Assembly: GCA_963745835.1 (NCBI GenBank)
Contig: CAVUZH010000003.1
Location: forward strand, 128,001-192,000
DNA length: 64,000 nt
Reading direction: 5' to 3'
From: an uncultured delta proteobacterium
GTDB taxonomy: Bacteria; Desulfobacterota; Binatia; UBA9968
Shown here: piece after piece, positions 1 through 64,000 of the stretch
Layout: every line of letters begins with the position of its first letter
Position numbering within the stretch: position 1 is the first letter of the stretch
Position numbers and translations under genes: made by a program
The notes under the pieces: generated by a model
What the model was told of the DNA's origin: nothing
The model's database searches: none
The model's input: the letters and a program-made list of their open reading frames with translations, nothing else

Positions 1-1
1 C

Positions 2-256
2 CTCGCTTGGCTGTTGCATAAAGCGCGTCTGTCCACGACGGCGTTGATTCCGATACTCGGCCCGCGCACATATGAGCAACTGGCCGGCAGTCTTGGCGCG
101 CTGGAAGTAAATTTATCGCAGGAACAGATTGGGCGTCTCGAAGAAGCCAGTCAGATCGCGTTCGGTACGCCGCACGAGCAAACCCATGGCTCTGCAGCTG
201 CTATCGCGGGAGGCAAGCCGGAGCTGCTTCGATCGCGGGTGGTACCTGTCGCGTAA
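2..256 (+). CDS. Aldo/keto reductase, C-terminal part (runs off window start)
   Basis: Frame reads LAWLLHK...IPILGPRTYEQLAGSLGALEVNLSQEQIGRLEEAS, a typical AKR C-terminus; stop at 256. Confidence 0.8.
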   Translation, partial: LAWLLHKARLSTTALIPILGPRTYEQLAGSLGALEVNLSQEQIGRLEEASQIAFGTPHEQTHGSAAAIAGGKPELLRSRVVPVA

Positions 257-293
257 GATCGAACGGACGAGAAGAGAGAGCATCGGAGGAGTT

Positions 294-1316
294 ATGGTTA
301 AGATGCGTGCTGCGCAAATCACTGGCCCGAAAGGGCCCATTGAAATTGTCGAGCGGGAAATACCCGAGCCCGGCGCCGGGCAAGTGCGTATCAAGGTGCA
401 AGCTTGCGGCGTATGTCACAGCGACTCGTTCACCAAGGAGGGAATCTGGCCGGGCATCCAGTACCCGCGAATCCCGGGGCATGAGGTTGCCGGAATCATT
501 GATGCGCTCGGTACAGGCGTTGCCGGATGGACACCGGGCCAGCGGGTCGGTGCCGGCTGGCACGGCGGACACTGTGGCTACTGTGATTCTTGCCGGCGCG
601 GTGATTTTGTCACCTGTCAAATCGCTCCCCAAGTGACCGGCATCGCCTACGACGGCGGCTACGCCGAATACATGATCGCTCCCGTCGGCGCATTGGCGCT
701 GATTCCCGAAGGGCTATCGGCGGTCGATGCCGGGCCATTGATGTGCGCAGGGGTGACCACCTTCAATCCTCTTCGCAACAGCGGCGCGCGGCCCGGCGAT
801 CTCGTTGCGGTACTCGGGATCGGTGGGCTTGGCCATTTAGGCATTCAGTTCGCGGCAAAGATGGGTTTCAAGACCGTTGCCATCGCCCGAGGTCGCGATA
901 AGGAATCGCTCGCTCGAAAGCTTGGCGCGCAGCATTACATCGACAGCCAGACGCAGAATGCTGCGGCGGACCTAGCCGAAATGGGCGGTGCCAAAGTCAT
1001 TCTGGCAACGGCGACGAGCGGCAGAGCGATGAGCGCAGTCCTGGGCGGTCTCGCCGTTAATGGGAAATTAGTCATCCTCGGTGCTGCTCATGAGCCCCTC
1101 GAAGTCGATGGAACTCTGATGATTAGCGGGCGGCGGTCGATCATCGGATGGCCTTCCGGCAGCTCTATCGATTCGCAGGATACGCTCTCCTTCAGCATGT
1201 TTGCCGGCGTGCGTGCTATGACTGAAATTTTTCCGCTCGAGCACGCGGCCGAGGCGTACGAACATATGATCAGCGGCAAGGCGCGTTTTCGCGCCGTTCT
1301 CACAATGGGACATTAA
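294..1316 (+). CDS. Zinc-dependent alcohol dehydrogenase (MDR family)
   Basis: CGVCHSD, GHE, structural Zn CGYCDSC..C, GIGGLG; GGAGGA RBS just before ATG 294 (ORF-track start 129 overlaps the AKR gene). Confidence 0.95.
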   Translation: MVKMRAAQITGPKGPIEIVEREIPEPGAGQVRIKVQACGVCHSDSFTKEGIWPGIQYPRIPGHEVAGIIDALGTGVAGWTPGQRVGAGWHGGHCGYCDSCRRGDFVTCQIAPQVTGIAYDGGYAEYMIAPVGALALIPEGLSAVDAGPLMCAGVTTFNPLRNSGARPGDLVAVLGIGGLGHLGIQFAAKMGFKTVAIARGRDKESLARKLGAQHYIDSQTQNAAADLAEMGGAKVILATATSGRAMSAVLGGLAVNGKLVILGAAHEPLEVDGTLMISGRRSIIGWPSGSSIDSQDTLSFSMFAGVRAMTEIFPLEHAAEAYEHMISGKARFRAVLTMGH

Positions 1317-1335
1317 CGCGAATAAGAAGGCTTAA

Positions 1336-1992
1336 ATGAAACTCATCTCGGTCAATGTTGGATTGCCGCGGGTCGTCACACTCAAGGGCGATCCGGTCTC
1401 GACAGGAATTTTCAAAGAGCCGGTCGCAGGCCGGCTTATGCTACGAACGCTCAACCTCGACGGTGACCGTCAGGCTGATCTTTCGGTTCATGGCGGACCC
1501 AGCAAAGCCGTCTACGTCTATCCCTCCGAACACTATGATTTTTGGAAGCGCGAATTCCCCGGGCTGAAACTACCCTGGGGCATGTTCGGTGAAAACTTCA
1601 CGAGCGCGGGACTTTTTGAATCCGAGGTAAACATAGGTGACAGGTTTCGCGTAGGTTCCGCGGTCGTGATGGTGACCGAGCCGCGCATGCCGTGTTACAA
1701 GCTCGGCATCAAGTTCGGTCGTTCCGACATCGTCAAGAAGTTCCTGGCGAGCGAACGCACGGGCTTCTATTTTGCTGTATTGCAAGAAGGTGAGGTCGGC
1801 GCGGGTGACCCGATCGAATTGATAGAGCAAACCAACCATAGCGTTCGGGTCAGCGATATCACCCGACTCTATACCCGCGAGAAGCGCAATCTCGGACTTC
1901 TTCGTCGTGCAGTAGAAGTCGAGGCTCTGCCTGAAAGCTGGAAGAGCTATTTTCACCAGCGAATTAATAAATTAGTTGATCAGGGTGGCTAG
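1336..1992 (+). CDS. yiiM: MOSC domain protein (YiiM-like, with C-terminal 3-alpha region)
   Basis: GDRQAD..HGG..KAVY, FGEN, PRMPCYKL, TGFYF motifs. Confidence 0.9.
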   Translation: MKLISVNVGLPRVVTLKGDPVSTGIFKEPVAGRLMLRTLNLDGDRQADLSVHGGPSKAVYVYPSEHYDFWKREFPGLKLPWGMFGENFTSAGLFESEVNIGDRFRVGSAVVMVTEPRMPCYKLGIKFGRSDIVKKFLASERTGFYFAVLQEGEVGAGDPIELIEQTNHSVRVSDITRLYTREKRNLGLLRRAVEVEALPESWKSYFHQRINKLVDQGG

Positions 1993-2112
1993 CGCGACAT
2001 TTTTCGGGCCAGAACAAGAAGATGCAAAAGGGCCGTTGAGACAAACGTCTCGAAGCGGAAGAATGAACTGAGCGCCTAATGGGTGCATTGACAGTGGAGA
2101 TCGGAGGATCCT

Positions 2113-2388
2113 ATGACCCAGCCGTGTGAACATTTATCGGGATTAAGCCCCAAGGATTTCCCGCCGCAGAGAACTCCCGATGCCTGCGAGGAGTGCCTGA
2201 CCGAGGGCACGTTTTGGGTTGCTCTTCGCGAGTGCCGATCCTGTGGCCACGTCGGCTGTTGCGACTCTTCGACGGGCAAGCACGCCACCAAACATTTCCA
2301 TGACACGCAACATCCAGTGATGCGCGCTGTTCCGCCTGCGTCCTGGGTCTGGTGCTATGTGCATAAGGCGCAGGGTGTACTCGAGTAA
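2113..2388 (+). CDS. Stand-alone UBP-type zinc finger protein
   Basis: CEH...CEEC...WVALRECRSCGHVGCCDSS..KHATKHF..TQHP...WCY; GGAGG RBS. Confidence 0.9.
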   Translation: MTQPCEHLSGLSPKDFPPQRTPDACEECLTEGTFWVALRECRSCGHVGCCDSSTGKHATKHFHDTQHPVMRAVPPASWVWCYVHKAQGVLE

Positions 2389-2605
2389 TGCTTGAGCCTA
2401 GGGCCGGTCGTTAGAACTCAAAAGCGGGCGGCGCCTTTGTCATCAAAATGAGCAGTCTACCGGCACTGGATGCCAACGTCAGGTGCCAGCGTCGGGACCT
2501 TGGCAGGAAGCGTCGCATACGGTCGTCGTGGTATAAGCTTCCGTCGATTGACGTCGATCTCGAGAATGTTACCGCACAAATCAATTGAATTGATAAGGAG
2601 TAGAA

Positions 2606-3304
2606 ATGATAACCGTCCGCCCAGGCACTGAAAGAGGTTCTTCTAAATTCAATTGGCTCGACAGCCGGCATACATTTTCCTTTGGCGACTACTACGACCC
2701 GCAACACATGGGCTTCAGCGACCTGAGGGTGATTAATGAAGATCGGGTGGTTCCGGGCGCCGGCTTTCCCACACATTCGCATCGCGATATGGAAATCATC
2801 ACCTACGTGCTGGAAGGCGCGCTGGCGCACAAAGACAGCACCGGAGCGAGTTCGATAATCCGAGTCGGCGACGTCCAACGCATGAGCGCCGGAACAGGCA
2901 TTAGCCACAGCGAATACAATGCATCTCAAACCGAGCCGGTGCACTTCCTGCAGATCTGGATCCTGCCAAACGAAACCGGCCTGAAACCGGGATACGAACA
3001 ACGCTCTTTTGATCTCGAGAAGAAAAGCGGAAGCTGGGTTCTGGTCGCCGCTCCGGACGCGCGCGAGGGCGCATTGAAAGTCCATCAGGGCGCGGAGCTG
3101 TCGCTGGCCGTTTTGCCCAAAGGGGAGAAGTTGGATTATAACTTGCGCGCCGGTCGTCAGGCATGGGTGCAGGTGGGACGTGGAAAAGTGACGCTTAACG
3201 GCTCGTTGCTCGATGCCGGCGATGGCGCTGCTATCAGCGGAGAACAGGTCGTGGATCTTACAGCGAACGATCGAAGTGAAATCTTACTGTTCGATCTCGC
3301 CTAG
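2606..3304 (+). CDS. Pirin family protein (YhhW-like)
   Basis: HTFSF, LRVINED, THSHRDMEI, MSAGTGISHSE, FLQIWI motifs; AAGGAG RBS. Confidence 0.95.
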   Translation: MITVRPGTERGSSKFNWLDSRHTFSFGDYYDPQHMGFSDLRVINEDRVVPGAGFPTHSHRDMEIITYVLEGALAHKDSTGASSIIRVGDVQRMSAGTGISHSEYNASQTEPVHFLQIWILPNETGLKPGYEQRSFDLEKKSGSWVLVAAPDAREGALKVHQGAELSLAVLPKGEKLDYNLRAGRQAWVQVGRGKVTLNGSLLDAGDGAAISGEQVVDLTANDRSEILLFDLA

Positions 3305-3494
3305 CGGCGGGTAATCCGTCTGCACAAGCGTTCCGCCGCCCTTTTGCTGGGGAGTCTGTGCTCGAGTCGATGCGCGTCAGCGATTGAAGCGAGCGATCTT
3401 CGCCTAGCCTAACTCTCGCAGTATCCGATCTCCTGCGCTCGGCCGAAGCGCGGCTGGCGATCTGTTGTCGTTAACGGCGGGAACGGACATTTCA

Positions 3495-3956
3495 ATGACA
3501 CCTCTGTTGGCTTTTCTTATAGGATGTTTCGCCGGGCTGCGCTCGCTGATGGCTCCGGCGACGACGGCGTGGGCTGTTTATCTGGGCTGGCTAAAAGCAG
3601 GAGGACCATTCTCGCTGCTCGGCTCAGTACCGTCTGTGGCGATTTTAACACTGCTCGCCATCGTCGAGTTAGTGGCCGACAAGCTGCCGCAAACACCCAA
3701 CCGCACGTCACCTCCAGGTTTGGCCGCGCGCATCGTTACCGGTGGATTGACGGGTGCATGCATTGCTGCCGCCGGATCGCAGGGAGCTCTGCTCGGCGCC
3801 GTCTTGGGGGCCGTCGGCGGTGTTGTCGGCTGTTTCGCCGGCTATCGAGCTCGCGCAGCGCTGGTAAATTCTCTCGATACACCCGACATGTATGTTGCGC
3901 TCGTTGAGGATCTGCTCGCAGTCGCCGGTTGTTTGTGGGTGGTTTCGCGATTCTAA
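3495..3956 (+). CDS. Membrane protein, DUF4126-like
   Basis: GLRSLMAPA, ELVADKLP.TPNRT..PGL.AR, ALVED; hydrophobic helices. Confidence 0.7.
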   Translation: MTPLLAFLIGCFAGLRSLMAPATTAWAVYLGWLKAGGPFSLLGSVPSVAILTLLAIVELVADKLPQTPNRTSPPGLAARIVTGGLTGACIAAAGSQGALLGAVLGAVGGVVGCFAGYRARAALVNSLDTPDMYVALVEDLLAVAGCLWVVSRF

Positions 3957-4026
3957 AATTGACGCACTCTTCATCACCGCCAAGGAAAAGATTCAGGTTA
4001 CCGTATCGAGATCGGGTTGAGCGCGG

Positions 4027-4328
4027 TTGAGACTCCTTGGAGTCGTAATCTTCGGTATCATCATGGTGCACTCATTCAATGGCGAAGTTGACCCGGCGGT
4101 TAGCGCGGATCGAGTTGCCTACCTCAGCGCGCTCGGCTATGGATCAACAGCGGGCCCGGTTGGCCGGAGCCGAACTACCTTTGAGTATCCAGGGCGACAC
4201 GCGCTCCGCGGTGACACAGACGATCAACAAATCTTTTATCTTCGGCTTTCGCGTGCTCATGTTTGTAGCGGCCGGCTTGGGCCCTGGTTAGCGCCCTGGT
4301 CGCGTTTAAGCTCATCGAGAATAACTGA
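4027..4328 (+). pseudogene. Frameshifted C-terminal remnant of a DHA2-type MFS transporter
   Basis: Three frames join: GVVIFGIIMVHSFN / RRLARIELP...RARLAGAELP...INKSFIFGFRVLMFVAAGL / ALVSALVAFKLIE; no N-terminal part. Confidence 0.65.
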
Positions 4329-4422
4329 ACCGAGTCTCAGCTGAGCCGAACCATCTAATTCTCGGCGACCTGCATTCGCAATCGATTCAAACAACTGCAA
4401 TGTATGATTTCGGAGAGCGATC

Positions 4423-4790
4423 TTGAACGAAGCCGTCGAATTTTTGATTCAGCACGGTTATATCCTGCTGTTTGCGTGGGGTGCTGATCGAGCAGATCGG
4501 CTTGCCGGTGCCCGCTGTGCCGTTGTTGATTGCTGCCGGCGCGCTCGCCGGGTCGGGTAAAATCCAATCTCGCGTCGGCCATGGGCTCTGCCATCATCGC
4601 GGCTCTGTTGGCTGCTGTATTTTGGTACCACGTGGGTCGTTATCGGGGTGGTCGTGTATTGAAGCTGCTATGCCGCATATCTCTCGAGCCCGATTCATGC
4701 GTGCGCCGGACCGAAGACGTTTTTGCGCGCCATGGCGCTCATTCTTTGCTGATTGCAGAGTTTGTCCCTGGTCTGAATACCGCGCAAACG
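4423..4790 (+). pseudogene. Frameshifted, truncated DedA/VTT-family membrane protein
   Basis: LNEAVEFLIQHGYILLFAW / VLIEQIGLPVPAVPLLIAAGALAG / WYHVGRYRGGRVLKLLCRISLEPDSCVRRTE...FVPGLNT across two frameshifts; truncated afterwards. Confidence 0.75.
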
Positions 4791-5009
4791 AACGATTTCT
4801 GGTCCGCCATATGGATTGACCAAGCGCGCGGGAATCGTTATCTGTTTTCGGTTGACCGGATTCCGCAGTAGACATGAACAGCTTGTATGATCAGTGGCAA
4901 TGCTTGGAGGGCGAAGGCACAGGATCGTGAATTAGATGCTGGCGGCAAGTCGCCTGATCGACGATAGTTTAAATGTGAATTCGTTGGATGATCAGCCAGG
5001 AGATGCAAC

Positions 5010-5891
5010 ATGTTGAAAATATTCTCGCCGCTCCTGTTTTGCCTGACCTTGTTCTCTATCACCCTAGCCCAGGCACAAGAGCGCTTTTCGTTTTTCCAAG
5101 CAAGTACTGTCGAGAGTGTAACCCGCATGCTGAAATTTGCCGGCCTTCGTGACGATGATGTGCTGGTCGATCTCGGTTCGGGAAACGGGCTTATCCCGAT
5201 CACTGCGGCGCAGATGAATCCAAAACTGCGCGCCTGGGGGGTGGATGTCGACGAGAAGCTTATTCGTGAATCCAACCAAGCCGCCAAGGCGCAGGGTGTC
5301 GGCAACCGGGTTAGATTTTTTCACCGAAACGCCTTCGACACGGATCTGCGCGAAGCGACGGTGGTCACCATGTGGCTATTCCCGGAACTGATGCGATTGC
5401 TTCGTCCCACGATCTTTAAGACGGCGCGTCCGGGCACACGCATTCTCACCAGCACCTGGGATCTTGGCAGCTGGGCATACGACGAAGTCGACAGCGGCAA
5501 TCCGACGATCTACAAGTGGATCGTGCCGGCGGGCGTCGAAGGTTATTGGAGTTGGAAGCTGGCGATAGCCGGACACCAGATCACTTATTCCGCGGTCAAG
5601 GAACAACGGTTTCAGGCGGTCGAAGGCGTGGTCCGCGCGGGAAAATACCGGGAGCTGCTGCAAGATATCAAACTCCGCGGCGAGGACATCTCCTTTGCGC
5701 TGGCGATGACGCTGGATGGACTGGGGCACACTCGGCATGAATTCAAAGGCAAGGTCCGCGGCGACCAGATTGAAGGAAGAGCTACGGTGACTCTGGAGAA
5801 TCATCAAAAATTGGAACTGCCCTGGCATGCGGAGCGGACGACGACGTCGGGTTATTTTGCTCCCACCGGGACCGAGGTGAAGACCGATTGA
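5010..5891 (+). CDS. Class I SAM-dependent methyltransferase with apparent signal peptide
   Basis: Motif I LVDLGSGNG, GVDVD, PGTRI; N-terminal MLKIFSPLLFCLTLFSITLAQA; AGGAG RBS. Confidence 0.85.
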   Translation: MLKIFSPLLFCLTLFSITLAQAQERFSFFQASTVESVTRMLKFAGLRDDDVLVDLGSGNGLIPITAAQMNPKLRAWGVDVDEKLIRESNQAAKAQGVGNRVRFFHRNAFDTDLREATVVTMWLFPELMRLLRPTIFKTARPGTRILTSTWDLGSWAYDEVDSGNPTIYKWIVPAGVEGYWSWKLAIAGHQITYSAVKEQRFQAVEGVVRAGKYRELLQDIKLRGEDISFALAMTLDGLGHTRHEFKGKVRGDQIEGRATVTLENHQKLELPWHAERTTTSGYFAPTGTEVKTD

Positions 5892-5953
5892 TGCCTCGCC
5901 GGGGTAGTGCTGGTCTTCGCGGTTGGATGTTGAATGTTTGACGATTCTGTCTA

Positions 5954-5998
5954 TTGAACCTTTGGAACAGCTGGAACGCCTGGCACCATCGGAACTGA
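5954..5998 (+). repeat. 9-bp periodic tandem repeat (TGGAACnnn)
   Basis: ttgaacctt-tggaacagc-tggaacgcc-tggcaccat-cggaactga. Confidence 0.7.
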
Positions 5999-6028
5999 TT
6001 CGCGTTAACTAGGAGGAGGACCCGTGCG

Positions 6029-6820
6029 ATGATCGAGCTTTATCACAATGATATGTCGGTCTGCGCGCAAAAAGTGCGCTTCGCTCTCGGTGAAAAAAAG
6101 CTCCATTGGAAGAATCATCATTTGAACCTGCGGGCCGGGGAGCAGCAGAAAACAGAATACCTAAAGCTCAATCCCAACGCCGTGGTTCCAACCTTAGTGG
6201 ATAGCGGCAGAGTCATCATTGAATCCACTGTCATCAACGAATATCTCGATGATGCTTATCCAGAACCGCGCCTGCGTCCCGCCGATGCCGGCCAACGGGC
6301 GCGCATGCGGCTCTGGACCAAGCAGCTTGACGAAGGAGTCCATGTGGCGACCCGAGTCATTAGCAATGCCATCGCGTTTCGTCACCAAAAACTCGCCCTT
6401 GGCCCGGAGGCTTTGAAGATACTGCATGACAAGATCCCGGATCCGAAAAAACGCGAGGAGAGCTGGGAAAATATCACCAAGGGCATGGAGTCACGTTTCT
6501 TCGTCGACGCCGTGCGTCGCTTTGCTAGAGTCCTGGCCGACATGGAAGCTACCTTAACAGAAGAATCCTGGCTGGCCGGAAAGGAATTCTCATTGGCTGA
6601 TATCGGCTATGCTCCGTACATTCGGCGGCTGCAGGATCTCCAATTGCAGTTTCTGTGGGACAAACGGCCGCATATTTCTGCATGGTCCGAACGAGTTGAC
6701 AAACGACCGGGATACCAGCAGGCGTTCGCGGACTGGCCCAATGAGGCTTACGCTTCGCTCATGAAAGAAAAGGGCACTGAAGCACAGTCGCGGATTCAAG
6801 CAATCCTAGCGGCGGCTTAG
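6029..6820 (+). CDS. Glutathione S-transferase family protein
   Basis: SVCAQKVR, LKLNPNAVVPTL, ESTVINEYLD, WLAG.EFSLADI. Confidence 0.95.
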   Translation: MIELYHNDMSVCAQKVRFALGEKKLHWKNHHLNLRAGEQQKTEYLKLNPNAVVPTLVDSGRVIIESTVINEYLDDAYPEPRLRPADAGQRARMRLWTKQLDEGVHVATRVISNAIAFRHQKLALGPEALKILHDKIPDPKKREESWENITKGMESRFFVDAVRRFARVLADMEATLTEESWLAGKEFSLADIGYAPYIRRLQDLQLQFLWDKRPHISAWSERVDKRPGYQQAFADWPNEAYASLMKEKGTEAQSRIQAILAAA

Positions 6821-6831
6821 GCCGAACCCGC

Positions 6832-6893
6832 TTGCACGGTTTAAGCGGTTGGAACAGCTGGAACGACTGGAACTTCTGGAACTGGATTTGAAC
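6832..6893 (+). repeat. 9-bp periodic tandem repeat (TGGAACnnn)
   Basis: tggaacagc-tggaacgac-tggaacttc-tggaactgg plus degenerate flanking units; shares the 17-mer TTGGAACAGCTGGAACG with the 5954 array. Confidence 0.75.
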
Positions 6894-6913
6894 CGGATCT
6901 ATTGGAGGTATCG

Positions 6914-7447
6914 ATGGAAGCCGCGGGACTGGTACTAGACGCTCTGGGCCGGGTGCGCGAGATGGTGGGCGGCGCGTTGAAAGATTTAGCTCCCCAAGAA
7001 CTGCTTGCCTCACCCAAACCTCATATTGCATGGCTGGTTTGGCATTTGTCTCGGGTTCAGGACGCCAACTTCTCCGCGCTGATGAAGCGGCCGCAATTGT
7101 GGATTGCTGACGGATGGCACAAACGTTTCAACATGCCGCCTGATCCCAAGGACTACGGTTCGGGCCATCGCCACACTGCCGCGCAAGTCGAAGCATTCAC
7201 GACCAGCGACAAACAGCTCCTGCTTGATTATCTCGATGGTGTTTTCGCCAGAACTAGCGCCTATCTGGCTACCGTTACTAACGATGATCTCAATCGCGTG
7301 CTAAACGAGCCACAGTATCAGCCCTTGCCGACCTTGAGCATCCGGCTGGCCAGCGTCATCAACTGCAATACGCGCCATGCGGGTCAAATCGAGTACTTGC
7401 GGGGCTTGATCAAGCACCAGGGTTGGTTTCCAGCGGCCGAGAAGTAG
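6914..7447 (+). CDS. DinB family protein (thiol S-transferase-like)
   Basis: IAWLVWHLSRVQD, WIADGW, RHAGQIEYLRG; GGAGG RBS before ATG 6914. Confidence 0.85.
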   Translation: MEAAGLVLDALGRVREMVGGALKDLAPQELLASPKPHIAWLVWHLSRVQDANFSALMKRPQLWIADGWHKRFNMPPDPKDYGSGHRHTAAQVEAFTTSDKQLLLDYLDGVFARTSAYLATVTNDDLNRVLNEPQYQPLPTLSIRLASVINCNTRHAGQIEYLRGLIKHQGWFPAAEK

Positions 7448-7530
7448 TTTATCAGCTCAGGTGATTGACGAGTCTGACGCAGCTGACCGCGGAACAGAAA
7501 TTGAAAGAAGCGATGCGCGCGGCGGCTGGA

Positions 7531-7833
7531 TTACTCAGGATCGATTTCTTCCGTTTCGAGTGGCACATAGGTGCGGTGATCCAACGGGCATTCGTATACT
7601 TCTGTCGCGGTTTCCAGTTCTCGCTGCACCAGAGCGAGCGGCAGGCCGCATTCCTTGCCATCGACAAATGAGGTGCAGGTTCTTTTTACAACTTCGGCAA
7701 ACAGGTGCTCTGTGCGATGACCCCGCGCGCATTCGTAAGTTTCTACTTGGGTTTCAAGCTCTCGCTCGACCAGGAGTAGGTCAAGACCGCATTCTTTACC
7801 ATCGACCAGCGTGTGACATTTCCTCTCTTCCAT
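7531..7833 (-). CDS. Small hypothetical protein with duplicated C-x8-C-x19-C-x3-H motif
   Basis: AGGAGG RBS; internal repeat VDGKECGL...RELET...YEC..(G/D)HRT occurs twice. Confidence 0.75.
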   Translation of the reverse strand: MEERKCHTLVDGKECGLDLLLVERELETQVETYECARGHRTEHLFAEVVKRTCTSFVDGKECGLPLALVQRELETATEVYECPLDHRTYVPLETEEIDPE

Positions 7834-8006
7834 TTGTTTCCTCCTGGTGATCGAACTCGTTTCACCATAGCCTGCTAAATTCAGCTTTGCCCGCTACCAT
7901 CCGGGGTGTCAAGTAGGACGAAGCAATCTCGAGCGACAAAAAGCTGGTGGTTCTAAGTCGAATTACGGGGTTGAAGGCTAGGAGATCCTGAATTTCAACA
8001 TGACAC

Positions 8007-9827
8007 TCAGCGATAGCCTTCCGCTTGCATGCTGAAGAGCTCCGCATAGGTGCCTCCGCGGCGCAGAAGTTCGTCGTGTGTGCCGAGCTCGGCAATGCGG
8101 CCTTCTTGAATGACCGCGATGCGGTCGGCCATGCGCACGGTGGAAAAACGATGCGAAATAAGGATTGCCATCTTCCCTTCCGTGAGCGCTTTAAAGTTTT
8201 GGAAGATTTCGTATTCGGCGCGCGCGTCGACCGATGCGGTGGGTTCATCGAGCACCAGAATCTCTGCATCGCGCATGAAGGCGCGAGCCAGGGCAACCTT
8301 TTGCCATTGGCCGAGAGAGAGCTCATGGCCGTCGTGAAACCAGCGCCCGAGCATGGTTTCATAGCCCTCCGGAAGTTCTTCGGCCACTGCGTGCGCGCCG
8401 CTTTTTCGAGCAGCCGCAGCAATCCGTTCGACATCGTCCATCGCATCAATCTGACCAAACCCGATGTTTTCTCTGACGGGCAGGTGATAGCGCACGAAGT
8501 CTTGAAAGATCACGCCGATTCTTTGCTGCAGTTCTAGAGGGTCCAGATCACAGATATCGATGCCGTCGATCAGAATGCTGCCTTCGGTGGGATCGTAAAG
8601 CCGGCTCAGGAGCTTTATAAGGGTGGTCTTGCCGGCTCCATTGTGGCCCACCAGCGCAATCTTCTCGCCGGGTCGTATGATGAGATTGACGCCGCGCAGG
8701 GCCCATTCCTCCCTGTCGGGATAGCGGAAACCGATATCGCGAAACTCGATGCCGCCGCGCAGCGGAAGCGACAGCTTGCGTTTTTGTCCGGTTATTTTCA
8801 TGCGCGGCTCGAGGCAGAGAAATTCGAAGAAGTTTGCCATGAACAAATTATTCTCATAAATATTGCCGACCGCCGAGAGAATCGATTGAAACGTCGATTG
8901 TCCCTGACGGAAAATCGCCAGATAAAGCGTCATATCGCCCAGCGAGATTTTACCCTGCACGGTATACCAGACGATCCAGGCGTAGGAGCCGTAAAATCCC
9001 AAAGTGGCGATGAGTCCCAGGCCGAATCCCGCAGTGGCCCGGCGCAGAGCCAGTGATTTGTCTTCCTCAAAGAACTTGTCGAACAGTGTCGTGTAACGAT
9101 TGAGCAAGGTGCCGCCGAGATTGAACAGCTTGATCTCTTTGACGGCGGTGTCCTCGGTCAGCAGGCGTGAAAGATAATTGACCTGGCGCGTTTCGGGAGC
9201 GCGGCGGGTGAGCAAGCGAAAACCGCGCTCCGAGTAGCGGGTTTCGGCGATGAACGATGGGATACTGGTGGCCAGCAGAACCACCACCAGCCATGGACTG
9301 AAACGGAGCATCAAGAGGGCGAAGGAGATCAAGGTGATAGAGTTCTGCACGATTAGAAAAGTGTCGTTGATCAATTCCACCGGCTTGTACCCGCCCTCGC
9401 GCCGGGCATTTTGCAGCCGGTCGTAAAAATCAGAATCTTCAAAATAAGCCAGATCCAGAGTCAGCGCTTTGGCGATGATCTCGGCGCGAATCCGATTGGC
9501 GAGCTGGAGCTGAATCAGTTGTTGAATCAGGCGCCGGCCGTGATTGAAGGCTGCGCTGAGCAGGAAAAGACCGAGCTCAAGGAGCAAATAAATGAAAACT
9601 TTTCTCACCTGCTCGGCATTCTGGCCGCTTTGGATGGATGCGACCACTCCGTCGACGATGAGCTTTCCCACCCAGGCTTGGCTAGCTGGCAATAAAGCGC
9701 CACCCAATGTCAACAAGCCCAATCCCACAGTTGCCCAACGGTTGGTGCGCCAGACAAAGCGAACGGCCTGGGGCGTGTGAGTGAACGATTGGCGCAGCTG
9801 GCGCCATTTTCCCGGCAGAGAAATCAT
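8007..9827 (-). CDS. ABC exporter, fused permease/ATPase
   Basis: N-terminal TM domain; GHNGAGKT, LSLGQWQK, ILVLDEPT, ISHR. Confidence 0.95.
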   Translation of the reverse strand: MISLPGKWRQLRQSFTHTPQAVRFVWRTNRWATVGLGLLTLGGALLPASQAWVGKLIVDGVVASIQSGQNAEQVRKVFIYLLLELGLFLLSAAFNHGRRLIQQLIQLQLANRIRAEIIAKALTLDLAYFEDSDFYDRLQNARREGGYKPVELINDTFLIVQNSITLISFALLMLRFSPWLVVVLLATSIPSFIAETRYSERGFRLLTRRAPETRQVNYLSRLLTEDTAVKEIKLFNLGGTLLNRYTTLFDKFFEEDKSLALRRATAGFGLGLIATLGFYGSYAWIVWYTVQGKISLGDMTLYLAIFRQGQSTFQSILSAVGNIYENNLFMANFFEFLCLEPRMKITGQKRKLSLPLRGGIEFRDIGFRYPDREEWALRGVNLIIRPGEKIALVGHNGAGKTTLIKLLSRLYDPTEGSILIDGIDICDLDPLELQQRIGVIFQDFVRYHLPVRENIGFGQIDAMDDVERIAAAARKSGAHAVAEELPEGYETMLGRWFHDGHELSLGQWQKVALARAFMRDAEILVLDEPTASVDARAEYEIFQNFKALTEGKMAILISHRFSTVRMADRIAVIQEGRIAELGTHDELLRRGGTYAELFSMQAEGYR

Positions 9828-10118
9828 CCTGGCAGGAATTAGATTACAGTTTCGGGTCTCCGATTAAAACTATAAACCCGCACTGCAAAGTTGGACCTCA
9901 GGTAGGGCAAGCGCTATGCAACCTGAGTTGCTATCCAGGATCGGAAACGGATCGAATTTCGTCGCACAATTTTATCGCCGAACACGAGATGGTTGCGGAG
10001 GCTTGTTGAAGAAGGATACCGAAACGATGTGGGCGACTCTCTAGCTTTGATATGATTCTTCTTTGATGGCGTAGCAGGGTAGGGAGATCAATTCGAACGA
10101 CATAGTCAAAGGATAAAA

Positions 10119-11117
10119 TTACTGTCGTCCGGCAGCTAATTCCTTGCGCGCTTTTTCCACGAAGCTGTAATCGATCACCTGAGCCGCACTGATAGGCTCC
10201 GATACTTTGGCACTTTCTCGTTGTTGATCTACCAGGGCCTGAAGTCCGTTCATGTTGATGGCGCCATCACGCAGCATCACCCTGACCATGTAATCATACA
10301 TTTCGCTCGCCATTGCGCGGTTCTTTACACTCCAGTGCTTGGCGATCATGTCGAGGCAAGCGTCTTTGTTATTCTTATCGGAGACAAACATCAGTCCACG
10401 CAGGGTGCCGCGCACCATCCGGTAAATCTCGTCAGGATTGTCTTTGATCTTTTTTATCGAGGCGCCGAAGCCATTTTGCGGAAACTCGATGTAATCGCCG
10501 GAAAAAGCCAGCTCGTTGAAACCTTTTTGCCGCGCAAGAATGTTCTCAGGCACCGAAAGCATTGCGGCGTCGACAATCCCGGCGTCGAGGGCCGCGAGCC
10601 GCCCGGCCTCGGATGCTACATAGACGGTTGAATAATCCCGGCCAAATTCCAAGCCTTCGCGGCGCAAGGTATATCGAGTCGCGAGGTCCGTCGTAGCACC
10701 GGGTGAGCTGACTGCAATTTTTTTGGATTTGAGTTGTTGAAAATTTTTAATTTCTGCTTTTGCCATAAGACCCTGCACAGGCGAACGCATCGTGAAGATG
10801 ACCGCCTTGATCGGCTGTCCCCTGACGGCCGCAGCGACGACACCGGTCACGGCGCCATTGTAATCGATGTCACCGGTGAGCGCCGCCGTGCTGGCGAGGG
10901 CGGCGGCCATCAGAATGAACTCAACGTCGATTCCCTCATCTTTGTAATAGCCCCGGTCTTTGGCTGCGTAAAACGGCAAGTACGTCACGTTTGCAGCTGG
11001 AATCGAGACTCGAACTCTCTTCAGTCCCGGCTGCGCTTGTGAATGGCTGGCGCAAACCAGGACTGCGGCGGCCAGCAGAGCAATCGCAACAACTGACCTT
11101 CCTAGAAAAGCGCACAT
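10119..11117 (-). CDS. ABC substrate-binding protein, NMT1/THI5-SsuA type
   Basis: Signal peptide; AKDRGYYKDEGIDVE, LKSKKIAVSSPGATTD, AGIVDAAML. Confidence 0.9.
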   Translation of the reverse strand: MCAFLGRSVVAIALLAAAVLVCASHSQAQPGLKRVRVSIPAANVTYLPFYAAKDRGYYKDEGIDVEFILMAAALASTAALTGDIDYNGAVTGVVAAAVRGQPIKAVIFTMRSPVQGLMAKAEIKNFQQLKSKKIAVSSPGATTDLATRYTLRREGLEFGRDYSTVYVASEAGRLAALDAGIVDAAMLSVPENILARQKGFNELAFSGDYIEFPQNGFGASIKKIKDNPDEIYRMVRGTLRGLMFVSDKNNKDACLDMIAKHWSVKNRAMASEMYDYMVRVMLRDGAINMNGLQALVDQQRESAKVSEPISAAQVIDYSFVEKARKELAAGRQ

Positions 11118-11498
11118 GGGAGACCTCCTTTATCGCTCCGGGATTCTTGCGCTACCTTTATGTGTTCGTCAATGAAAGAATCCTCCGTACTTAGCACATT
11201 TCGATCAGGGGCATGGAATTTTCCCCAACTAGGAAGAGTCTGCGGTTACTCTGGAAAGCGGCATGGCAACCGCGTTTCGGAGTTTCACCTCCGGAGACGT
11301 TCGTGGCGTCAGCATCTATGTAGATGCAAGCATAGCGCGCTTTCGATCTAAGTTCTTTCTTGAAGAAGATCTTAACCATGGGGTGACGGAATCGCTAAGC
11401 AGTTTTGGGTGACACTTTGGCTGACCTAGCGCAGGCGGCCCAATCCAATTGACACGCTTCCCCGCTGGATCATATATAAGGCGACCGGAGGATCTCAC

Positions 11499-12476
11499 AT
11501 GGTTCGATACCTAGCAGTCGTCTATAGTTTGATTTGGCTCCTGGTCTTGTCGCTCGGCGATGGCCGAGGCGCAGAGCGCGCCCGCGGTCAACCGCATACA
11601 ATCCGGATTGCGTATGTTTCACCGGTGACTACCATGGCGCCGATCTGGATTGCGAGCGAGATCGGTGCATACCAGCGCGAAGGGCTCGACCCGAGAATTG
11701 TCTTCATTGATGCACGAGTCGCCATTGCTGCCCTTGTAGCAGGCGAGGTCGATGCCGTAGTGATCTCTGCGCCGTCTGTGATACCCGCTGTCCTGAGCGG
11801 CGCCAACATTGCGTTTATTGCGGGACTGCATAACAAGATGATCTTCTCGTTTCACGCGCAGCCGGATATCCAAAGCTCGGCGCAGCTTAGAGGAAAGATT
11901 GTCGGCACAAATCGACCCGGCACACCCGCAGACTACGGAAATAGAGTTGCGCTGACAAAAATGGGTTTGAAGCCCAGCGACGTGCAGCTTATGCCATTGG
12001 GAAGTTCGGGAGTAATGTGGTCGGCATTGCAATCGCGCCAGGTCGCGGGCGTCACGCTCGCCCCGCCTTACAGCTTTAGAGCGGATGCGATGAAGTTTTC
12101 GCGTCTAGTGGATACCTACGACAAACCCTACCAGAACACGGGCGTCGTGGTTCGCAAGGATCGAATTCATTCGAGCGCGGATACATGGCTGCGTTTGCTC
12201 AGAGCTCTGCGGCAGGCAAACCTACGCTGGTATGAAGATCCAAAGCTCGCGATGTTCGTGCTTAGTAAATACACCCAGCAATCGGATCCGGATGTGCTGC
12301 AGAAAACGTATGATTTCGAATCGAATCCACCCGGATTTACCAAGGACTTAAAAGTATCCGACAGCGGTCTTCAAGGCATCCTCGACTTTTTAGCCTCGAC
12401 AGTCCGTCCGGAAGCGGGAAAGGCTGCGCCGAAAGAATTCTACGACACCACAATTCTGGATAGGTTGGAGAAATAA
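11499..12476 (+). CDS. ABC substrate-binding protein, NMT1/THI5-SsuA type
   Basis: Signal peptide; PIWIA...EGLD, ALVAGEVD, LRGKIVG; GGAGG RBS. Confidence 0.9.
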   Translation: MVRYLAVVYSLIWLLVLSLGDGRGAERARGQPHTIRIAYVSPVTTMAPIWIASEIGAYQREGLDPRIVFIDARVAIAALVAGEVDAVVISAPSVIPAVLSGANIAFIAGLHNKMIFSFHAQPDIQSSAQLRGKIVGTNRPGTPADYGNRVALTKMGLKPSDVQLMPLGSSGVMWSALQSRQVAGVTLAPPYSFRADAMKFSRLVDTYDKPYQNTGVVVRKDRIHSSADTWLRLLRALRQANLRWYEDPKLAMFVLSKYTQQSDPDVLQKTYDFESNPPGFTKDLKVSDSGLQGILDFLASTVRPEAGKAAPKEFYDTTILDRLEK

Positions 12477-12917
12477 ATCAGCGCAACGATTACGAGTTTA
12501 CCGCGCTTGAACGGTGATTCGGTCTAAATTAACCCGCCGGACGGGGGTCGCTAAAGCGAAACCACCGGCCTTTGTAAGTAAGGATCTCGATTACGTGTAG
12601 GTGCGAACTAAGAAGGCGCAATTTGCGTTGGTCACTCATTACTACTTGGTCAATTACAGAGCTAATCAAAGAACTGTTACACAACCCCAGCAGCAGGCGG
12701 CTAGTCCAACATAAGTTTACCAGTCCAGCGACCGCGCCCGTCCGTGATCCGGTCATTGTTCAAATGTCTCCATTGTTGAACGCTATTTTTGTATTGAACA
12801 AACTTATTCACGCGTGATATCCCAGCAAAATGAGGTTCGTTGTCCTAGTCCTCGTCGAGATAATGATTGCTGTAATCGGGATATTGATAACTACCCGTAA
12901 TGACCGGAAGGCTGGAG

Positions 12918-13800
12918 TCATTTCACCAATCCAACAGCACCGCCGGCCTTCGCTCCTATCATGGCTCTATTCACGATTGCACCGAGTTCTAAGATGAAAG
13001 GGCCGCTCTCGGTCTGCACATAACCTGGTCCAAACTTCACCAGGTACTTTCCGCGCGCGATCGACTCAAAAACTCCGTGCCTCCTGATGTCCGCGGCCTT
13101 GAATCCCGTGGTCTTCGAGTAATCCGCAACATTGAGCAGGTCTTTAATCGCCTTCGGTCATGCCGTAGCGTGGTGGCTGGATCTTATAACCGCGGCTGAA
13201 CATGCCGCCGCCAATACTGAGAAGCCCGCCGGTTACTTCCTGCACCGCTTCATCCATACGCGAACTGTTAAACGTGCCACTCAAGTCTTTGGCCTGCCAT
13301 GATTTGGCGGCATAGGCTGCCAAAGCTGCGTCTGTGATGGTGGCGTGGTGCTCCACGTTGCCTTGGTAGGCTGATCCAAGATTGCTGCTCTCGGTGCGTC
13401 CATCGATAAACCCATGGTCAAAGCGGTGATGGATTCGTTGTTGCCGGCCATGGCTCTGACTCTGTCGCCGCTGAATCCGTTCCTTAGCTGATTGAAGATG
13501 GCCACCTTGCCGTCCGCCGGTGCAGCGTCCAGCTTCTTCTTTAGAGCGTCTGATTCCTTGTCCGATAATGTTCTGATAGTGCTGAGCCGGTAGCGCTGCT
13601 CGACAATGCCGGCGGAGATATCCAGTGCTCGCATTGAACTTGGATTGTTTAGATCAGCGGTGCTGGTGGTGGAATAACCCGGCGCACACTCCCGCTGTCA
13701 TAGAATCGGTTTTCAGTTGCGCCTTGGTGGTCTCGTGCGCTGATTTCAAATCGGCAAGGAACTTCGCTTCCTCGCTAGTCTTGGGTGCCTGGGGTTTCTT
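12918..13800 (-). pseudogene. Multiply frameshifted remnant of a large gene, possibly a phage internal-virion protein
   Basis: Protein-like pieces in successive frames (track ORFs 13281-13634 and 13144-13356 plus flanks, ending GKYLVKFGPGYVQTESGPFILEL); phage identity is resemblance only. Confidence 0.45.
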
Positions 13801-14077
13801 CCATGAGTATTCCTCTTGACGGAAGAAGAGACGAGATATGGAATTAAAGCCCGGTGTTAGGCTTTAAACGATTCGCTTATCGTTATTCGCAACCACTTCC
13901 GACCACCCCTCTACAACAATTTTAGAAATATTGCCCAGTCGTGACGGTTTTCACGGTCCAGAAGATACTTTCGGGGATATTATGGGACGCAGAGAGTAGG
14001 GGAGAAGTAGAGACATTCTCTAACTTTTACCTTACCCGTTGGGTTTTTGTCTTACGTGCGGATTGTGTGGCTGAAGG

Positions 14078-14101
14078 GTTCGAGTCTACGTGGGCCCACC
14101 A
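14078..14101 (+). mobile_element. Isolated tRNA 3'-end fragment, putative att core
   Basis: GTTCGAGT-CTACG-TGGGCCC-ACCA = T-loop, 3' T-stem strand, 3' acceptor strand, discriminator and CCA; the pairing 5' strands are absent upstream. Confidence 0.6.
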
Positions 14102-14187
14102 ATTCAACTGTGTTGAAGAATTGCTTGGGAACTTTGGCAAAGCTGCTAGGATAGACGATGGCCGCGGATAGAATTGATGGGACGCTA

Positions 14188-15279
14188 CTATTTACCACCT
14201 CTGATAAAGAGGCGTTTCATCAAGTCCTGCCACTCGGCGAAGTTCTTCTCGAACTCTTCCAACGAGTACTGATTCTCCAAGTAGTTCTTCTTGAATTTCT
14301 GATCGACGTCCATGTCATCTCTGGGAGAATTTAGTCCGCCCTTCATGACGACCTGCTGGCCCTCCTTCGAGTGGAGATAATCGAGAAATAGGATCGCCGC
14401 ATGCGGATGCGGAGATCTGGTCGTCATGGCGGAGGAGCCCACATTGGTCAGCACGGGTTCTAATGGACGCCATTCCACAGGCGCGCCTTTTCTTTTCGCC
14501 GTAACCATATTCGAATCGAATATCGTCGGAGAGAGCGGAACTTCACCCGAGACCACCTGGTTGGCAAGCGCAGCCGGAACGATGTTCTGGACCTTGACAT
14601 CCTGTTGGCTGAGTTTTTCTAGAAACTCACGACCCATCGTATTAACGATATGACCGACCCAACGCGGACCGCTTGAACCTCCGGCCATGGTCATCTTGCC
14701 TTTCCACTTGGGATCCAGGAGCGCGGCGTAATCTTTCGGTGCGTCGTTTGCGGGAACGGCTTTAGTGTTAAATCCGAGGCCAATGTACAATTCGCGATTT
14801 GCCCAGAAGAAAACACCGCCGTTCTTACCTTTCTCCTTTACATCGTCGCTGAAGGCGTTTATTTCGGGCGAAAAGTGTTCCTGCAAAAAGCCGCGCTTAT
14901 GCAAAATTTCGATACCGGTGCTGGTCTCGACAACGTCAGCGATATACCGACCCGAGGCATATTCTTCGATAACCCTCTTGAGGACGTCCCTGCCTTCGCT
15001 CCGCCATACACCGACTTTGATGAACGGGTATTTTTTTTCGAATTCCTGGGCAACGACGTCCATCCAGGTGTTAGAGTTATAGAACATTAACTGACCTTCT
15101 TTTTTGGCACCTTCGATCAGTTTCGCTTCTCGATCTTTGCCGCGGTACAACGCGATCTCAACGACGCTGGCGGCAAATACGGTACTGCAGTGGCCGACGA
15201 AGATTCCCATGGATAGCACCCAGGCCACCTTTATAGGCCAGGATCTCTGTTTCGGTAAATAACCAAACATTCGAATCAT
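14188..15279 (-). CDS. ABC extracellular solute-binding protein (Fe3+/polyamine-like cluster)
   Basis: EGAKKEGQLMFY, FEKKYPFI, LLDPKWKGK, PHPHAA.LFLDYLHSKEGQ; GGGAG RBS before ATG 15279. Confidence 0.9.
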   Translation of the reverse strand: MIRMFGYLPKQRSWPIKVAWVLSMGIFVGHCSTVFAASVVEIALYRGKDREAKLIEGAKKEGQLMFYNSNTWMDVVAQEFEKKYPFIKVGVWRSEGRDVLKRVIEEYASGRYIADVVETSTGIEILHKRGFLQEHFSPEINAFSDDVKEKGKNGGVFFWANRELYIGLGFNTKAVPANDAPKDYAALLDPKWKGKMTMAGGSSGPRWVGHIVNTMGREFLEKLSQQDVKVQNIVPAALANQVVSGEVPLSPTIFDSNMVTAKRKGAPVEWRPLEPVLTNVGSSAMTTRSPHPHAAILFLDYLHSKEGQQVVMKGGLNSPRDDMDVDQKFKKNYLENQYSLEEFEKNFAEWQDLMKRLFIRGGK

Positions 15280-15280
15280 T

Positions 15281-16150
15281 CTATTTGTCTCCCGTGATAT
15301 TTGTTTTGGTGCCATCACGCCACCACGACACGACGTCTTCATGCGTCGTGAATACGACGCCTTCGAACTGCTTGGCGTAAGCAATGAAATCGCTGAAGCT
15401 TTTCGCTCGGGATGGACGTCCTGTTACGTAATCATGAACGGTTAACGGCATCAGCACAGGCTCCTGTGCGCCGCGCTCATAGAGTGCATCGAACCCCGCC
15501 TTCAATCCACGTAAGAAAAAATCGGGAGTTGTGCAGTTCCAGGTGCTATAAGTATTGAACTGAAACCGTTGCGAGCAAAGAGCAACGTCGCTATACGCCG
15601 CGAAAGGGATTTCGACAAGCTGCCGGCCGTGTCCTTCAAGCAAGTAAGGCAAGTCGTCGTTCCACATGCTGCCGTCCCATTCGAAGTCGAAGTATTTCAG
15701 GATTAAATCGATGGTATTGTGGCTGGCAAAACAGGTCCGCCAGCCGCGCAGATGCTCCCCCAAGAGGTCTTCGAAAACGGTTACGGTTTTCTTCATCAGC
15801 TCGAGCTCTTTGGCGGCTGGCAAATTACACATCATTTCGTGCTCATAGGTGTGGCCTGCGATGGCGTTGCCGGCTTTCTTGACTGCCCGCGACACCTCAG
15901 GATATTTCTCGGCCGTGGCGCCGCAAATGAGCCAGGTTCCTTTGACTCCGTGCTTCTCCATAATTTCCAGCAGCCGCCAAGCGCCGCGGCGTCCGCCGTA
16001 TTGGCGCTCGCTGAAATCGAAACCATCAGGTTGGTCGTCGGGATAGAGCGAGCTCATCTCCTCGGATTGATGATGCGGGCTGATGATGATCGGCAGCCGT
16101 ACTCCATCCGGCCACCGCGGCAGTGAGTCAATGCGGCGTTCTTTCCACAT
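15281..16150 (-). CDS. Polysaccharide deacetylase (CE4)/PuuE-like hydrolase
   Basis: WPDG, QYGGRRGAWRLL, GHTYEH, GWR, DDLPY, TVHDYVTGRP; CAGGAG RBS before ATG 16150. Confidence 0.85.
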   Translation of the reverse strand: MWKERRIDSLPRWPDGVRLPIIISPHHQSEEMSSLYPDDQPDGFDFSERQYGGRRGAWRLLEIMEKHGVKGTWLICGATAEKYPEVSRAVKKAGNAIAGHTYEHEMMCNLPAAKELELMKKTVTVFEDLLGEHLRGWRTCFASHNTIDLILKYFDFEWDGSMWNDDLPYLLEGHGRQLVEIPFAAYSDVALCSQRFQFNTYSTWNCTTPDFFLRGLKAGFDALYERGAQEPVLMPLTVHDYVTGRPSRAKSFSDFIAYAKQFEGVVFTTHEDVVSWWRDGTKTNITGDK

Positions 16151-16152
16151 GG

Positions 16153-17001
16153 TTAGCTCCTGGATTTCGGCTGCAGACAACGCTTGGACCATTCGGCGAT
16201 CTCGCTGCATTTTGCAAACCAAAGCTCCTCATGGCCGCTTAAACGTTCGAGAAAATGTTTCAAAGCTCGCAGCGGGGCAGGGCGCCCGACGCCCCAGGTT
16301 TGTAGGCTCAAGATGAAGAGCCGGGAAGCTCGTTCGCTTTCCTCGTAAAGCATGTCGAACTCGTTATTCCATACATTGGTCAAGCCGTCGGAGCCGCCGC
16401 GTTGAGGATAGGGATAACCAATGAAGGTTTTGTCGGCAGTGCTGGTCGTGAATGGAATCTCAACCAATTGTCGGCCGTCGCAATCGAATAGATAGGGCAA
16501 ATCATCGTTCAACAGGCTGCTATCCCAGGTAAAACCGTTTTCCGCTAGAAGATCCAGAGTCTGCGGGCTGGTACGATAGTCTGGACAGCGCCAACCGATG
16601 ATTTTGACGCCCGCCACATTTTCCAAAGCTTGACTCGAGCGGCGCAGAACCGACTGTTCGCGCTCGGTGCTGTAGGCTCGCACCTTCTCAAAGTTATAAC
16701 TCATCCCCGCTAGTTCGTGGCCAGCCTCGTGAGCGGCGCGAACCGCTTGCGGGTACTTTTCCGCCGTTGCGCCACAGATGAAAAAAGTCGCTTTGATCTG
16801 GAAACGGTCGAGGAGTTCCAATATTTTCCATATGCCCGTCCGGCCACCATACTCCATCGTTCCCGATACCATGAAGTTCGGTCGATCACCGGGAAGAGGA
16901 GGGGCTCCTTCGCCAGACTGATGCTCAAACGTAAGAACAATCGGAAGACGTTTCCCCAAAGGCCATTTGATATCACTCAGAGAGCGCTGTTCTGTAGCCA
17001 A
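16153..17001 (-). CDS. CE4/PuuE-like protein with degenerate active site
   Basis: EYGGRTGIWKIL, KATFF, GWRCP, DDLPY, GRP retained, but conserved His positions read GMSYNF and LQTW; TTG start. Confidence 0.85.
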   Translation of the reverse strand: MATEQRSLSDIKWPLGKRLPIVLTFEHQSGEGAPPLPGDRPNFMVSGTMEYGGRTGIWKILELLDRFQIKATFFICGATAEKYPQAVRAAHEAGHELAGMSYNFEKVRAYSTEREQSVLRRSSQALENVAGVKIIGWRCPDYRTSPQTLDLLAENGFTWDSSLLNDDLPYLFDCDGRQLVEIPFTTSTADKTFIGYPYPQRGGSDGLTNVWNNEFDMLYEESERASRLFILSLQTWGVGRPAPLRALKHFLERLSGHEELWFAKCSEIAEWSKRCLQPKSRS

Positions 17002-17030
17002 TGTTGATCACCTAACCCACGTTTTTTGCT

Positions 17031-17059
17031 GCTATAACAACCGGTGTCAGCCTTGTCAA
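17031..17059 (-). promoter_or_regulatory. Sigma70-type promoter for the leftward CE4-CE4-SBP operon
   Basis: Minus strand TTGACA-N17-TATAGC with extended -10 TG, about 30 nt upstream of start 17001. Confidence 0.55.
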
Positions 17060-17179
17060 ACTTAACAGTTCATTGTTGATCTCGACTTACTTGCGACAGA
17101 AATACAATGCTGATATTTAAGCGAGACTGTTCCGCCGAATGCGCTGCGCGCAACCTACATAACGGGTTGAGGAAACATC

Positions 17180-18010
17180 ATGAGACCTAAGTCAATCGAA
17201 TGGCCAAACAAAGCGAAGATCGCCGTAAGTTTTTTTGTCGGACTCGAATCTTTTGTCAAGTATTCACAATACCGGGGAAGCGGCGACCAGGTCGATTATG
17301 CTTCGATAGCGTTTGGCGAATACGGCGGTAAGGTGGGTATCTGGAGAATTCTCGACGTTTTCACTAAACACAAGGTCAAGGGCACGATTGACACCAATGG
17401 GCTTGCGGCCGAGCGGTATCCCGAGGCGATCAAAGAACTCCATAGGGCGGGCCATGAAATCGTCGGTCATGGCTGGTCCAACGATGTTCCCCCTACGGCG
17501 CTGGACGATCAAGAGGAACGCCGGGTAATCAAGCGAACATTGGATACGATCTCATCAGTGACCGGCAAGCGTCCGGTTGGTTGGGTTAGCCCGGCTCATT
17601 TGATGACGGATAAGACGTTTGGATTTCTCGTCGATGAGGGGATCTTCTGGAGTGGCGATTTACCTGGAGATGATCTCCCATATCACGTTAATGTCGAGAG
17701 CCGCCCATTGGTGGTTATGCCGCGCCTCGATTACGCTAATGACCTAAGCCTCATTTTCCGGCCCAAGAACTCTCCGAGTTTGTTTTTCGAGTGTTTTAAG
17801 ACCGCGTTCGATCGGATGTATGCCGAAGGAAAGGATGGAAGTCCGAAGCTGATCGATGCTCTCATACATGCGCATATTGGCGGCCGGCCGAACTATATCG
17901 GCATGTACGAACAGTGTATCACCTATGCAAAGCAGTTCTCCGATGTCTGGTTCTGTACTAAAGGTGAGATCGCCCAGTGGTATCTGGATCGTTACGTGAA
18001 GAAGAGTTAG
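17180..18010 (+). CDS. CE4/PuuE-like hydrolase
   Basis: WPNKAKIAV, EYGGKVGIWRIL, GHEIVGHGW, PVGWVSP, DDLPY, IHAHIGGRP. Confidence 0.9.
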   Translation: MRPKSIEWPNKAKIAVSFFVGLESFVKYSQYRGSGDQVDYASIAFGEYGGKVGIWRILDVFTKHKVKGTIDTNGLAAERYPEAIKELHRAGHEIVGHGWSNDVPPTALDDQEERRVIKRTLDTISSVTGKRPVGWVSPAHLMTDKTFGFLVDEGIFWSGDLPGDDLPYHVNVESRPLVVMPRLDYANDLSLIFRPKNSPSLFFECFKTAFDRMYAEGKDGSPKLIDALIHAHIGGRPNYIGMYEQCITYAKQFSDVWFCTKGEIAQWYLDRYVKKS

Positions 18011-18124
18011 TCCGTCAATCGGTTATTGCTAATGAGGCCGAACGTTTCGTCTGCTCGCGCCATAGTCCTGGCAGCCACTGCAGTGCTTCTTGAGCCTGGC
18101 ATCACATCAGCAACGATCTAAACG

Positions 18125-19843
18125 ATGGTTTACGATCGTCTAGCCCGCTGGAACATTTCGAATTTCAATTTTCAACGGATGCTCTTCGTCGTCCTGCTGG
18201 CGATCCTCTGCTATTTGGTTCTACCACCGCTATTTTTCACGATTCAGTCGAGTCTCTATGTCGATCGCGGCTTCAACGAGGCGGAGCTATCGTTAAAAAA
18301 TTATACAGATTTCCTAACAACACCTGAGACCGGCGTCATGCTGGTGAATTCTATTTGGTTTGCGCTTGGGAGTTCACTGGTCGCCCTTACCGTAGGAACT
18401 CTTCTTGCCTGGGTGGTCGAGCGAACCGATACACCTTTCAAGAACCTAGCATACCTTTCGGCATTCACGTCATTTGCTATTCCCGGCATCGTTAAGGTTA
18501 TCGGCTGGATCATGCTCTTTGGTCCCGAGAAGGGTGTTATAAATGTTTGGTTGAAAGAACTCTTTGACCTGCAGTACTCCCCATTCAACATATTCACGCT
18601 TACCGGAATGATCCTCGTTGAAGGCGTGGTATGGGCACCGGTCGTGTTTTTGTTTATGGCGGCGCCATTTCGTTCGATGGACCCGTCATTAGAAGAGTCG
18701 GCGCTCATGTCTGGTGCAGGACCTGTGCAAACGTTCTATCATGTCACTCTTAAACTTGCGCTGCCCAGCGTACTCTCGGTGCTCCTTCTGACATTTGTCC
18801 GAGCCATGGAAGCATTCGAGATTCCTGTCCTCATCGGTATTCCCGGGCGCGTGTTGGTCCTGACGAGCGAAATTTATCTGAGACTCTCCAGCGGGCTTTT
18901 GCCGCAATATGGCATGGCGAGCGCTTACGGCGTCGTTCTAATCTTTTTGGTGTCGATCGGTCTCTATTTTTATTCGAGAGCCACTCGCGAATCGCAAAAG
19001 TTTTATACCATTACCGGTAAAGGGTTCAGGCCGCGAACCATCGAAATGGGAAAGTGGAGATACGTCACGACAGTGATTGTTTTCGTGCTGCCGACATTGC
19101 TTGGCTTGCCGTTGCTGATCCTGATGTGGACCTCGGTGCTTCCTTATTACATGGCACCGTCGCTAGACGCGCTTCGCCAGTTGACGACGATCAATTATTC
19201 GGCGGCGTTTCAGAGTTCCAATGTTTGGCTGGCTCTGAAAAACAGCCTGATCATCAGCCTAACGAGCGCCTCTCTGACCATGCTTCTGACCGCAGTGGTC
19301 GCGTGGGTTGTCGTCAGGAGCAATATTCCTGGCAAAGGCATTCTGGAGCACCTCACGTCGTTTACGCTCGCCTTTCCCAGTGTGGTTCTCGCGGTGGCGA
19401 TGTTGCTCACCTACCTTAAACTTCCAATCCCGGTGTATGGTACCATCTGGATTCTCGTCCTGGGCTACATCACGCGCTACATCCCATACGGGCTTCGCTA
19501 CTGCTCGCCTGGTCTGTTGCAGATCAATAAGGAGTTGGAAGAAAGCGCGGAGATGAGCGGGGCTCCTTGGCTTACTGTTTTTCGCCGCATCGTCGTCCCT
19601 TTGATGATGCCGTCAATATTTGCCGGATGGATCTATATCTTCTTGTTGAGCGTTCGAGAGCTCACGATGGCACTTTTGCTCTACAGTCCGGGGTCGCAAG
19701 TGATTTCGGTGACCATTTTCAAAATGTGGGACTTCGGTACTCTGGGCGAGCTGTCGGCATTTAGTGTATCCGTCAGTCTACTGCTCGTCGGCATGGCGAT
19801 CCTATTTCATAGATTGAGCAGACGTTACGGGTTACGTGTGTGA
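18125..19843 (+). CDS. ABC transporter permease, FbpB/iron-type with two TM domains
   Basis: Two EAA loops: LEESALMSGA and LEESAEMSGA. Confidence 0.93.
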   Translation: MVYDRLARWNISNFNFQRMLFVVLLAILCYLVLPPLFFTIQSSLYVDRGFNEAELSLKNYTDFLTTPETGVMLVNSIWFALGSSLVALTVGTLLAWVVERTDTPFKNLAYLSAFTSFAIPGIVKVIGWIMLFGPEKGVINVWLKELFDLQYSPFNIFTLTGMILVEGVVWAPVVFLFMAAPFRSMDPSLEESALMSGAGPVQTFYHVTLKLALPSVLSVLLLTFVRAMEAFEIPVLIGIPGRVLVLTSEIYLRLSSGLLPQYGMASAYGVVLIFLVSIGLYFYSRATRESQKFYTITGKGFRPRTIEMGKWRYVTTVIVFVLPTLLGLPLLILMWTSVLPYYMAPSLDALRQLTTINYSAAFQSSNVWLALKNSLIISLTSASLTMLLTAVVAWVVVRSNIPGKGILEHLTSFTLAFPSVVLAVAMLLTYLKLPIPVYGTIWILVLGYITRYIPYGLRYCSPGLLQINKELEESAEMSGAPWLTVFRRIVVPLMMPSIFAGWIYIFLLSVRELTMALLLYSPGSQVISVTIFKMWDFGTLGELSAFSVSVSLLLVGMAILFHRLSRRYGLRV

Positions 19844-19867
19844 TACTAAACGTCTAGAGCAGCGAAT

Positions 19868-20968
19868 ATGCTTCAGGTAAGGGATCTTTACAAAAGTTTT
19901 CCAACCGATTTGTCGGATGTGCGAGCCGTCGATTGTATCGGCTTTGAAGTCGCTCGCGGCAAATTCTTCAGCCTGCTCGGCCCCAGCGGTTGCGGAAAAA
20001 CTACAACACTGCGCTGCATCGCAGGGCTCGAACGGCCGGAGCAAGGTGAGATTGAAGTTGACGGGCACCTGGTCTTTTCGAAACAAGGCGTGTTCGTGCC
20101 CCCGTACCGTCGCGGTATCGGGATGGTTTTTCAGTCGTATGCCATCTGGCCGCATATGAACGTTTTCGAGAATGTCGCCTTTCCTTTGAAAATCGGTCAC
20201 AGGGCGTCCACCCGTGAAATAAAAGAACGGGTAGGAAAGGCGCTTCACCTCGTCCAGCTCGAGGAGCTCGGGCAGAGACCGGCGACCAACCTCAGCGGCG
20301 GACAACAACAAAGACTCGCGCTTGCAAGAGCGGTCGTGAGAGAGCCTAAACTCTTGCTCTTGGACGAACCGCTTAGCAACCTGGATGCAAAACTTCGCGA
20401 TGAAATGCGAGTGGAGTTGAAGCGAGTGCAACGGACCCTAGGTCTGACAACGATCTACGTAACCCATGACCAAACTGAGGCGCTGTCCATGTCGGACACA
20501 GTGGCCGTGATGAACAAAGGCAGGATCGTTCAGCTGGCCTCTCCCAAGGAAATCTATGAAAAACCGCTGAATAACTTCGTTGCCGATTTTATCGGATCCG
20601 CCAACATGATCGTCGGCAAGCTTACCGCATTAACCAGTGCTGAAGTCGGCCGGGTGGAGACAAAACACGGTTCACTGATTTGCGCCATTCCGCAACCTGC
20701 AAACATCAACATCGGCGGCGATGTTCTTGTGTCTGTCCGTCCAGAAGATATTCAGATGACGGTGGCTAGTGATCGATCAAAAACTTCCGAATGGGTCGGA
20801 ATCATCGACCAGGTGTCATTCCTCGGAGGTCTGATCGAGTATCAAATCGCAATTTCGGGAACTCGGATGCGCGCACGGGTTCACCCTTCCAACTTTTTCC
20901 AAGAGGGCGATTCTGTCCAGCTAACGTTCCAGCCGGGGCGATGCTGTACAGTCTCTACCGAAGACTAA
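19868..20968 (+). CDS. ABC transporter ATP-binding protein (FbpC/PotA type)
   Basis: GPSGCGKT, LSGGQQQR, LLLLDEPLSNLD, TOBE-like C-terminus. Confidence 0.95.
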   Translation: MLQVRDLYKSFPTDLSDVRAVDCIGFEVARGKFFSLLGPSGCGKTTTLRCIAGLERPEQGEIEVDGHLVFSKQGVFVPPYRRGIGMVFQSYAIWPHMNVFENVAFPLKIGHRASTREIKERVGKALHLVQLEELGQRPATNLSGGQQQRLALARAVVREPKLLLLDEPLSNLDAKLRDEMRVELKRVQRTLGLTTIYVTHDQTEALSMSDTVAVMNKGRIVQLASPKEIYEKPLNNFVADFIGSANMIVGKLTALTSAEVGRVETKHGSLICAIPQPANINIGGDVLVSVRPEDIQMTVASDRSKTSEWVGIIDQVSFLGGLIEYQIAISGTRMRARVHPSNFFQEGDSVQLTFQPGRCCTVSTED

Positions 20969-21006
20969 CGGACGCCATAAAATGTGCCGGCATCTAGGAG
21001 ATTACG

Positions 21007-21744
21007 GTGGATGAACTTTCGGCTTTGAAAGACAAACTAAAAACGACTGTAAAAATTCTGCAATGGGAACTTTGTGATATGTGGGGCCATGTGAGCGCAA
21101 AGACGCCCGACGGGAAGCACTTTCTCCTTGCCTTCCTGCGACCTCCGGCGGATCCAAAAACGCCGGTCGATGAAGTTTTGGAGTTCGATATGAGCGGCAC
21201 GCTGTTGTCTGGCCGGCGTAACGTTCCCGATGAAATCTATTTTCACCTGTGTCCTTACAAAGACCGAAACGATGTCGGGGCTGTCATTCACTGTCATCCT
21301 CCTATGTCTCTCGCAGTCGTCGCCACCGGCCGCAAAATCATTCCGCTATACCAACATGTCGCTCATTTCGGCAACGGAGTGCCGATATCTCCTTGGATCT
21401 ACGGAACGATGCGCGCGCATGGAAATCGTGCCGTTAAGTTGATGGGCGAGAATTGCGCATTGATGATCAAAGGACATGGGGCCGTGGTGGTTGGGGAGAA
21501 TATCGAAGAGGCGTGCATGAACATGGCGCGAATGGAACGCACTGCGAAGATGATGATGTATGCAGCCGCGCTGGGAAAACCTGCACCGATTCCGCCCCGG
21601 GTTGGAAAGATACTTGAGAGCATCTACCCAAGACCCGGGAACAGTAAGCAGCATGAGAGAAAATTGAGAAGCATCGGACATAAGACTGAATTCCAGTACT
21701 ATGAATCACTAGTTAAAAAAGGGGTAACTTGGCCGACGATCTAG
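21007..21744 (+). CDS. Class II aldolase/adducin family protein
   Basis: GHVS, EIYFH, VIHCHP, IKGHG; AGGAG RBS. Confidence 0.9.
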   Translation: MDELSALKDKLKTTVKILQWELCDMWGHVSAKTPDGKHFLLAFLRPPADPKTPVDEVLEFDMSGTLLSGRRNVPDEIYFHLCPYKDRNDVGAVIHCHPPMSLAVVATGRKIIPLYQHVAHFGNGVPISPWIYGTMRAHGNRAVKLMGENCALMIKGHGAVVVGENIEEACMNMARMERTAKMMMYAAALGKPAPIPPRVGKILESIYPRPGNSKQHERKLRSIGHKTEFQYYESLVKKGVTWPTI

Positions 21745-21791
21745 TTCGCTAAGGGCGGAAATTAGCCTGACTAACAGAGGAATGTGACGAA

Positions 21792-22781
21792 ATGCGAATT
21801 TTGATGATGGGCACCGGACCGATTGGTGGAATAATCGGCGGGCGGCTCGCCCGAATCGGTCACGACATCTTATTTGTGGATGTCGACAGAGAACATGTCG
21901 CAGCGATCCGCAACCACGGTTTACAGGTTGATGTACCCGATGGAGCTTTCAATGTCGGAGTTCGCATTGTTTTTCCCAACGAAATCGAAGGCAAGTTCGA
22001 GATTGCGTTTATCGCGGTTCGATCCAACTACACCTCAACGGCTGTGGTAACGGCAATGCCACACCTCGCGGACAACGGTTTGCTGGTGTCTTTGCAGAAC
22101 GGCTTTAACACGCCAGTCATGGAAGAAACGGTGGGACCTGATCGCACCGTCGGAGTGGCGATCCGCATGGGTTGCCAAAAAATCGCTCCCGCGCGGGTGC
22201 AGACGGCGCACCGTGGTCATCTCTACGTCGGTCACCCGCATCGCAAAACAACGCCGCAATTGGAAGGACTGCGCAAGCTTCTCAATTCTGTGATACCGAC
22301 CGAGATCTCACACGAGTTAGTAGACGTGCTATGGAGCAAATTAACACACACTTGTGTCTGTTTTTTCGAAGCGCTCGCAGATGCCTCTCTCAAGCAGGTG
22401 TGCGAAAAGGGCCCGAATCTTCGTCTCCTTGTTAACTATTTCGCTGAAATCATCGCGGTAGGCAAGGCAGCAGGCGCCCAATTCATTCCCCTCCTTGAAT
22501 ACAATCCTTCAGACTTTCACCCCGACCGGCCGTTCGAGGCGCGGCTCGCCAGTATGGCGAAAATGGCGAGGAGCTTTCCCGAAAATCGCAAAGGCCCTTT
22601 TCGTCAGATACAGCGCGACATTGCCACCGAAATCGATTTCATAGTAGGTCATGTTGTTAGGGAAGGAGAGCGCCTGCAAATTCCAACGCCCCTTTGTCGA
22701 AAACTCGTTCGAGTGATTCACGAGCTTGAAAGCGGGAAAAGGCAATTCGATCCGGAGAATTACCTCGAGCTTAGTTATTGA
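21792..22781 (+). CDS. Ketopantoate reductase (PanE/ApbA) family protein
   Basis: GTGPIGG, SLQNG, WSKL, TEIDFIVG, IPTP. Confidence 0.85.
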   Translation: MRILMMGTGPIGGIIGGRLARIGHDILFVDVDREHVAAIRNHGLQVDVPDGAFNVGVRIVFPNEIEGKFEIAFIAVRSNYTSTAVVTAMPHLADNGLLVSLQNGFNTPVMEETVGPDRTVGVAIRMGCQKIAPARVQTAHRGHLYVGHPHRKTTPQLEGLRKLLNSVIPTEISHELVDVLWSKLTHTCVCFFEALADASLKQVCEKGPNLRLLVNYFAEIIAVGKAAGAQFIPLLEYNPSDFHPDRPFEARLASMAKMARSFPENRKGPFRQIQRDIATEIDFIVGHVVREGERLQIPTPLCRKLVRVIHELESGKRQFDPENYLELSY

Positions 22782-23014
22782 TGGGCTAAGAGAAAATGCA
22801 GCTTAAAAATCCGCATTAAAACGCTTCGAGGCTTCAGCCCACGCGATTGACTGCTCACCCTGGTAAGACACGGGGTCAGACGCGAAGTGGTTCGGTTGCC
22901 ATCGAGGACGGTCTATATCGAGCAATCGTTGAAGACTATTGTAGACTTTCTAGATCAAGCGTAAAGACTTAGTTTCTAACGCTAAAGCTTGAGTTTACAT
23001 GAGGAGTGAATTTA

Positions 23015-24031
23015 ATGAAACTATGGTCTCTGCTTTTTGCTACTATGTGCGCGTTCTCAATAAACGCAACTCTTTCCGCCCAAGAACCCTTCTATAAAGG
23101 AAAAGTTCTACGGATCGTCACAGGCGCGAGTGCTGGCGGTGGTCTTGACACCTACTCGAGAACTATCGCTCGTCACATGAAGAAATATATTCCGGGCAAT
23201 CCTACTATCATTGTGGAGAATATGCCGGGGGCTGGCGGTTTAATCATGGTGAACCATCTTGCTAAGGTTGCCAAACCCGACGGATTAACTCTCGGAAGTT
23301 TCATCGGTGACCTCATAGGTCTTCAACTACTCGGGCGCCCGGGAGTTGAGGCTGATTTCTTGAAGCTCGGATATGTGGGAGTCCCACTGAGAGATACCGC
23401 GGCGTGCGCCTTCACCAAAGCCAGCGGCATTACGAGCGTCGATAAATGGATGGCGGCGAAAGTACCTGTAAAACTCGGCTCCACGGGTCCGATGACCGGG
23501 ATAGATAACACTCCGAGAATTCTAAAGGCGCTTCTTGGCCTGCCAATCCAAATCGTCGCTGGCTACAAGGGGACTTCCGAGATCAGGCTGGCGGCGGAGA
23601 GCGGTGAACTTGCCGGCGCTTGTTGGGTCTGGGGCTCGATAAAACCTGGCTGGAGAAGCGCGATACAGTCCGGTGATGTCGTTGTGGTACTGCAGAATCG
23701 GCCACAACCACACCCGGACCTCCCTCACGTACCTCTCGCGGACGATTTGGCCAAGACGAAAGAGGAGCGAGAACTTCTTCAGGTCAGTGACCTTAGCCCG
23801 ATATCGTTTACGTATGCGATCGCGGGCGGCTCACCCGACGATCGGCTGCAAACTTTACGGCGCGCGTTTATGGACACGATGAAAGATGCGGAATTTCTTG
23901 CCGACGCCGAGAAGTCGAAGGTCCTTATCGACCCGATGGCTGGCGACGAAGTCGAAAAAACCGTGCATAAATTTCTAAGTCTGGAGCCTGCCATGGCAAC
24001 AAAGCTAAAAGAGATCCTTTCTGCTAAATGA
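23015..24031 (+). CDS. Tripartite tricarboxylate transporter substrate-binding protein (TctC/Bug-like)
   Basis: Signal peptide; FYKGK, GGGLD, IPGNPTIIVENMPGAG, PDGLT, GYKG; GAGGAG RBS. Confidence 0.9.
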   Translation: MKLWSLLFATMCAFSINATLSAQEPFYKGKVLRIVTGASAGGGLDTYSRTIARHMKKYIPGNPTIIVENMPGAGGLIMVNHLAKVAKPDGLTLGSFIGDLIGLQLLGRPGVEADFLKLGYVGVPLRDTAACAFTKASGITSVDKWMAAKVPVKLGSTGPMTGIDNTPRILKALLGLPIQIVAGYKGTSEIRLAAESGELAGACWVWGSIKPGWRSAIQSGDVVVVLQNRPQPHPDLPHVPLADDLAKTKEERELLQVSDLSPISFTYAIAGGSPDDRLQTLRRAFMDTMKDAEFLADAEKSKVLIDPMAGDEVEKTVHKFLSLEPAMATKLKEILSAK

Positions 24032-24174
24032 CCGCGAGGGAAGAGCGCAACGCTCTATTTCTTAAGTCAAAGCCGTCCGAGGTTAGTCGTTTACGGGAAT
24101 TCGCCTGAGCCCAAGTGCACCCTGGCAAGCGGCGATTTGTCGAGGATGAAATCAGTTTCAGCTGGGAGCAGAAA

Positions 24175-24351
24175 TTGAAAAATTTGATCAAGAAACTCGA
24201 TGCGGAGTACGCCTTCGGCTTGACCGAAGAAGAAATCGAGTTGATTGCGCGTCAGGCGGAAGAGAGTGCGCGGCTTTACCAGAAGCTTTACGACGTCGAC
24301 ATTGCTGATGAAAGTCCCGTTTCAAAGTCGGTTGCTGGAGAAAAAGAGTGA
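24175..24351 (+). CDS. Small acidic protein coupled to amidase (AtzG/GatC/HpxX-like position)
   Basis: GGGAG RBS and TTG start; FGLTEEEIELIA...L..VD....P; stop overlaps the amidase GTG (GTGA). Confidence 0.55.
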   Translation: MKNLIKKLDAEYAFGLTEEEIELIARQAEESARLYQKLYDVDIADESPVSKSVAGEKE

Positions 24352-25796
24352 GCCCGGAAATTGAGAGACTCACTATCGCCGAGCTCGCTCCGTGCATCAA
24401 GAGTGGCACTGTGTCGCCGGTCGCTCTTACCGAGAGGTATCTTCAACGCATCGAGAAACTTAACCCAATATTAAACGCGTACATTACCGTCACAGCGGAT
24501 GACGCGCTAGCTCAAGCGAAAGTGGCGGAAAGCGAGATCAATGCGGGGAGATACCGGGGTCCGCTTCATGGGATTCCAGTCGGAATCAAGGATAATCTCG
24601 CAACCAACGGCATCCGAACGACAGCAGGGTCGAAGATACTTTCCGACTGGGTACCCGACTTCGACGCTACGGTCGTGACCCGTTTGAAAAACTCCGGCGC
24701 CATCATCTTGGGCAAAACCAACATGCATGAATGGGCCAAAGCGAGCAACACGATAAACCGTTTCTATGGCGCCATTCATAACCCTTGGGATTTTAAGGCG
24801 ACACCCGGCGGATCAAGCGGTGGCTCGGCTGCCGCGGTAGCGGCCGACATGTGCGTGGCATCAATTGGTACGGATAGCGCGGGGTCGGTTAGGACGCCAG
24901 CATCTTTGTGCGGCATTGTTGGGCTGAAGCCAACCTACGGTCGCGTTAGCCAGCATGGCGGCGTCCCCGGAACCGGCGGTCATTCCATCAATCACTTCGG
25001 CATTTTTACCAAGACCGTTCAAGACTGCGCCTATGTTCTCGAAGTGGTTGCCGGATATGATCCGCAGGATCCGCTCAGTTCTACAGCAACGGTACCGGGT
25101 TATGCAGCTGCCGTTCGCAAGTCTGTGGGAAGTCTCAAAGTCGGCGTCATCGACAGTTATTTCCCCGAAGTGATGAGCAGTGAAGTGAGGCAAATTTTTG
25201 CTGCGGCTCTGGAAACTGTCGAGCGGTTAGGCATGAAGGCCGAATCAATTTCGATTTCCCACATGGAGCTTATTCCCACGGTATTCGCCTGCACCATGAG
25301 GTTCGAAGATATAGCGCCCCACGATCGTCATATGAGAAGCCGGCCACGAGATTATAGTTCTCGGCTCCTTTACAATCAGATCAGCTCACTCACGATTCCC
25401 GAGGCGACGTATCAAAGAGCACAAAAAGTACGAAAGCTGATCTATCGTGAGTTCGAAATTGCGCTGGCGAAAGTGGACCTGATCATTGCGCCGACGATGG
25501 CTATCCCAGCCCCGAGCCTCGAGGCTTGCGAGCGGGGCTACGTCGAAGTCGACGGAAGTAGAGTGCCGCTCCAGGATAGTCGAGGAAATTTCCTCACGCT
25601 ATTTACCATTCCGTTCAACCTAACCGGTCTTCCAGCGCTAAGCGTCTGCTGTGGGTTTTCATCCTCTGGCTTACCCGTCGGACTGCAGCTCATTGGACCC
25701 GCTTTTCAGGAAAGCATGGTTTTGCAAGTTGCGCATGCTTACGAACAAGCCACGAATTGGCATAATAGGTGGCCGGAGCTTCCATCAACTGAATAA
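24348..25796 (+). CDS. Amidase-signature family amidase
   Basis: GPLHGIPVGIKDN, GKTNMHE, GGSSGGS, GTDSAGSVR (Ser-cisSer-Lys triad intact). Confidence 0.95.
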   Translation: MSPEIERLTIAELAPCIKSGTVSPVALTERYLQRIEKLNPILNAYITVTADDALAQAKVAESEINAGRYRGPLHGIPVGIKDNLATNGIRTTAGSKILSDWVPDFDATVVTRLKNSGAIILGKTNMHEWAKASNTINRFYGAIHNPWDFKATPGGSSGGSAAAVAADMCVASIGTDSAGSVRTPASLCGIVGLKPTYGRVSQHGGVPGTGGHSINHFGIFTKTVQDCAYVLEVVAGYDPQDPLSSTATVPGYAAAVRKSVGSLKVGVIDSYFPEVMSSEVRQIFAAALETVERLGMKAESISISHMELIPTVFACTMRFEDIAPHDRHMRSRPRDYSSRLLYNQISSLTIPEATYQRAQKVRKLIYREFEIALAKVDLIIAPTMAIPAPSLEACERGYVEVDGSRVPLQDSRGNFLTLFTIPFNLTGLPALSVCCGFSSSGLPVGLQLIGPAFQESMVLQVAHAYEQATNWHNRWPELPSTE

Positions 25797-26028
25797 AAAG
25801 AGACTAGTGCCCAACGGTGAACTCTTTTGATCATTTGCAGCTGCATCGTAATTTAGACCGCGTTCGAATCTGGATGCACTACTACGATGATCGAAGCTGC
25901 ATGGATGAACCAGCTTGTATTAGTGTCCTCCGAATGCAGGCGCTGTAATTTAGCCAATTTCCCTGATCAGGATCGCGAGCGAGCAAACTTGTGAATCAAT
26001 TTGTCGTCGCAGTCAACAGTTTGGAGCG

Positions 26029-26415
26029 TTGATGTTCGCTATGAGACCGTCTGGTCGGGCTGCCGAAAGAGAAGCGGTCGAGTTTGAGCCCGCCAGAGCC
26101 TACATATCTCAGCTCCGTTACGATTCGCTTACGTTTGTGTCGGGATACACATCGGAACTGGATCGTCTGGAAGATCAAGTACCGGCAGTCTTAGCCGACA
26201 TAGACGAGGCCCTAAAAACCGCGTTAACGAGGTGGAAGCACGTCGCCAAATTGTCTGTATATCTCAGTAGAAGTCAAAGCCTCGAGTTGCTGAAGGAGTT
26301 GTTGCGAAAAGCAAATCGATTGGATCTCGCAAGAATAGAATTCGAGTTTGTTGACGGATTCGCCCGAGACAAGGTTCTGTTCGAGGCGGAAGCTACGGCT
26401 TCAATCGCTGGCTAG
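26029..26415 (+). pseudogene. Rid/YjgF-like domain, probably an N-terminally truncated remnant
   Basis: TFVSGYT, DQV..VL, K.SVYL, FEAEATA pattern; no clear RBS or start. Confidence 0.45.
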
Positions 26416-26579
26416 TGCGTGCTGACGTTCAAGGTTAGGATACTGCAAGGAATTCCTCCGGCATGCAATCAAACCTAATAATAAGCTGGTTGTCGAAGGT
26501 TCGTCTTCAGGAAGCTGTTTCGGTGCAAAAGAGTTGCGGTCCTCTTGCGAGCTTATCGACCACGGGTCTGCAGCCGGGG

Positions 26580-27560
26580 TTACCAGCCTAGCTCGGATCT
26601 TGCTCGCCGTAACAAGGTAAAATCCACAACTTCTGCTGGAGAAATATCTTTGTCGAATTTTCCGCTGAGTCGAGCCAGATCCATACTCAAGCGGATTCCT
26701 TTTTCATTGACCTCACCGTCTCGACTGAATGCTTTAAAAGCCAAGTCATAGGTTGCTGCCGCAACTTCGGGTTCCAACTTGAACCAAGTTTTAATGATCT
26801 CTACGGTTCCCGTCCTGTTTTCGCGGATATATTGAATACCTTTCAGACTCGCCCGGAGTAGTCGCCGGATTTGGTCTGAATTTTCCGCTATTCTCTTTTT
26901 AGTTGCACCTATTCCAGCAAGTGGCAGGTCAATGACATCTGCTGCGTTAACCAGTAAGTTAAGACCTGCCTTCTGACCTTCGATTGCGCCCTGAGGTCCA
27001 AGGGTCGCTCCATCAATATCGCCCAAAACAAGTCCTTGAAATCTATTAGTTTCATCCCCGAGCGGCCGAAAGATGACATCCTGACTTGGGTTTAGTCCCG
27101 CTGCCTTGAGAATCTCTATGGTAATATAATGTTGCGGTTGTCCGATTGCGTTTACTGCTACGGTCTTACCTTTCAGATCATTGATCGATTTTATATTCTT
27201 GCTACCCATCAAAAATTCCATCGGTCTCGAGCTAAAGCAGGCTAGAGCTTGAACGGGCGCGCCACGCATCGCCGCTAAAATCGTTCCTCCCAAACTCGTG
27301 GTGTATTCGATGCTTCCGGCAATCAATCCCGAAACAGCCGGACCTGACAAGATCTTTACGAGATCGACCTGAAGTTCCTCCTGAGTAAAAAAGCCTCGTC
27401 GATGCGCAACTATGAGCGGAAGGAATGTGGGAGAAGGACTGGGATACGCAATTACAACTCTTTCGGCGGCTGGAAGTTCTTGCGTTCCGAAGCTCAAAAA
27501 ATAGAAAATCAAAGAGAGGAGTGATAAAAGCGAAGCTAATTGTACCATGCGTGTCTTCAT
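26580..27560 (-). CDS. ABC substrate-binding protein, NMT1/THI5-SsuA type
   Basis: Signal peptide; GFFTQEELQVD, DLKGKTVAV, GDIDGATL. Confidence 0.9.
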   Translation of the reverse strand: MKTRMVQLASLLSLLSLIFYFLSFGTQELPAAERVVIAYPSPSPTFLPLIVAHRRGFFTQEELQVDLVKILSGPAVSGLIAGSIEYTTSLGGTILAAMRGAPVQALACFSSRPMEFLMGSKNIKSINDLKGKTVAVNAIGQPQHYITIEILKAAGLNPSQDVIFRPLGDETNRFQGLVLGDIDGATLGPQGAIEGQKAGLNLLVNAADVIDLPLAGIGATKKRIAENSDQIRRLLRASLKGIQYIRENRTGTVEIIKTWFKLEPEVAAATYDLAFKAFSRDGEVNEKGIRLSMDLARLSGKFDKDISPAEVVDFTLLRRARSELGW

Positions 27561-27658
27561 AACTGTCTTTGACTCGGCTTTCTAATCGTTACTCTGTGGC
27601 GCCAATTTTCTTGTTCAGATCTTTCCGCACTAGGTTTCCTAAAGTGCCTAAATACACA

Positions 27659-28261
27659 TTACTTGTGCGTCATTGCACTAGTGCCGATGATTTGGATCCC
27701 CTCCGATTTTTCTATATAGCGTACGAACCGGTATTTGCCTTCTTTACCATCCATGTCGGTGCTCATCCTTTTCCCGGCTGCTTCAATCTTTGCGACAATA
27801 TAAGAAGGATCCTGGCGGCGGAGTGTTGCTTGTATCTCGGACTCAAATTCATCGAGAGAGGAAACAGTCGTTGAATATTGGATTCCAGCCGCTTTTGCCA
27901 TTCCGGCCAAATCTGTCGGTCCCGCGGTTGCTGTCGGTAATCCTCCGGTGGCCATGTAACATTGATTGTCAAATACGATCACTACCAGGTTCTTGGGTTG
28001 TTGGTTTCCAATGGTCGCAATGGTGCTTAAGTTCAGAAGTACGCTGCCGTCTGATTCCAAGGCAATTACCCGACGATGTGGAAGTACGAGAGCGAGCCCC
28101 ATACTTAGGGGAGTACACAGTCCCATATTGATTTGATAAAGATTTGACTCTTTGGGTCTTAATGCGAACCATTCTCCTGCGACCCAGCCGAGAGTAGTTA
28201 CCACTAGATCCTCATCCTTTAAACGCGGAGCTAGAACAGCCAAACATTCATACCGCGTCAT
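27659..28261 (-). CDS. ThDP-dependent decarboxylase beta subunit (ComE/phosphonopyruvate decarboxylase-like)
   Basis: NMG...GLAL, ESDGSVLLN...VFDNQCY..TGG ThDP-binding motif. Confidence 0.88.
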   Translation of the reverse strand: MTRYECLAVLAPRLKDEDLVVTTLGWVAGEWFALRPKESNLYQINMGLCTPLSMGLALVLPHRRVIALESDGSVLLNLSTIATIGNQQPKNLVVIVFDNQCYMATGGLPTATAGPTDLAGMAKAAGIQYSTTVSSLDEFESEIQATLRRQDPSYIVAKIEAAGKRMSTDMDGKEGKYRFVRYIEKSEGIQIIGTSAMTHK

Positions 28262-28783
28262 CTAGAGGGTACCCCCTTCACCCCGGAGTATTTCGCCCGA
28301 GAGCAGAACGGCGACAGGATGTTGCCATAAGAAGGCTGATAACTTCGCGCCTGTTATCACTTCCTTAGTCTCTTCTGGTTTACTGACCCGAACATACGGT
28401 ATTTGCAACGTGTCGAGTAACGGCTCCGTCGTAAACTTATAAGTAATAAATCGCCAATTAGCTCGATCGCCGATCTCACCCCGGTGAGCAATAAGTATCA
28501 GGACAGGAATTCCATAGGCAACCGACAGTGATGCTAAAGGCCAAGTGGCGACAAGAAATCCTGAATCGGCAATTACTAAAGCTGGCTTTGCCCCGCCGAG
28601 CCACGCTCCTGCGCATGCAGCAACGCCTTCACCTTCGTTAGCCACTGCCAGCGATCTAATATCCGAATCCATCGAGATCAACTTCTGGGCGTCATGAATT
28701 TGATCGTCCGGCAGATAAGCGACGAAATTAATGCCTGATTCTTTAAGAGCTTCGTGGACGATGACTGCGTGTTCTTGCTTCAT
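28262..28783 (-). CDS. ThDP-dependent decarboxylase alpha subunit (ComD-like)
   Basis: LPD, NEGEGVAACAGAWLGG, SG, HRG; abuts the beta gene (TAGATG). Confidence 0.88.
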   Translation of the reverse strand: MKQEHAVIVHEALKESGINFVAYLPDDQIHDAQKLISMDSDIRSLAVANEGEGVAACAGAWLGGAKPALVIADSGFLVATWPLASLSVAYGIPVLILIAHRGEIGDRANWRFITYKFTTEPLLDTLQIPYVRVSKPEETKEVITGAKLSAFLWQHPVAVLLSGEILRGEGGTL

Positions 28784-29092
28784 ACTCTTGCGCCTCTTGT
28801 TACCTCCTTATATGCGCATGAGATTTGTGTCAATTGATTTGGTTCATCCGGCCTCCGCTAGTGATGAACATAAAGCGGTAAAATTCGCTTGCGGAACGGC
28901 CAAATCTGGTAGCGCTGACTTGAGGGCCGCTGTGTTCTTTGGCGAGATTTTCTTCGATGGAATACGCGGTATAACTATTCGAGATATGGCAGTCGGACAA
29001 GCAAGTTCTTTGGGCTAAGTAGGTCGCCTTTGACCTGCCAAACGCCCATTACCGCGTTTTCGCCGGACGCTCTCTTCGACAGTATTTAATCG

Positions 29093-29135
29093 ATGACACT
29101 GTCATGCCTTGACAATCTATTGTCACTGTCATAGT
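29093..29135. promoter_or_regulatory. Clustered TGACA/TGTCA palindromes overlapping a putative -35 box
   Basis: ATGACA-C-TGTCAT (29093-29105), TGACAAT-CT-ATTGTCA (29110-29125) and an extra TGTCAT, in the divergent intergenic region. Confidence 0.5.
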
Positions 29136-29383
29136 CGGTTGAGTGCCTTTAAAATCTTTCGCTGATCACTTACGCAGCTGGCGCTCTCAATTATTCCTAC
29201 GGTTAAAACGAGTCTTCGACGTCAAAAGCTTGGCGTTAGTCTGCGGCAGCAAAAGAATGGACGTGAATCAGTGCGGAATATCTTTTCTAGTTTATCCTAG
29301 TTTGGAACATCGAACTCGTGGTGGAATTTGTCTCCTAGAGTCCGACAAAAAGGGGTAGGGAGAGATAACTCTCAAGAAGCACG

Positions 29384-31759
29384 ATGACAATTGCCGTCGG
29401 ACATAACTCCCACCGCAGTGACGGAGATGACAAGGTTACAGGAAGGGCGCTTTACACTGGAGACCTGCAACTCCCAGGATTAATCTACGGCAAAGTTTTG
29501 CGAAGCCCGGTGGCCCATGCGCGCGTCACTTCGATCGATTCAGCCGGCGCAGAGCTCATGCCGGGGGTATTAGCAGTTCTTACTCGTGAAAAGTGCAGTT
29601 TGACGGAACCTTATTATGGTTCACTCATCAAAGACCAACCTATCATTGCCTTCGAAAAGGTACGTTATGCCGGTGATATTGTCGCTGCTGTGGCAGCTAC
29701 TGATGAGAATCTGGCTGAAAAGGCTCTCAGTGAAATCAAAATATCCTACGACGACATTCCCGCAGTGACGAGCGTCGATGAGGCGTTGGCAGTGGGGGCA
29801 CCCTTGGTCCACGAGAGTATCCGCCGCGGAAGATTGCCCGAATATGGTCGTGGCTCGTCTTATATCGTTCATGAAAAGAGTAACATCTGTCATCATTTCC
29901 GTTACGAGAGAGGAGACATCGAGAAAGGATTTAGAGAGGCAGATGCGACGTTCGAGGATACCTTTTATTTTCCCAGTGCTCATCACTATCCCATGGAATC
30001 CAACATCAGCGTGGCCAGTTTTGCCCGGGATGGCGTTACGATCTGGACCGGAACACAGGGACCATTCGTTCTGAGACAAGAAGTAGCGAGGCTTTTTGGG
30101 CTCTCATTGGAGCTGGTTCGAGTCATCGTTCCGGCAGTTGGCGGAGGGTACGGCGGAGCGAAGGGGCTGGTGCCATCGGTCATCGCTCTTGCGCTTTCAA
30201 GATTGGCTCAGCGGCCAGTTCGAGTGGCATTTAGTGCGGAAGAGAATTTCAGATCCATTTGTCAACCGCGGGCGAAGCTTGTCATCAAAACCGGGGTGAA
30301 GAGAGATGGTTCATTCATCGCCCGTCGTTGTCACGTCTATCTGGATGCCGGAGCATACGTCAATACGACACCGTCTGTAGCTGAAAAGGCCGGCTATCGA
30401 GCACATGGTCCCTACCGCATTCCACACGTTTTGACCGACTCATATGCGGTGTACACCAACACCGTGCCTGCGGGCTCATTTCGAGGGTTCGGCGGCCCGC
30501 AGGTGGCCTTTGCTTATGATTCGCATCTCGAGATGATTGCTCACCGCATGAAAATGGATCCCGTTGAGCTCAGGTTAAAAAATATGCTCTCCAAAGGCGA
30601 GGAGTTTGCGCTTGGGGATACGGTTATCGATTGTGATTTAAAGGGCGCGCTCCTGCAGATTACGGACGAAATTGGATTGAAACAAAAAGAAACCGACACT
30701 TTGGCGCCCGGAATTAAAAGGGGGAAAGGAGTAGCTTGCGCGGTCAAAGATGGCGGCGGAACTCGAAAGGCGGCGCATGCTATGGTTAAAATTCTGAATG
30801 ACGGAAGCGTACTCCTATTGTCCGGATCCGTGGAGATTGGGCAAGGTGTGCAAACCACGCTGCAACAAATCGTCGCCGAGGAGCTTACTTTACCGGTAGA
30901 GAAGATTCATATTGCTCAGATTGATACTGGCTTTACCCCGTTCGATCAAGGTACTAACGCGAGTAGCGCTACGACGGTTATGGGCGTCGCTGTTCTAAAC
31001 GCCGCAAAAGATGCGCGTCATCAACTCTCATTGGCCGTAAGCTCAAAAATGGGCGCACAGATTTCTGACGTACAACTACAAGGAGGTTGCATTGTTGTCG
31101 CTGGAAAATCGATCACCTTTCGGGATGCGGCCCGCCTCTGTTTCGGTGAGTCAGCTGGGGAGATCCTAGGACACGGTTTTTTTCAGTTTCCGGTCGACAA
31201 AAACGTGCCACTAGGTTCACCCAGCCCATTCTGGGAGATTGGATTCGCTGCTTGTGAGGTGGAGGTGGATGAGAAAACGGGATCGATCAAGTTGTTAAGA
31301 TACATCTCCTTGACGGACGCGGGCAAAATGATCCATCCACAGCAATGCGAAGGACAGGATGAAGGGGCTGCAATCTTTGGTATCGGCCAAGCACTTTTCG
31401 AAGACCTCGTTTACGACAATGGACAACTTCTTAATCCTAATCTGGTCGACTACCCTCTTCCAAGATTCCGAGATGTTCCGCTGAATTTTAGCACAATCAT
31501 TTTGGAGGAGGGCGGAGGCCCGGGCCCTTATGGCGCTAAGGGAATGGGCGAAGGTGGGATCTTGGCGGTTGCCCCGGCGATTTGCAACGCTGTCTTTAAT
31601 GCTACCGGAGTACGTATTCAGGAGGTGCCGATCAGAGGTGAGAGGCTGGTAAGGGCGCTGCGGAGTAGATCCTGCTCACCGCTGGCGGAACAGCCGGACA
31701 ATGAGGTTGCTGATCGGACACAATCAAACAAAATGCGAGATTACAGTAAAGGCAACTGA
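29384..31759 (+). CDS. Xanthine dehydrogenase family molybdopterin-binding large subunit (no adjacent M/S genes)
   Basis: KVTGRA.Y, RSPVAHA, VGGGYG, SFRGFGGPQ, EIGQG, GAKGMGE. Confidence 0.95.
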   Translation: MTIAVGHNSHRSDGDDKVTGRALYTGDLQLPGLIYGKVLRSPVAHARVTSIDSAGAELMPGVLAVLTREKCSLTEPYYGSLIKDQPIIAFEKVRYAGDIVAAVAATDENLAEKALSEIKISYDDIPAVTSVDEALAVGAPLVHESIRRGRLPEYGRGSSYIVHEKSNICHHFRYERGDIEKGFREADATFEDTFYFPSAHHYPMESNISVASFARDGVTIWTGTQGPFVLRQEVARLFGLSLELVRVIVPAVGGGYGGAKGLVPSVIALALSRLAQRPVRVAFSAEENFRSICQPRAKLVIKTGVKRDGSFIARRCHVYLDAGAYVNTTPSVAEKAGYRAHGPYRIPHVLTDSYAVYTNTVPAGSFRGFGGPQVAFAYDSHLEMIAHRMKMDPVELRLKNMLSKGEEFALGDTVIDCDLKGALLQITDEIGLKQKETDTLAPGIKRGKGVACAVKDGGGTRKAAHAMVKILNDGSVLLLSGSVEIGQGVQTTLQQIVAEELTLPVEKIHIAQIDTGFTPFDQGTNASSATTVMGVAVLNAAKDARHQLSLAVSSKMGAQISDVQLQGGCIVVAGKSITFRDAARLCFGESAGEILGHGFFQFPVDKNVPLGSPSPFWEIGFAACEVEVDEKTGSIKLLRYISLTDAGKMIHPQQCEGQDEGAAIFGIGQALFEDLVYDNGQLLNPNLVDYPLPRFRDVPLNFSTIILEEGGGPGPYGAKGMGEGGILAVAPAICNAVFNATGVRIQEVPIRGERLVRALRSRSCSPLAEQPDNEVADRTQSNKMRDYSKGN

Positions 31760-32200
31760 GGTGTTCAACGGAAGAAGCCCATACATTTTCCACTAACTGC
31801 TAAGCGGCAAAGCTCGTGCAAAATTGATGATGCGCTTTTCACTCACGTCCGAGTAATAATCGAAATTGAATTACTTTTCACAAGGTCACACCTCCAACAG
31901 CTAAGAATCAAATTCGGCTAAGTACTTTGCCGAAAAACCGAAAGTTTTCTCACCGCTTTCTTATTCAGTTTTCAACTAGCGCCGAGCACCACCGGCGACT
32001 CGCTCAGCGATTTACGTGAAGGATTCGCTGATAAAACGCATATCCGCGAACGTTGAAGCTGAGCACCTTAACGGAATCGCTTCCGAAACTAAGACGGTAG
32101 TAGATATATGCGCAACAGCGTGCAAGGTGTTTGTGGAGCGCCCCGGACTAATGAATCAAATTTCTGCCGGTTGATCTTGATCCATCTTCTAGAACAGTTC

Positions 32201-32236
32201 CATGTGTAGTTGACACATGTTTGTCTTTCCTATAAT
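32201..32236 (+). promoter_or_regulatory. Putative promoter with operator palindrome upstream of the IclR gene
   Basis: TTGACA (32210) and TATAAT (32231) with a short 15-nt spacer; CATGTGT-N5-ACACATG inverted repeat overlaps the -35. Confidence 0.5.
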
Positions 32237-32277
32237 TCGAAAGTGATTCCGGTCAAAATAGTATTTCAATTATCAAA

Positions 32278-33078
32278 ATGAACGCTTCAGTAACTAAAGC
32301 GATCAATCTCTTAGAGGAATTGAGCCGATCGAGGAAGCCACTCGCGTTAAAGGATCTTGCGCGGAACTTAAACCTGGACAAAGCAACGGCTTATCGCCTT
32401 CTGAATTCCTTGCGGCAAAAGGGGTTTGTCCAAAGAATCGACAATCGTGGTTTGTATGGTCTCGGACCGAAGCTGCTAGTGCTTGCCGAGGATTACCGCA
32501 GATGCTTTACCATGCGCGATGTAGTTGTGCCTTACCTGGAGCAGCTGGTCGAGGCCACCGGAGAGACGGCAATTTATTGCGAACGATTTCAGTACGACTC
32601 CTGTGTGACGATAGAACGCCGTGAAAGCCCTCATCATACGCGCACCGTAATCGAAACCGGAGTTCCACGCCCTCTCTTTGTTGGCTCCTCTGCCTTCGCG
32701 ATCTTGGCAGTGCTGCCGCAGGAAGAGATTCTCTCGATACTTAACGTGAAAAACTTTGAGAAGTTCACACCCTTCACGATAACTTCGCCGAAGCAGATAT
32801 TGAAAAAGATCGAGGAGATAAAACGGCGCGGCTATGCGGTGAGCATCCAAGAAAGATATTCCTACACGGCGGGTGTCGCTGCTCCGTGTTTCCTTAGCAG
32901 AGACCTTGTCGGCAGCATAGCCGTTATAGGACCTGCCGAACGAATCAAAGCAAATGGAATCGAAAGAACCGGGAAGATAGTCAAGAAGTTCGCTGAACGT
33001 CTATCCACTACACTTGGCTATTCCACAGGCACGCAAAGCTCAGACGCGAATGGAAAACGACTGCGGATGGTCAAGTAA
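32278..33078 (+). CDS. IclR family transcriptional regulator
   Basis: HTH LDKATAYRLL..L...GFV, YGLGP; C-terminal RRGYAVS..E...AGVAAP. Confidence 0.95.
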   Translation: MNASVTKAINLLEELSRSRKPLALKDLARNLNLDKATAYRLLNSLRQKGFVQRIDNRGLYGLGPKLLVLAEDYRRCFTMRDVVVPYLEQLVEATGETAIYCERFQYDSCVTIERRESPHHTRTVIETGVPRPLFVGSSAFAILAVLPQEEILSILNVKNFEKFTPFTITSPKQILKKIEEIKRRGYAVSIQERYSYTAGVAAPCFLSRDLVGSIAVIGPAERIKANGIERTGKIVKKFAERLSTTLGYSTGTQSSDANGKRLRMVK

Positions 33079-33828
33079 ATGGAACGACTCAAAAATCGTA
33101 TCGCTATAGTTACCGGGGCGGGTCAGGGGATCGGCAGAACGCTGGCGCTCGGGTTGGCTCGCGAAGGCGCGAAGGTGGTCGTTGCCGATATCAATGGAGA
33201 AAACGCCGCATCGGTCAAGAGCGAGGTCGAAGCCTCAGGCGGAACAGCCTTGGTAGCAAGTACCGACGTGTCGAATGAGGACTCCGTACAAACAATGGTC
33301 GATGAGTCGTTAAGAAAGTTCGGCAAGCTCGATATCTTAATCAACAATGCGGGCATCTTCCCGGTAAGCTCGGTAGAGGAAATGAAAGAGGAAGACTGGG
33401 ATCGTGTCATTGGCACCAATCTGATAGGGGCGTTTCTCTGTTCGAGAGCCGTGTCCGGCAAATTTTTACAGCAGGGAAGTGGCAGAATCATCAGCATCAC
33501 TTCGGGACGAGCATTTCAGGGCGCCAAAAATGCCGCTCACTACGCATCTTCAAAGGCCGGCATCATCGGCTTTTCGAAATCCCTGGCATTAGAACTGGCG
33601 CCGCGTCAGATCACGGTGAATGTGATTTGCCCCGGGATCACCGATACGGCGCAACCGCGCGGCCATCAGAGCGAGGAGCAAATTTATGCTCAGGCGCAAA
33701 AAATTCCACTGGGCCGAATCGGCCAGCCGCAAGATCTGGTAGGCACTGCGGTGTTCTTGGCCAGCGATGCCGCCGGCTTTATTACCGGCCAGACGGTGAT
33801 CGTCAATGGCGGCAGCATCATGTGGTAA
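33079..33828 (+). CDS. SDR family oxidoreductase
   Basis: TGAGQGIG, NNAG, YASSK. Confidence 0.95.
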   Translation: MERLKNRIAIVTGAGQGIGRTLALGLAREGAKVVVADINGENAASVKSEVEASGGTALVASTDVSNEDSVQTMVDESLRKFGKLDILINNAGIFPVSSVEEMKEEDWDRVIGTNLIGAFLCSRAVSGKFLQQGSGRIISITSGRAFQGAKNAAHYASSKAGIIGFSKSLALELAPRQITVNVICPGITDTAQPRGHQSEEQIYAQAQKIPLGRIGQPQDLVGTAVFLASDAAGFITGQTVIVNGGSIMW

Positions 33829-33861
33829 GTGGAAGGTTTGTTTCGAGGGCGGAGTGAAACC

Positions 33862-34605
33862 ATGGCAAACAAAATTGCAGTAGTGACGGGGGGCGCGGGT
33901 GGAATCGGCCAGGCTGTTGCGGCACGGCTGGCGCAGAGCGGATTCGGCGTCTGCATCGTCGATCAAAACGACAAAGCCGGGCAGGAGTTTGTCGATCAAT
34001 TGCGCAAAGAGAAGTATGAGGCGGAATTCTCTCGAATCGAGCTAAGACGCGCCGCTGAAATCAAAGAAGTATTCGAAACGATCTATACGAAGCACCGGCG
34101 CATCGACGTGCTGGTGAATTTGGCCGGCGGAACAATCCACAAACATCCGATTCATGAGTTTCCGCTTTCGGAGTGGCGCGAAGTGATCGATGTCAATCTG
34201 AAAGCCACGTTTCTCTGTTGTCAGGCCGTAATCAAGCGTATGAAGGAAGCCAAAAGCGGCGCCATTATCAACACATCGTCCAATTTCGGTATAACCGGTA
34301 GCGCCGGGAGGACCGCTTACTCGGCGGCCAAAGCTGCCATCATTGCTTTTTCTAAATCACTGGCCTTAGAAATGGCGCCTTACGGCGTGCGCGTCAATAC
34401 AATTGCCCCGGGTCTCACCGCAACAGCGCGCGTTTTGGCGGTTCATACCGATGCGGAATGGGCGAAGATGAGCGCCGGCATGCCGCTGGGGCGAGCCGGA
34501 CAGCCGCGAGATATCGCTGAAGGTGTTCATTTTCTGGCCAGCGAGGATAGCGCTTTTATGACGGGTCAGTTGCTCCATGTGAATGGCGGGATGGTTTTTA
34601 ACTGA
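33862..34605 (+). CDS. SDR family oxidoreductase
   Basis: TGGAGGIG, NLAG, YSAAK; GGAG RBS before ATG 33862. Confidence 0.95.
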   Translation: MANKIAVVTGGAGGIGQAVAARLAQSGFGVCIVDQNDKAGQEFVDQLRKEKYEAEFSRIELRRAAEIKEVFETIYTKHRRIDVLVNLAGGTIHKHPIHEFPLSEWREVIDVNLKATFLCCQAVIKRMKEAKSGAIINTSSNFGITGSAGRTAYSAAKAAIIAFSKSLALEMAPYGVRVNTIAPGLTATARVLAVHTDAEWAKMSAGMPLGRAGQPRDIAEGVHFLASEDSAFMTGQLLHVNGGMVFN

Positions 34606-34648
34606 GATCTGCTTGGCGAATTGCACGGAAGTGGACGCTGGCAAGGCG

Positions 34649-34747
34649 CAGAGGCAGGATAAAGGCTAAAGGACAAAGTGAATGCGGGGCCCGAAAGCGG
34701 TTTCCAAGTTTTTTTTCATCTTTTCGCTTTCATCATTCATCCTTCTG
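34649..34747. repeat. Imperfect inverted element built from 7-bp AGGATRA-like units
   Basis: Left arm aggataa-aggctaa-aggacaa; right arm ttcatc...ttcatcattcatccttctg. Confidence 0.4.
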
Positions 34748-34806
34748 TACGCAAGAATTATTTTTAGCAACTACAGATACGACAATTAGTTTTCGGAGGG
34801 ACAGAA

Positions 34807-35892
34807 ATGGCTGAAGCCTACCGACTCTATGCGGGTACTCAGGCGGGAATGATTTTATTTCGGGGGGTCGCTGATATTTGGACTTCGATGGGCGGTTCGA
34901 GGGAGTTCGAGCCGTACTTCAAAGATCGAGTGGTGGATTCCGTTTATGGGTGTAAAAATTCTCCGGAAATTGTCTTTGCCGGCGTAACCTTTGACGGTTT
35001 GTACCGCACTCAAGATGCCGGCCGGCATTGGCAGCGCACGCTCGAAGGCGATATTCGCTGGGTGACGGTTGACCCTACTGATGATCGCGTCATTTACGCC
35101 GGAACCGAACCGGTTCATCTCTATCGCAGCGAAGACTGGGGCGGTACCTGGGAGGAGCTTAAATCACTTACCGAAATGCCCGCCGAAGTTCAGTACAAAT
35201 GGTATTTTCCGCATCCGCCGCACCAGGGTCACGTGCGCCATATCTATATCGACCCGGAAGATTCGAACTGTATTTACCTGGCCCTCGAACATGGCGGCAT
35301 TGTTAGAAGCTTTGACAGGGGCAAGACCTGGGAGGATGTCAGCGAGGGGCTCGAGTATCCCGATATTCACATGATCGTCAGATCACCGGGCAGCAGAACA
35401 AAATATTTTACTGCAACGTCGCGTGGCTTCTTTCGTGCCGATCCGCCGGAGAAGGGATGGAAACGCGCCGAAAAAGGTATGGAGAGCGACTACTTTCATG
35501 ACGTGATTAATCTGCCCGGCGATCGGCCGGCAATGTTTTTGGCCGCCGGGCATGGCTCGCCGCAGTATTGGGATCGGCCGGGCGGGGTCGACGGCCGCAT
35601 CTATCGCAGCGAAGATGGCGGCGAGACTTGGCGGCAGGTGGGCGCAGGATTGCCGGTGAAGCATACCGCGATGTGCTGGCAGCTTGCGTATAACCCGTAC
35701 AACACCGATTCCATTTTTGCGGCGTTCGGCGATGTCGCGCGCGGTCATACGGCAGGCCCTCCGGGGGAAGGCGCGATCTACGTCACCTACGACCGCGGCG
35801 ATACCTGGGAAGAAGTCGGATTGCAAAAGCGCGGCACGAAGTACTTGAGACCTCCTGCGATTCGCGTGCTTTGGGCTGCTGCCGACGATTGA
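34807..35892 (+). CDS. BNR/Asp-box beta-propeller protein, no signal peptide
   Basis: Repeated S/T-x-D-x-G-x-T/H-W: TQDAGRHW, SEDWGGTW, SFDRGKTW, SEDGGETW, TYDRGDTW. Confidence 0.88.
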   Translation: MAEAYRLYAGTQAGMILFRGVADIWTSMGGSREFEPYFKDRVVDSVYGCKNSPEIVFAGVTFDGLYRTQDAGRHWQRTLEGDIRWVTVDPTDDRVIYAGTEPVHLYRSEDWGGTWEELKSLTEMPAEVQYKWYFPHPPHQGHVRHIYIDPEDSNCIYLALEHGGIVRSFDRGKTWEDVSEGLEYPDIHMIVRSPGSRTKYFTATSRGFFRADPPEKGWKRAEKGMESDYFHDVINLPGDRPAMFLAAGHGSPQYWDRPGGVDGRIYRSEDGGETWRQVGAGLPVKHTAMCWQLAYNPYNTDSIFAAFGDVARGHTAGPPGEGAIYVTYDRGDTWEEVGLQKRGTKYLRPPAIRVLWAAADD

Positions 35893-35959
35893 TGGAAGCA
35901 CAACCAGCAGCGGCAGATTCGCCGTCCGCGCTGCGCTGTAGCTAGCCGCGAGATAACAC

Positions 35960-36824
35960 ATGCGACGGTTTGAAATCCTAGAACCAAAATCGATTGCCGA
36001 AGCTTGTAAAATTCTTGCGGCGGAAGAGGACGTCAAGCTCATTGCCGGCGGCACTGCTCTTCTGATCTTGATCAAGCAGGGTATTTTCGTTCCGAAAACT
36101 TTGATCAATTTAAAAAAAATTAGAGACGCCGGAGAAATTACCTACAACTCCAAAGACGGTTTGCGTATCGGCGGTCTCGCGAGCATTTACGACGTTGAAA
36201 GCGCCGCGGCCGTGCGTGAACACTACCCGCTGCTGGCCGAGGCCTGCCATGTGGTTGCCAACATCCGAATCCGTAACATGGCCACCATCGCCGGTAACCT
36301 TGCGCATGCCGACTATCAATCCGACCCTCCGGCGGCATTGGTCGCTTTGGATGCCAGCGTCGAGTTGACGAACCGCAACAGAGTGCGAAGCGTCAAGTTA
36401 GCCGATTTCTTAATCGGGATGTACGAGACCGGTCTGGAGCGGGATGAATTACTCACCGGCCTGCTGGTGCCGCCACCGCCGCCCAGATTCGAAAGGGACT
36501 TACTTAAAGTTTGCCACGCGTTCTTCCGAGGACCGGCCTTGTGCAGGCGTTGCGGCGTTGGTGCAACGCTCGAACGGAACCTGGCAAGCGGCGCGAGTTG
36601 TCGTCGGTGCGGTTTCGCCGGTTCCGGTTATGATCACCGGTGCAGATCTTGTGAACGGCACAGCGATGACATCGGAGTCGATTGAGGAGATCGCCTCGAA
36701 GGCTCAAGCGGCTGTGGATCCCATCGATGATTTGCGCGGTACGGCGGCTTACAAACGTCATCTCGTTAAGGTTTTGGTGCGGCGCGCGTTGACGGCATGT
36801 GTGAACGAGGAAGGGACTCGATGA
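35960..36824 (+). CDS. Mo-hydroxylase FAD-binding (CoxM-like) subunit interrupted by a +1 frameshift at about 36482
   Basis: IAGGT, IRNMATIAGN, SD in frame 1; YLKF...ED...DPIDDLRGTAAYKRHL in the +1 frame; the joined product is 287 aa and its stop overlaps the next ATG. Confidence 0.85.
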
Positions 36825-39139
36825 GCAGTGTCGGTTTGGATGTTTTTCGCGCCGATGGTCCTGCAAAAATCAGAGGGGCGGCGCAGTATGCGGCGGACGT
36901 TGAGCTGCCGGGGATGTTGTTCGTAAAGGCGCTGCGCAGCACCTATCCGCATGCGAAAATTTTGCGCGTTGACCCGAGCAAGGCGGAGAAGCTGCCCGGC
37001 GTCGTGGCGGTGTTGACGCGCGACGATTTGAAAGGAAAGAACGGGTTTTTTGGACCTGTTGTGAAAGATCAACCGGTGTTGGCTATCGATCGGGTGCGAT
37101 ATGTCGGCGAGGTAATTGCGGCAGTGGCGGCGGAGGCACGGGATATCGCGGAGGAGGCGCTCGATTTGATTGAAGTCGACTATGAGCCTTTGCCTGCCGT
37201 GTATGATCTCCTCGAGGCGATGAAGCCGGAAGCGCCCGTGCTCCATGCAGATCGAATCAAAGCGCAATCGTTCCCGGCAAAGAGCGGCTTTCGTCTTCAG
37301 GACCGAGGCAATGTGCTTAGCCGATATCACGTGGATGATGGCGATGTTGCTGTCGGTTTTAACGAGTCGGACGAAATTTTTGAGGATGTGTATACATCGC
37401 CGAAAATACAGCACGCGCACATCGAGCCTCATGCGACGGTGGCTTACTGGGAGCCGTCCGGAAAACTGGTCTTGTACACGTCGACGCAAACGCCGTCATC
37501 GATACGAACCCAGCTGGCTGAACTTCTGGGTCTGCCGCAGTCGATGGTGCGAGTCATCGTGCCCTTCGTCGGTGGCGGATATGGCGCCAAGACCCATCCG
37601 CGCTTGGAACCATTGGCCGCGTTGGTTGCGCGCAAGGCGCATCGGCCGGTCCAGTGGGTGTTAACGCGGGAGGAAGTATTTCTTACCGCCCATTGCCAGG
37701 CAGCCGTGGTGAAAATCAAAACCGGAGTCAAGAGGGACGGAACGATTGTCGCGCGACAGGTCGAAGCGGTCTACGACATCGGCGCGTACGCATTGACATC
37801 AACCAACACCGGACGCAACGGCGGCGAAGTATCCGGCGGACCTTATCGGATCAAGCACCAGGATTTGACGACTTACTGTGTTTACACCAATACACCGCCA
37901 ACAGGCCCTTATCGTGGCTTTGGCGTGCCGCAGGTGTGCTGGGCGTATGAATCGCAGATGGATGATATCGCTCGTCGATTGAGCATCGATCCGCTGGAGC
38001 TGCGGCTAAAAAATCTGGTGCGCGAAGGGGATCCGTTTGTGACGGGCCACAATCTGGTCTCCGTCGGAATTTCGGACTGCGCTCGGCGCGCCGCCGAAGC
38101 CATCGGATGGCAGCGGGGCGCCGAGCAAGCTCCTCGCGCGCTCTCGGGCAAAGTACGCGGCAAGGGCATGGCGGTCATGATCAAGACTACCATGACGCCG
38201 TCGAATTCTTCGGCGCTCGTGCGGCTCAACGCCGATGGCTCGGCGGTGTTGCTGACCAGCAGTGTCGAGATCGGTCAGGGGACACTGACGTCGCTCGCGC
38301 AGATCGTCGCCGAGGAATTAGGGCTGTCCTTCGAGCGTGTGAGCGTAACCTTCCCGGACACCGATGTGACGCCGTTCGATCAGTCCACCAGTTCGAGCCG
38401 GACGGTGTTTAGCATGGGCGGGGCGGCGCGGCAGGCGGCGCATCAGATCCGCCAGCAGCTTCTGGACATCGGCGCCAGAGTGCTTGAGGCCAACGTCGAG
38501 GATCTCCAAATGGTCGACGGTTTCTTGGAGGTCAAAGGAGTGCCGGATAAGCGGCGCAGCATCCCGCAACTCTTTCAGGCGCGCTATGGAGCGGCCGTCG
38601 GAAATATGGTCGGCAGTTTCGACAATCAGACGGCAGGCGGGCTGGATCCGACAACCGGAAAAGGAAAAGGTTCGGTGTTCTATTTCCTATCGGCTTGCGC
38701 CGCGGAAATCGAAGTGGACACCGACACGGGAAAGATAACCGTGCAACAAGTTGTATCCGCAGTAGATGCGGGCAAAGCCATCAATCCTCGGCAATGCCAC
38801 ATGCAGAATGAGGGTTCGATGATTATGTCGCTGGGGTCCAGTTTATTTGAAGAGATGGTGTTCGATAACGGCCAGCCGATCAACTCGACGTTCCTAGAAT
38901 ACATGCCGCCGTCGATGGAGGATCATCCCAAGAAGTTTCAGTCGCTACTGGTCGAAACACCGCATCCCGAAGGGCCGTACGGTGCCAAAGGCGTTGGCGA
39001 AGCGGGCCTCGGTCCGATCGAGCCGGCCATCGGCAACGCGCTGGCGAACGCTTTGAACGGAATACGGGTCAAAGATTTACCGCTACGGCCAGATCGAGTT
39101 TTGGCGGCGGTTCAGTCTGCGAAAGAGCATGGCGCATGA
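36821..39139 (+). CDS. Xanthine dehydrogenase family molybdopterin-binding large subunit
   Basis: RSTYPHA, VGGGYGAK, PYRGFGVPQ, EIGQG, GAKGVGE; ATGA overlap with the M subunit. Confidence 0.95.
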   Translation: MSSVGLDVFRADGPAKIRGAAQYAADVELPGMLFVKALRSTYPHAKILRVDPSKAEKLPGVVAVLTRDDLKGKNGFFGPVVKDQPVLAIDRVRYVGEVIAAVAAEARDIAEEALDLIEVDYEPLPAVYDLLEAMKPEAPVLHADRIKAQSFPAKSGFRLQDRGNVLSRYHVDDGDVAVGFNESDEIFEDVYTSPKIQHAHIEPHATVAYWEPSGKLVLYTSTQTPSSIRTQLAELLGLPQSMVRVIVPFVGGGYGAKTHPRLEPLAALVARKAHRPVQWVLTREEVFLTAHCQAAVVKIKTGVKRDGTIVARQVEAVYDIGAYALTSTNTGRNGGEVSGGPYRIKHQDLTTYCVYTNTPPTGPYRGFGVPQVCWAYESQMDDIARRLSIDPLELRLKNLVREGDPFVTGHNLVSVGISDCARRAAEAIGWQRGAEQAPRALSGKVRGKGMAVMIKTTMTPSNSSALVRLNADGSAVLLTSSVEIGQGTLTSLAQIVAEELGLSFERVSVTFPDTDVTPFDQSTSSSRTVFSMGGAARQAAHQIRQQLLDIGARVLEANVEDLQMVDGFLEVKGVPDKRRSIPQLFQARYGAAVGNMVGSFDNQTAGGLDPTTGKGKGSVFYFLSACAAEIEVDTDTGKITVQQVVSAVDAGKAINPRQCHMQNEGSMIMSLGSSLFEEMVFDNGQPINSTFLEYMPPSMEDHPKKFQSLLVETPHPEGPYGAKGVGEAGLGPIEPAIGNALANALNGIRVKDLPLRPDRVLAAVQSAKEHGA

Positions 39140-39612
39140 AGATCGAAATTTACACAACGGTTAACGGCCGCGAAATGGAAGCCGTGGTGAAGCCGAACCA
39201 GACCGTGCTGGAATGGTTGCGCGATGATTTGCGCCTGCGCGGCAGCGTCGAAGGATGCGGCGTCGGCGTCTGTGGATCCTGCACCGTGCTGGTCGACGGC
39301 CGGCCCGTTAGTTCTTGTTTGATGCTGGCCACCAACATCGAAGGCAAGCAGCTAACGACCATTGAAGGTTTGGCAACAGGAGATGAGCTCGATCCCATCC
39401 AGCAGGCGTTTCTCGACAACCAGGCCTTTCAATGCGGCTACTGCACGCCGGGAATGATTATGGCCATCAAAGGATTGCTGAATAGCAATCCTCGGCCGAC
39501 GGAGGAAGAAGCGCGTGATTACCTGTCGGGAAATATCTGCCGCTGCGGCACGTATTCAGAAGTCCTCGCGGCGGTAAAAAGCTTGTCCGAAGGAAACGGC
39601 AGCAAGCAATAG
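39136..39612 (+). CDS. Mo-hydroxylase [2Fe-2S] small subunit (CoxS-like)
   Basis: GCGVGVCGSC...SSC; QCGYCTPG; NICRC. Confidence 0.95.
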   Translation: MKIEIYTTVNGREMEAVVKPNQTVLEWLRDDLRLRGSVEGCGVGVCGSCTVLVDGRPVSSCLMLATNIEGKQLTTIEGLATGDELDPIQQAFLDNQAFQCGYCTPGMIMAIKGLLNSNPRPTEEEARDYLSGNICRCGTYSEVLAAVKSLSEGNGSKQ

Positions 39613-39631
39613 AGTCGGAGACAAACATCCA

Positions 39632-41014
39632 ATGATCAATGACCTGCGAGAGTTCCTCAATCTTCTGGAAGCAAAGAAAGACCTGGTCCATATCAGTCGG
39701 CCGACTTCGCCGCGCTTCGAGATCGCCGCAGGCATCAGAAAGACATCCGACATCGAGGGGCCGGCATTGCTCTTCGACAATGTCGTCGGCCATTCGATGC
39801 CGGTAGTTGGCGGACTTTATGCGGTTCGACGGCGAGCGGTCTGGGGACTTGAGACCACACCGGATAAGATTCACAGCAAGATCATGGAAGGTCTCAAGAA
39901 CCATATCCCGCCACGTCTGGTGAAAGATGGTGCTTGCAAAGAGGTGATCTTAACCGGGGAAGATGCGGATTTCAGTCGCCTGCCGATCTGTACCCATAAC
40001 AGCAAGGATGCCGGTCCATTTATCACAATCGGCCTCGGTTTTATTCGTCACCCCGACTACGGCAATAATGTTTCGATCAGCCGCATGCAGATTTACGACG
40101 GCAAAACCATGGGATGCCGAAGCGTACCGCCGCAGCACCTGGGCGTTTATTTTCGCGAGTTCGAAGCCAAGGGAAAGGCTATGGAGGTTGCCTTCACCAT
40201 CGGCAACGATCCGTACGTGACTTTATGCTCTCAGGTTTCGGGATCGATCTTCATGGACGAGCTGGAAATCGCCGGAGGATGGAGGGGCGAACCCGTCGAT
40301 GTCGTGCAATGCGAGACCATCGACGTCCAGGTGCCCGCCACCAGCGAGATCGTGCTCGAGGGAGAATTGACTGCCGGCGAGCGCCGCACTGAAGGGCCGT
40401 TCGGCGAGTTTCCAGGTTACTACCAGGCAGTGACCGAACAGCCCGTGTTTAAATTGAAAGCGATTACGCACCGGCGCAATCCCATTTACATTACCGCGCT
40501 CACCGGTCCGCCGACCACCGATAATCACGTGATGAGAGAAATTGTTCTTGAAGCCGTGTTGTATGACCGGATTCGGCAGATCTGCCCTACGGTGCGCGAC
40601 GTCTGCGTCACCAAAGGCGGCGTCAATTTACATGTGGTTGTTTCGATCAAGCCGACCTTTATCGCCCAAGCCCGCGACGTCATGCTGGCTTGTTTTTCAA
40701 CCGAGCGTATTCGACCCAAGCTCGTGACCGTCGTTGATGATGATATCGATCCGCGCGATCCGGTCATGGTGGAATGGGCAATGGCGACGCGCTTTCAAGC
40801 CGACCGCGATCTCATGGTTCTGCCGAGACAGGTCGGCGCGCCTCTGGATCCATCCACACCGGCGCCTCGTCTCGGCGCCATCATGGGCATCGATGCGACC
40901 CGTCCTTATGGTCAAGAATTTCCAGAGGTAGCGGTGGTGCCGGGCGCGGAAGATTTTGTTATTCCCGGCTGGACCGACAGTCGTCGTCGGGAGGTCACAG
41001 CGGGTGGCAGCTGA
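39632..41014 (+). CDS. UbiD family prFMN-dependent (de)carboxylase
   Basis: DLREFL, PALLFDNV, DAGPFIT, EIVLEG, EGPFGEFPGYY, VDDDID, IDAT. Confidence 0.95.
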   Translation: MINDLREFLNLLEAKKDLVHISRPTSPRFEIAAGIRKTSDIEGPALLFDNVVGHSMPVVGGLYAVRRRAVWGLETTPDKIHSKIMEGLKNHIPPRLVKDGACKEVILTGEDADFSRLPICTHNSKDAGPFITIGLGFIRHPDYGNNVSISRMQIYDGKTMGCRSVPPQHLGVYFREFEAKGKAMEVAFTIGNDPYVTLCSQVSGSIFMDELEIAGGWRGEPVDVVQCETIDVQVPATSEIVLEGELTAGERRTEGPFGEFPGYYQAVTEQPVFKLKAITHRRNPIYITALTGPPTTDNHVMREIVLEAVLYDRIRQICPTVRDVCVTKGGVNLHVVVSIKPTFIAQARDVMLACFSTERIRPKLVTVVDDDIDPRDPVMVEWAMATRFQADRDLMVLPRQVGAPLDPSTPAPRLGAIMGIDATRPYGQEFPEVAVVPGAEDFVIPGWTDSRRREVTAGGS

Positions 41015-41153
41015 AGATCGACAATATCGGCTCTGAAGCGCGCAACTTGAGGTGATATCTCTCTGGCAATCAACGGTTGAACTAGAATAGGCAAAACGTT
41101 CTCATCCTGAGCTCCATGCGCAAAAAAGGTATAGTCACGAAGAGTCGCGCCAG

Positions 41154-41168
41154 TGGCATTGCGGTTGC
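41154..41168 (+). promoter_or_regulatory. Possible sigma54 -24/-12 promoter
   Basis: TGGCATTGCGGTTGC (GG-N10-GC) about 75 nt upstream of 41242. Confidence 0.3.
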
Positions 41169-41241
41169 CCAGGGTGGAATCGCAGCGCTGTCCGACTCTT
41201 GCGCTGATCGACGTTAGCCGGGAGAAGAAGGAAGAACAGAA

Positions 41242-42222
41242 ATGATAAACGTCCTAATCTGGCTAGTCTTCCTATTTGTGATCTCCCCTCGAAGCGCTTT
41301 TGCTCAAACGCCTTTCCTGCACAGCTATTCCGGCACGAGCAGCGCGCAACTCGCAATCTGGGCTGCAAAAGATTTGAATTATTTTTCCAAATATCGCCTC
41401 GACGTCGACTTTGTTTTTATCCCGGGCGGAGCGCGCGGGATGCAGGCCCTTGTCGGCGGCAGCACTCAATCGGCAGACAGCGATGGCGTTGCTCCGATAC
41501 ATGTGATGCACCGCGGCGGAGACGCGGTGATCGTGGCAGGCCTCAACAACAAGCCTTTGTTTAAATTCGTCACTCAAAAAGAAATCACCGAGCCTGCGCA
41601 ACTGCGCAGGAAAAGAATCGGCGTCGCCAATTTCGGCGGATCCACTGAGTTTGCCGTCACGATCGCATTGAAGGAATGGAATATTCCAAGAGAGGCTGTG
41701 ACCCTCGTTGCTGCAGGAGGAAGTGGCGTTCGCCTGGCCGCAATGGAAAAGAAAGGTTTGGACGCAACGGTTCTTCCTTATGACCACGCAGCTATGGGCA
41801 GCAAAGCCGGTTTAAGAATCCTGGCGGACATGCCGACCTTGGTGCCGAGTTTTCCCGACAAGGTCATCATTATGCGCCGCTCATTCGTTCAAAAAGAGCG
41901 CGACACGGTTAAAAGGTTCCTACAAGGATTGAGCGAAGCGATCTACGAGATCTCGGTCAGTCCGGAAAAGGGTATGTCGGTGCTGAGTAAACGCTTGAAT
42001 GTAAAAGACCCTAAAGTGATCGAAGAAAATTACAATACGTACGGTCGTCTCTTTGCATTTCCGCCGCGTGTCGGCCGAAAAGGCATGGACGGTGTTTTAG
42101 AGCAGATCCAACAACAGTCAGGTGGCGCAAAATCCGACTTCGAGTTCGCGCGGTTTGTCGATGAAACTATTATTGATGAACTGGAGCGAGAAGGATTCTT
42201 TAAGAGGATTAGCCAAAAATAA
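41242..42222 (+). CDS. ABC substrate-binding protein, NMT1/THI5-SsuA type
   Basis: Signal peptide; AKDLNYFSKY.LDVD, LRRKRIGV, GLDATVL. Confidence 0.9.
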   Translation: MINVLIWLVFLFVISPRSAFAQTPFLHSYSGTSSAQLAIWAAKDLNYFSKYRLDVDFVFIPGGARGMQALVGGSTQSADSDGVAPIHVMHRGGDAVIVAGLNNKPLFKFVTQKEITEPAQLRRKRIGVANFGGSTEFAVTIALKEWNIPREAVTLVAAGGSGVRLAAMEKKGLDATVLPYDHAAMGSKAGLRILADMPTLVPSFPDKVIIMRRSFVQKERDTVKRFLQGLSEAIYEISVSPEKGMSVLSKRLNVKDPKVIEENYNTYGRLFAFPPRVGRKGMDGVLEQIQQQSGGAKSDFEFARFVDETIIDELEREGFFKRISQK

Positions 42223-42331
42223 CGCGCCGCCAAAGCCTTGCATCAAAGGCTCGAGCTTCAGTGCAGGATGGACACGCAGACAGGTCCGGCATCTGCTAAG
42301 TGCCGGCGCAATCGCAATTAAAGGAGTGACA

Positions 42332-43384
42332 ATGTTCGGGGTGAGAGTAAATAAGATAATCGGTTCTGTAGCCGTGGCGCTATCGATATTTGTGCTGGTC
42401 GGCAGTGCCGCCGGGCAATCATCGAAGGTGGCTGATTTTTATCGCGGCAAACAGGTGCGGTTTATCAGCGGTTACTCTGCGGGCGGGCTCTTCGATAGCG
42501 CAACTCGCATTATGGCGCGGCACGTGGGCAAGTTTATTCCCGGCAACCCAAGCGTCTGGGTCGACAATATGACGGGTGCCGGCGGTCTGATTGCAACGAA
42601 TTACGTCGCCAAGGCTGCGCCTAAAGATGGCACGGTGCTTCTAAACCTCGACGGCGCGCTCCTGAGGCTACAGGCCTTTAATAACCCCTCGGCACAATTC
42701 GATGCTCGCCAATTTAACTGGCTTACCTCACCGGCCCCCGATCTCCAGGTGTGCTGGGTCGCCAAAGAAAGTGGTTGGACCAGCATCACCCAGGCTCTTG
42801 GCGGCTCTAAAGAGTTGAAGCTCGGAGGTCTTGCGCCAGGTACTTTCCCTTCCGATACCGCGCGAATTCTTCAAGAGGCGCTGGGGATCAAAATAAGGCT
42901 TGTGGACGGTTTCAAGGGCGTTTCCGAGGTGCGACTTGCCACGGAAAGCAACGAGGTCGATGGTTCTTGTTCCTCTTACGAAGGCGTGAAAAGAGCTTTT
43001 CCCAAAGAGTTGCAGGCGGGCGACATACAGGTGATCGTACAGATCGGCGAAACTTCGTGGCCGGGCCTTGAGAAAGTTGCCAACGCGATGGACCTCGCAA
43101 AGACCGAGAGAGCCAAGCAGCTTCTTCGCGTTGCCGTCATCGCTCCCAACGACATCAATCGTCTGTTTACGCTTCCACCCGGCGTGCCGGCCGACCGGGT
43201 AGAAGCGCTCCGGCACGCTTTCGATGCGACGTTCAACGATCCGGAATACAAAGCCGACGTCGCAAAGGCCCGCTTGGTTTTGCGGCCAATATCGGTCGAG
43301 AAGATAAAGGAAGTCGCTTCTTCGTGGTTGGATATGCCCGATGCTCAAAAGAAAGAGTTGCAGCAGATTCTGCAGATTAAGTAA
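42332..43384 (+). CDS. Tripartite tricarboxylate transporter substrate-binding protein (TctC/Bug-like)
   Basis: FYRGK, GGLFD, IPGNP...NMTGAGG, KDGT; AAGGAG RBS before ATG 42332. Confidence 0.9.
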   Translation: MFGVRVNKIIGSVAVALSIFVLVGSAAGQSSKVADFYRGKQVRFISGYSAGGLFDSATRIMARHVGKFIPGNPSVWVDNMTGAGGLIATNYVAKAAPKDGTVLLNLDGALLRLQAFNNPSAQFDARQFNWLTSPAPDLQVCWVAKESGWTSITQALGGSKELKLGGLAPGTFPSDTARILQEALGIKIRLVDGFKGVSEVRLATESNEVDGSCSSYEGVKRAFPKELQAGDIQVIVQIGETSWPGLEKVANAMDLAKTERAKQLLRVAVIAPNDINRLFTLPPGVPADRVEALRHAFDATFNDPEYKADVAKARLVLRPISVEKIKEVASSWLDMPDAQKKELQQILQIK

Positions 43385-43426
43385 CCCGTGCATTGACTTT
43401 GCGTCGGTTTAGTCGAGCAGGAGAGT

Positions 43427-44458
43427 ATGATGAAATCACCGAATTTAGAGAATGGCCAGTTGTTGACCGAGGTCAACCATAAGGCGGCAACGGCGCCGTC
43501 CGACAATGTTCTGCACCACTATTGGCATGCGGTAGCGCGCTCGAAAGATGTAACGGACAAACCGCTGCCGGTTAAATTACTCGATCATCCGGTGGTGCTT
43601 TGGCGCTCCGACACAGGCGTAGTTGCCTTTCATGATCTCTGCATTCATCGCGGCACGCCCCTCTCTCTTGGTTGGACTGAAAACGGCAACATCGTGTGCG
43701 CCTACCATGGCTGGCGGTACGGCGCGGACGGAATGTGCAAACACATCCCCTCCATACCGGCCGAGAGGGGAATACCGGCCAAAGCGCGGGCGATCGTTTA
43801 TCACTGCGCCGAAAAGTACGGTTTGATTTGGGTATGTCTAAAAGATCCGGTCGCCGACATTCCGGCATTTCCCCAGGAGATCCACGACCCGTCGTACCGA
43901 TGGGAGGCCTATTCGTCGCACGGGCAATGGAAAGCTAATGCGGCCCGGATGATCGAGAATCTTTTGGACTTCTCGCATTTCACTTGGGTGCACCCGGGAA
44001 TTCTTGGCGATCCTTCAAACGCGGCATGCGAGTCAAGCGAGATCACGGCGGTTCCGGGCGGTTTCCAGTACGAGATCGAGCAGCCGGTAAATCGCTTGAA
44101 AGCAAATAGCGCGTCGATACAGCGCTTCACGGTGATTTTGCCGTTGACTTTGCTCATTGAAAGGCGGCAGCCGGACGGACCCGAAAAACAAACGAACATC
44201 TATTGCTGTACTCCGATGTCCGATAAGGAAACCAGATTTTTTCGCCTGTCCGGTCGGAACTATCGTGATGCGCTTTCTGATGAGGAACTCAACAAAAAAC
44301 ATCAGACGATCTTCGAGCAGGATCGGGTCATCGTCGAGGCTCAAAGGCCGGAGGAACTGCCTCTGGATCTAGCTGAAGAGCTTCATCTGCGCGGTCCTGA
44401 CACTGCCGGGCTGGAGTATCGAAGAGCACTACGCGAGATTGGCGTGAAGTGGGATTGA
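43427..44458 (+). CDS. Rieske non-heme iron oxygenase alpha subunit (VanA/NdmA-like demethylase group)
   Basis: CIHRG...CAYHG Rieske motif; ENLLDFSHFTWVH; EQD...QRPEELPLD. Confidence 0.92.
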   Translation: MMKSPNLENGQLLTEVNHKAATAPSDNVLHHYWHAVARSKDVTDKPLPVKLLDHPVVLWRSDTGVVAFHDLCIHRGTPLSLGWTENGNIVCAYHGWRYGADGMCKHIPSIPAERGIPAKARAIVYHCAEKYGLIWVCLKDPVADIPAFPQEIHDPSYRWEAYSSHGQWKANAARMIENLLDFSHFTWVHPGILGDPSNAACESSEITAVPGGFQYEIEQPVNRLKANSASIQRFTVILPLTLLIERRQPDGPEKQTNIYCCTPMSDKETRFFRLSGRNYRDALSDEELNKKHQTIFEQDRVIVEAQRPEELPLDLAEELHLRGPDTAGLEYRRALREIGVKWD

Positions 44459-44564
44459 GTTTTGTCGCTAGCCCGTGACCCTCTACGTGCAATGCTTTGA
44501 GTTATCAACATCGCTGCGAAAGGCTGAGATGTTATTTCAATCCTGAACTGATTCGGAAACTGCT

Positions 44565-44900
44565 ATGGATCGGCTATGCGTCGTTACCGGAGGAGCAAAC
44601 GGCATTGGCGCGTGAATCGTCAGACGCACCTGCACGAAGACGGCTACTGCGTACTGTTTTGCGATGTGGACAAGGAAAATGGAGAACGGCTAGCCGCGGA
44701 TCTAAGTCGTGACAATCATGCGGCGTACTTCGTTCGTTGTGACGTCAAAAATGACGCCGATGTGAGCCGCATGGTCGAGGTTGCAGCCCGGCTTGGGATT
44801 CCACTCTATGGTTGATCAATAATGCAGGAGTATTTCCCAGACGACAGTTTTCGGAAATTTCCTTGCAGAGTGGACTGATGTCATAGCGCCGAACATGTAG
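44565..44900 (+). pseudogene. Degraded SDR oxidoreductase
   Basis: MDRLCVVTGGANGIGA* then frameshifted CDVDKENG...RCDV...LINNAGVFP; truncated before YxxxK. Confidence 0.8.
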
Positions 44901-44969
44901 AGGGGGCGCGCCCGATTCTGCTAGCGTTCTCCGGATTGACGGCCGCGAAAAACCCGGAAGGAGTTTTGT

Positions 44970-45686
44970 ATGTTCGGATACCGCGCCAGAATAGGATACA
45001 TTTCGCCGTCTGTCATGGAGCTCAACGCCTATGACTTTTACCGCATCGTCCCCAAAGGAGTCGGCCTGATCGCGGTTACATGTATGGTTGAGGGCTGGAA
45101 GGAAGATGCCTATCAACGCGCACTGGCTCAAGTTGAAGCATGCGCCCGGGAGCTTGGCCGCCGCGCTTGCGATTTCATTATTCACGGCGGGGCTCCTTTG
45201 GTCTTGAGTCAGGGAAAGGGTTTCGAAACAAGACTATTGACCCAGCTACAAGAGCTCACCGGTGCTCCGTGCACCACCAGCATTGTCGCAGCCATGGATG
45301 CTTTTCGCGACCTGTCAGCTACCCGATTGGCGGTTGTCGATCCTTATCCAGCCGAGCTTAATGCCAAGATGACCGCGTACCTGAAAGACTGGGGCTTTGA
45401 GGTTGCGTCATTAGTCAGTCTCGGCACGTCTTTTACCGAATCGAGCATCGCATCGATTGCAGATATTTACCGAGCGGCCAAACGCGCCATCAAAGAAGCC
45501 CAAAATCCTCAAGCGATCTTTATACCGTGCGCTAATTTTCCGGTGATCGACGTCATTGAAGATATCGAAACCGATTTTGGGCTGCCGGTCATCAGCAATA
45601 TCACTTCTCAATTGTACGTAGGATTCAAAACTATCGGAATGCGGGAAAGGGTCACCGGATACGGAAAATTAATGCGGATGCTTTAG
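44970..45686 (+). CDS. Asp/Glu racemase superfamily (maleate isomerase/arylmalonate decarboxylase-like)
   Basis: RARIG.I.PS, DPY, PVIS; Gly73/74 at the first catalytic position and Cys187 (IPCANF). Confidence 0.88.
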   Translation: MFGYRARIGYISPSVMELNAYDFYRIVPKGVGLIAVTCMVEGWKEDAYQRALAQVEACARELGRRACDFIIHGGAPLVLSQGKGFETRLLTQLQELTGAPCTTSIVAAMDAFRDLSATRLAVVDPYPAELNAKMTAYLKDWGFEVASLVSLGTSFTESSIASIADIYRAAKRAIKEAQNPQAIFIPCANFPVIDVIEDIETDFGLPVISNITSQLYVGFKTIGMRERVTGYGKLMRML

Positions 45687-45716
45687 TTCAAGCAAGACTC
45701 ACGGAAGGAGCGGACC

Positions 45717-45959
45717 ATGGCGAAGATAAGAGCGGTCATTACGGAAGGGGACCGTCAGAACGGCTACAAGCGAGTTCAGGTATTATTTGGCACAAACTAT
45801 TTCTTGGAAATCGTTGAAAACGACGGCCGAGTCGAGTTTCTGCTAGGAGCGCACCACACCGGATTCAAGGCTGATGCTTCCGAAGTCAACGGCGAACTGC
45901 AGAAGTATATCAGCGAAGTTCAGCAGCGGTATCCGGAAAGCGCCTTCGAGCAGGAATAG
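45717..45959 (+). CDS. Hypothetical 80-aa protein
   Basis: AAGGAG RBS; fills the gap between the two paralogs with about 30-nt spacers. Confidence 0.75.
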   Translation: MAKIRAVITEGDRQNGYKRVQVLFGTNYFLEIVENDGRVEFLLGAHHTGFKADASEVNGELQKYISEVQQRYPESAFEQE

Positions 45960-45988
45960 GTAGTGGATGACCCGAAAGGTAGAAATGT

Positions 45989-46705
45989 ATGTTCGGCTGG
46001 CGCGCGAGAATAGGTTACCTTTGTCCCTCCGTGTTCGAAATGATCGCTTATGATTTCTATCGCATCGTTCCGCCTGGAGTCGGCATGATCGGGGTCACTT
46101 GCATGATTGACGGCTGGCAGGATGAGGCGTACAGAACGGGACTGGCGCGGATTAAAGAATGCGCGCTGGAGCTGAGCCGGCGAAAATGTGATTTCATCAT
46201 TCACGCAGGGGTTCCGCTGGTAGTGAGTCAAGGAAATGGCTACGAGCATGAGTTAATCAAAACCATCGAGACACTTACCAATACTCCGGCCACCACCAGC
46301 ATTGTTGCCGGAATGGAAGCACTCAAGGCTCTTTCTGTTCGGCGCATCGGCCTTGTCAATCCATATCCATCTGAATTGAACGCGGCGGTAGTGGCATTCA
46401 TGAAGGGTCACGGATTTGAAGTCGACGCAGTCGTCAGCCTCGGCGCTGATTTCACCCGAATCGGCGACGTCTCAGAAGCCGATGTTTACGCCGCGGCGAA
46501 AAAAGCTGTGAGCCAGTCACCTGACTTGGAAGGTTTATATCTGCCATGCCCGCAGTTCCCGGCGCTGGACGTCATCGATGCGATAGAATGCGACCTGGGA
46601 ATTCCCGCGGTGGGGCACTTAAGCTCGGAAATCTGGATGGCGTTGAAGGTTTTGAAGATCCGCAATCCGATCCCGGGATTCGGCAAACTCCTGACAATCA
46701 TGTGA
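45989..46705 (+). CDS. Asp/Glu racemase superfamily (maleate isomerase/arylmalonate decarboxylase-like), paralog 2
   Basis: Same length (238 aa) and colinear with 44970; IHAGVP at site 1, LPCPQF at site 2. Confidence 0.88.
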   Translation: MFGWRARIGYLCPSVFEMIAYDFYRIVPPGVGMIGVTCMIDGWQDEAYRTGLARIKECALELSRRKCDFIIHAGVPLVVSQGNGYEHELIKTIETLTNTPATTSIVAGMEALKALSVRRIGLVNPYPSELNAAVVAFMKGHGFEVDAVVSLGADFTRIGDVSEADVYAAAKKAVSQSPDLEGLYLPCPQFPALDVIDAIECDLGIPAVGHLSSEIWMALKVLKIRNPIPGFGKLLTIM

Positions 46706-46719
46706 GCACCGGAGGATCT

Positions 46720-47694
46720 GTGAGATCGATAATCGTCAATTGTATCTGCGCGGCAATACTGCAGTTGGCAGGATGGGGTGTTTCCTATGCTCAGGAAATC
46801 CACATGTCTTACCCGGGACTTACCGGTGAGTCTGCGCCGTTGTGGGTGGCCCGGGAAGCGGGATTTCTAAAGGGATATGGCCTCGATGCCAAGCTCGTAT
46901 ATATGGAGGGAGGCCGCTTATCGATCCAAAGTCTTCTCTCCAACACGACCCAGTTTATGGCAGGTGATGCGGTGTCGGCTCTGAGCGCGATTGCCGGGGG
47001 TGCGGACATCGTTTTGCTGGCTTCGGCTAAAAACGTTTTGCCCTATGTCTTTGCAGTGTCCAAGGACGTCCGGCGCGGCGAAGATCTCAAAGGAAAAATA
47101 ATCGCGACCTCGCAAGTCGGCGGAAGAGCGGGAGAGATCGCCCGCATGGTCATCCGCAATATGGGTTTGGATCCTGACAAAGACGTGAATTACCTGGCTG
47201 TCGGCGGGACCATGTCGCGGCTGGCGGCTCTAGGCACCGGCAAAGTGCACGCGGCGCCAATCTCGCATACGGTTGTTCCGATCGCGGAGGAGCGAGGCCT
47301 CAGAATTCTGCAGATCGAACCTATCCCTCTTATCGTCGATGCCCTCTGGACTTCACGGAAATTCGCCGACGAAAACCCGCTGGTTATTCAGAATGTGCTG
47401 CGCGGCTATGTTCAGGCGATAGCCACAATCGTGAGGGACCGCGACAAGTCCTTGGAGATTATGCGCAAGTACATGAGAACTTCAGACACGCGGGTGGTGC
47501 AAGGCGCTTACGAACGCTACAGAGAAGACTTGGACCGAGTACCGATACCCTCGGACAAGGCGATCAAGACGACACTGGAGATAAGCCGTAGAGTGGCTCC
47601 GAAGCTGGCCGGCATGGACATTGATCGGCATATGTATTTTGCTCCGGTACAGAAACTGGCGGCGGAAGGCTTCATCGATAAGTTGTACAAGTAG
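46720..47694 (+). CDS. ABC substrate-binding protein, NMT1/THI5-SsuA type
   Basis: GGAGG RBS and GTG start; PLWVAREAG, DLKGK, GLDPDKDV. Confidence 0.9.
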   Translation: MRSIIVNCICAAILQLAGWGVSYAQEIHMSYPGLTGESAPLWVAREAGFLKGYGLDAKLVYMEGGRLSIQSLLSNTTQFMAGDAVSALSAIAGGADIVLLASAKNVLPYVFAVSKDVRRGEDLKGKIIATSQVGGRAGEIARMVIRNMGLDPDKDVNYLAVGGTMSRLAALGTGKVHAAPISHTVVPIAEERGLRILQIEPIPLIVDALWTSRKFADENPLVIQNVLRGYVQAIATIVRDRDKSLEIMRKYMRTSDTRVVQGAYERYREDLDRVPIPSDKAIKTTLEISRRVAPKLAGMDIDRHMYFAPVQKLAAEGFIDKLYK

Positions 47695-47727
47695 TCATAA
47701 AACACACGAGAGGGAGGCTTGATAACT

Positions 47728-48075
47728 ATGGCGCGTATTCGTCATCTGGCAATCGTAACCGACAATCGAGAAAGGCTCGTCAATTTTTACACGACCGTTT
47801 TCGGCATGAAGGTAATCGATGGAGTTGGGCCGGCTATTTATTTGTCCGACGGCTATCTCAATTTGGCCATCATCCAAAAGCGCGGAAATTACAAGGAAGG
47901 TCTCTATCATTTTGGTTTTGAAGTAGAAAATATCGAAGAGCTAAAACCCCTGTGCAAGGACCTGGGTGCGGCAAGCGAAATCCAGAAGCGACCGCCCAAC
48001 CGGGAAGCAGAGTATCGAGTTCACGATCCCGACGGCACTCCCATCGATCTCTCACAACACGGCTGGCCGGTTTAA
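47728..48075 (+). CDS. VOC/glyoxalase family protein
   Basis: IRHLAI, FYTTVFG, LSDG.LNLA, GLYHFGF, DPDG. Confidence 0.9.
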   Translation: MARIRHLAIVTDNRERLVNFYTTVFGMKVIDGVGPAIYLSDGYLNLAIIQKRGNYKEGLYHFGFEVENIEELKPLCKDLGAASEIQKRPPNREAEYRVHDPDGTPIDLSQHGWPV

Positions 48076-48157
48076 TCTATTCTCATTATCGACCGCGCGC
48101 TTTGCATTCAGAACTGAAGCAGTCGTCCGCCGGTCGGCTACATAGATTGACCATGTC

Positions 48158-49723
48158 ATGAGCTCTGAATCGGTAATCCATCGGCCGGTGGTTATGGGCG
48201 TCCATGGCATGGTTGCCACTGGACACCCGTTGGCTTCGGCCGCAGCGCTGGACGTCTTGAAAGATGGGGGCAACGCCGTTGACGCGGCGCTTTGCGCTTC
48301 AGGGGTTCTTTCCGTCGTAAAGTCTTATCACTGCGGTTTAGGCGGCGACGTTTTCGGGATTTTCTATTCAGCGAGGCAGCGGCGCACGCTCGTTCTCAAC
48401 GGCAGCGGGCGCTCTCCGCGACTGCTACAGCGCGAAGCTTATTCAGAGGGCATTCCACATCGCGGCATTCTCGCTGCGAGCACGCCCGGCGCCGTCCATG
48501 CGTGGTTTGAGGCGGCGTCCAAGCTGGGTAGCCGCGCCATGGGCGATCTGTTGAAACCTGCCATCGAATATGCGGACAACGGTTTTCCCGTCTTTCCTCA
48601 TCTTGCCAAAGTGATTCGTTCCTCGTGTAAACCGCTTAGCGCCGATCCGGCGTGGGCTGCGATTTTTCTGCCGGACGGGAAAGCTCCCGATGTCGGCGAT
48701 TTGCTGGTGCAAAAAGATCTGGCAGCGACTTTGAGAGATATCGCAAGCGGCGGACGAGAGGCGTTTTACGCCGGCGACATCGCCAGATCGATCGTTGGGA
48801 AATCGGACGATTGCGGCGGATGTTTTACTCGGCAGGATTTTGCCGAGCACCAGTCGAAGTGGGAGGAACCTCTTTCCGCGACCTACCGGGGTTATCAAGT
48901 ATCTGTGCCGCCGCCGAATTCGTACGGCTTGCTACTTCTGTTGCAACTAGAGGATTTGGCAGATCATGATCTGACAGCATTGGGCCATAACACACCGGAA
49001 TGTGTGGCGCTGCAGGTCAGAGTTAAGGAAGAAGCTTGGCGGGCGGGGCAATCATGGCTCGCCGATCCGGCTCAGTATCGACCCGATGCAATCACCGAGT
49101 TTCTTGATGCTTTTCCACGAAAAAAAGAAAGCCGCGATTTAGCGGGCGGTCTGCAAGATCACGGGAAAAGTACGACGTACATTGCAACTGCGGACAGATT
49201 CGGCAACTGGGCTTCGCTCATACAAAGCGTGCACCAAAGCTTCGGCTGCGGTGTCGTCGTCGATGACACCGGCATCGTCCTGAACAACCGTATGTCAGGT
49301 TTCAATCTGATCCCGGATCACCCGAACGAGCTTGCCCCGTCCAAGCTTCCCGCTCACACCCTGAGTCCGGCGCTTATTCTCAGGGACGATAAACCTGTGA
49401 TCGCCATCGGAACACCGGGTGGGTTGGGCCAGACACAGTTTCTCACGCAGACACTATGTAATATTGTCGATTTCGAAATGAACCTTCAGGAGGCCGTCGA
49501 AGCGCCCCGCTGGCAAAGCGAGAACACGGGTTGCGTGGAGTTGGAAAGCCGAATGCCCCGTGATGTCAGCGAGCGCTTGATCAGCGAAGGCTATAAAGTG
49601 ACCGTTTGCGCTCCGTGGGAATTTGCCTTTGGCGGCGTGGAAGCCATTCGCCTGCATGACAATGGCAAGGTATTTATGGCTGCGGCAGATCCAAGGCGAG
49701 ATGGCTACGCGCTTGGATACTAG
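48158..49723 (+). CDS. Gamma-glutamyltransferase family Ntn-hydrolase (HpxW/YwrD type)
   Basis: GGNAVDAA, GLGGD, nucleophile TTY, LNNRM, PAHTLSP, GTPGG, ADPRRDG. Confidence 0.92.
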   Translation: MSSESVIHRPVVMGVHGMVATGHPLASAAALDVLKDGGNAVDAALCASGVLSVVKSYHCGLGGDVFGIFYSARQRRTLVLNGSGRSPRLLQREAYSEGIPHRGILAASTPGAVHAWFEAASKLGSRAMGDLLKPAIEYADNGFPVFPHLAKVIRSSCKPLSADPAWAAIFLPDGKAPDVGDLLVQKDLAATLRDIASGGREAFYAGDIARSIVGKSDDCGGCFTRQDFAEHQSKWEEPLSATYRGYQVSVPPPNSYGLLLLLQLEDLADHDLTALGHNTPECVALQVRVKEEAWRAGQSWLADPAQYRPDAITEFLDAFPRKKESRDLAGGLQDHGKSTTYIATADRFGNWASLIQSVHQSFGCGVVVDDTGIVLNNRMSGFNLIPDHPNELAPSKLPAHTLSPALILRDDKPVIAIGTPGGLGQTQFLTQTLCNIVDFEMNLQEAVEAPRWQSENTGCVELESRMPRDVSERLISEGYKVTVCAPWEFAFGGVEAIRLHDNGKVFMAAADPRRDGYALGY

Positions 49724-49998
49724 CCGCAGGGTGGGACCATACGTTCTTGAATTTAGCTGTGCCGTTCCAGGGCCAGGCAATGAAACAAAACAAGATCATG
49801 AATCAGAGGTCCAGACGGCTGTATACTGCGCGACTCGTGCGGGAGTTTACCAAGGCCCTTCATTAGAAGAATCACATCATTGTGCGAGCTCGAACTCAGG
49901 GGCTTGAACCGGCTTTTGACGGTACTCAACTGAGGAACTGAACGCTCACGGTTTTCAGAAGGCTTGCGATTAAGGAACTAAATGCCGAGGAGTTATCC

Positions 49999-51015
49999 GT
50001 GATCCGTCGCTTATCAACTCTCGCAATTGCCTTGCTTATTTTATATCCAGCGACCGTGACGGCGGCGCAAGAGCGGACAAGATTGGTGATAGGCTATTCT
50101 GCAATGCAGGCGCCGGTTGCTCCGCTTTGGGTCGCGCAAGAGCAGGGGTTTTTTACCAAGTATGGTATTGAGCCCGAACTTGTTTTTGTCAGAACTACTT
50201 CCGTTCATATCGCGGGGCTAATTTCCGGTCACATCGATCTCAGCTACGGCGGTGGATCTGGAATTTTACCGGTGGCCGGACGCGGCATCGATTTGCGGTT
50301 TATAGCCTCCTTCGGCAGCCGCCTGACGCATTTCTTAGTAACACGCCCTGAGATACAACAGCCGAAAGATCTGCAAAACAAGCGAATGGGTGTCGTGAGC
50401 GTGGGGGGAACTCAGTGGATTACGACAAAGCTGGGATTGGAATATCTCGATGTTGACGAACAACGGGATAAAATTCGCATGCTGCCTATCGGCGACCAAT
50501 CGATATTACGGGGAGCACTCGAAAGCGGTAACATCGACGCCGCTTTCTTCAACGGCGCTTTAGCCGAGGATCTCAGATCCAAGGGTTTCCGCATCCTGAC
50601 GGATCTGCATTCAGCCAACATCAAGACATTGAGCTCAGGCGTCATCGTTAAAGGAACTTCTCTCCAGAAAGAACGCACTCTCACGACGAACTTGCTTCAA
50701 GCGGTGATCGAAGGGCTGGCATTTGTCAAATCGCCAACCCAAAAACCGAAGGTGATCAGAACCTTGATGGAAAGACTAAAAATCACCGATATGGCGATTG
50801 CGGAACAGGGATACCAGTACTTACAAAGGGATCTCGACATTGGTCTTTATCCTGCGGTTGAGGGATTGAAAAATTTGCAACGTTTTATGCGAACGTATAA
50901 TCCTCGCGTTGGCGAAGTGAACGCGACTGATCTTGTGGATGACAGCGTGGTTAGGGGTCTGATCGACAATGGATTTGTCGAAAGAATATTTCGTAGCTAT
51001 GGGCTGCAGTACTAA
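49999..51015 (+). CDS. ABC substrate-binding protein, NMT1/THI5-SsuA type
   Basis: Signal peptide; PLWVAQEQGFFTKYGI, DLQNKRMGV, GNIDAA. Confidence 0.9.
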   Translation: MIRRLSTLAIALLILYPATVTAAQERTRLVIGYSAMQAPVAPLWVAQEQGFFTKYGIEPELVFVRTTSVHIAGLISGHIDLSYGGGSGILPVAGRGIDLRFIASFGSRLTHFLVTRPEIQQPKDLQNKRMGVVSVGGTQWITTKLGLEYLDVDEQRDKIRMLPIGDQSILRGALESGNIDAAFFNGALAEDLRSKGFRILTDLHSANIKTLSSGVIVKGTSLQKERTLTTNLLQAVIEGLAFVKSPTQKPKVIRTLMERLKITDMAIAEQGYQYLQRDLDIGLYPAVEGLKNLQRFMRTYNPRVGEVNATDLVDDSVVRGLIDNGFVERIFRSYGLQY

Positions 51016-51168
51016 ACAGGTTGTTGAAAAACTCTGGTTGCAGGCTGCTCAAAAAGATCCAGAGGCGAGGCCCGCGAAAAATCGACGAGCTAAGGCGTAC
51101 TTACAGTACGTTGCAGCGAGGCGATTTGAGCGCAACGAAGCATATGGGTCTTTTTCAGCCGCCTGTTA
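51014..51168. mobile_element. MITE/REP-like palindromic element
   Basis: Ends aacaggttgttgaaaaa and tttttcagccgcctgtta; internal caggctgctcaaaaagatcc pairs with the right end; central cgtac-N5-gtacg hairpin. Confidence 0.6.
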
Positions 51169-51278
51169 AAGAGTAATCTCCGGATGTCGTTGGTAACTCG
51201 AACCACTGCGCTCGGGCATCGACGCTCTCTGGATAGAGTCCCTCTTAAAAACCAAAAAGTGAAAGAAGGATCACAAAC

Positions 51279-52319
51279 ATGAACGCATTTCCAATCATAG
51301 ATGCCGATGGGCATGTCACCGAAACATTGGGTAGCCTCAAGAAGTACCTGAAAGAAGAGTATCGCAGTCGACCCCTGATGACGTCTGAGGCATGGGATCG
51401 GTCTTTTAGTGGTACGTTAGGTAAGCGCAATGAAGACCCGAAAGTACAATTGGCAGATATGGACCTGGATGGAATCGATATCCAGGTAGTCTTTCCGACT
51501 CATCTTTCACTCAATGCCGAACGAGAAACAGATGTGGCAACCGATATTGCGCACGCCTACAATGATTGGCTTGCCGCGTTCTGCGCTCATCATCCAGATC
51601 GGCTCAAGGGCGTGGCAATGGTTGCCTTACAGGATATCAACGCGGCCATTCGAGAGGTACGGCGCGCCACCGAGGAGCTTGGATTGGTTGGCGTCATGAT
51701 GCCGACAAATGTGCGAGACCAGGACATCGGAAAACGCGAGTTTTGGCCATTTTACGAAGCAGTGGAACAACTAGGCATCGGGTTAGCCTTACATGGCGGC
51801 ATCCGCGCAGCCGAGCGCATGACCGGGCGTTTCGATAGCTTCATATCCGTGCACAGTTTAGCTTTTCCGTTCGAATGCATGGCGGCGATTACCGGCCTTA
51901 TCTTTGCTGGCGTGCCTGAAAAATTTCCCAAGCTTCGTATTGCTGCCCTTGAGGCTTGCTGCGGGTGGGTTCCTTTCCTGATGGACCGTCTGGACGAAGA
52001 GTTTGAGAAGCGCTCCAAGGAAGCGCCGCTGTTGAAACGAAAGCCGAGCGAATATATGGCCGGCGATAACTTTTTTTATGCTTTTGAACTGGAGGAATCA
52101 ACTGTTCCCTATGTCATCGAGCGAATAGGCTCGGAAAAGCTCCTTTACTCGTCTGACTATCCACACTGGGATACTTCCTGGCCGAATACGGTGAAGATGT
52201 TTCAGGAGCGCCAAGATATCTCAGATGAGCATAAACGTCAGATCGCATGGGACAATCCGCAACGGTTTTATGGTTTCAAAGCGGTTGTGAACGAACTTCA
52301 AAGTGTAATCAATCGCTGA
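51279..52319 (+). CDS. Amidohydrolase_2 family protein (LigW/ACMSD-like fold)
   Basis: IIDADGH, YNDWL, LHGG, FPKL..LE..CGW, SDYPH. Confidence 0.92.
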   Translation: MNAFPIIDADGHVTETLGSLKKYLKEEYRSRPLMTSEAWDRSFSGTLGKRNEDPKVQLADMDLDGIDIQVVFPTHLSLNAERETDVATDIAHAYNDWLAAFCAHHPDRLKGVAMVALQDINAAIREVRRATEELGLVGVMMPTNVRDQDIGKREFWPFYEAVEQLGIGLALHGGIRAAERMTGRFDSFISVHSLAFPFECMAAITGLIFAGVPEKFPKLRIAALEACCGWVPFLMDRLDEEFEKRSKEAPLLKRKPSEYMAGDNFFYAFELEESTVPYVIERIGSEKLLYSSDYPHWDTSWPNTVKMFQERQDISDEHKRQIAWDNPQRFYGFKAVVNELQSVINR

Positions 52320-52498
52320 TCGTTATACCAAGTTCATCGGCGCAAGGATGGAATCAATAACATGAGGATTGGATTAACGTGAACTGGAGGATCTAAAAGC
52401 AGCTGATAAGCGTAGGGGGAAATCCGCTATCGACTACTTTGTTCAGCGCAATGTCTCTCTGACACTTTTGTCAGGCACTGCGGATCTCGGAGGAGACG

Positions 52499-53446
52499 AT
52501 GATCTATAAAATGGCTCATTGGATAGGCATTAGTCTCGCTCTTGTGCTTTTCTCTACGCTGCCCCTTCAGGCCAAGGACATCGTGATTGCAACATCGTCG
52601 ATGACCCTCACCAGCATTCCCTATCTTGTCGCCATTGAAAGAAAGTTCTTCGACAAGGAGGGGCTCACTGCGCAGTATGTAGTCATGCGTTCGGACCTTG
52701 CCGTGAATGGCTTGATTACCGGCGATGTTGATTACAACCAAAGTGTGTCGAGCGTACTGCGTGCCGGCGCCGCTGGCGCTCCCGTAATAACTGTCGCCGG
52801 GATTTACAATCGAACTTTCTTCGATTTAGTTGCCCGGCGCGACATCAAATCGCTTGCCGAATTGAAAGGGAAGACGGTAGGAATCAGCCGTTACGGAGCC
52901 TCCACCGAGTATGCGCTACGATTCGGGCTCAAGGCCAACGGCATAGACACCGATAAGGAGATCAAGATTTTAGCAGTGGGTGGAGACGCCGCCAGAATAG
53001 CGGGACTTCAGAACGGGACCTTGGCGGCCATCGTGTCCCAGGTGCCGGCTAATTTCTTTGCCCACAAAGCCGGCGGGCATACGCTTCTGTCTTTGGGCGA
53101 GTATCTTGAGACCCTGCTTGCTGGTGTGGGTGTCAGCCGAAAAAAAGTGGAGCAAAATCGCGACGAGGTAAAACGAGTTGTTCGCGCGCTATCTCGCTCG
53201 CTGGACTTCATGCACGCGCAGCCGGCTGACACGAAAAGCCTCATCGGAAAAAGACTCGGTGCATCCGAGACAGCGATTGTCGATCACATCTATGCGCTAG
53301 TGACGAAGTACGCCACCCGTAACGGCATCCCCTCGCAACAAGCTATTGAGAACACGCTTTTGGGAACGCCCTTCGAAGGCAAACTGACGAATTTCGAGAA
53401 GCTATTCGATTTCTCTATGGCCCGCGAAGTCGCAGAAGGAAAGTAG
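52499..53446 (+). CDS. ABC substrate-binding protein, NMT1/THI5-SsuA type
   Basis: Signal peptide; FFDKEGL, GDVDY, LKGKTVGIS. Confidence 0.9.
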   Translation: MIYKMAHWIGISLALVLFSTLPLQAKDIVIATSSMTLTSIPYLVAIERKFFDKEGLTAQYVVMRSDLAVNGLITGDVDYNQSVSSVLRAGAAGAPVITVAGIYNRTFFDLVARRDIKSLAELKGKTVGISRYGASTEYALRFGLKANGIDTDKEIKILAVGGDAARIAGLQNGTLAAIVSQVPANFFAHKAGGHTLLSLGEYLETLLAGVGVSRKKVEQNRDEVKRVVRALSRSLDFMHAQPADTKSLIGKRLGASETAIVDHIYALVTKYATRNGIPSQQAIENTLLGTPFEGKLTNFEKLFDFSMAREVAEGK

Positions 53447-53493
53447 ATCATATCGAATGCTCGCCAATTTTCGGTGTAAGGAGAAAAGACCGT

Positions 53494-54111
53494 ATGAGCA
53501 GTGAGAGCTCAAAACCTCAAAGGCAAGAGATTCTGAAGGAACTGAAGTCCTCCCTGAAGGAAACGGATCTGGTGGTGGCAGCCCTGGCGGGCACGACGGC
53601 GGACAGCTATCAGATTATTGATCGTCCTGGAAATCTCTATTTGGTCGGCATGGGTATGGTGAGTCAGGTAGCATTCGGTCTGGCGACGGCGTTGCCGAAT
53701 TGTAGGGTGTTCGCGCTGGACACCGATGGCAGCATGTTGCTGGCCCCAAGCATCCTGCCGGTTATTGGCAGCTATAAACCAAAGAATCTGTATATGATCG
53801 TGTTTGACAACGAACAGCTATTCGGTAGCCGTGGCGGGCCGAAAAGCCAGACCGCAACTGGCACCGATATCGCCGCCATCGCGAAAGCCTCGGCAATCGA
53901 AAACGTTCGGACGCTTCGCAACCAGGATTCATTGGGTGCCGAACTCGCGCGGTTCCTGTCCGTTTCAGGGCCTTCCGTTCTGGTTGCCAAAATTCAAGCG
54001 CTGGGGCGAGGGGCGGGACCAAAAATGGATGGGCAGGAGAACAAGTATAAATTGATCCGTCATATAGAAAAAATTGCCAATATTGAAATCCTCGGTGCGC
54101 CGAAACCATAG
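53494..54111 (+). CDS. ThDP-dependent decarboxylase beta subunit (ComE-like)
   Basis: GMG...GLA, DTDGSMLL...VFDN; C-terminal MDGQENKYK resembles the 27659 paralog. Confidence 0.85.
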   Translation: MSSESSKPQRQEILKELKSSLKETDLVVAALAGTTADSYQIIDRPGNLYLVGMGMVSQVAFGLATALPNCRVFALDTDGSMLLAPSILPVIGSYKPKNLYMIVFDNEQLFGSRGGPKSQTATGTDIAAIAKASAIENVRTLRNQDSLGAELARFLSVSGPSVLVAKIQALGRGAGPKMDGQENKYKLIRHIEKIANIEILGAPKP

Positions 54112-54159
54112 ATAAAACTCCGATAAACTGGCCTTTGACCACCTCGAGGAGAACCCGAT

Positions 54160-54660
54160 ATGAAAGCTGAAGCAGCTAAAGCGGCCCACGATGCCATCAT
54201 CAAAGCTGGTATCAATTTCGTAGCCTGTTTACCGGACTCCGCGTTTCAGGAGCTTTACCTGCCCTTGTCGGATGATCCGAGAGTAACTTACAGGCAAGTC
54301 GCTAGTGAAAACGATGGTGTCGGGGTATGCATGGGCGCATGGCTAGGCGGGCTCAAGCCGGCGTTGCTCGTCGAAAACACCGGCTTTACGTTGGGCACGT
54401 ACGCGCTGCTGCGCGGCCCAATAGCTTTTGGGATTCCAATCATACTCTTGATCAGTCATCGCGGCGAGCTCGGCGACGAGCGCTGGTTTTCCGTGCCGTT
54501 CGGTTGGGGCACGAAACCGTTACTCGACAGTATGCGCATCACCCATCGTTCCGTTGACAAGACCGAAGATGTGCAGGAAGCGATCCTGAGCGCTGCCAAG
54601 TCCATGAATTCGCTTCAGGCACCGGTGGCGGTCCTGTTTGCCGGCGCGCTTCTGTTTTGA
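54160..54660 (+). CDS. ThDP-dependent decarboxylase alpha subunit (ComD-like)
   Basis: LPDS, SENDGVGVCMGAWLGG, NTG, HRG. Confidence 0.87.
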   Translation: MKAEAAKAAHDAIIKAGINFVACLPDSAFQELYLPLSDDPRVTYRQVASENDGVGVCMGAWLGGLKPALLVENTGFTLGTYALLRGPIAFGIPIILLISHRGELGDERWFSVPFGWGTKPLLDSMRITHRSVDKTEDVQEAILSAAKSMNSLQAPVAVLFAGALLF

Positions 54661-54694
54661 AGCTTCGAGCCATGATCAGTGAAAGAGCAGAGAC

Positions 54695-55654
54695 ATGAAA
54701 TCTGCCTTGCTGCTGCTATGCATTCTCTGCTTTCCAATTCCAGGAGTGGCTGCCGACGCGATCAGGATCGCGTATCCCTCTACCAGTTTCACAACTGTGC
54801 CGATTGTCGCTGCGATAAAGCACGGCCATTTTCAACAGGAGGGGATACGGGCCGAGCTGATCTTCATGCGGCCCAACATCAGCGTTACCGCTCTGGTTAA
54901 CGGGCAAGTAGAATTTGCTACGGTCCATGGTTCCGTGGTCAGAGCTGCGGCGCGAGGTTTGCCGGTCAAAAGCCTTATGGTGATCGCCGATCGGCCGGCG
55001 TATTTCTTGGTCACAAAAGCCATGGTGAAATCCATCCCGGCATTGAAAGGCAAAACAATCGGCATTGCCTCTCTGGGAGGTTCCGTTCACTTGATGACAA
55101 AGGAGCTTTTCGCCCAGAGCGGTCTCGATCCGGACAGAGATGTCTCTATGGTCGTAACTGGTGACCATAACACGAGCATTCTGGCAATGCAGGCAGGCAA
55201 CGTTGACGCCATCGTCATCGCCGTGCCCTGGCAAACAGTTGCCGCGAAGGCCGGTTTTCACAACCTCACTTATTTGGGCGATGCTCTGAGATTGCCAATG
55301 GCCGGACTTGGCGCCGCTGACGAGAGTATGAAAAAACGGCCGGATCTTTTGAAGCGGGCTGTTAAGTCAACACTTCGGGCGATCGATTTTGTTCGGGACC
55401 GAAGTAACAAGAGAGAAGTGCTCGCATTGATGGGTGATTGGTTCAAGATCAGTGACGATCTCGCGCAGAACGCCTATGACCAAATGGTCCAAGCCTATCC
55501 AGCCAACGGCATGGTCTCAGACCAAGCTTTGGAAAAGGATCTCGAAGTCGCGAGGCAAACTGGAGCTATAAAAGGCCGCGTTCCGCTATCTCGCGTCGTC
55601 GACTTTCAATTCGTCAGAGAAGCCCGTCAGGAATTATCTGGTGAGAAACCATAA
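54695..55654 (+). CDS. ABC substrate-binding protein, NMT1/THI5-SsuA type
   Basis: Signal peptide; GHFQQEGI, LKGKTIGI, GLDPDRDV, GNVDA. Confidence 0.9.
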   Translation: MKSALLLLCILCFPIPGVAADAIRIAYPSTSFTTVPIVAAIKHGHFQQEGIRAELIFMRPNISVTALVNGQVEFATVHGSVVRAAARGLPVKSLMVIADRPAYFLVTKAMVKSIPALKGKTIGIASLGGSVHLMTKELFAQSGLDPDRDVSMVVTGDHNTSILAMQAGNVDAIVIAVPWQTVAAKAGFHNLTYLGDALRLPMAGLGAADESMKKRPDLLKRAVKSTLRAIDFVRDRSNKREVLALMGDWFKISDDLAQNAYDQMVQAYPANGMVSDQALEKDLEVARQTGAIKGRVPLSRVVDFQFVREARQELSGEKP

Positions 55655-55711
55655 ACGTTATGCTCTCAGGGCTCGCCGCATTACACGAGGTTAGGCCGAG
55701 GATCAAGATTC

Positions 55712-56455
55712 GTGGCGAAAGATAACGAACATCAAGGACGCGTAGCAGTGATCACCGGAGGAAGCGGCGGCATCGGCACCGGGATAGGGCGGCGTCTGCA
55801 ATCCGAGGGAGTAACCGTGCACGTGCTAGACCTGAGTGACGACCTACCCGCCGATCCTGACGTTGCCGGAGCCGTACATTTTCACACGGTGGATATCGGT
55901 AACGAGGCTCAAGTCGACAGTGCCTTCGATCGCATTCAGTCGTTTTCTACGAGACTGGATTACCTGGTTTGCTGCGCGGCAATCTTTCGACCGCAGCCCT
56001 TCCTCGAACTCGAACCAGAGAACTGGCAGCAAACTCTGCAAACCAACCTTACGGGTTCGTTTCTCTCTTGCCGGGCGGCGCTTCGCTGCATGCGCCCCCA
56101 GAAATTCGGTCGCATCGTATTATTCTCTTCGATGATTGCGAGAACCGGGAGCGTCAAGGGGGCGCACTACGCGGCGTCAAAGGGTGGCATACTCGGTCTT
56201 GCGCGAAGCGTAGCGATAGAGGCGGCGGCCGACAACATCCGGGTGAACACAATCTCTCCAGGAATCACGGATACGCCACAACCACGCGCTTTTTTATCAG
56301 ATGCCGACTTGACGCAGAGACGGTCGCGCATTCCACTGGGACGAATCGGGGCTGTCGAAGATATGGTTGAGGCTTGCATGTTTCTTCTGAGCGAACAGAG
56401 TTCCTACCTTATTGGACAGGATCTGCGTGTTAATGGGGGAGCGTCTCTGTGGTGA
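55712..56455 (+). CDS. SDR family oxidoreductase
   Basis: TGGSGGIG, YAASK, PGITDT.QPR. Confidence 0.93.
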   Translation: MAKDNEHQGRVAVITGGSGGIGTGIGRRLQSEGVTVHVLDLSDDLPADPDVAGAVHFHTVDIGNEAQVDSAFDRIQSFSTRLDYLVCCAAIFRPQPFLELEPENWQQTLQTNLTGSFLSCRAALRCMRPQKFGRIVLFSSMIARTGSVKGAHYAASKGGILGLARSVAIEAAADNIRVNTISPGITDTPQPRAFLSDADLTQRRSRIPLGRIGAVEDMVEACMFLLSEQSSYLIGQDLRVNGGASLW

Positions 56456-57213
56456 CTCCGACAGACAGCCGGGTCACTATTATCACCGGCGCGGGCAGTG
56501 GCATCGGCAAAGCAACCGCATTGAGGTTGGCACATGCTGGGTGCATCATTTGCGCCTGTGACATCAATGAAGAGGGGCTCAGGGAAACAGCGAGAGCGAT
56601 CCAATCGAGCGGGCGTAGGTGTTTTACTGGCCTGATTGATGTTCGCGACCGCGAGTCTGTCGAAAGCTGGTGTTCAGAAGTTGCCGATAGGTTTACAAAA
56701 ATTGATTGCCTTTTCAGCAATGCTGGACTGAATGCACGGTCAGCTTTTGATGAGATGACTCTCGCGCAATGGAATCTAGTTATAGATACTCACGTTACCG
56801 GAGCATTTAATTTCTGTCAGTCCGTTTTACGTCACATGGTCGAGCGCGGGAGTGGCGCGATCGTTATAACATCTTCCGATTTCGCCGTAGTCGGTGTCCC
56901 TAATGCAGCGAATTATTGCGCGGCCAAGACGGCGCTCTATTCGCTAACAAAATCTCTCGCGCTCGAATTCGCACCCTATGGAATTCGAGTAAACGCGATT
57001 GGTCCGGGTCCCATCGATACACCGTTGCTTCGCTCCGGCCGCACACAGGAACAGTATGAAAGCGCTCGTCGTAATTTTGAGAGCCGGCTGCCGATCAAGC
57101 GCCTCGGGCAGCCGGAAGAAGTTGCTGCCGTCGTTGAATTTCTGCTGAGTTCTGGCGCCGCCTACATCACCGGGCAACTTGTTCAGCCGAACGGCGGTCA
57201 AGTTATCTGGTAA
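56449..57213 (+). CDS. SDR family oxidoreductase
   Basis: TGAGSGIG, SNAG, YCAAK. Confidence 0.93.
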   Translation: MVTPTDSRVTIITGAGSGIGKATALRLAHAGCIICACDINEEGLRETARAIQSSGRRCFTGLIDVRDRESVESWCSEVADRFTKIDCLFSNAGLNARSAFDEMTLAQWNLVIDTHVTGAFNFCQSVLRHMVERGSGAIVITSSDFAVVGVPNAANYCAAKTALYSLTKSLALEFAPYGIRVNAIGPGPIDTPLLRSGRTQEQYESARRNFESRLPIKRLGQPEEVAAVVEFLLSSGAAYITGQLVQPNGGQVIW

Positions 57214-57314
57214 GACTTGTCTTCAAGATTTGCTTGAATCCTTGACAGAAGAAGCGGTTGGTTGCTAGGGGATTGTTAAACGAATCAAGCAGAGTCTAGA
57301 GAGGAACCGGGTTT

Positions 57315-58160
57315 ATGATGTCATATCCTTACGACGATGGGCGATTGATACTGGCGTTACAGATCGATCATTCCCGGGTTGCGGGATATCTCGCCGCGCA
57401 CTGGGGTAACAAAGAATTTGCCAAGCCTGAACCTTACGCGTCCGTGGTTCTAGCGGCGCAGGAACACGATACCGGTTGGTGGGAATGGGAAATGTGCCCA
57501 TCGACTCTCAATGACAAGGGTTATCCGCTTGATTATCACGATGGGAGCCTTAAATATCTGGGGCAGCTTCGGCTCGACTTTTATAAGAATGCGGTAGACC
57601 GCGTCCGGCAACGCGATAGTTATGCAGCTATGTTAATGGCGATGCATGGCGTCGCGCTCATGAACGGCGGCTATGGCAAATACGCTTATCCTCCTGACCG
57701 TACCTCGGACCCGCGGGTGAAGGCCTACGTCGAACACCAGGAAGAACTGCGGCTCAAGTTGCTCGATGATCTGCGCAAATCGGATCAGTTCAAGGCTTTC
57801 AGCTCTGAGGATCAGGTGTGGACGAATTACGAATACATGGAGGTGTTCGACCAGCTGGCGCAATTCCTATGTAATCGTTATCCGTTGACCAGTGATGCGC
57901 GCAAGCTTGGGCCGACTAAAACGCTAAATGATGTGGACGTACCGGTAAGACCGGGCACGAGGCCGGTAAAAGTAAGTCTCGATACCATTGCTGCTAATCG
58001 CGCACTTGTTAAACCGTATCCTTTCGACCTCGATCCTTTAAGTGTTTCTTTTTCGGCGCGGCTGATACCGAATCGCGCTTATAAGAATCCGGATGATTTT
58101 CTTGAGGAATTTTACCGCGCAGAGCGTCTTACGATCACGCACACCTTAGCGTCCGCATAA
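57315..58160 (+). CDS. DUF3891-like protein (HD-like motif)
   Basis: Q.DHSRVAG.LAAHWGN, HDTGW, MH, PYPF. Confidence 0.75.
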   Translation: MMSYPYDDGRLILALQIDHSRVAGYLAAHWGNKEFAKPEPYASVVLAAQEHDTGWWEWEMCPSTLNDKGYPLDYHDGSLKYLGQLRLDFYKNAVDRVRQRDSYAAMLMAMHGVALMNGGYGKYAYPPDRTSDPRVKAYVEHQEELRLKLLDDLRKSDQFKAFSSEDQVWTNYEYMEVFDQLAQFLCNRYPLTSDARKLGPTKTLNDVDVPVRPGTRPVKVSLDTIAANRALVKPYPFDLDPLSVSFSARLIPNRAYKNPDDFLEEFYRAERLTITHTLASA

Positions 58161-58188
58161 TTGCTTCTCTATCCGTACAGAGACAACT

Positions 58189-59049
58189 ATGAAGCCAGCT
58201 TCATTCGACTATTATTCTCCGGAATCACTAACCGACGCTTTACAGCTACTGGAGCGGCACCGCGATGCGGCAAGGCCGCTTGCTGGTGGACAAAGCCTGG
58301 TTCCGATGATGAATTTTCGTTTGGCTCGCCCGGCGCTTTTGATCGATTTGAATAATCTTCGTGAACTGAGTTTCCTCAAGGTTGAAGATGGCAAATTGCG
58401 TATCGGTGCCATGACCAGACAGCGTGCCTTGGAGCGATCCGCAGTGGTGGCCGCGGGTTGGCCACTCTTGCAAGAAGCAGCTCGGCACATTGGCCACATC
58501 CACATCCGTAATCGGGGCACCATAGGGGGAAGTATCGCTCACGCTTATCCGTCCGCGGAACTCCCTCTGGCAATGATGGCGCTGGACGCATCCTTCCTGT
58601 TGCGTAGCATGCAGGGAGAAAGAATTGTTCCCGCCAGGGATTTTTTCGTCGATGTAATGACAACCATCCTGGAGCCGAACGAGCTTTTGGTCGAGATACG
58701 CGTGCCTCAGGCAAAATCGCGAACTGGTTGGGGCTTTCAAGAAGTCAGTAGACGCCACGGAGATTTCGCGTTAGCAGCCGTGGCCAGCGTAATTTCGCTT
58801 CGGGAGGATCGGAGCATAGACAAAGTAAGATTAGTCTTTACCGGTGCAAAACCCCACCTCTCGAAGAAGACAGATTCTCTTATAGGACAAAAGTTCGACC
58901 GGACAATGTTTTCGGATATCGCCGCTACAGCCGCGGCGGAACTCGATACGGAATCCGATATTCACGCAAGCTCTGAATATAGACGGGAAGTAAGTCAGGT
59001 GCTGGCGCGCCGCGTTTTGGAAGAGGCAGCAGCTCGGGCTGCAATTTAA
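58189..59049 (+). CDS. Mo-hydroxylase FAD-binding subunit (CoxM-like)
   Basis: MKPASFDY, AGGQSL, IRNRGTIGGS, RRHGDFA, DIHAS..YR. Confidence 0.95.
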   Translation: MKPASFDYYSPESLTDALQLLERHRDAARPLAGGQSLVPMMNFRLARPALLIDLNNLRELSFLKVEDGKLRIGAMTRQRALERSAVVAAGWPLLQEAARHIGHIHIRNRGTIGGSIAHAYPSAELPLAMMALDASFLLRSMQGERIVPARDFFVDVMTTILEPNELLVEIRVPQAKSRTGWGFQEVSRRHGDFALAAVASVISLREDRSIDKVRLVFTGAKPHLSKKTDSLIGQKFDRTMFSDIAATAAAELDTESDIHASSEYRREVSQVLARRVLEEAAARAAI

Positions 59050-59085
59050 ATGTAACACCTGGAATGGAAGCGGAAGAGAAGCAAA

Positions 59086-59577
59086 ATGAGCAAGCGTGAA
59101 ATCAACGTTACAATCAACGGCCGTCAGTACCGAGGCGATGTGGAGCCTCGAAGACTTCTGACTGATTTCCTACGGGACGATCTTGGTCTTACGGGTACCC
59201 ATGTCGGCTGCGAACACGGCGTTTGCGGCGCATGCACTGTTCTTTTGGATAATCAACCAGTGCGCGCCTGTCTGATGTTCGCGGTGCAAGTAAACGGCGC
59301 CGAATTGAAGACAATCGAGGGGTTGGCTCCCACTCCGACCGCGCTCCATCCGCTGCAGGAAAAATTTTGGGAGCTTCACGGCCTGCAGTGCGGTTTTTGC
59401 ACTCCGGGAATTTTGCTGACCGCGGTAGCGCTCCTAGAAGAGATCCCTAACCCCAGTGAAGACGACATCCGAGAATGGATCAGCGGAAACTTGTGTCGCT
59501 GCACCGGTTACTACAACATCATCAAATCCATTCAGGAAGCAGCGAAGACCTTAAATACGAGCAAGTCAAATTTATAG
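59086..59577 (+). CDS. Mo-hydroxylase [2Fe-2S] small subunit (CoxS-like)
   Basis: GCEHGVCGAC, QCGFCTPG, NLCRCTGY. Confidence 0.95.
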   Translation: MSKREINVTINGRQYRGDVEPRRLLTDFLRDDLGLTGTHVGCEHGVCGACTVLLDNQPVRACLMFAVQVNGAELKTIEGLAPTPTALHPLQEKFWELHGLQCGFCTPGILLTAVALLEEIPNPSEDDIREWISGNLCRCTGYYNIIKSIQEAAKTLNTSKSNL

Positions 59578-59682
59578 CTGCGCTTTTCTGTTCCCTTTCC
59601 GTTTCAAGTTAGACGAATAACACTGGTACTTCGATCTAATGCCGATTTCCAAGGGCATTCCGAGTTAAGAGAGTTACAACTT

Positions 59683-61989
59683 GTGGCTTACATTGGTTCA
59701 AGAGTTAAACGTAAGGAAGATTTAAGGCTGCTTCGCGGCGTCGGTAAATACGTTGCCGATGTTCATCGTGTAGGCATGACGCATGCGACAATTCTCCGCA
59801 GCGCGTACGCGCATGCGCGGATTGTCAAAATAGATGCGGCTGCTGCCCTGAAGTGGCCTGGAGTCGTCGGTGTGCTTACCGCAAGCGACATAGCCGGAGT
59901 GAAAAGCATTCCGATGCGAACTGGCATAATTCCAGGAATGGAGCGCTCGCAGCAATTTCCCATAGCAGCAACCAAAGTGCGTTATGTGGGGGATCCGATA
60001 GCCGTCGTGGTGGCGGAAAATCGTTACATCGCCGAAGATGCCATGGAGCTTATCGACGTGGAGTACGAGGCGTTGCCTGCGGTGACCGATGCCCGGAGCA
60101 GCATGCAGGCAGAAGCACCGCGACTTCATGAGGCCGTGCCAAACAACATCCCGGCGAATTTCCAGGTCGATGTCGGCGATGTCGATAGCGCGTTCGCTAA
60201 GTGTGACCTCATCATCGAAGAGGAATTTTCGATCCAACGACATGCGGCTGTGCCGTTGGAAACGCGCGGCTTAGTAGCGGAGTTCGACGAAGGCCGCAGA
60301 ATCCTCACCATGTGGGGACCGACTAAAATGACGCACGCCAACTGGCGTATTCTCTCCGATCTCATCGGCCTGCCGCAGAGCTGTATCCATTTTATCGAGC
60401 CGGAAGTGGGCGGCGGCTTCGGTGCCCGGGGTGAATTCTATCCCGAAGACTTTCTGATCCCGTTCGCCGCCATGCATTTCCGAAGGCCGGTCTGTTGGAT
60501 CGAGGACCGCTCGGAAAATCTAAAAACGATGAATCAGTCGCGGCAGCAGAACCATCGGGTCAAGATCGGCGTCAAAAGCGACGGCACCATCATGGCCATG
60601 GATGCCGAGATTCTCTTCGATATGGGCGGGTACACCAGAACCCATGGCGGTACTCCGGCCATTGCCGCGTCTGCGATGCTGCGCGGTCCTTTCCGTATCA
60701 AAAACTTTCGCGCCAACGTTTTTTGCGTGCTGACCAACAAGACTCCGGTCGGCACCTACCGCAGTCCTGGACGCTATGAAGCGAACTTCGTACGAGAACG
60801 GCTGTTAGATATGGTTGCACGCCGACTCCACATGGACCCAGCGGATGTCCGACGACGTAACTTCATTAAGCACGATGAAATGCCTTATGACCACGGCCGG
60901 CATCCCTACCACAATATACGTTACGACAGCGGCGATTTTTCACTTCAGTTTGAACGTGCTCTGGAGCACATCGGTTATGAAAAGCTGCAGGACCGCTGCG
61001 CAGATGCTAAAAAAGGAGGCGGTGCCATCGGCATCGGCATCGGCTGTTTCGTCGAGACCAGCGGGAGGGGACCTTGGGAGTATGCTCGTGTCGAAGTGGA
61101 CAATGCCGGCAAGGTTGTTTTGTATTCGGGCTGCAATTCACTTGGTCAAGGAATCGCGACAGCCTTGAGCCAAATCGTCGCGGATGAACTGCAGGTTGCG
61201 ATTGAGGATGTACGGGTGATCCACGGTGACACCGCAAAGGTTCCGTACGGAAACGGTAGTAATGCTAGCCGTTCGATCGTGATGGCTGGCAGCGCTGCGG
61301 TGGGAGCGTCGCGTAAGGTTAAGGACAAGCTTTTGCGCCTGGCATCTATGGCGCTGGAAATCGACATCGGTGATCTTATTCTCCAAGATGCGCACGTTGT
61401 GGCACGCGGCGCGCCAGATCGATCTCTAAGCTTTGCCGCTATTGCGCGCTTGGCGTTGCCTGGTCCCGCTATGAAAAGCGGTATAACCCCGGGAATTTCT
61501 GAGGAGGATTTCTTCGCCACGGATCAGCGTCCATTTCCGTACGGTGTGCATGTCGCGGTGGTCGAAGTAGATCGTGAGACCGGAGAAATAAAGATTCTCG
61601 ACTATTTAGTAACCGAAGATGTCGGAAGAAAAATTAATCCCATGATTGTTGAGGGGCAAATGGCCGGTGGATTAGCACAGGGAATCGGCGGCGCTTTGTT
61701 GGAGGAGTTTGTCTACGCTGAAGATGGTCAGCCCTTAGCGACCAGTTTCATGGACTATTTGATGCCGACGGCGATGGAAATGCCCAAAGCGCAGCTGATC
61801 TCGACTGAAGATTTCCCTTCACCGCTCAACCCCCTGGGCGCCAAAGGCGCAGGCGAAGGAGGAATCACTGCGGTTGGCGCGGCCTTGGCTAATGCAGTTT
61901 CGAACGCTCTTGGTGTTGAGGTAACCAAGCTGCCCCTCAAACCGGACTACCTGTTGAATCTGATCAAAATTGCTAACGCCCATTCATAA
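59683..61989 (+). CDS. Xanthine dehydrogenase family molybdopterin-binding large subunit
   Basis: RKEDLRLL.G, VGGGFGARGE, TYRSPGRYE, GQG, GAKGAGE. Confidence 0.95.
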   Translation: MAYIGSRVKRKEDLRLLRGVGKYVADVHRVGMTHATILRSAYAHARIVKIDAAAALKWPGVVGVLTASDIAGVKSIPMRTGIIPGMERSQQFPIAATKVRYVGDPIAVVVAENRYIAEDAMELIDVEYEALPAVTDARSSMQAEAPRLHEAVPNNIPANFQVDVGDVDSAFAKCDLIIEEEFSIQRHAAVPLETRGLVAEFDEGRRILTMWGPTKMTHANWRILSDLIGLPQSCIHFIEPEVGGGFGARGEFYPEDFLIPFAAMHFRRPVCWIEDRSENLKTMNQSRQQNHRVKIGVKSDGTIMAMDAEILFDMGGYTRTHGGTPAIAASAMLRGPFRIKNFRANVFCVLTNKTPVGTYRSPGRYEANFVRERLLDMVARRLHMDPADVRRRNFIKHDEMPYDHGRHPYHNIRYDSGDFSLQFERALEHIGYEKLQDRCADAKKGGGAIGIGIGCFVETSGRGPWEYARVEVDNAGKVVLYSGCNSLGQGIATALSQIVADELQVAIEDVRVIHGDTAKVPYGNGSNASRSIVMAGSAAVGASRKVKDKLLRLASMALEIDIGDLILQDAHVVARGAPDRSLSFAAIARLALPGPAMKSGITPGISEEDFFATDQRPFPYGVHVAVVEVDRETGEIKILDYLVTEDVGRKINPMIVEGQMAGGLAQGIGGALLEEFVYAEDGQPLATSFMDYLMPTAMEMPKAQLISTEDFPSPLNPLGAKGAGEGGITAVGAALANAVSNALGVEVTKLPLKPDYLLNLIKIANAHS

Positions 61990-62220
61990 GCTCGATTACA
62001 AATCGATCCTCGAAGCGCTGATTGTTATAGGCTAGAACTAAAACCTTCACATGATGCATCGACAGTATAACCTTCATCGCGCTCAAAGATCATTGTGTAA
62101 CTATCCGGGTCACTGGCCGAATAAAACGCGAACTGGCAATCAAGTTCAGTTTTGTTCCTGACCTGACCCAACGATGAACGTTGCGAATAGCTCATAAGAG
62201 AAAGGTTTAGGAGGTAGGGT

Positions 62221-63330
62221 ATGGCTGTCTTGGATTATGTAAGAGTAAATCGAAAATTAACTCACATATGTTGTCGCTCGATAGTGATTCTATTGCTGCT
62301 ACTGCCGTATATTCAGCTAAGCAATGTACGAGCACAGGGCTTCAACGAGAAGGCAGTCGCAGACTTCTACAAAGGGAAAACGGTAACGCTTACCGTCGGT
62401 TTCGATCCGGGCGGAGGCTATGACATAGCCGCGCGCATCGTTGCCAAGCACCTCGGAAAACATATTCCCGGCAATCCTAATATAATTGTCTCGAACCGAC
62501 CGGGCGGAGGTAGCCTGGTAGCGGCAAATCTCGTCTACACGACATTGGCCCAAGACGGCACACAAGTTGTCGATTTCCACCCGCAGATGTTGCTTCAGCA
62601 AGCGCAGGGCCGCGAAGGTATTAAGTTCGACGGCTTGAAATACCATTGGCTCGCAAGCCTCAACGCCGGTAGCACCTCTTGCGCCGTGCATGTCGAGACC
62701 GGGATTAATCATCTCGATCAGATTAAAGGTGCCGCTGGAAAAGTAGTGACGATGGGTGTGGAGGCTCCGGGATCCGGTATTACTGATGGCACAGCAGTAA
62801 TCAGGGCGGCATTAGGTCTAAAATTCCGCATGATTTACGGATACAACGGGCAGCGTCCAATTGTGAATGCCGTCTTGAGTCGGGAGGTAGATGGAATCTG
62901 CTCCAGTTGGGATTCTTTCACTGCGACATTGAAAAATCTGTTTGAGCCGAAACAGTTAGTCCGCATGCTCGTGATTAACGAGCCTGAGGTTCCGAAGCAC
63001 CCGTGGCTCAAAGATGCTGTTGCCGCCCAGGCTGCCGCGCCGGACGACACGACGCGCAGGTTGCTCCGGGTCGTGGATGGACCTAGGGCAATTTCCTACC
63101 CATTTGCCGTCGGCCCTAAAGTTCCGAGAGATCGCGTTTTAGCATTACAGGAAGGGTTTGAGAAAGTGTTGAAGGATCAAACATTCATATCCGATTACGA
63201 AAAAACCGGACGAAGCTATGAACCAAAGAATTGGAAAGAAGTGACGGAAGTCGTGAATGATCTTCTGACAATGGATGACAAGACCAAGAAAGCTCTGGAG
63301 GAAGCCCTAAAGCGAAAGGAAGCGCCTTAA
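62221..63330 (+). CDS. Tripartite tricarboxylate transporter substrate-binding protein (TctC/Bug-like)
   Basis: FYKGK, GGGYD, IPGNP...NRPGGGS, DGT, GY; AGGAGG RBS. Confidence 0.9.
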   Translation: MAVLDYVRVNRKLTHICCRSIVILLLLLPYIQLSNVRAQGFNEKAVADFYKGKTVTLTVGFDPGGGYDIAARIVAKHLGKHIPGNPNIIVSNRPGGGSLVAANLVYTTLAQDGTQVVDFHPQMLLQQAQGREGIKFDGLKYHWLASLNAGSTSCAVHVETGINHLDQIKGAAGKVVTMGVEAPGSGITDGTAVIRAALGLKFRMIYGYNGQRPIVNAVLSREVDGICSSWDSFTATLKNLFEPKQLVRMLVINEPEVPKHPWLKDAVAAQAAAPDDTTRRLLRVVDGPRAISYPFAVGPKVPRDRVLALQEGFEKVLKDQTFISDYEKTGRSYEPKNWKEVTEVVNDLLTMDDKTKKALEEALKRKEAP

Positions 63331-63404
63331 GAAGATATCGGGCGCGACACACGGTCTTAGTTGAATGCAACGACACATGGTAAGTTCGATTTACCCCTAA
63401 CCTA

Positions 63405-64000
63405 ATGGCAGAGGCTTTTCTAGCGGGCCTTACCGCTGTCTTTACCTACCCTACATTCCCGTTGTTGCTGATCGGGATCTTGGCCGGGTTTGTAGTCGGT
63501 ATTCTTCCCGGCGTCGGGGGTGTTACCACGCTGGCACTCATGCTCCCTTTCACTTTTGATATGAAGCCGGTTGAGGCATTCGCGTTTCTCCTGGGGATGC
63601 TTGCCGTTACATCGACGACAGGAGATATCACTTCCATACTGTTTGGTATACCCGGGGAGTCTATTTCTGCCGCAACCATCGTCGACGGTCATCCGATGGC
63701 TAAGAATGGCGAAGCTGGGCGTGCCCTAGGCGCGGCGCTGATGAGCAGCTTGGTGGGAGCAATTATCGGAGCAGGAGTATTGGCGATAAGCATCCCGATT
63801 ATCACTCCGATTGTCTTGGCGTTTAAATCACCTGAGTTTTTTGCCCTCGCTTTGGTGGGGGTCACATTTGTCGCTGCTTTAAGTGGCACGAACAAGCTTA
63901 AAGGCATCGTCGTCGCCGGGCTCGGACTGCTACTCTCTGTGGTTGGACTGGATTCGCAAACCGGCGTGCCTCGTTACACGTTAGGGATGGTTGAATTCTG
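63405..64000 (+). CDS. tctA: Tripartite tricarboxylate transporter large permease, partial (runs off window end)
   Basis: Not in the ORF track because it has no stop; reads MAEAFLAG...GILPGVGG...ALMLPF...SILFGIPG....ATIVDGHPMAKNGEAGRALGA...PEFF...VGLD..TG.PRYT.G. Confidence 0.92.
   Translation, partial: MAEAFLAGLTAVFTYPTFPLLLIGILAGFVVGILPGVGGVTTLALMLPFTFDMKPVEAFAFLLGMLAVTSTTGDITSILFGIPGESISAATIVDGHPMAKNGEAGRALGAALMSSLVGAIIGAGVLAISIPIITPIVLAFKSPEFFALALVGVTFVAALSGTNKLKGIVVAGLGLLLSVVGLDSQTGVPRYTLGMVEF

Follow-up and report, generated by a model that had tools for sequence, protein, structure and literature searches.

The pic and nic pyridine-carboxylate clusters, as far as the accessible part of their description goes, combine a three-component Mo dehydrogenase, a multi-component oxygenase, an Amidohydro_2-type decarboxylase, an amidohydrolase and a racemase-fold maleate isomerase (10.1101/530550). 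PA0254/HudA, a pyrrole-2-carboxylate decarboxylase, has Asn at the position of the furan-specifying His of HmfF, according to the accessible part of a second report (PMC7976604). We analyzed a 64,000-nucleotide stretch (the window, G000:C3:128001-192000; positions below count from its first letter) of a 7.28-Mb Candidatus Binatia assembly. A sequence-only reading had described a catabolic locus here, plausibly a single undescribed funnel for substituted N-heterocycles.

The gene inventory of that reading, including ten binding proteins, was recovered in place by open reading frame (ORF), Pfam and NCBIfam analysis, and gene content and density bear out the catabolic locus. Positions 14188-64000 and their continuation form a real catabolic island of a soil Candidatus Binatia, very dense in breakdown-enzyme genes and at least 63 kb long, including the part past the right end of the window. 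The locus holds 3 Mo large subunits per 50 kb vs. ∼0.27 expected (39 in 7.28 Mb), and a sliding-window scan of the genome gave at least 3 in only 11 of 640 50-kb windows. Genes of the counted enzyme families number 24 at the locus, with a genome mean of 2.6 and 12 in the next best 50-kb window elsewhere, a count biased toward the island, since the window itself served to define the families. The earlier inventory did not mention the ABC permease and ATPase, the RidA-like, BNR, VOC and DUF3891 proteins, the FAD and 2Fe-2S subunits, and TctA, nor did it note the frameshift in an FAD subunit gene, the ∼150-bp repeat or the extension of the island beyond the window.

As the sequence-only reading had proposed, the island matched no described pathway: generic enzymes excepted, no island protein reached the curated NCBIfam cut-off of a known-pathway enzyme, whether of purine, pyridine, triazine or furan pathways (at most 518 vs. 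780 for XdhA, and at most 142 vs. about 425 for PuuE). Among the 45 proteins scanned with Pfam and NCBIfam, no ring-cleaving dioxygenase, deformylase, uricase, cyanuric acid hydrolase or allophanate hydrolase was detected. The island families share 30-45% identity with studied enzymes, from which we infer all reactions.

The enzyme and binding-protein families of the island are hugely multiplied throughout the genome. With the window proteins as phmmer queries against six-frame ORFs of the whole genome, ∼317 NMT1-type, 97 TctC-type and 83 SBP_bac_6 binding proteins were counted, together with ∼105 Amidohydro_2, 48 SDR, 39 Mo large subunit, 34 UbiD, 34 VOC, ∼21 PuuE-like, 20 Amdase-fold, 13 amidase and 8 GGT genes, and 10-11 split ThDP pairs. 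All 150 candidates scored (of 400) passed the Pfam NMT1 cut-off, and of the 317 NMT1 genes only 17 have one of 20 NMT1-type permease genes within 5 kb. By Pfam, the ten binding proteins in the window comprise one SBP_bac_6, six NMT1 and three TctC-like proteins, two of the latter being weak matches.

On the left, cassette 1a (minus strand) carries an SBP_bac_6 binding protein (14188-15384, Pfam) and two overlapping PuuE-like genes of polysaccharide-deacetylase fold (15281-16222 and 16153-17001, Polysacc_deac_1 in Pfam). These scored 119.9 and 136.5 with the NCBIfam PuuE model (cut-off 424.6), their closest solved structure is PuuE (3cl6, 124 bits), and the pair is present at 3 further genome sites. 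Cassette 1b (plus strand; Pfam and NCBIfam) consists of a third PuuE-like gene (17180-18010), a fused double ABC permease (18125-19843), an ABC ATPase (19868-20968), a class II aldolase-fold protein (21007-21744) and a PanE/ApbA-like reductase (21792-22781). Cassette 2, also on the plus strand, contains a TctC-like binding protein (23006-24031, Pfam), a small amidase-partner ORF (24115-24351, from the ORF list; core at about residues 21-78), an amidase-signature amidase (24348-25796, Pfam 409.6 bits) and a weak RidA/L-PSP-like ORF (26029-26415; RidA 21.6 bits, below cut-off). The amidase scored 319.9 with the NCBIfam AtzE family model (cut-off 425.75), and its Ser-Ser-Lys positions, as we take them to be, are invariant among its paralogues. 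Homologues of the small ORF lie directly upstream of the 3 closest amidase paralogues and in L155, and complex prediction for the amidase with the 59-aa partner gave a high score, the best control scoring nil. Cassette 3 (minus strand; Pfam and NCBIfam) holds an NMT1 binding protein (26580-27560) and a split ThDP decarboxylase (beta, 27659-28261; alpha, 28262-28783), with sulfopyruvate decarboxylase model scores of 124.4 vs. a cut-off of 221.5 (beta) and 107.2 vs. 147.95 (alpha). Divergent from it lies Mo large subunit 1 (29384-31759, plus strand; Pfam and NCBIfam), which has no neighboring FAD or FeS subunit gene. Among solved structures it comes closest to 4-hydroxybenzoyl-CoA reductase alpha (1rm6, 344 bits), and it contains GGGYG and GxGE(G), presumably the Mo-subunit motifs; all such presumed motifs checked were present in the Mo large subunits.

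From 32278 onward every gene lies on the plus strand, with gaps of 0-512 bp. The IclR gene (32278-33078; Pfam and NCBIfam), the only regulator found, is followed without gap by SDR1 (33079-33828) and SDR2 (33829-34605); a palindrome upstream (32201-32219) occurs once, and congener G010 has the SDR pair without IclR. Cassette 4 comprises a BNR/sortilin-like propeller protein (34807-35892, Pfam), an FAD subunit (35960-36824), Mo large subunit 2 (36797-39139), a 2Fe-2S subunit (39136-39612) and a UbiD decarboxylase (39632-41014); FAD and 2Fe-2S subunits accompany two of the three Mo enzymes in the window. A one-base frameshift near 36486 in the FAD gene may be an assembly error. The gene is intact in L001 and L002, and L021 carries a different frameshift elsewhere and a truncated UbiD. 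The cassette 4 UbiD shares the Asn of PA0254/HudA where HmfF has His, as far as the accessible text on these enzymes shows (PMC7976604). The same genome has a paralogous FAD-MoL-FeS-BNR block at C19:326419-331274.

Cassette 5 consists of an NMT1 binding protein (41242-42222, Pfam), a TctC-like binding protein of uncertain start (42122-43384, Pfam) and a Rieske/VanA_C oxygenase (43427-44458, Pfam), whose closest solved structures are SxtT (169 bits) and the methylxanthine N-demethylase NdmA (147 bits), with NdmB, of the same activity, also among them. Cassette 6 contains two Amdase/Asp-Glu-racemase-fold proteins (44970-45686 and 45989-46705; Pfam and NCBIfam), an NMT1 binding protein of uncertain start (46546-47694), a VOC/glyoxalase-fold protein (47719-48075) and a cytoplasmic GGT-family hydrolase (48158-49723). 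A lone NMT1 binding protein (49999-51015, Pfam) follows, then a ∼150-bp MITE/REP-like hairpin repeat (51017-51170, no strand assigned; fold -64.8 kcal/mol, z -4.9), present once in the window, in 111 more copies in the genome and in dozens per congener; one RNA-library contig omits 51013-51170. An Amidohydro_2 protein (51279-52319, Pfam) falls in the decarboxylase/hydratase branch and not among the ring-amide hydrolases, its closest solved structures being 8sm7 (114 bits), ACMSD (92) and LigW (84).

Cassette 7, with gaps of at most 106 bp, contains an NMT1 binding protein (52499-53446) and a split ThDP decarboxylase (beta, 53494-54111; alpha, 54160-54660), all by Pfam and NCBIfam, a second NMT1 binding protein (54695-55654), SDR3 (55712-56455) and SDR4 (56449-57213), DUF3891 (57315-58160), FAD (58189-59049) and 2Fe-2S (59086-59577) subunits, and Mo large subunit 3 (59683-61989), whose closest solved relative is 6-hydroxypseudooxynicotine dehydrogenase (559 bits). 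A TctC-like binding protein (62221-63330, Pfam) and TctA (63405 to the window end, Pfam) complete the window. The island runs ∼12.8 kb further, to about C3:204800, with TctB, DUF3891, an orphan Mo large subunit, Amidohydro_2, a second DUF3891, NMT1 with permease and ATPase, UbiD and NMT1.

Several small units proved to be conserved: the split ThDP decarboxylase with two SDRs, DUF3891 and the three-subunit Mo enzyme; UbiD with a Mo enzyme; the BNR protein with a Mo large subunit; two racemase-fold proteins with a binding protein, VOC and GGT; and the amidase with its 59-aa partner. Cassette 7 is the best-conserved cassette of the island. ThDP-alpha/beta, DUF3891 and FAD-FeS-MoL occur together in order-level relatives (G028 and G032), and the gene set recurs in many metagenome contigs (e.g., L108, L121, L123 and L138), with the recurrent order NMT1-ThDPb-ThDPa-NMT1-DUF3891-SDR-SDR-FAD-FeS-MoL. 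In 45 DUF3891-bearing metagenome loci of at least 5 kb, MoL was found in 25, FAD in 19, ThDP-beta in 18 and SDR in 13. In the same genome outside the window, a Mo large subunit lies within 6 kb of 4 of 8 ThDP-beta genes (∼0.5 expected) and 9 of 33 UbiD genes (∼2.2 expected), and 4 of 7 GGT genes are near VOC (∼0.4 expected). UbiD adjoins FAD-FeS-MoL in L005, L006, L007, L012 and L020, from several phyla.

We compared the locus with 7 congeners at the DNA level, with 40 relatives for the Rieske gene and with order-level genomes. Region 14184-22785 is one block with 90% DNA identity in one congener (G008/G003), and none of the six others yielded it; the 22.8-32.1 kb region was not found in any of the 7 at E ≤ 1e-50. 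Collinearity begins at ∼32093-32192 and extends over the right 32 kb in four congeners (G004, G007, G009 and, partly, G008), which says little either way because these are closely related, with 85-97% DNA identity. Distribution among the congeners differs between the left 18 kb and the right 32 kb. In G001/G009, region 32192-64000 is collinear at 92-96% identity, a GNAT/acyl-CoA synthetase gene stands upstream in place of Mo subunit 1, and two cassettes are added (a flavoprotein and another split ThDP enzyme). G002/G007 lack 39963-42184 (most of UbiD and one NMT1 gene), and G008 has an additional SDR behind the Rieske gene. Searches found no cassette 7 in G008 and no cassette 4 in G005, G006 or G010; the cassette 6 block stands alone amid other neighbors in G005 and G010, and with the thresholds applied nothing of 34-64 kb was kept in G006. 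Across genera and orders, orthologues share 69-84% identity, and in more distant relatives small blocks are the only surviving parts. Rieske orthologues occur in 6 of the 40 relatives, flanked in another genus by TctC-like genes only. The BNR and MoL pair is kept in order-level relatives (74 and 69% identity), where BNR is the only companion of the Mo subunit 2 orthologue (68-69%). Relatives of Mo subunits 2 and 3 are 1.35 Mb apart in the closed order-level genome G031; absence or non-adjacency weighs less in the many relatives that are fragmented assemblies of 200-880 contigs. The synteny expected across related genomes therefore holds for small cassettes and not for the island as one inherited unit; modules of this kind had been allowed for in a caveat of the sequence-only reading.

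The island is probably a series of about seven small, separately inherited uptake and enzyme cassettes, each with one or two exported solute-binding proteins and one to eight cytoplasmic enzymes, rather than one pathway. A competing explanation, which we consider unlikely, is that 32 to ∼77 kb forms one IclR-headed supra-operon for (hetero)aromatic, humic- or lignin-derived carboxylic acids, with the left 18 kb as unrelated accessory DNA. The single strand, tight packing, sole regulator in first place and four collinear congeners mean that several cassettes may be co-regulated; an IclR gene also lies near UbiD and Mo genes in L019 and L020, and UbiD, LigW/ACMSD-like Amidohydro_2, VanA_C-type Rieske, 4-hydroxybenzoyl-CoA-reductase-like Mo subunits and TctC/TTT carboxylate uptake are fitting families. 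However, congeners show single cassettes inserted, deleted or standing alone, cassettes 4 and 7 were each not found in some of them, relatives of the two Mo enzymes are far apart in G031, an exact 11-mer search found no 11-mer common to at least 3 intergenic regions and no common or repeated operator in the window, and gaps of 200-500 bp, one with the mobile repeat, likely divide the right run into about nine transcription units. Of the 30 bins that make up 44-64 kb, 24-30 are matched at ≥90% identity by contigs from four soil RNA libraries, a coverage that cannot show operons or co-expression and may include DNA carry-over.

The same separate inheritance, unlike left and right distributions and lack of a shared operator in that search speak against the single funnel, in which Mo ring hydroxylation, Rieske N-demethylation, PuuE-like ring-amide opening, amidase/GGT deamidation and decarboxylation would act in concert over the whole 50 kb. 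We regard it as highly improbable. The family palette is like that of the pic and nic clusters in their partly accessible description (10.1101/530550), the Rieske protein is near NdmA/NdmB and Mo subunit 3 near 6-hydroxypseudooxynicotine dehydrogenase, and the UbiD Asn matches PA0254/HudA in the accessible text (PMC7976604). However, the N-handling enzymes (three PuuE-like proteins and the amidase) reside in the left 18 kb, absent in 6 of 7 congeners, and four congeners retain much of the right part despite missing it; the XdhA, PuuE and AtzE models were unreached, and the ring-cleaving and hydrolytic enzymes searched for were absent from the 45 proteins. An N-heterocycle substrate is plausible for the Mo and UbiD cassette and the NdmA/SxtT-like Rieske cassette only, and the class is not specifically indicated for the island. 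That the region is decaying accessory DNA, made of partly pseudogenized duplicated cassettes of little present function, is hardly credible: the two frameshifts, the truncated UbiD of L021, the mobile repeat and heavy indel flux on the contig would fit, but 44 of 45 scanned genes have uninterrupted full-length frames and intact family domains (ORFs and Pfam), the sole frameshift of the window may be artifactual, the presumed Mo motifs and amidase positions are kept, orthologues persist across orders and RNA-library contigs cover 44-64 kb.

For the favored series of cassettes, family chemistry and conserved adjacency point to the following putative substrates and reactions. At 52.5-62 kb, SDRs would form a 2-oxo acid by oxidizing a hydroxy acid, decarboxylation by the split ComDE/Ppd-like ThDP enzyme would yield an aldehyde, and the CoxL-type Mo enzyme would oxidize that aldehyde to an acid, with DUF3891, an HD-domain-like metalloprotein, taking part at some step; cassette 7 reads more simply as this route than as an N-heterocycle route. 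At 34.8-41 kb, the three-subunit Mo enzyme may hydroxylate (or dehydroxylate) a (hetero)aromatic carboxylate that UbiD then decarboxylates, and at 41-44.5 kb a Rieske mono-oxygenase or demethylase would be served by its own binding proteins. Two racemase-fold proteins would act with the VOC protein and a cytoplasmic GGT-type amide hydrolase at 45-49.7 kb, a heteromeric amidase (large and 59-aa subunits) with the RidA-like protein at 23-26.4 kb, and a complete ABC importer with three PuuE-like (de)acylases or ring-amide hydrolases, the aldolase-fold protein and the reductase at 14-22.8 kb. The binding proteins would take up differing scarce organic acids in the periplasm and pass them to a few common membrane units (TctAB at the right edge, the one complete ABC system, at 18-21 kb, and the NMT1-type permeases, ∼20 across the genome), and each cassette would perform one short conversion.

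Every gene listed in the sequence-only reading of this locus was found in place by ORF listing and by Pfam and NCBIfam scans. The enzymes are three Mo large subunits of the xanthine dehydrogenase family (29384-31759, 36797-39139 and 59683-61989, here Mo subunits 1, 2 and 3), a Rieske/VanA_C oxygenase, a UbiD, three PuuE-like deacetylase-fold proteins, an amidase with a small upstream ORF, a GGT, an Amidohydro_2 protein, two Amdase/racemase-fold proteins (Amd1 and Amd2), two ThDP decarboxylases, each split into a beta and an alpha gene, a class II aldolase-fold protein, a PanE-like reductase and four SDRs. One IclR regulator and ten binding proteins (six NMT1, three TctC-like and one SBP_bac_6) accompany them. 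That reading did not mention the FAD and 2Fe-2S subunits of two of the Mo enzymes, a complete ABC importer, TctA, a BNR/sortilin-like protein, DUF3891, a VOC protein and a weak RidA-like ORF.

The island, which begins at 14188, extends 12.8 kb beyond the right end of the window, with genes for TctB, DUF3891, a Mo large subunit, Amidohydro_2, a further DUF3891, an NMT1 with permease and ATPase, UbiD and another NMT1. At its end, on the opposite strand, lie unrelated genes for a PP2C phosphatase, DotU/OmpA, ImpE (type VI secretion), a Ser/Thr kinase and an FHA protein (C3:205420-211997, that is 13420-19997 of L098, the continuation of the contig). Upstream of the island, positions 1-9827 carry detoxification-type genes (Zn-ADH, MOSC, pirin, methyltransferase, GST and a DinB/mycothiol-transferase-like protein) and an ABC exporter on the minus strand. 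The 1.7 kb at 12477-14187 hold a sole ORF of 117 aa without a family match, and 12920-13817 is 83-84% identical to a site ∼100 kb from the IclR block in the congener G001. Across the whole window Rfam at gathering thresholds gave no matches, and a tRNA scan found no genes.

The sequence-only reading had proposed a single funnel for N-heterocycles from 14188 to 64000, while suspecting that several modules might be present. Seven congeners were searched; identity among the close relatives over 32-64 kb was 85-97% at the DNA level, and many relatives are fragmented MAGs, in which “not found” is not “absent”. Nothing stated here depends on the unpublished relative G015. The segment at 14184-22785 (ABC system, three PuuE-like proteins, aldolase and reductase) was detected in one of the seven, G008, with 90% identity. 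The next segment, 22.8-32.1 kb (TctC, amidase pair, RidA-like ORF, NMT1, ThDP pair 1 and Mo subunit 1), was found in none of the seven at E≤1e-50, and the left 18 kb is missing from six of them. The G+C content of 26000-30000 is 0.48-0.49, compared with 0.51-0.58 elsewhere, and this stretch falls in the part found in no congener. Collinearity with relatives begins at ∼32.1 kb, just upstream of IclR; at this border the neighbor in the congeners G001 and G009 is a GNAT/ADP-forming acyl-CoA synthetase gene.

Within 32-64 kb, G009 has an additional FAD_binding_2 flavoprotein and a split ThDP enzyme with a receptor fragment, G007 lacks 39963-42184 (most of UbiD and one receptor), and G008 has an additional SDR after the Rieske gene. 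Cassette 7 (52499-61989) was not found in G008, with the same caveat of a fragmented MAG. G005 and G010 retain only the Amd1-Amd2-NMT1-VOC-GGT block (cassette 6, 44970-49723), which stands alone there among other neighbors; G010 also has the SDR1-SDR2 pair, with no IclR. In G006 nothing of 34-64 kb was detected at the thresholds used. A Rieske orthologue was found in 6 of 40 relatives, namely five of the seven congeners and one genome of another genus, where it is flanked by TctC-like genes only. In the closed genome of the order-level relative G031, the Mo subunit 2 orthologue lies 1.35 Mb away from the relative of Mo subunit 3. The parts of the island did not co-occur and stay together in relatives as would those of a one-pathway locus.

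These comparisons argue against a single unit: close relatives differ by whole cassettes. The catabolic, undescribed and modular character suspected from the sequence was upheld, and the single N-heterocycle funnel was abandoned in view of the separate inheritance of the cassettes. An assembly chimera at the 32.2-kb breakpoint was considered and rejected from contig composition and the comparison with G008: the contig around the window, of 1.45 Mb, has an even composition, and G008 has 14.2-22.8 kb as such a block too. The region is best read as a patchwork of cassettes that combine receptors with enzymes, of a kind multiplied genome-wide in this lineage.

The genome assembly measures 7.28 Mb in 25 contigs, with 97% completeness and 9% contamination, and the window spans C3:128001-192000 in it. 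Window proteins were searched against all six-frame ORFs of the genome, which gives approximate copy numbers. Every window family was greatly multiplied: ∼317 NMT1-type, ∼97 TctC-like and ∼83 SBP_bac_6 binding proteins, ∼105 Amidohydro_2, ∼48 SDR, ∼39 Mo large subunits, ∼34 each of UbiD and VOC, ∼21 PuuE-like, ∼20 Amdase-fold, ∼13 amidases, 10-11 split ThDP pairs and ∼8 GGT. For Pfam NMT1 alone at least 150 genes exceeded the cut-off (150 of the 150 scored candidates, from 400 candidates). Of the 36 Mo large subunits outside the window, ∼22 lack a FAD or FeS gene at a distance of up to 6 kb. Comparable mosaics exist elsewhere in the genome; one of them, at 713000-735500 of contig C13, contains three consecutive split ThDP pairs with many receptors, one Mo large subunit, two UbiD and two Rieske genes.

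Clustering of these genes at the locus exceeds chance, subject to the choice of families. The 50 kb of the island hold three Mo large subunits vs. 0.27 expected, and only 11 of 640 sliding 50-kb windows, several of them being this region, contain at least three. Enzyme genes of the counted families number 24 at the locus, compared with a genome mean of 2.6 and 12 in the best window elsewhere, a density that overstates how exceptional the locus is because the families were defined from this window.

The receptors far outnumber their transporters. Against 317 NMT1 receptor genes we found 20 NMT1-type permeases, and 17 of the 317 receptors lie within 5 kb of a permease, so that ∼95% have none at that distance; in total, ∼500 solute-binding-protein genes face 20 NMT1-type permeases and 13 TctA. 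By eye, NMT1_a, b, d, e and f, TctC and orf369 have signal-peptide-like N-termini, and on this basis the alternative that the NMT1 proteins are THI5-like enzymes was rejected. Receptors that far exceed and lie apart from cognate permeases, and that are exported, conform to an orphan binding-protein architecture. The orphan “Bug”/TctC binding proteins of Bordetella and Cupriavidus, and ABC importers sharing several binding proteins, are many-receptor, few-transporter systems. As in the Bug/TctC systems, binding-protein genes here far exceed membrane units and adjoin catabolic enzyme genes. In contrast to them, the expansion is mainly of the NMT1/SsuA type, with TctC and SBP_bac_6 in addition and ∼500 genes in one genome, and the receptor genes are interspersed among enzyme cassettes, each moving as a unit.

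No window protein reached the curated NCBIfam cut-off of a purine, pyridine, triazine, furan, CO or coenzyme-M enzyme, and the curated models that were passed are generic only (GGT, the UbiD family and two SDR subfamilies). For a purine route (xanthine dehydrogenase, PuuE allantoinase and the GGT-family oxamate amidohydrolase HpxW), the XdhA model NF043082 gave 518, 464 and 419 vs. a cut-off of 780, and the PuuE model TIGR03212 gave 120, 137 and 142 vs. 424.6. For aerobic CO dehydrogenase (form I CoxL), TIGR02416 scored at most 506 vs. 991. AY[RK], which we take to be the CoxL active-site loop motif, had no pattern match in the three Mo large subunits, a negative that weighs little.

The pic (picolinate) cluster of Proteobacteria contains a three-subunit Mo dehydrogenase together with an oxygenase, a decarboxylase of the Amidohydro_2 type, an amide hydrolase and racemase-fold proteins resembling maleate isomerase (10.1101/530550). 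The island shares this palette with pic and with the nic (nicotinate) cluster. Unlike pic and nic, it has no 2,5-dihydroxypyridine dioxygenase and no N-formylmaleamate deformylase, and none of 45 proteins carries a domain of the pic/nic downstream enzymes. Its components also sit in separate cassettes with separate histories, and its racemase-fold proteins reach only 55 bits with maleate isomerase; for Amd1 the nearest solved structures, ahead of maleate isomerase, are a hypothetical protein (72 bits) and arylmalonate decarboxylase (65 bits). The pic and furan (hmf) clusters overlap with the island in part of the palette, and their defining downstream enzymes are missing here (10.1101/530550; PMC8091172).

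A heteroaromatic carboxylate substrate, N-containing or not, would fit most plausibly in cassette 4 (34807-41014), which encodes BNR, FAD, Mo subunit 2, 2Fe-2S and UbiD. Elsewhere in the genome UbiD adjoins a three-subunit Mo enzyme at 9 of 33 genes (∼2.2 expected), and the combination is also seen among the UbiD loci nearest to this one outside the congeners, which come from several phyla (L005, L006, L007, L012 and L020); an IclR gene is near the UbiD and Mo locus in L019 and L020. Among solved structures, 4-hydroxybenzoyl-CoA reductase alpha comes closest to Mo subunits 1 and 2 (344 and 417 bits), and 6h6v/6h6x to the UbiD (290 bits); 6h6v is presumably HmfF, although its structure title does not say so. 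A His of HmfF specifies furan, and the pyrrole-2-carboxylate enzyme has Asn there (PMC7976604). The window UbiD has Asn aligned to this His of chain 6h6v, with moderate alignment confidence at that position.

The furan cluster, hmfABCDE with hmfFG, likewise places a three-subunit Mo enzyme beside a UbiD decarboxylase (PMC8091172). In contrast to it, the window has no CoA ligase (HmfD) and no hydrolase/hydratase (HmfE), no HmfG/UbiX-like gene is nearby (the genome's two Flavoprotein-family genes are both on contig C16), the furan-specifying His of HmfF is replaced by Asn, and Mo subunit 2 is closest to 4-hydroxybenzoyl-CoA reductase.

Orthologues of Mo subunit 2 in order-level genomes (68-69% identical) keep only the BNR gene alongside (74% identical); their other neighbors, such as an AAA-ATPase/PD-(D/E)XK protein and a PLP decarboxylase, are unrelated. 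The cytoplasmic BNR/sortilin-like propeller protein and Mo subunit 2 (34807-39139) recur as a two-gene unit across the order, at L090/L091 in G035, L097 in G037 and L084 in G031. No FAD or FeS subunit genes were found near the unit in those relatives, and we know of no role for a BNR protein as partner of a Mo large subunit. The FAD subunit gene of cassette 4 (35960-36824) has one extra base at ∼36486 relative to the related loci L001, L002 and L021, which puts its C-terminal domain in another frame and may be an assembly error or a real lesion. A different frameshift is present in the same gene of L021.

Cassette 7 (52499-61989) encodes NMT1, ThDP beta, ThDP alpha, NMT1, SDR3, SDR4, DUF3891 and a FAD, 2Fe-2S and Mo subunit 3 enzyme. 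The order FAD-FeS-MoL-ThDPalpha-ThDPbeta-DUF3891 (MoL, Mo large subunit) is found in the order-level relatives G028 and G032. We examined 80 metagenome loci with a DUF3891 relative, 45 of which, at least 5 kb long, were used for neighbor counts: a Mo large subunit occurred in 25 of the 45, FAD in 19, ThDP-beta in 18 and SDR in 13. The order NMT1-ThDPb-ThDPa-NMT1-DUF3891-SDR-SDR-FAD-FeS-MoL was recurrent (e.g., L108, L110, L121, L123, L131, L138 and L141), in contigs that are not independent because they are mostly close kin, with DUF3891 66-86% identical. Elsewhere in the genome, 4 of 8 ThDP-beta genes have a Mo large subunit no more than 6 kb away (∼0.5 expected), and in the window both ThDP pairs sit within ∼5 kb of one.

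Each of the two ThDP enzymes is encoded by a pair of neighboring genes (166-205 aa), one for the N-terminal and one for the C-terminal ThDP domain, and the best NCBIfam matches of both pairs are the models of sulfopyruvate decarboxylase (ComDE) and phosphonopyruvate decarboxylase. Scores fell short of the equivalog level (beta, 124.4 and 100.9 vs. 221.5; alpha, 107.2 and 98.0 vs. 147.95). ComDE and phosphonopyruvate decarboxylase show the same division into small subunits, alpha (PYR) and beta (PP). Unlike ComDE, the ThDP pair here goes with a Mo oxidoreductase, two SDRs and DUF3891 rather than with coenzyme M, phosphonate or Xsc genes, and the genome has 10-11 such split pairs. Mo enzyme 3 shares the FAD, 2Fe-2S and Mo layout of CoxL-type (“form II”) enzymes, compared here with 6-hydroxypseudooxynicotine dehydrogenase, quinoline 2-oxidoreductase and archaeal glyceraldehyde dehydrogenase. 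The best models for its subunits are those of glyceraldehyde dehydrogenase (692, 274 and 225 bits vs. cut-offs of 790, 350 and 290), and the nearest solved structure to Mo subunit 3 is 7dqx, 6-hydroxypseudooxynicotine dehydrogenase (559 bits). No description of a ThDP decarboxylase and DUF3891 as partners of these CoxL-type enzymes was found in the literature searched, and a word search found DUF3891 mentioned in none of its papers.

An alignment of 21 DUF3891 sequences showed H19, H29, H51-D52, H111 and D179 to be invariant and H75 nearly so, which conforms to the H...HD...D metal-ligand motif of the HD-domain metalloprotein superfamily. An ESM Atlas search returned DUF3891 clusters only. With the predicted model (pLDDT 86.5), Foldseek gave no match at E≤0.001 in the PDB. 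In a wide structural search nearly all of the top-50 rows were HD-superfamily chains at low Z; the best match (Z 6.6, rmsd 3.2, 126 residues aligned) is below a trustworthy level, and PhnZ gave Z 5.5. An HD fold is only suggestive because these Z values are low. A DUF3891 subgroup, 50-54% identical, pairs with UbiD instead. Among the DUF3891 copies surveyed (window 57315-58160; L098 1558-2397 and 6210-7052; loci L100-L179), one subgroup accompanies ThDP and Mo enzymes, a second accompanies UbiD, and a few copies are found beside Rieske oxygenases.

In the simplest scheme for cassette 7, based on family chemistry, an SDR would form a 2-oxo acid, from which the ThDP enzyme would make an aldehyde that the Mo enzyme would turn into the acid. 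A bolder proposal combines (i) cassette 7 as an undescribed route for small organosulfonates/organophosphonates or another hydroxy/oxo-acid class; (ii) DUF3891 as a new binuclear hydrolase or an oxygenase like PhnZ, of the PhnZ/TmpB class; and (iii) Binatia as specialist scavengers with hundreds of receptor-plus-enzyme cassettes. It invokes the two NMT1/SsuA-like receptors, the ComDE/Ppd-like ThDP enzyme, the two SDRs, DUF3891 with its six-residue His/Asp set and the CoxL-type Mo oxidoreductase; substrates under the organosulfonate/organophosphonate variant may be sulfolactate-, dihydroxypropanesulfonate- or phosphonopyruvate-type compounds. We consider this reading improbable.

The amidase is predicted to bind its small partner. 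The core of the small ORF (residues 21-71) has homologues of 59-67 aa that are 43-49% identical. Their reading frames run into the beginning of the amidase gene at the three closest paralogues and at one metagenome locus; a ∼59-aa partner is conserved at 4 of 13 amidase loci of the genome and has no Pfam family match. Complex prediction scored 0.88 in three runs, compared with 0.00 for the best of three controls, with a partner pLDDT of 78-80 and at least 78% of contacts agreeing between runs. In calibration the mark was reached by 116 of 157 solved pairs and 2 of 215 mismatches, a rate only roughly valid with custom alignments. Since structures of the AtzE-AtzG and GatCA complexes exist, the high score may stem from resemblance to them; with this proviso, the models support binding of the 59-aa partner. 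The pair resembles AtzE-AtzG 1-carboxybiuret hydrolase and GatCA in joining an amidase-signature enzyme to a translationally coupled ∼59-aa partner. It differs from AtzE-AtzG in that the AtzE model TIGR02715 gives 319.9 vs. 425.75 and a RidA-like ORF comes after. Despite the partner predicted to bind the amidase, the triazine/biuret branch (AtzD, AtzE-AtzG, AtzH and AtzF) was not recovered: AtzD, AtzF and AtzH are lacking in the window, with no cyanuric acid hydrolase or allophanate hydrolase equivalog.

In cassette 6 the GGT passes the generic model (377.4 vs. 357.85), has no signal peptide by eye and is nearest among solved proteins to a “cephalosporin acylase” (310 bits); 4 of the 7 other GGT genes of the genome are near a VOC gene. 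For the remaining enzymes the nearest solved relatives are SxtT (169 bits) and NdmA (147 bits) for the Rieske protein, ACMSD/LigW-type decarboxylases for Amidohydro_2 and PuuE (124 bits) for the PuuE-like proteins. Judged by such scores, the nearest solved relatives are all distant.

No operator shared between cassettes was detected, in that no 11-mer is common to three or more intergenic regions, and a palindrome upstream of IclR at 32201 is unique. A promoter/terminator consensus scan of 44-64 kb found fewer sites than shuffles (8 vs. 14.8 and 11 vs. 22.6) and for that reason is useless for operon borders. Fourteen soil/rhizosphere DNA runs contained at least half of the words of 52.4-62 kb, and six soil RNA runs contained part of this stretch. 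In four RNA libraries, contigs covered 29, 24, 28 and 30 of the 30 bins of 44-64 kb at ≥90% identity, with DNA carry-over possible; because the contigs are short they reveal neither operons nor levels, nor co-expression. Cassette 7 occurs widely among soil Binatia and also turns up in soil RNA libraries. A MITE/REP-like hairpin repeat of ∼150 bp at 51017-51170 has 111 further copies in the genome and dozens per congener. In L001 a copy is placed elsewhere, between the two racemase-fold genes, and one RNA-library contig omits exactly the 51017-51170 element.

Binatia are abundant, uncultured soil and sediment bacteria. One phylum-wide paper describes them mainly as methylotrophs and alkane degraders, and its text is without the words ABC transporter, amidohydrolase, UbiD, molybd-, carbon monoxide and heterocycl- (PMC8262859). 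If the region is read as a patchwork of cassettes, function and inheritance reside in the small cassette and not in the 50-kb island, which guides what to clone; a sensible unit to test is one receptor with its two to eight neighbors. Three conserved, unstudied partnerships stand out: DUF3891 with ThDP and Mo enzymes, BNR with a Mo large subunit, and the 59-aa partner with the amidase. The window and the genome together shift the emphasis for Binatia toward hundreds of receptor-plus-enzyme cassettes for organic acids.
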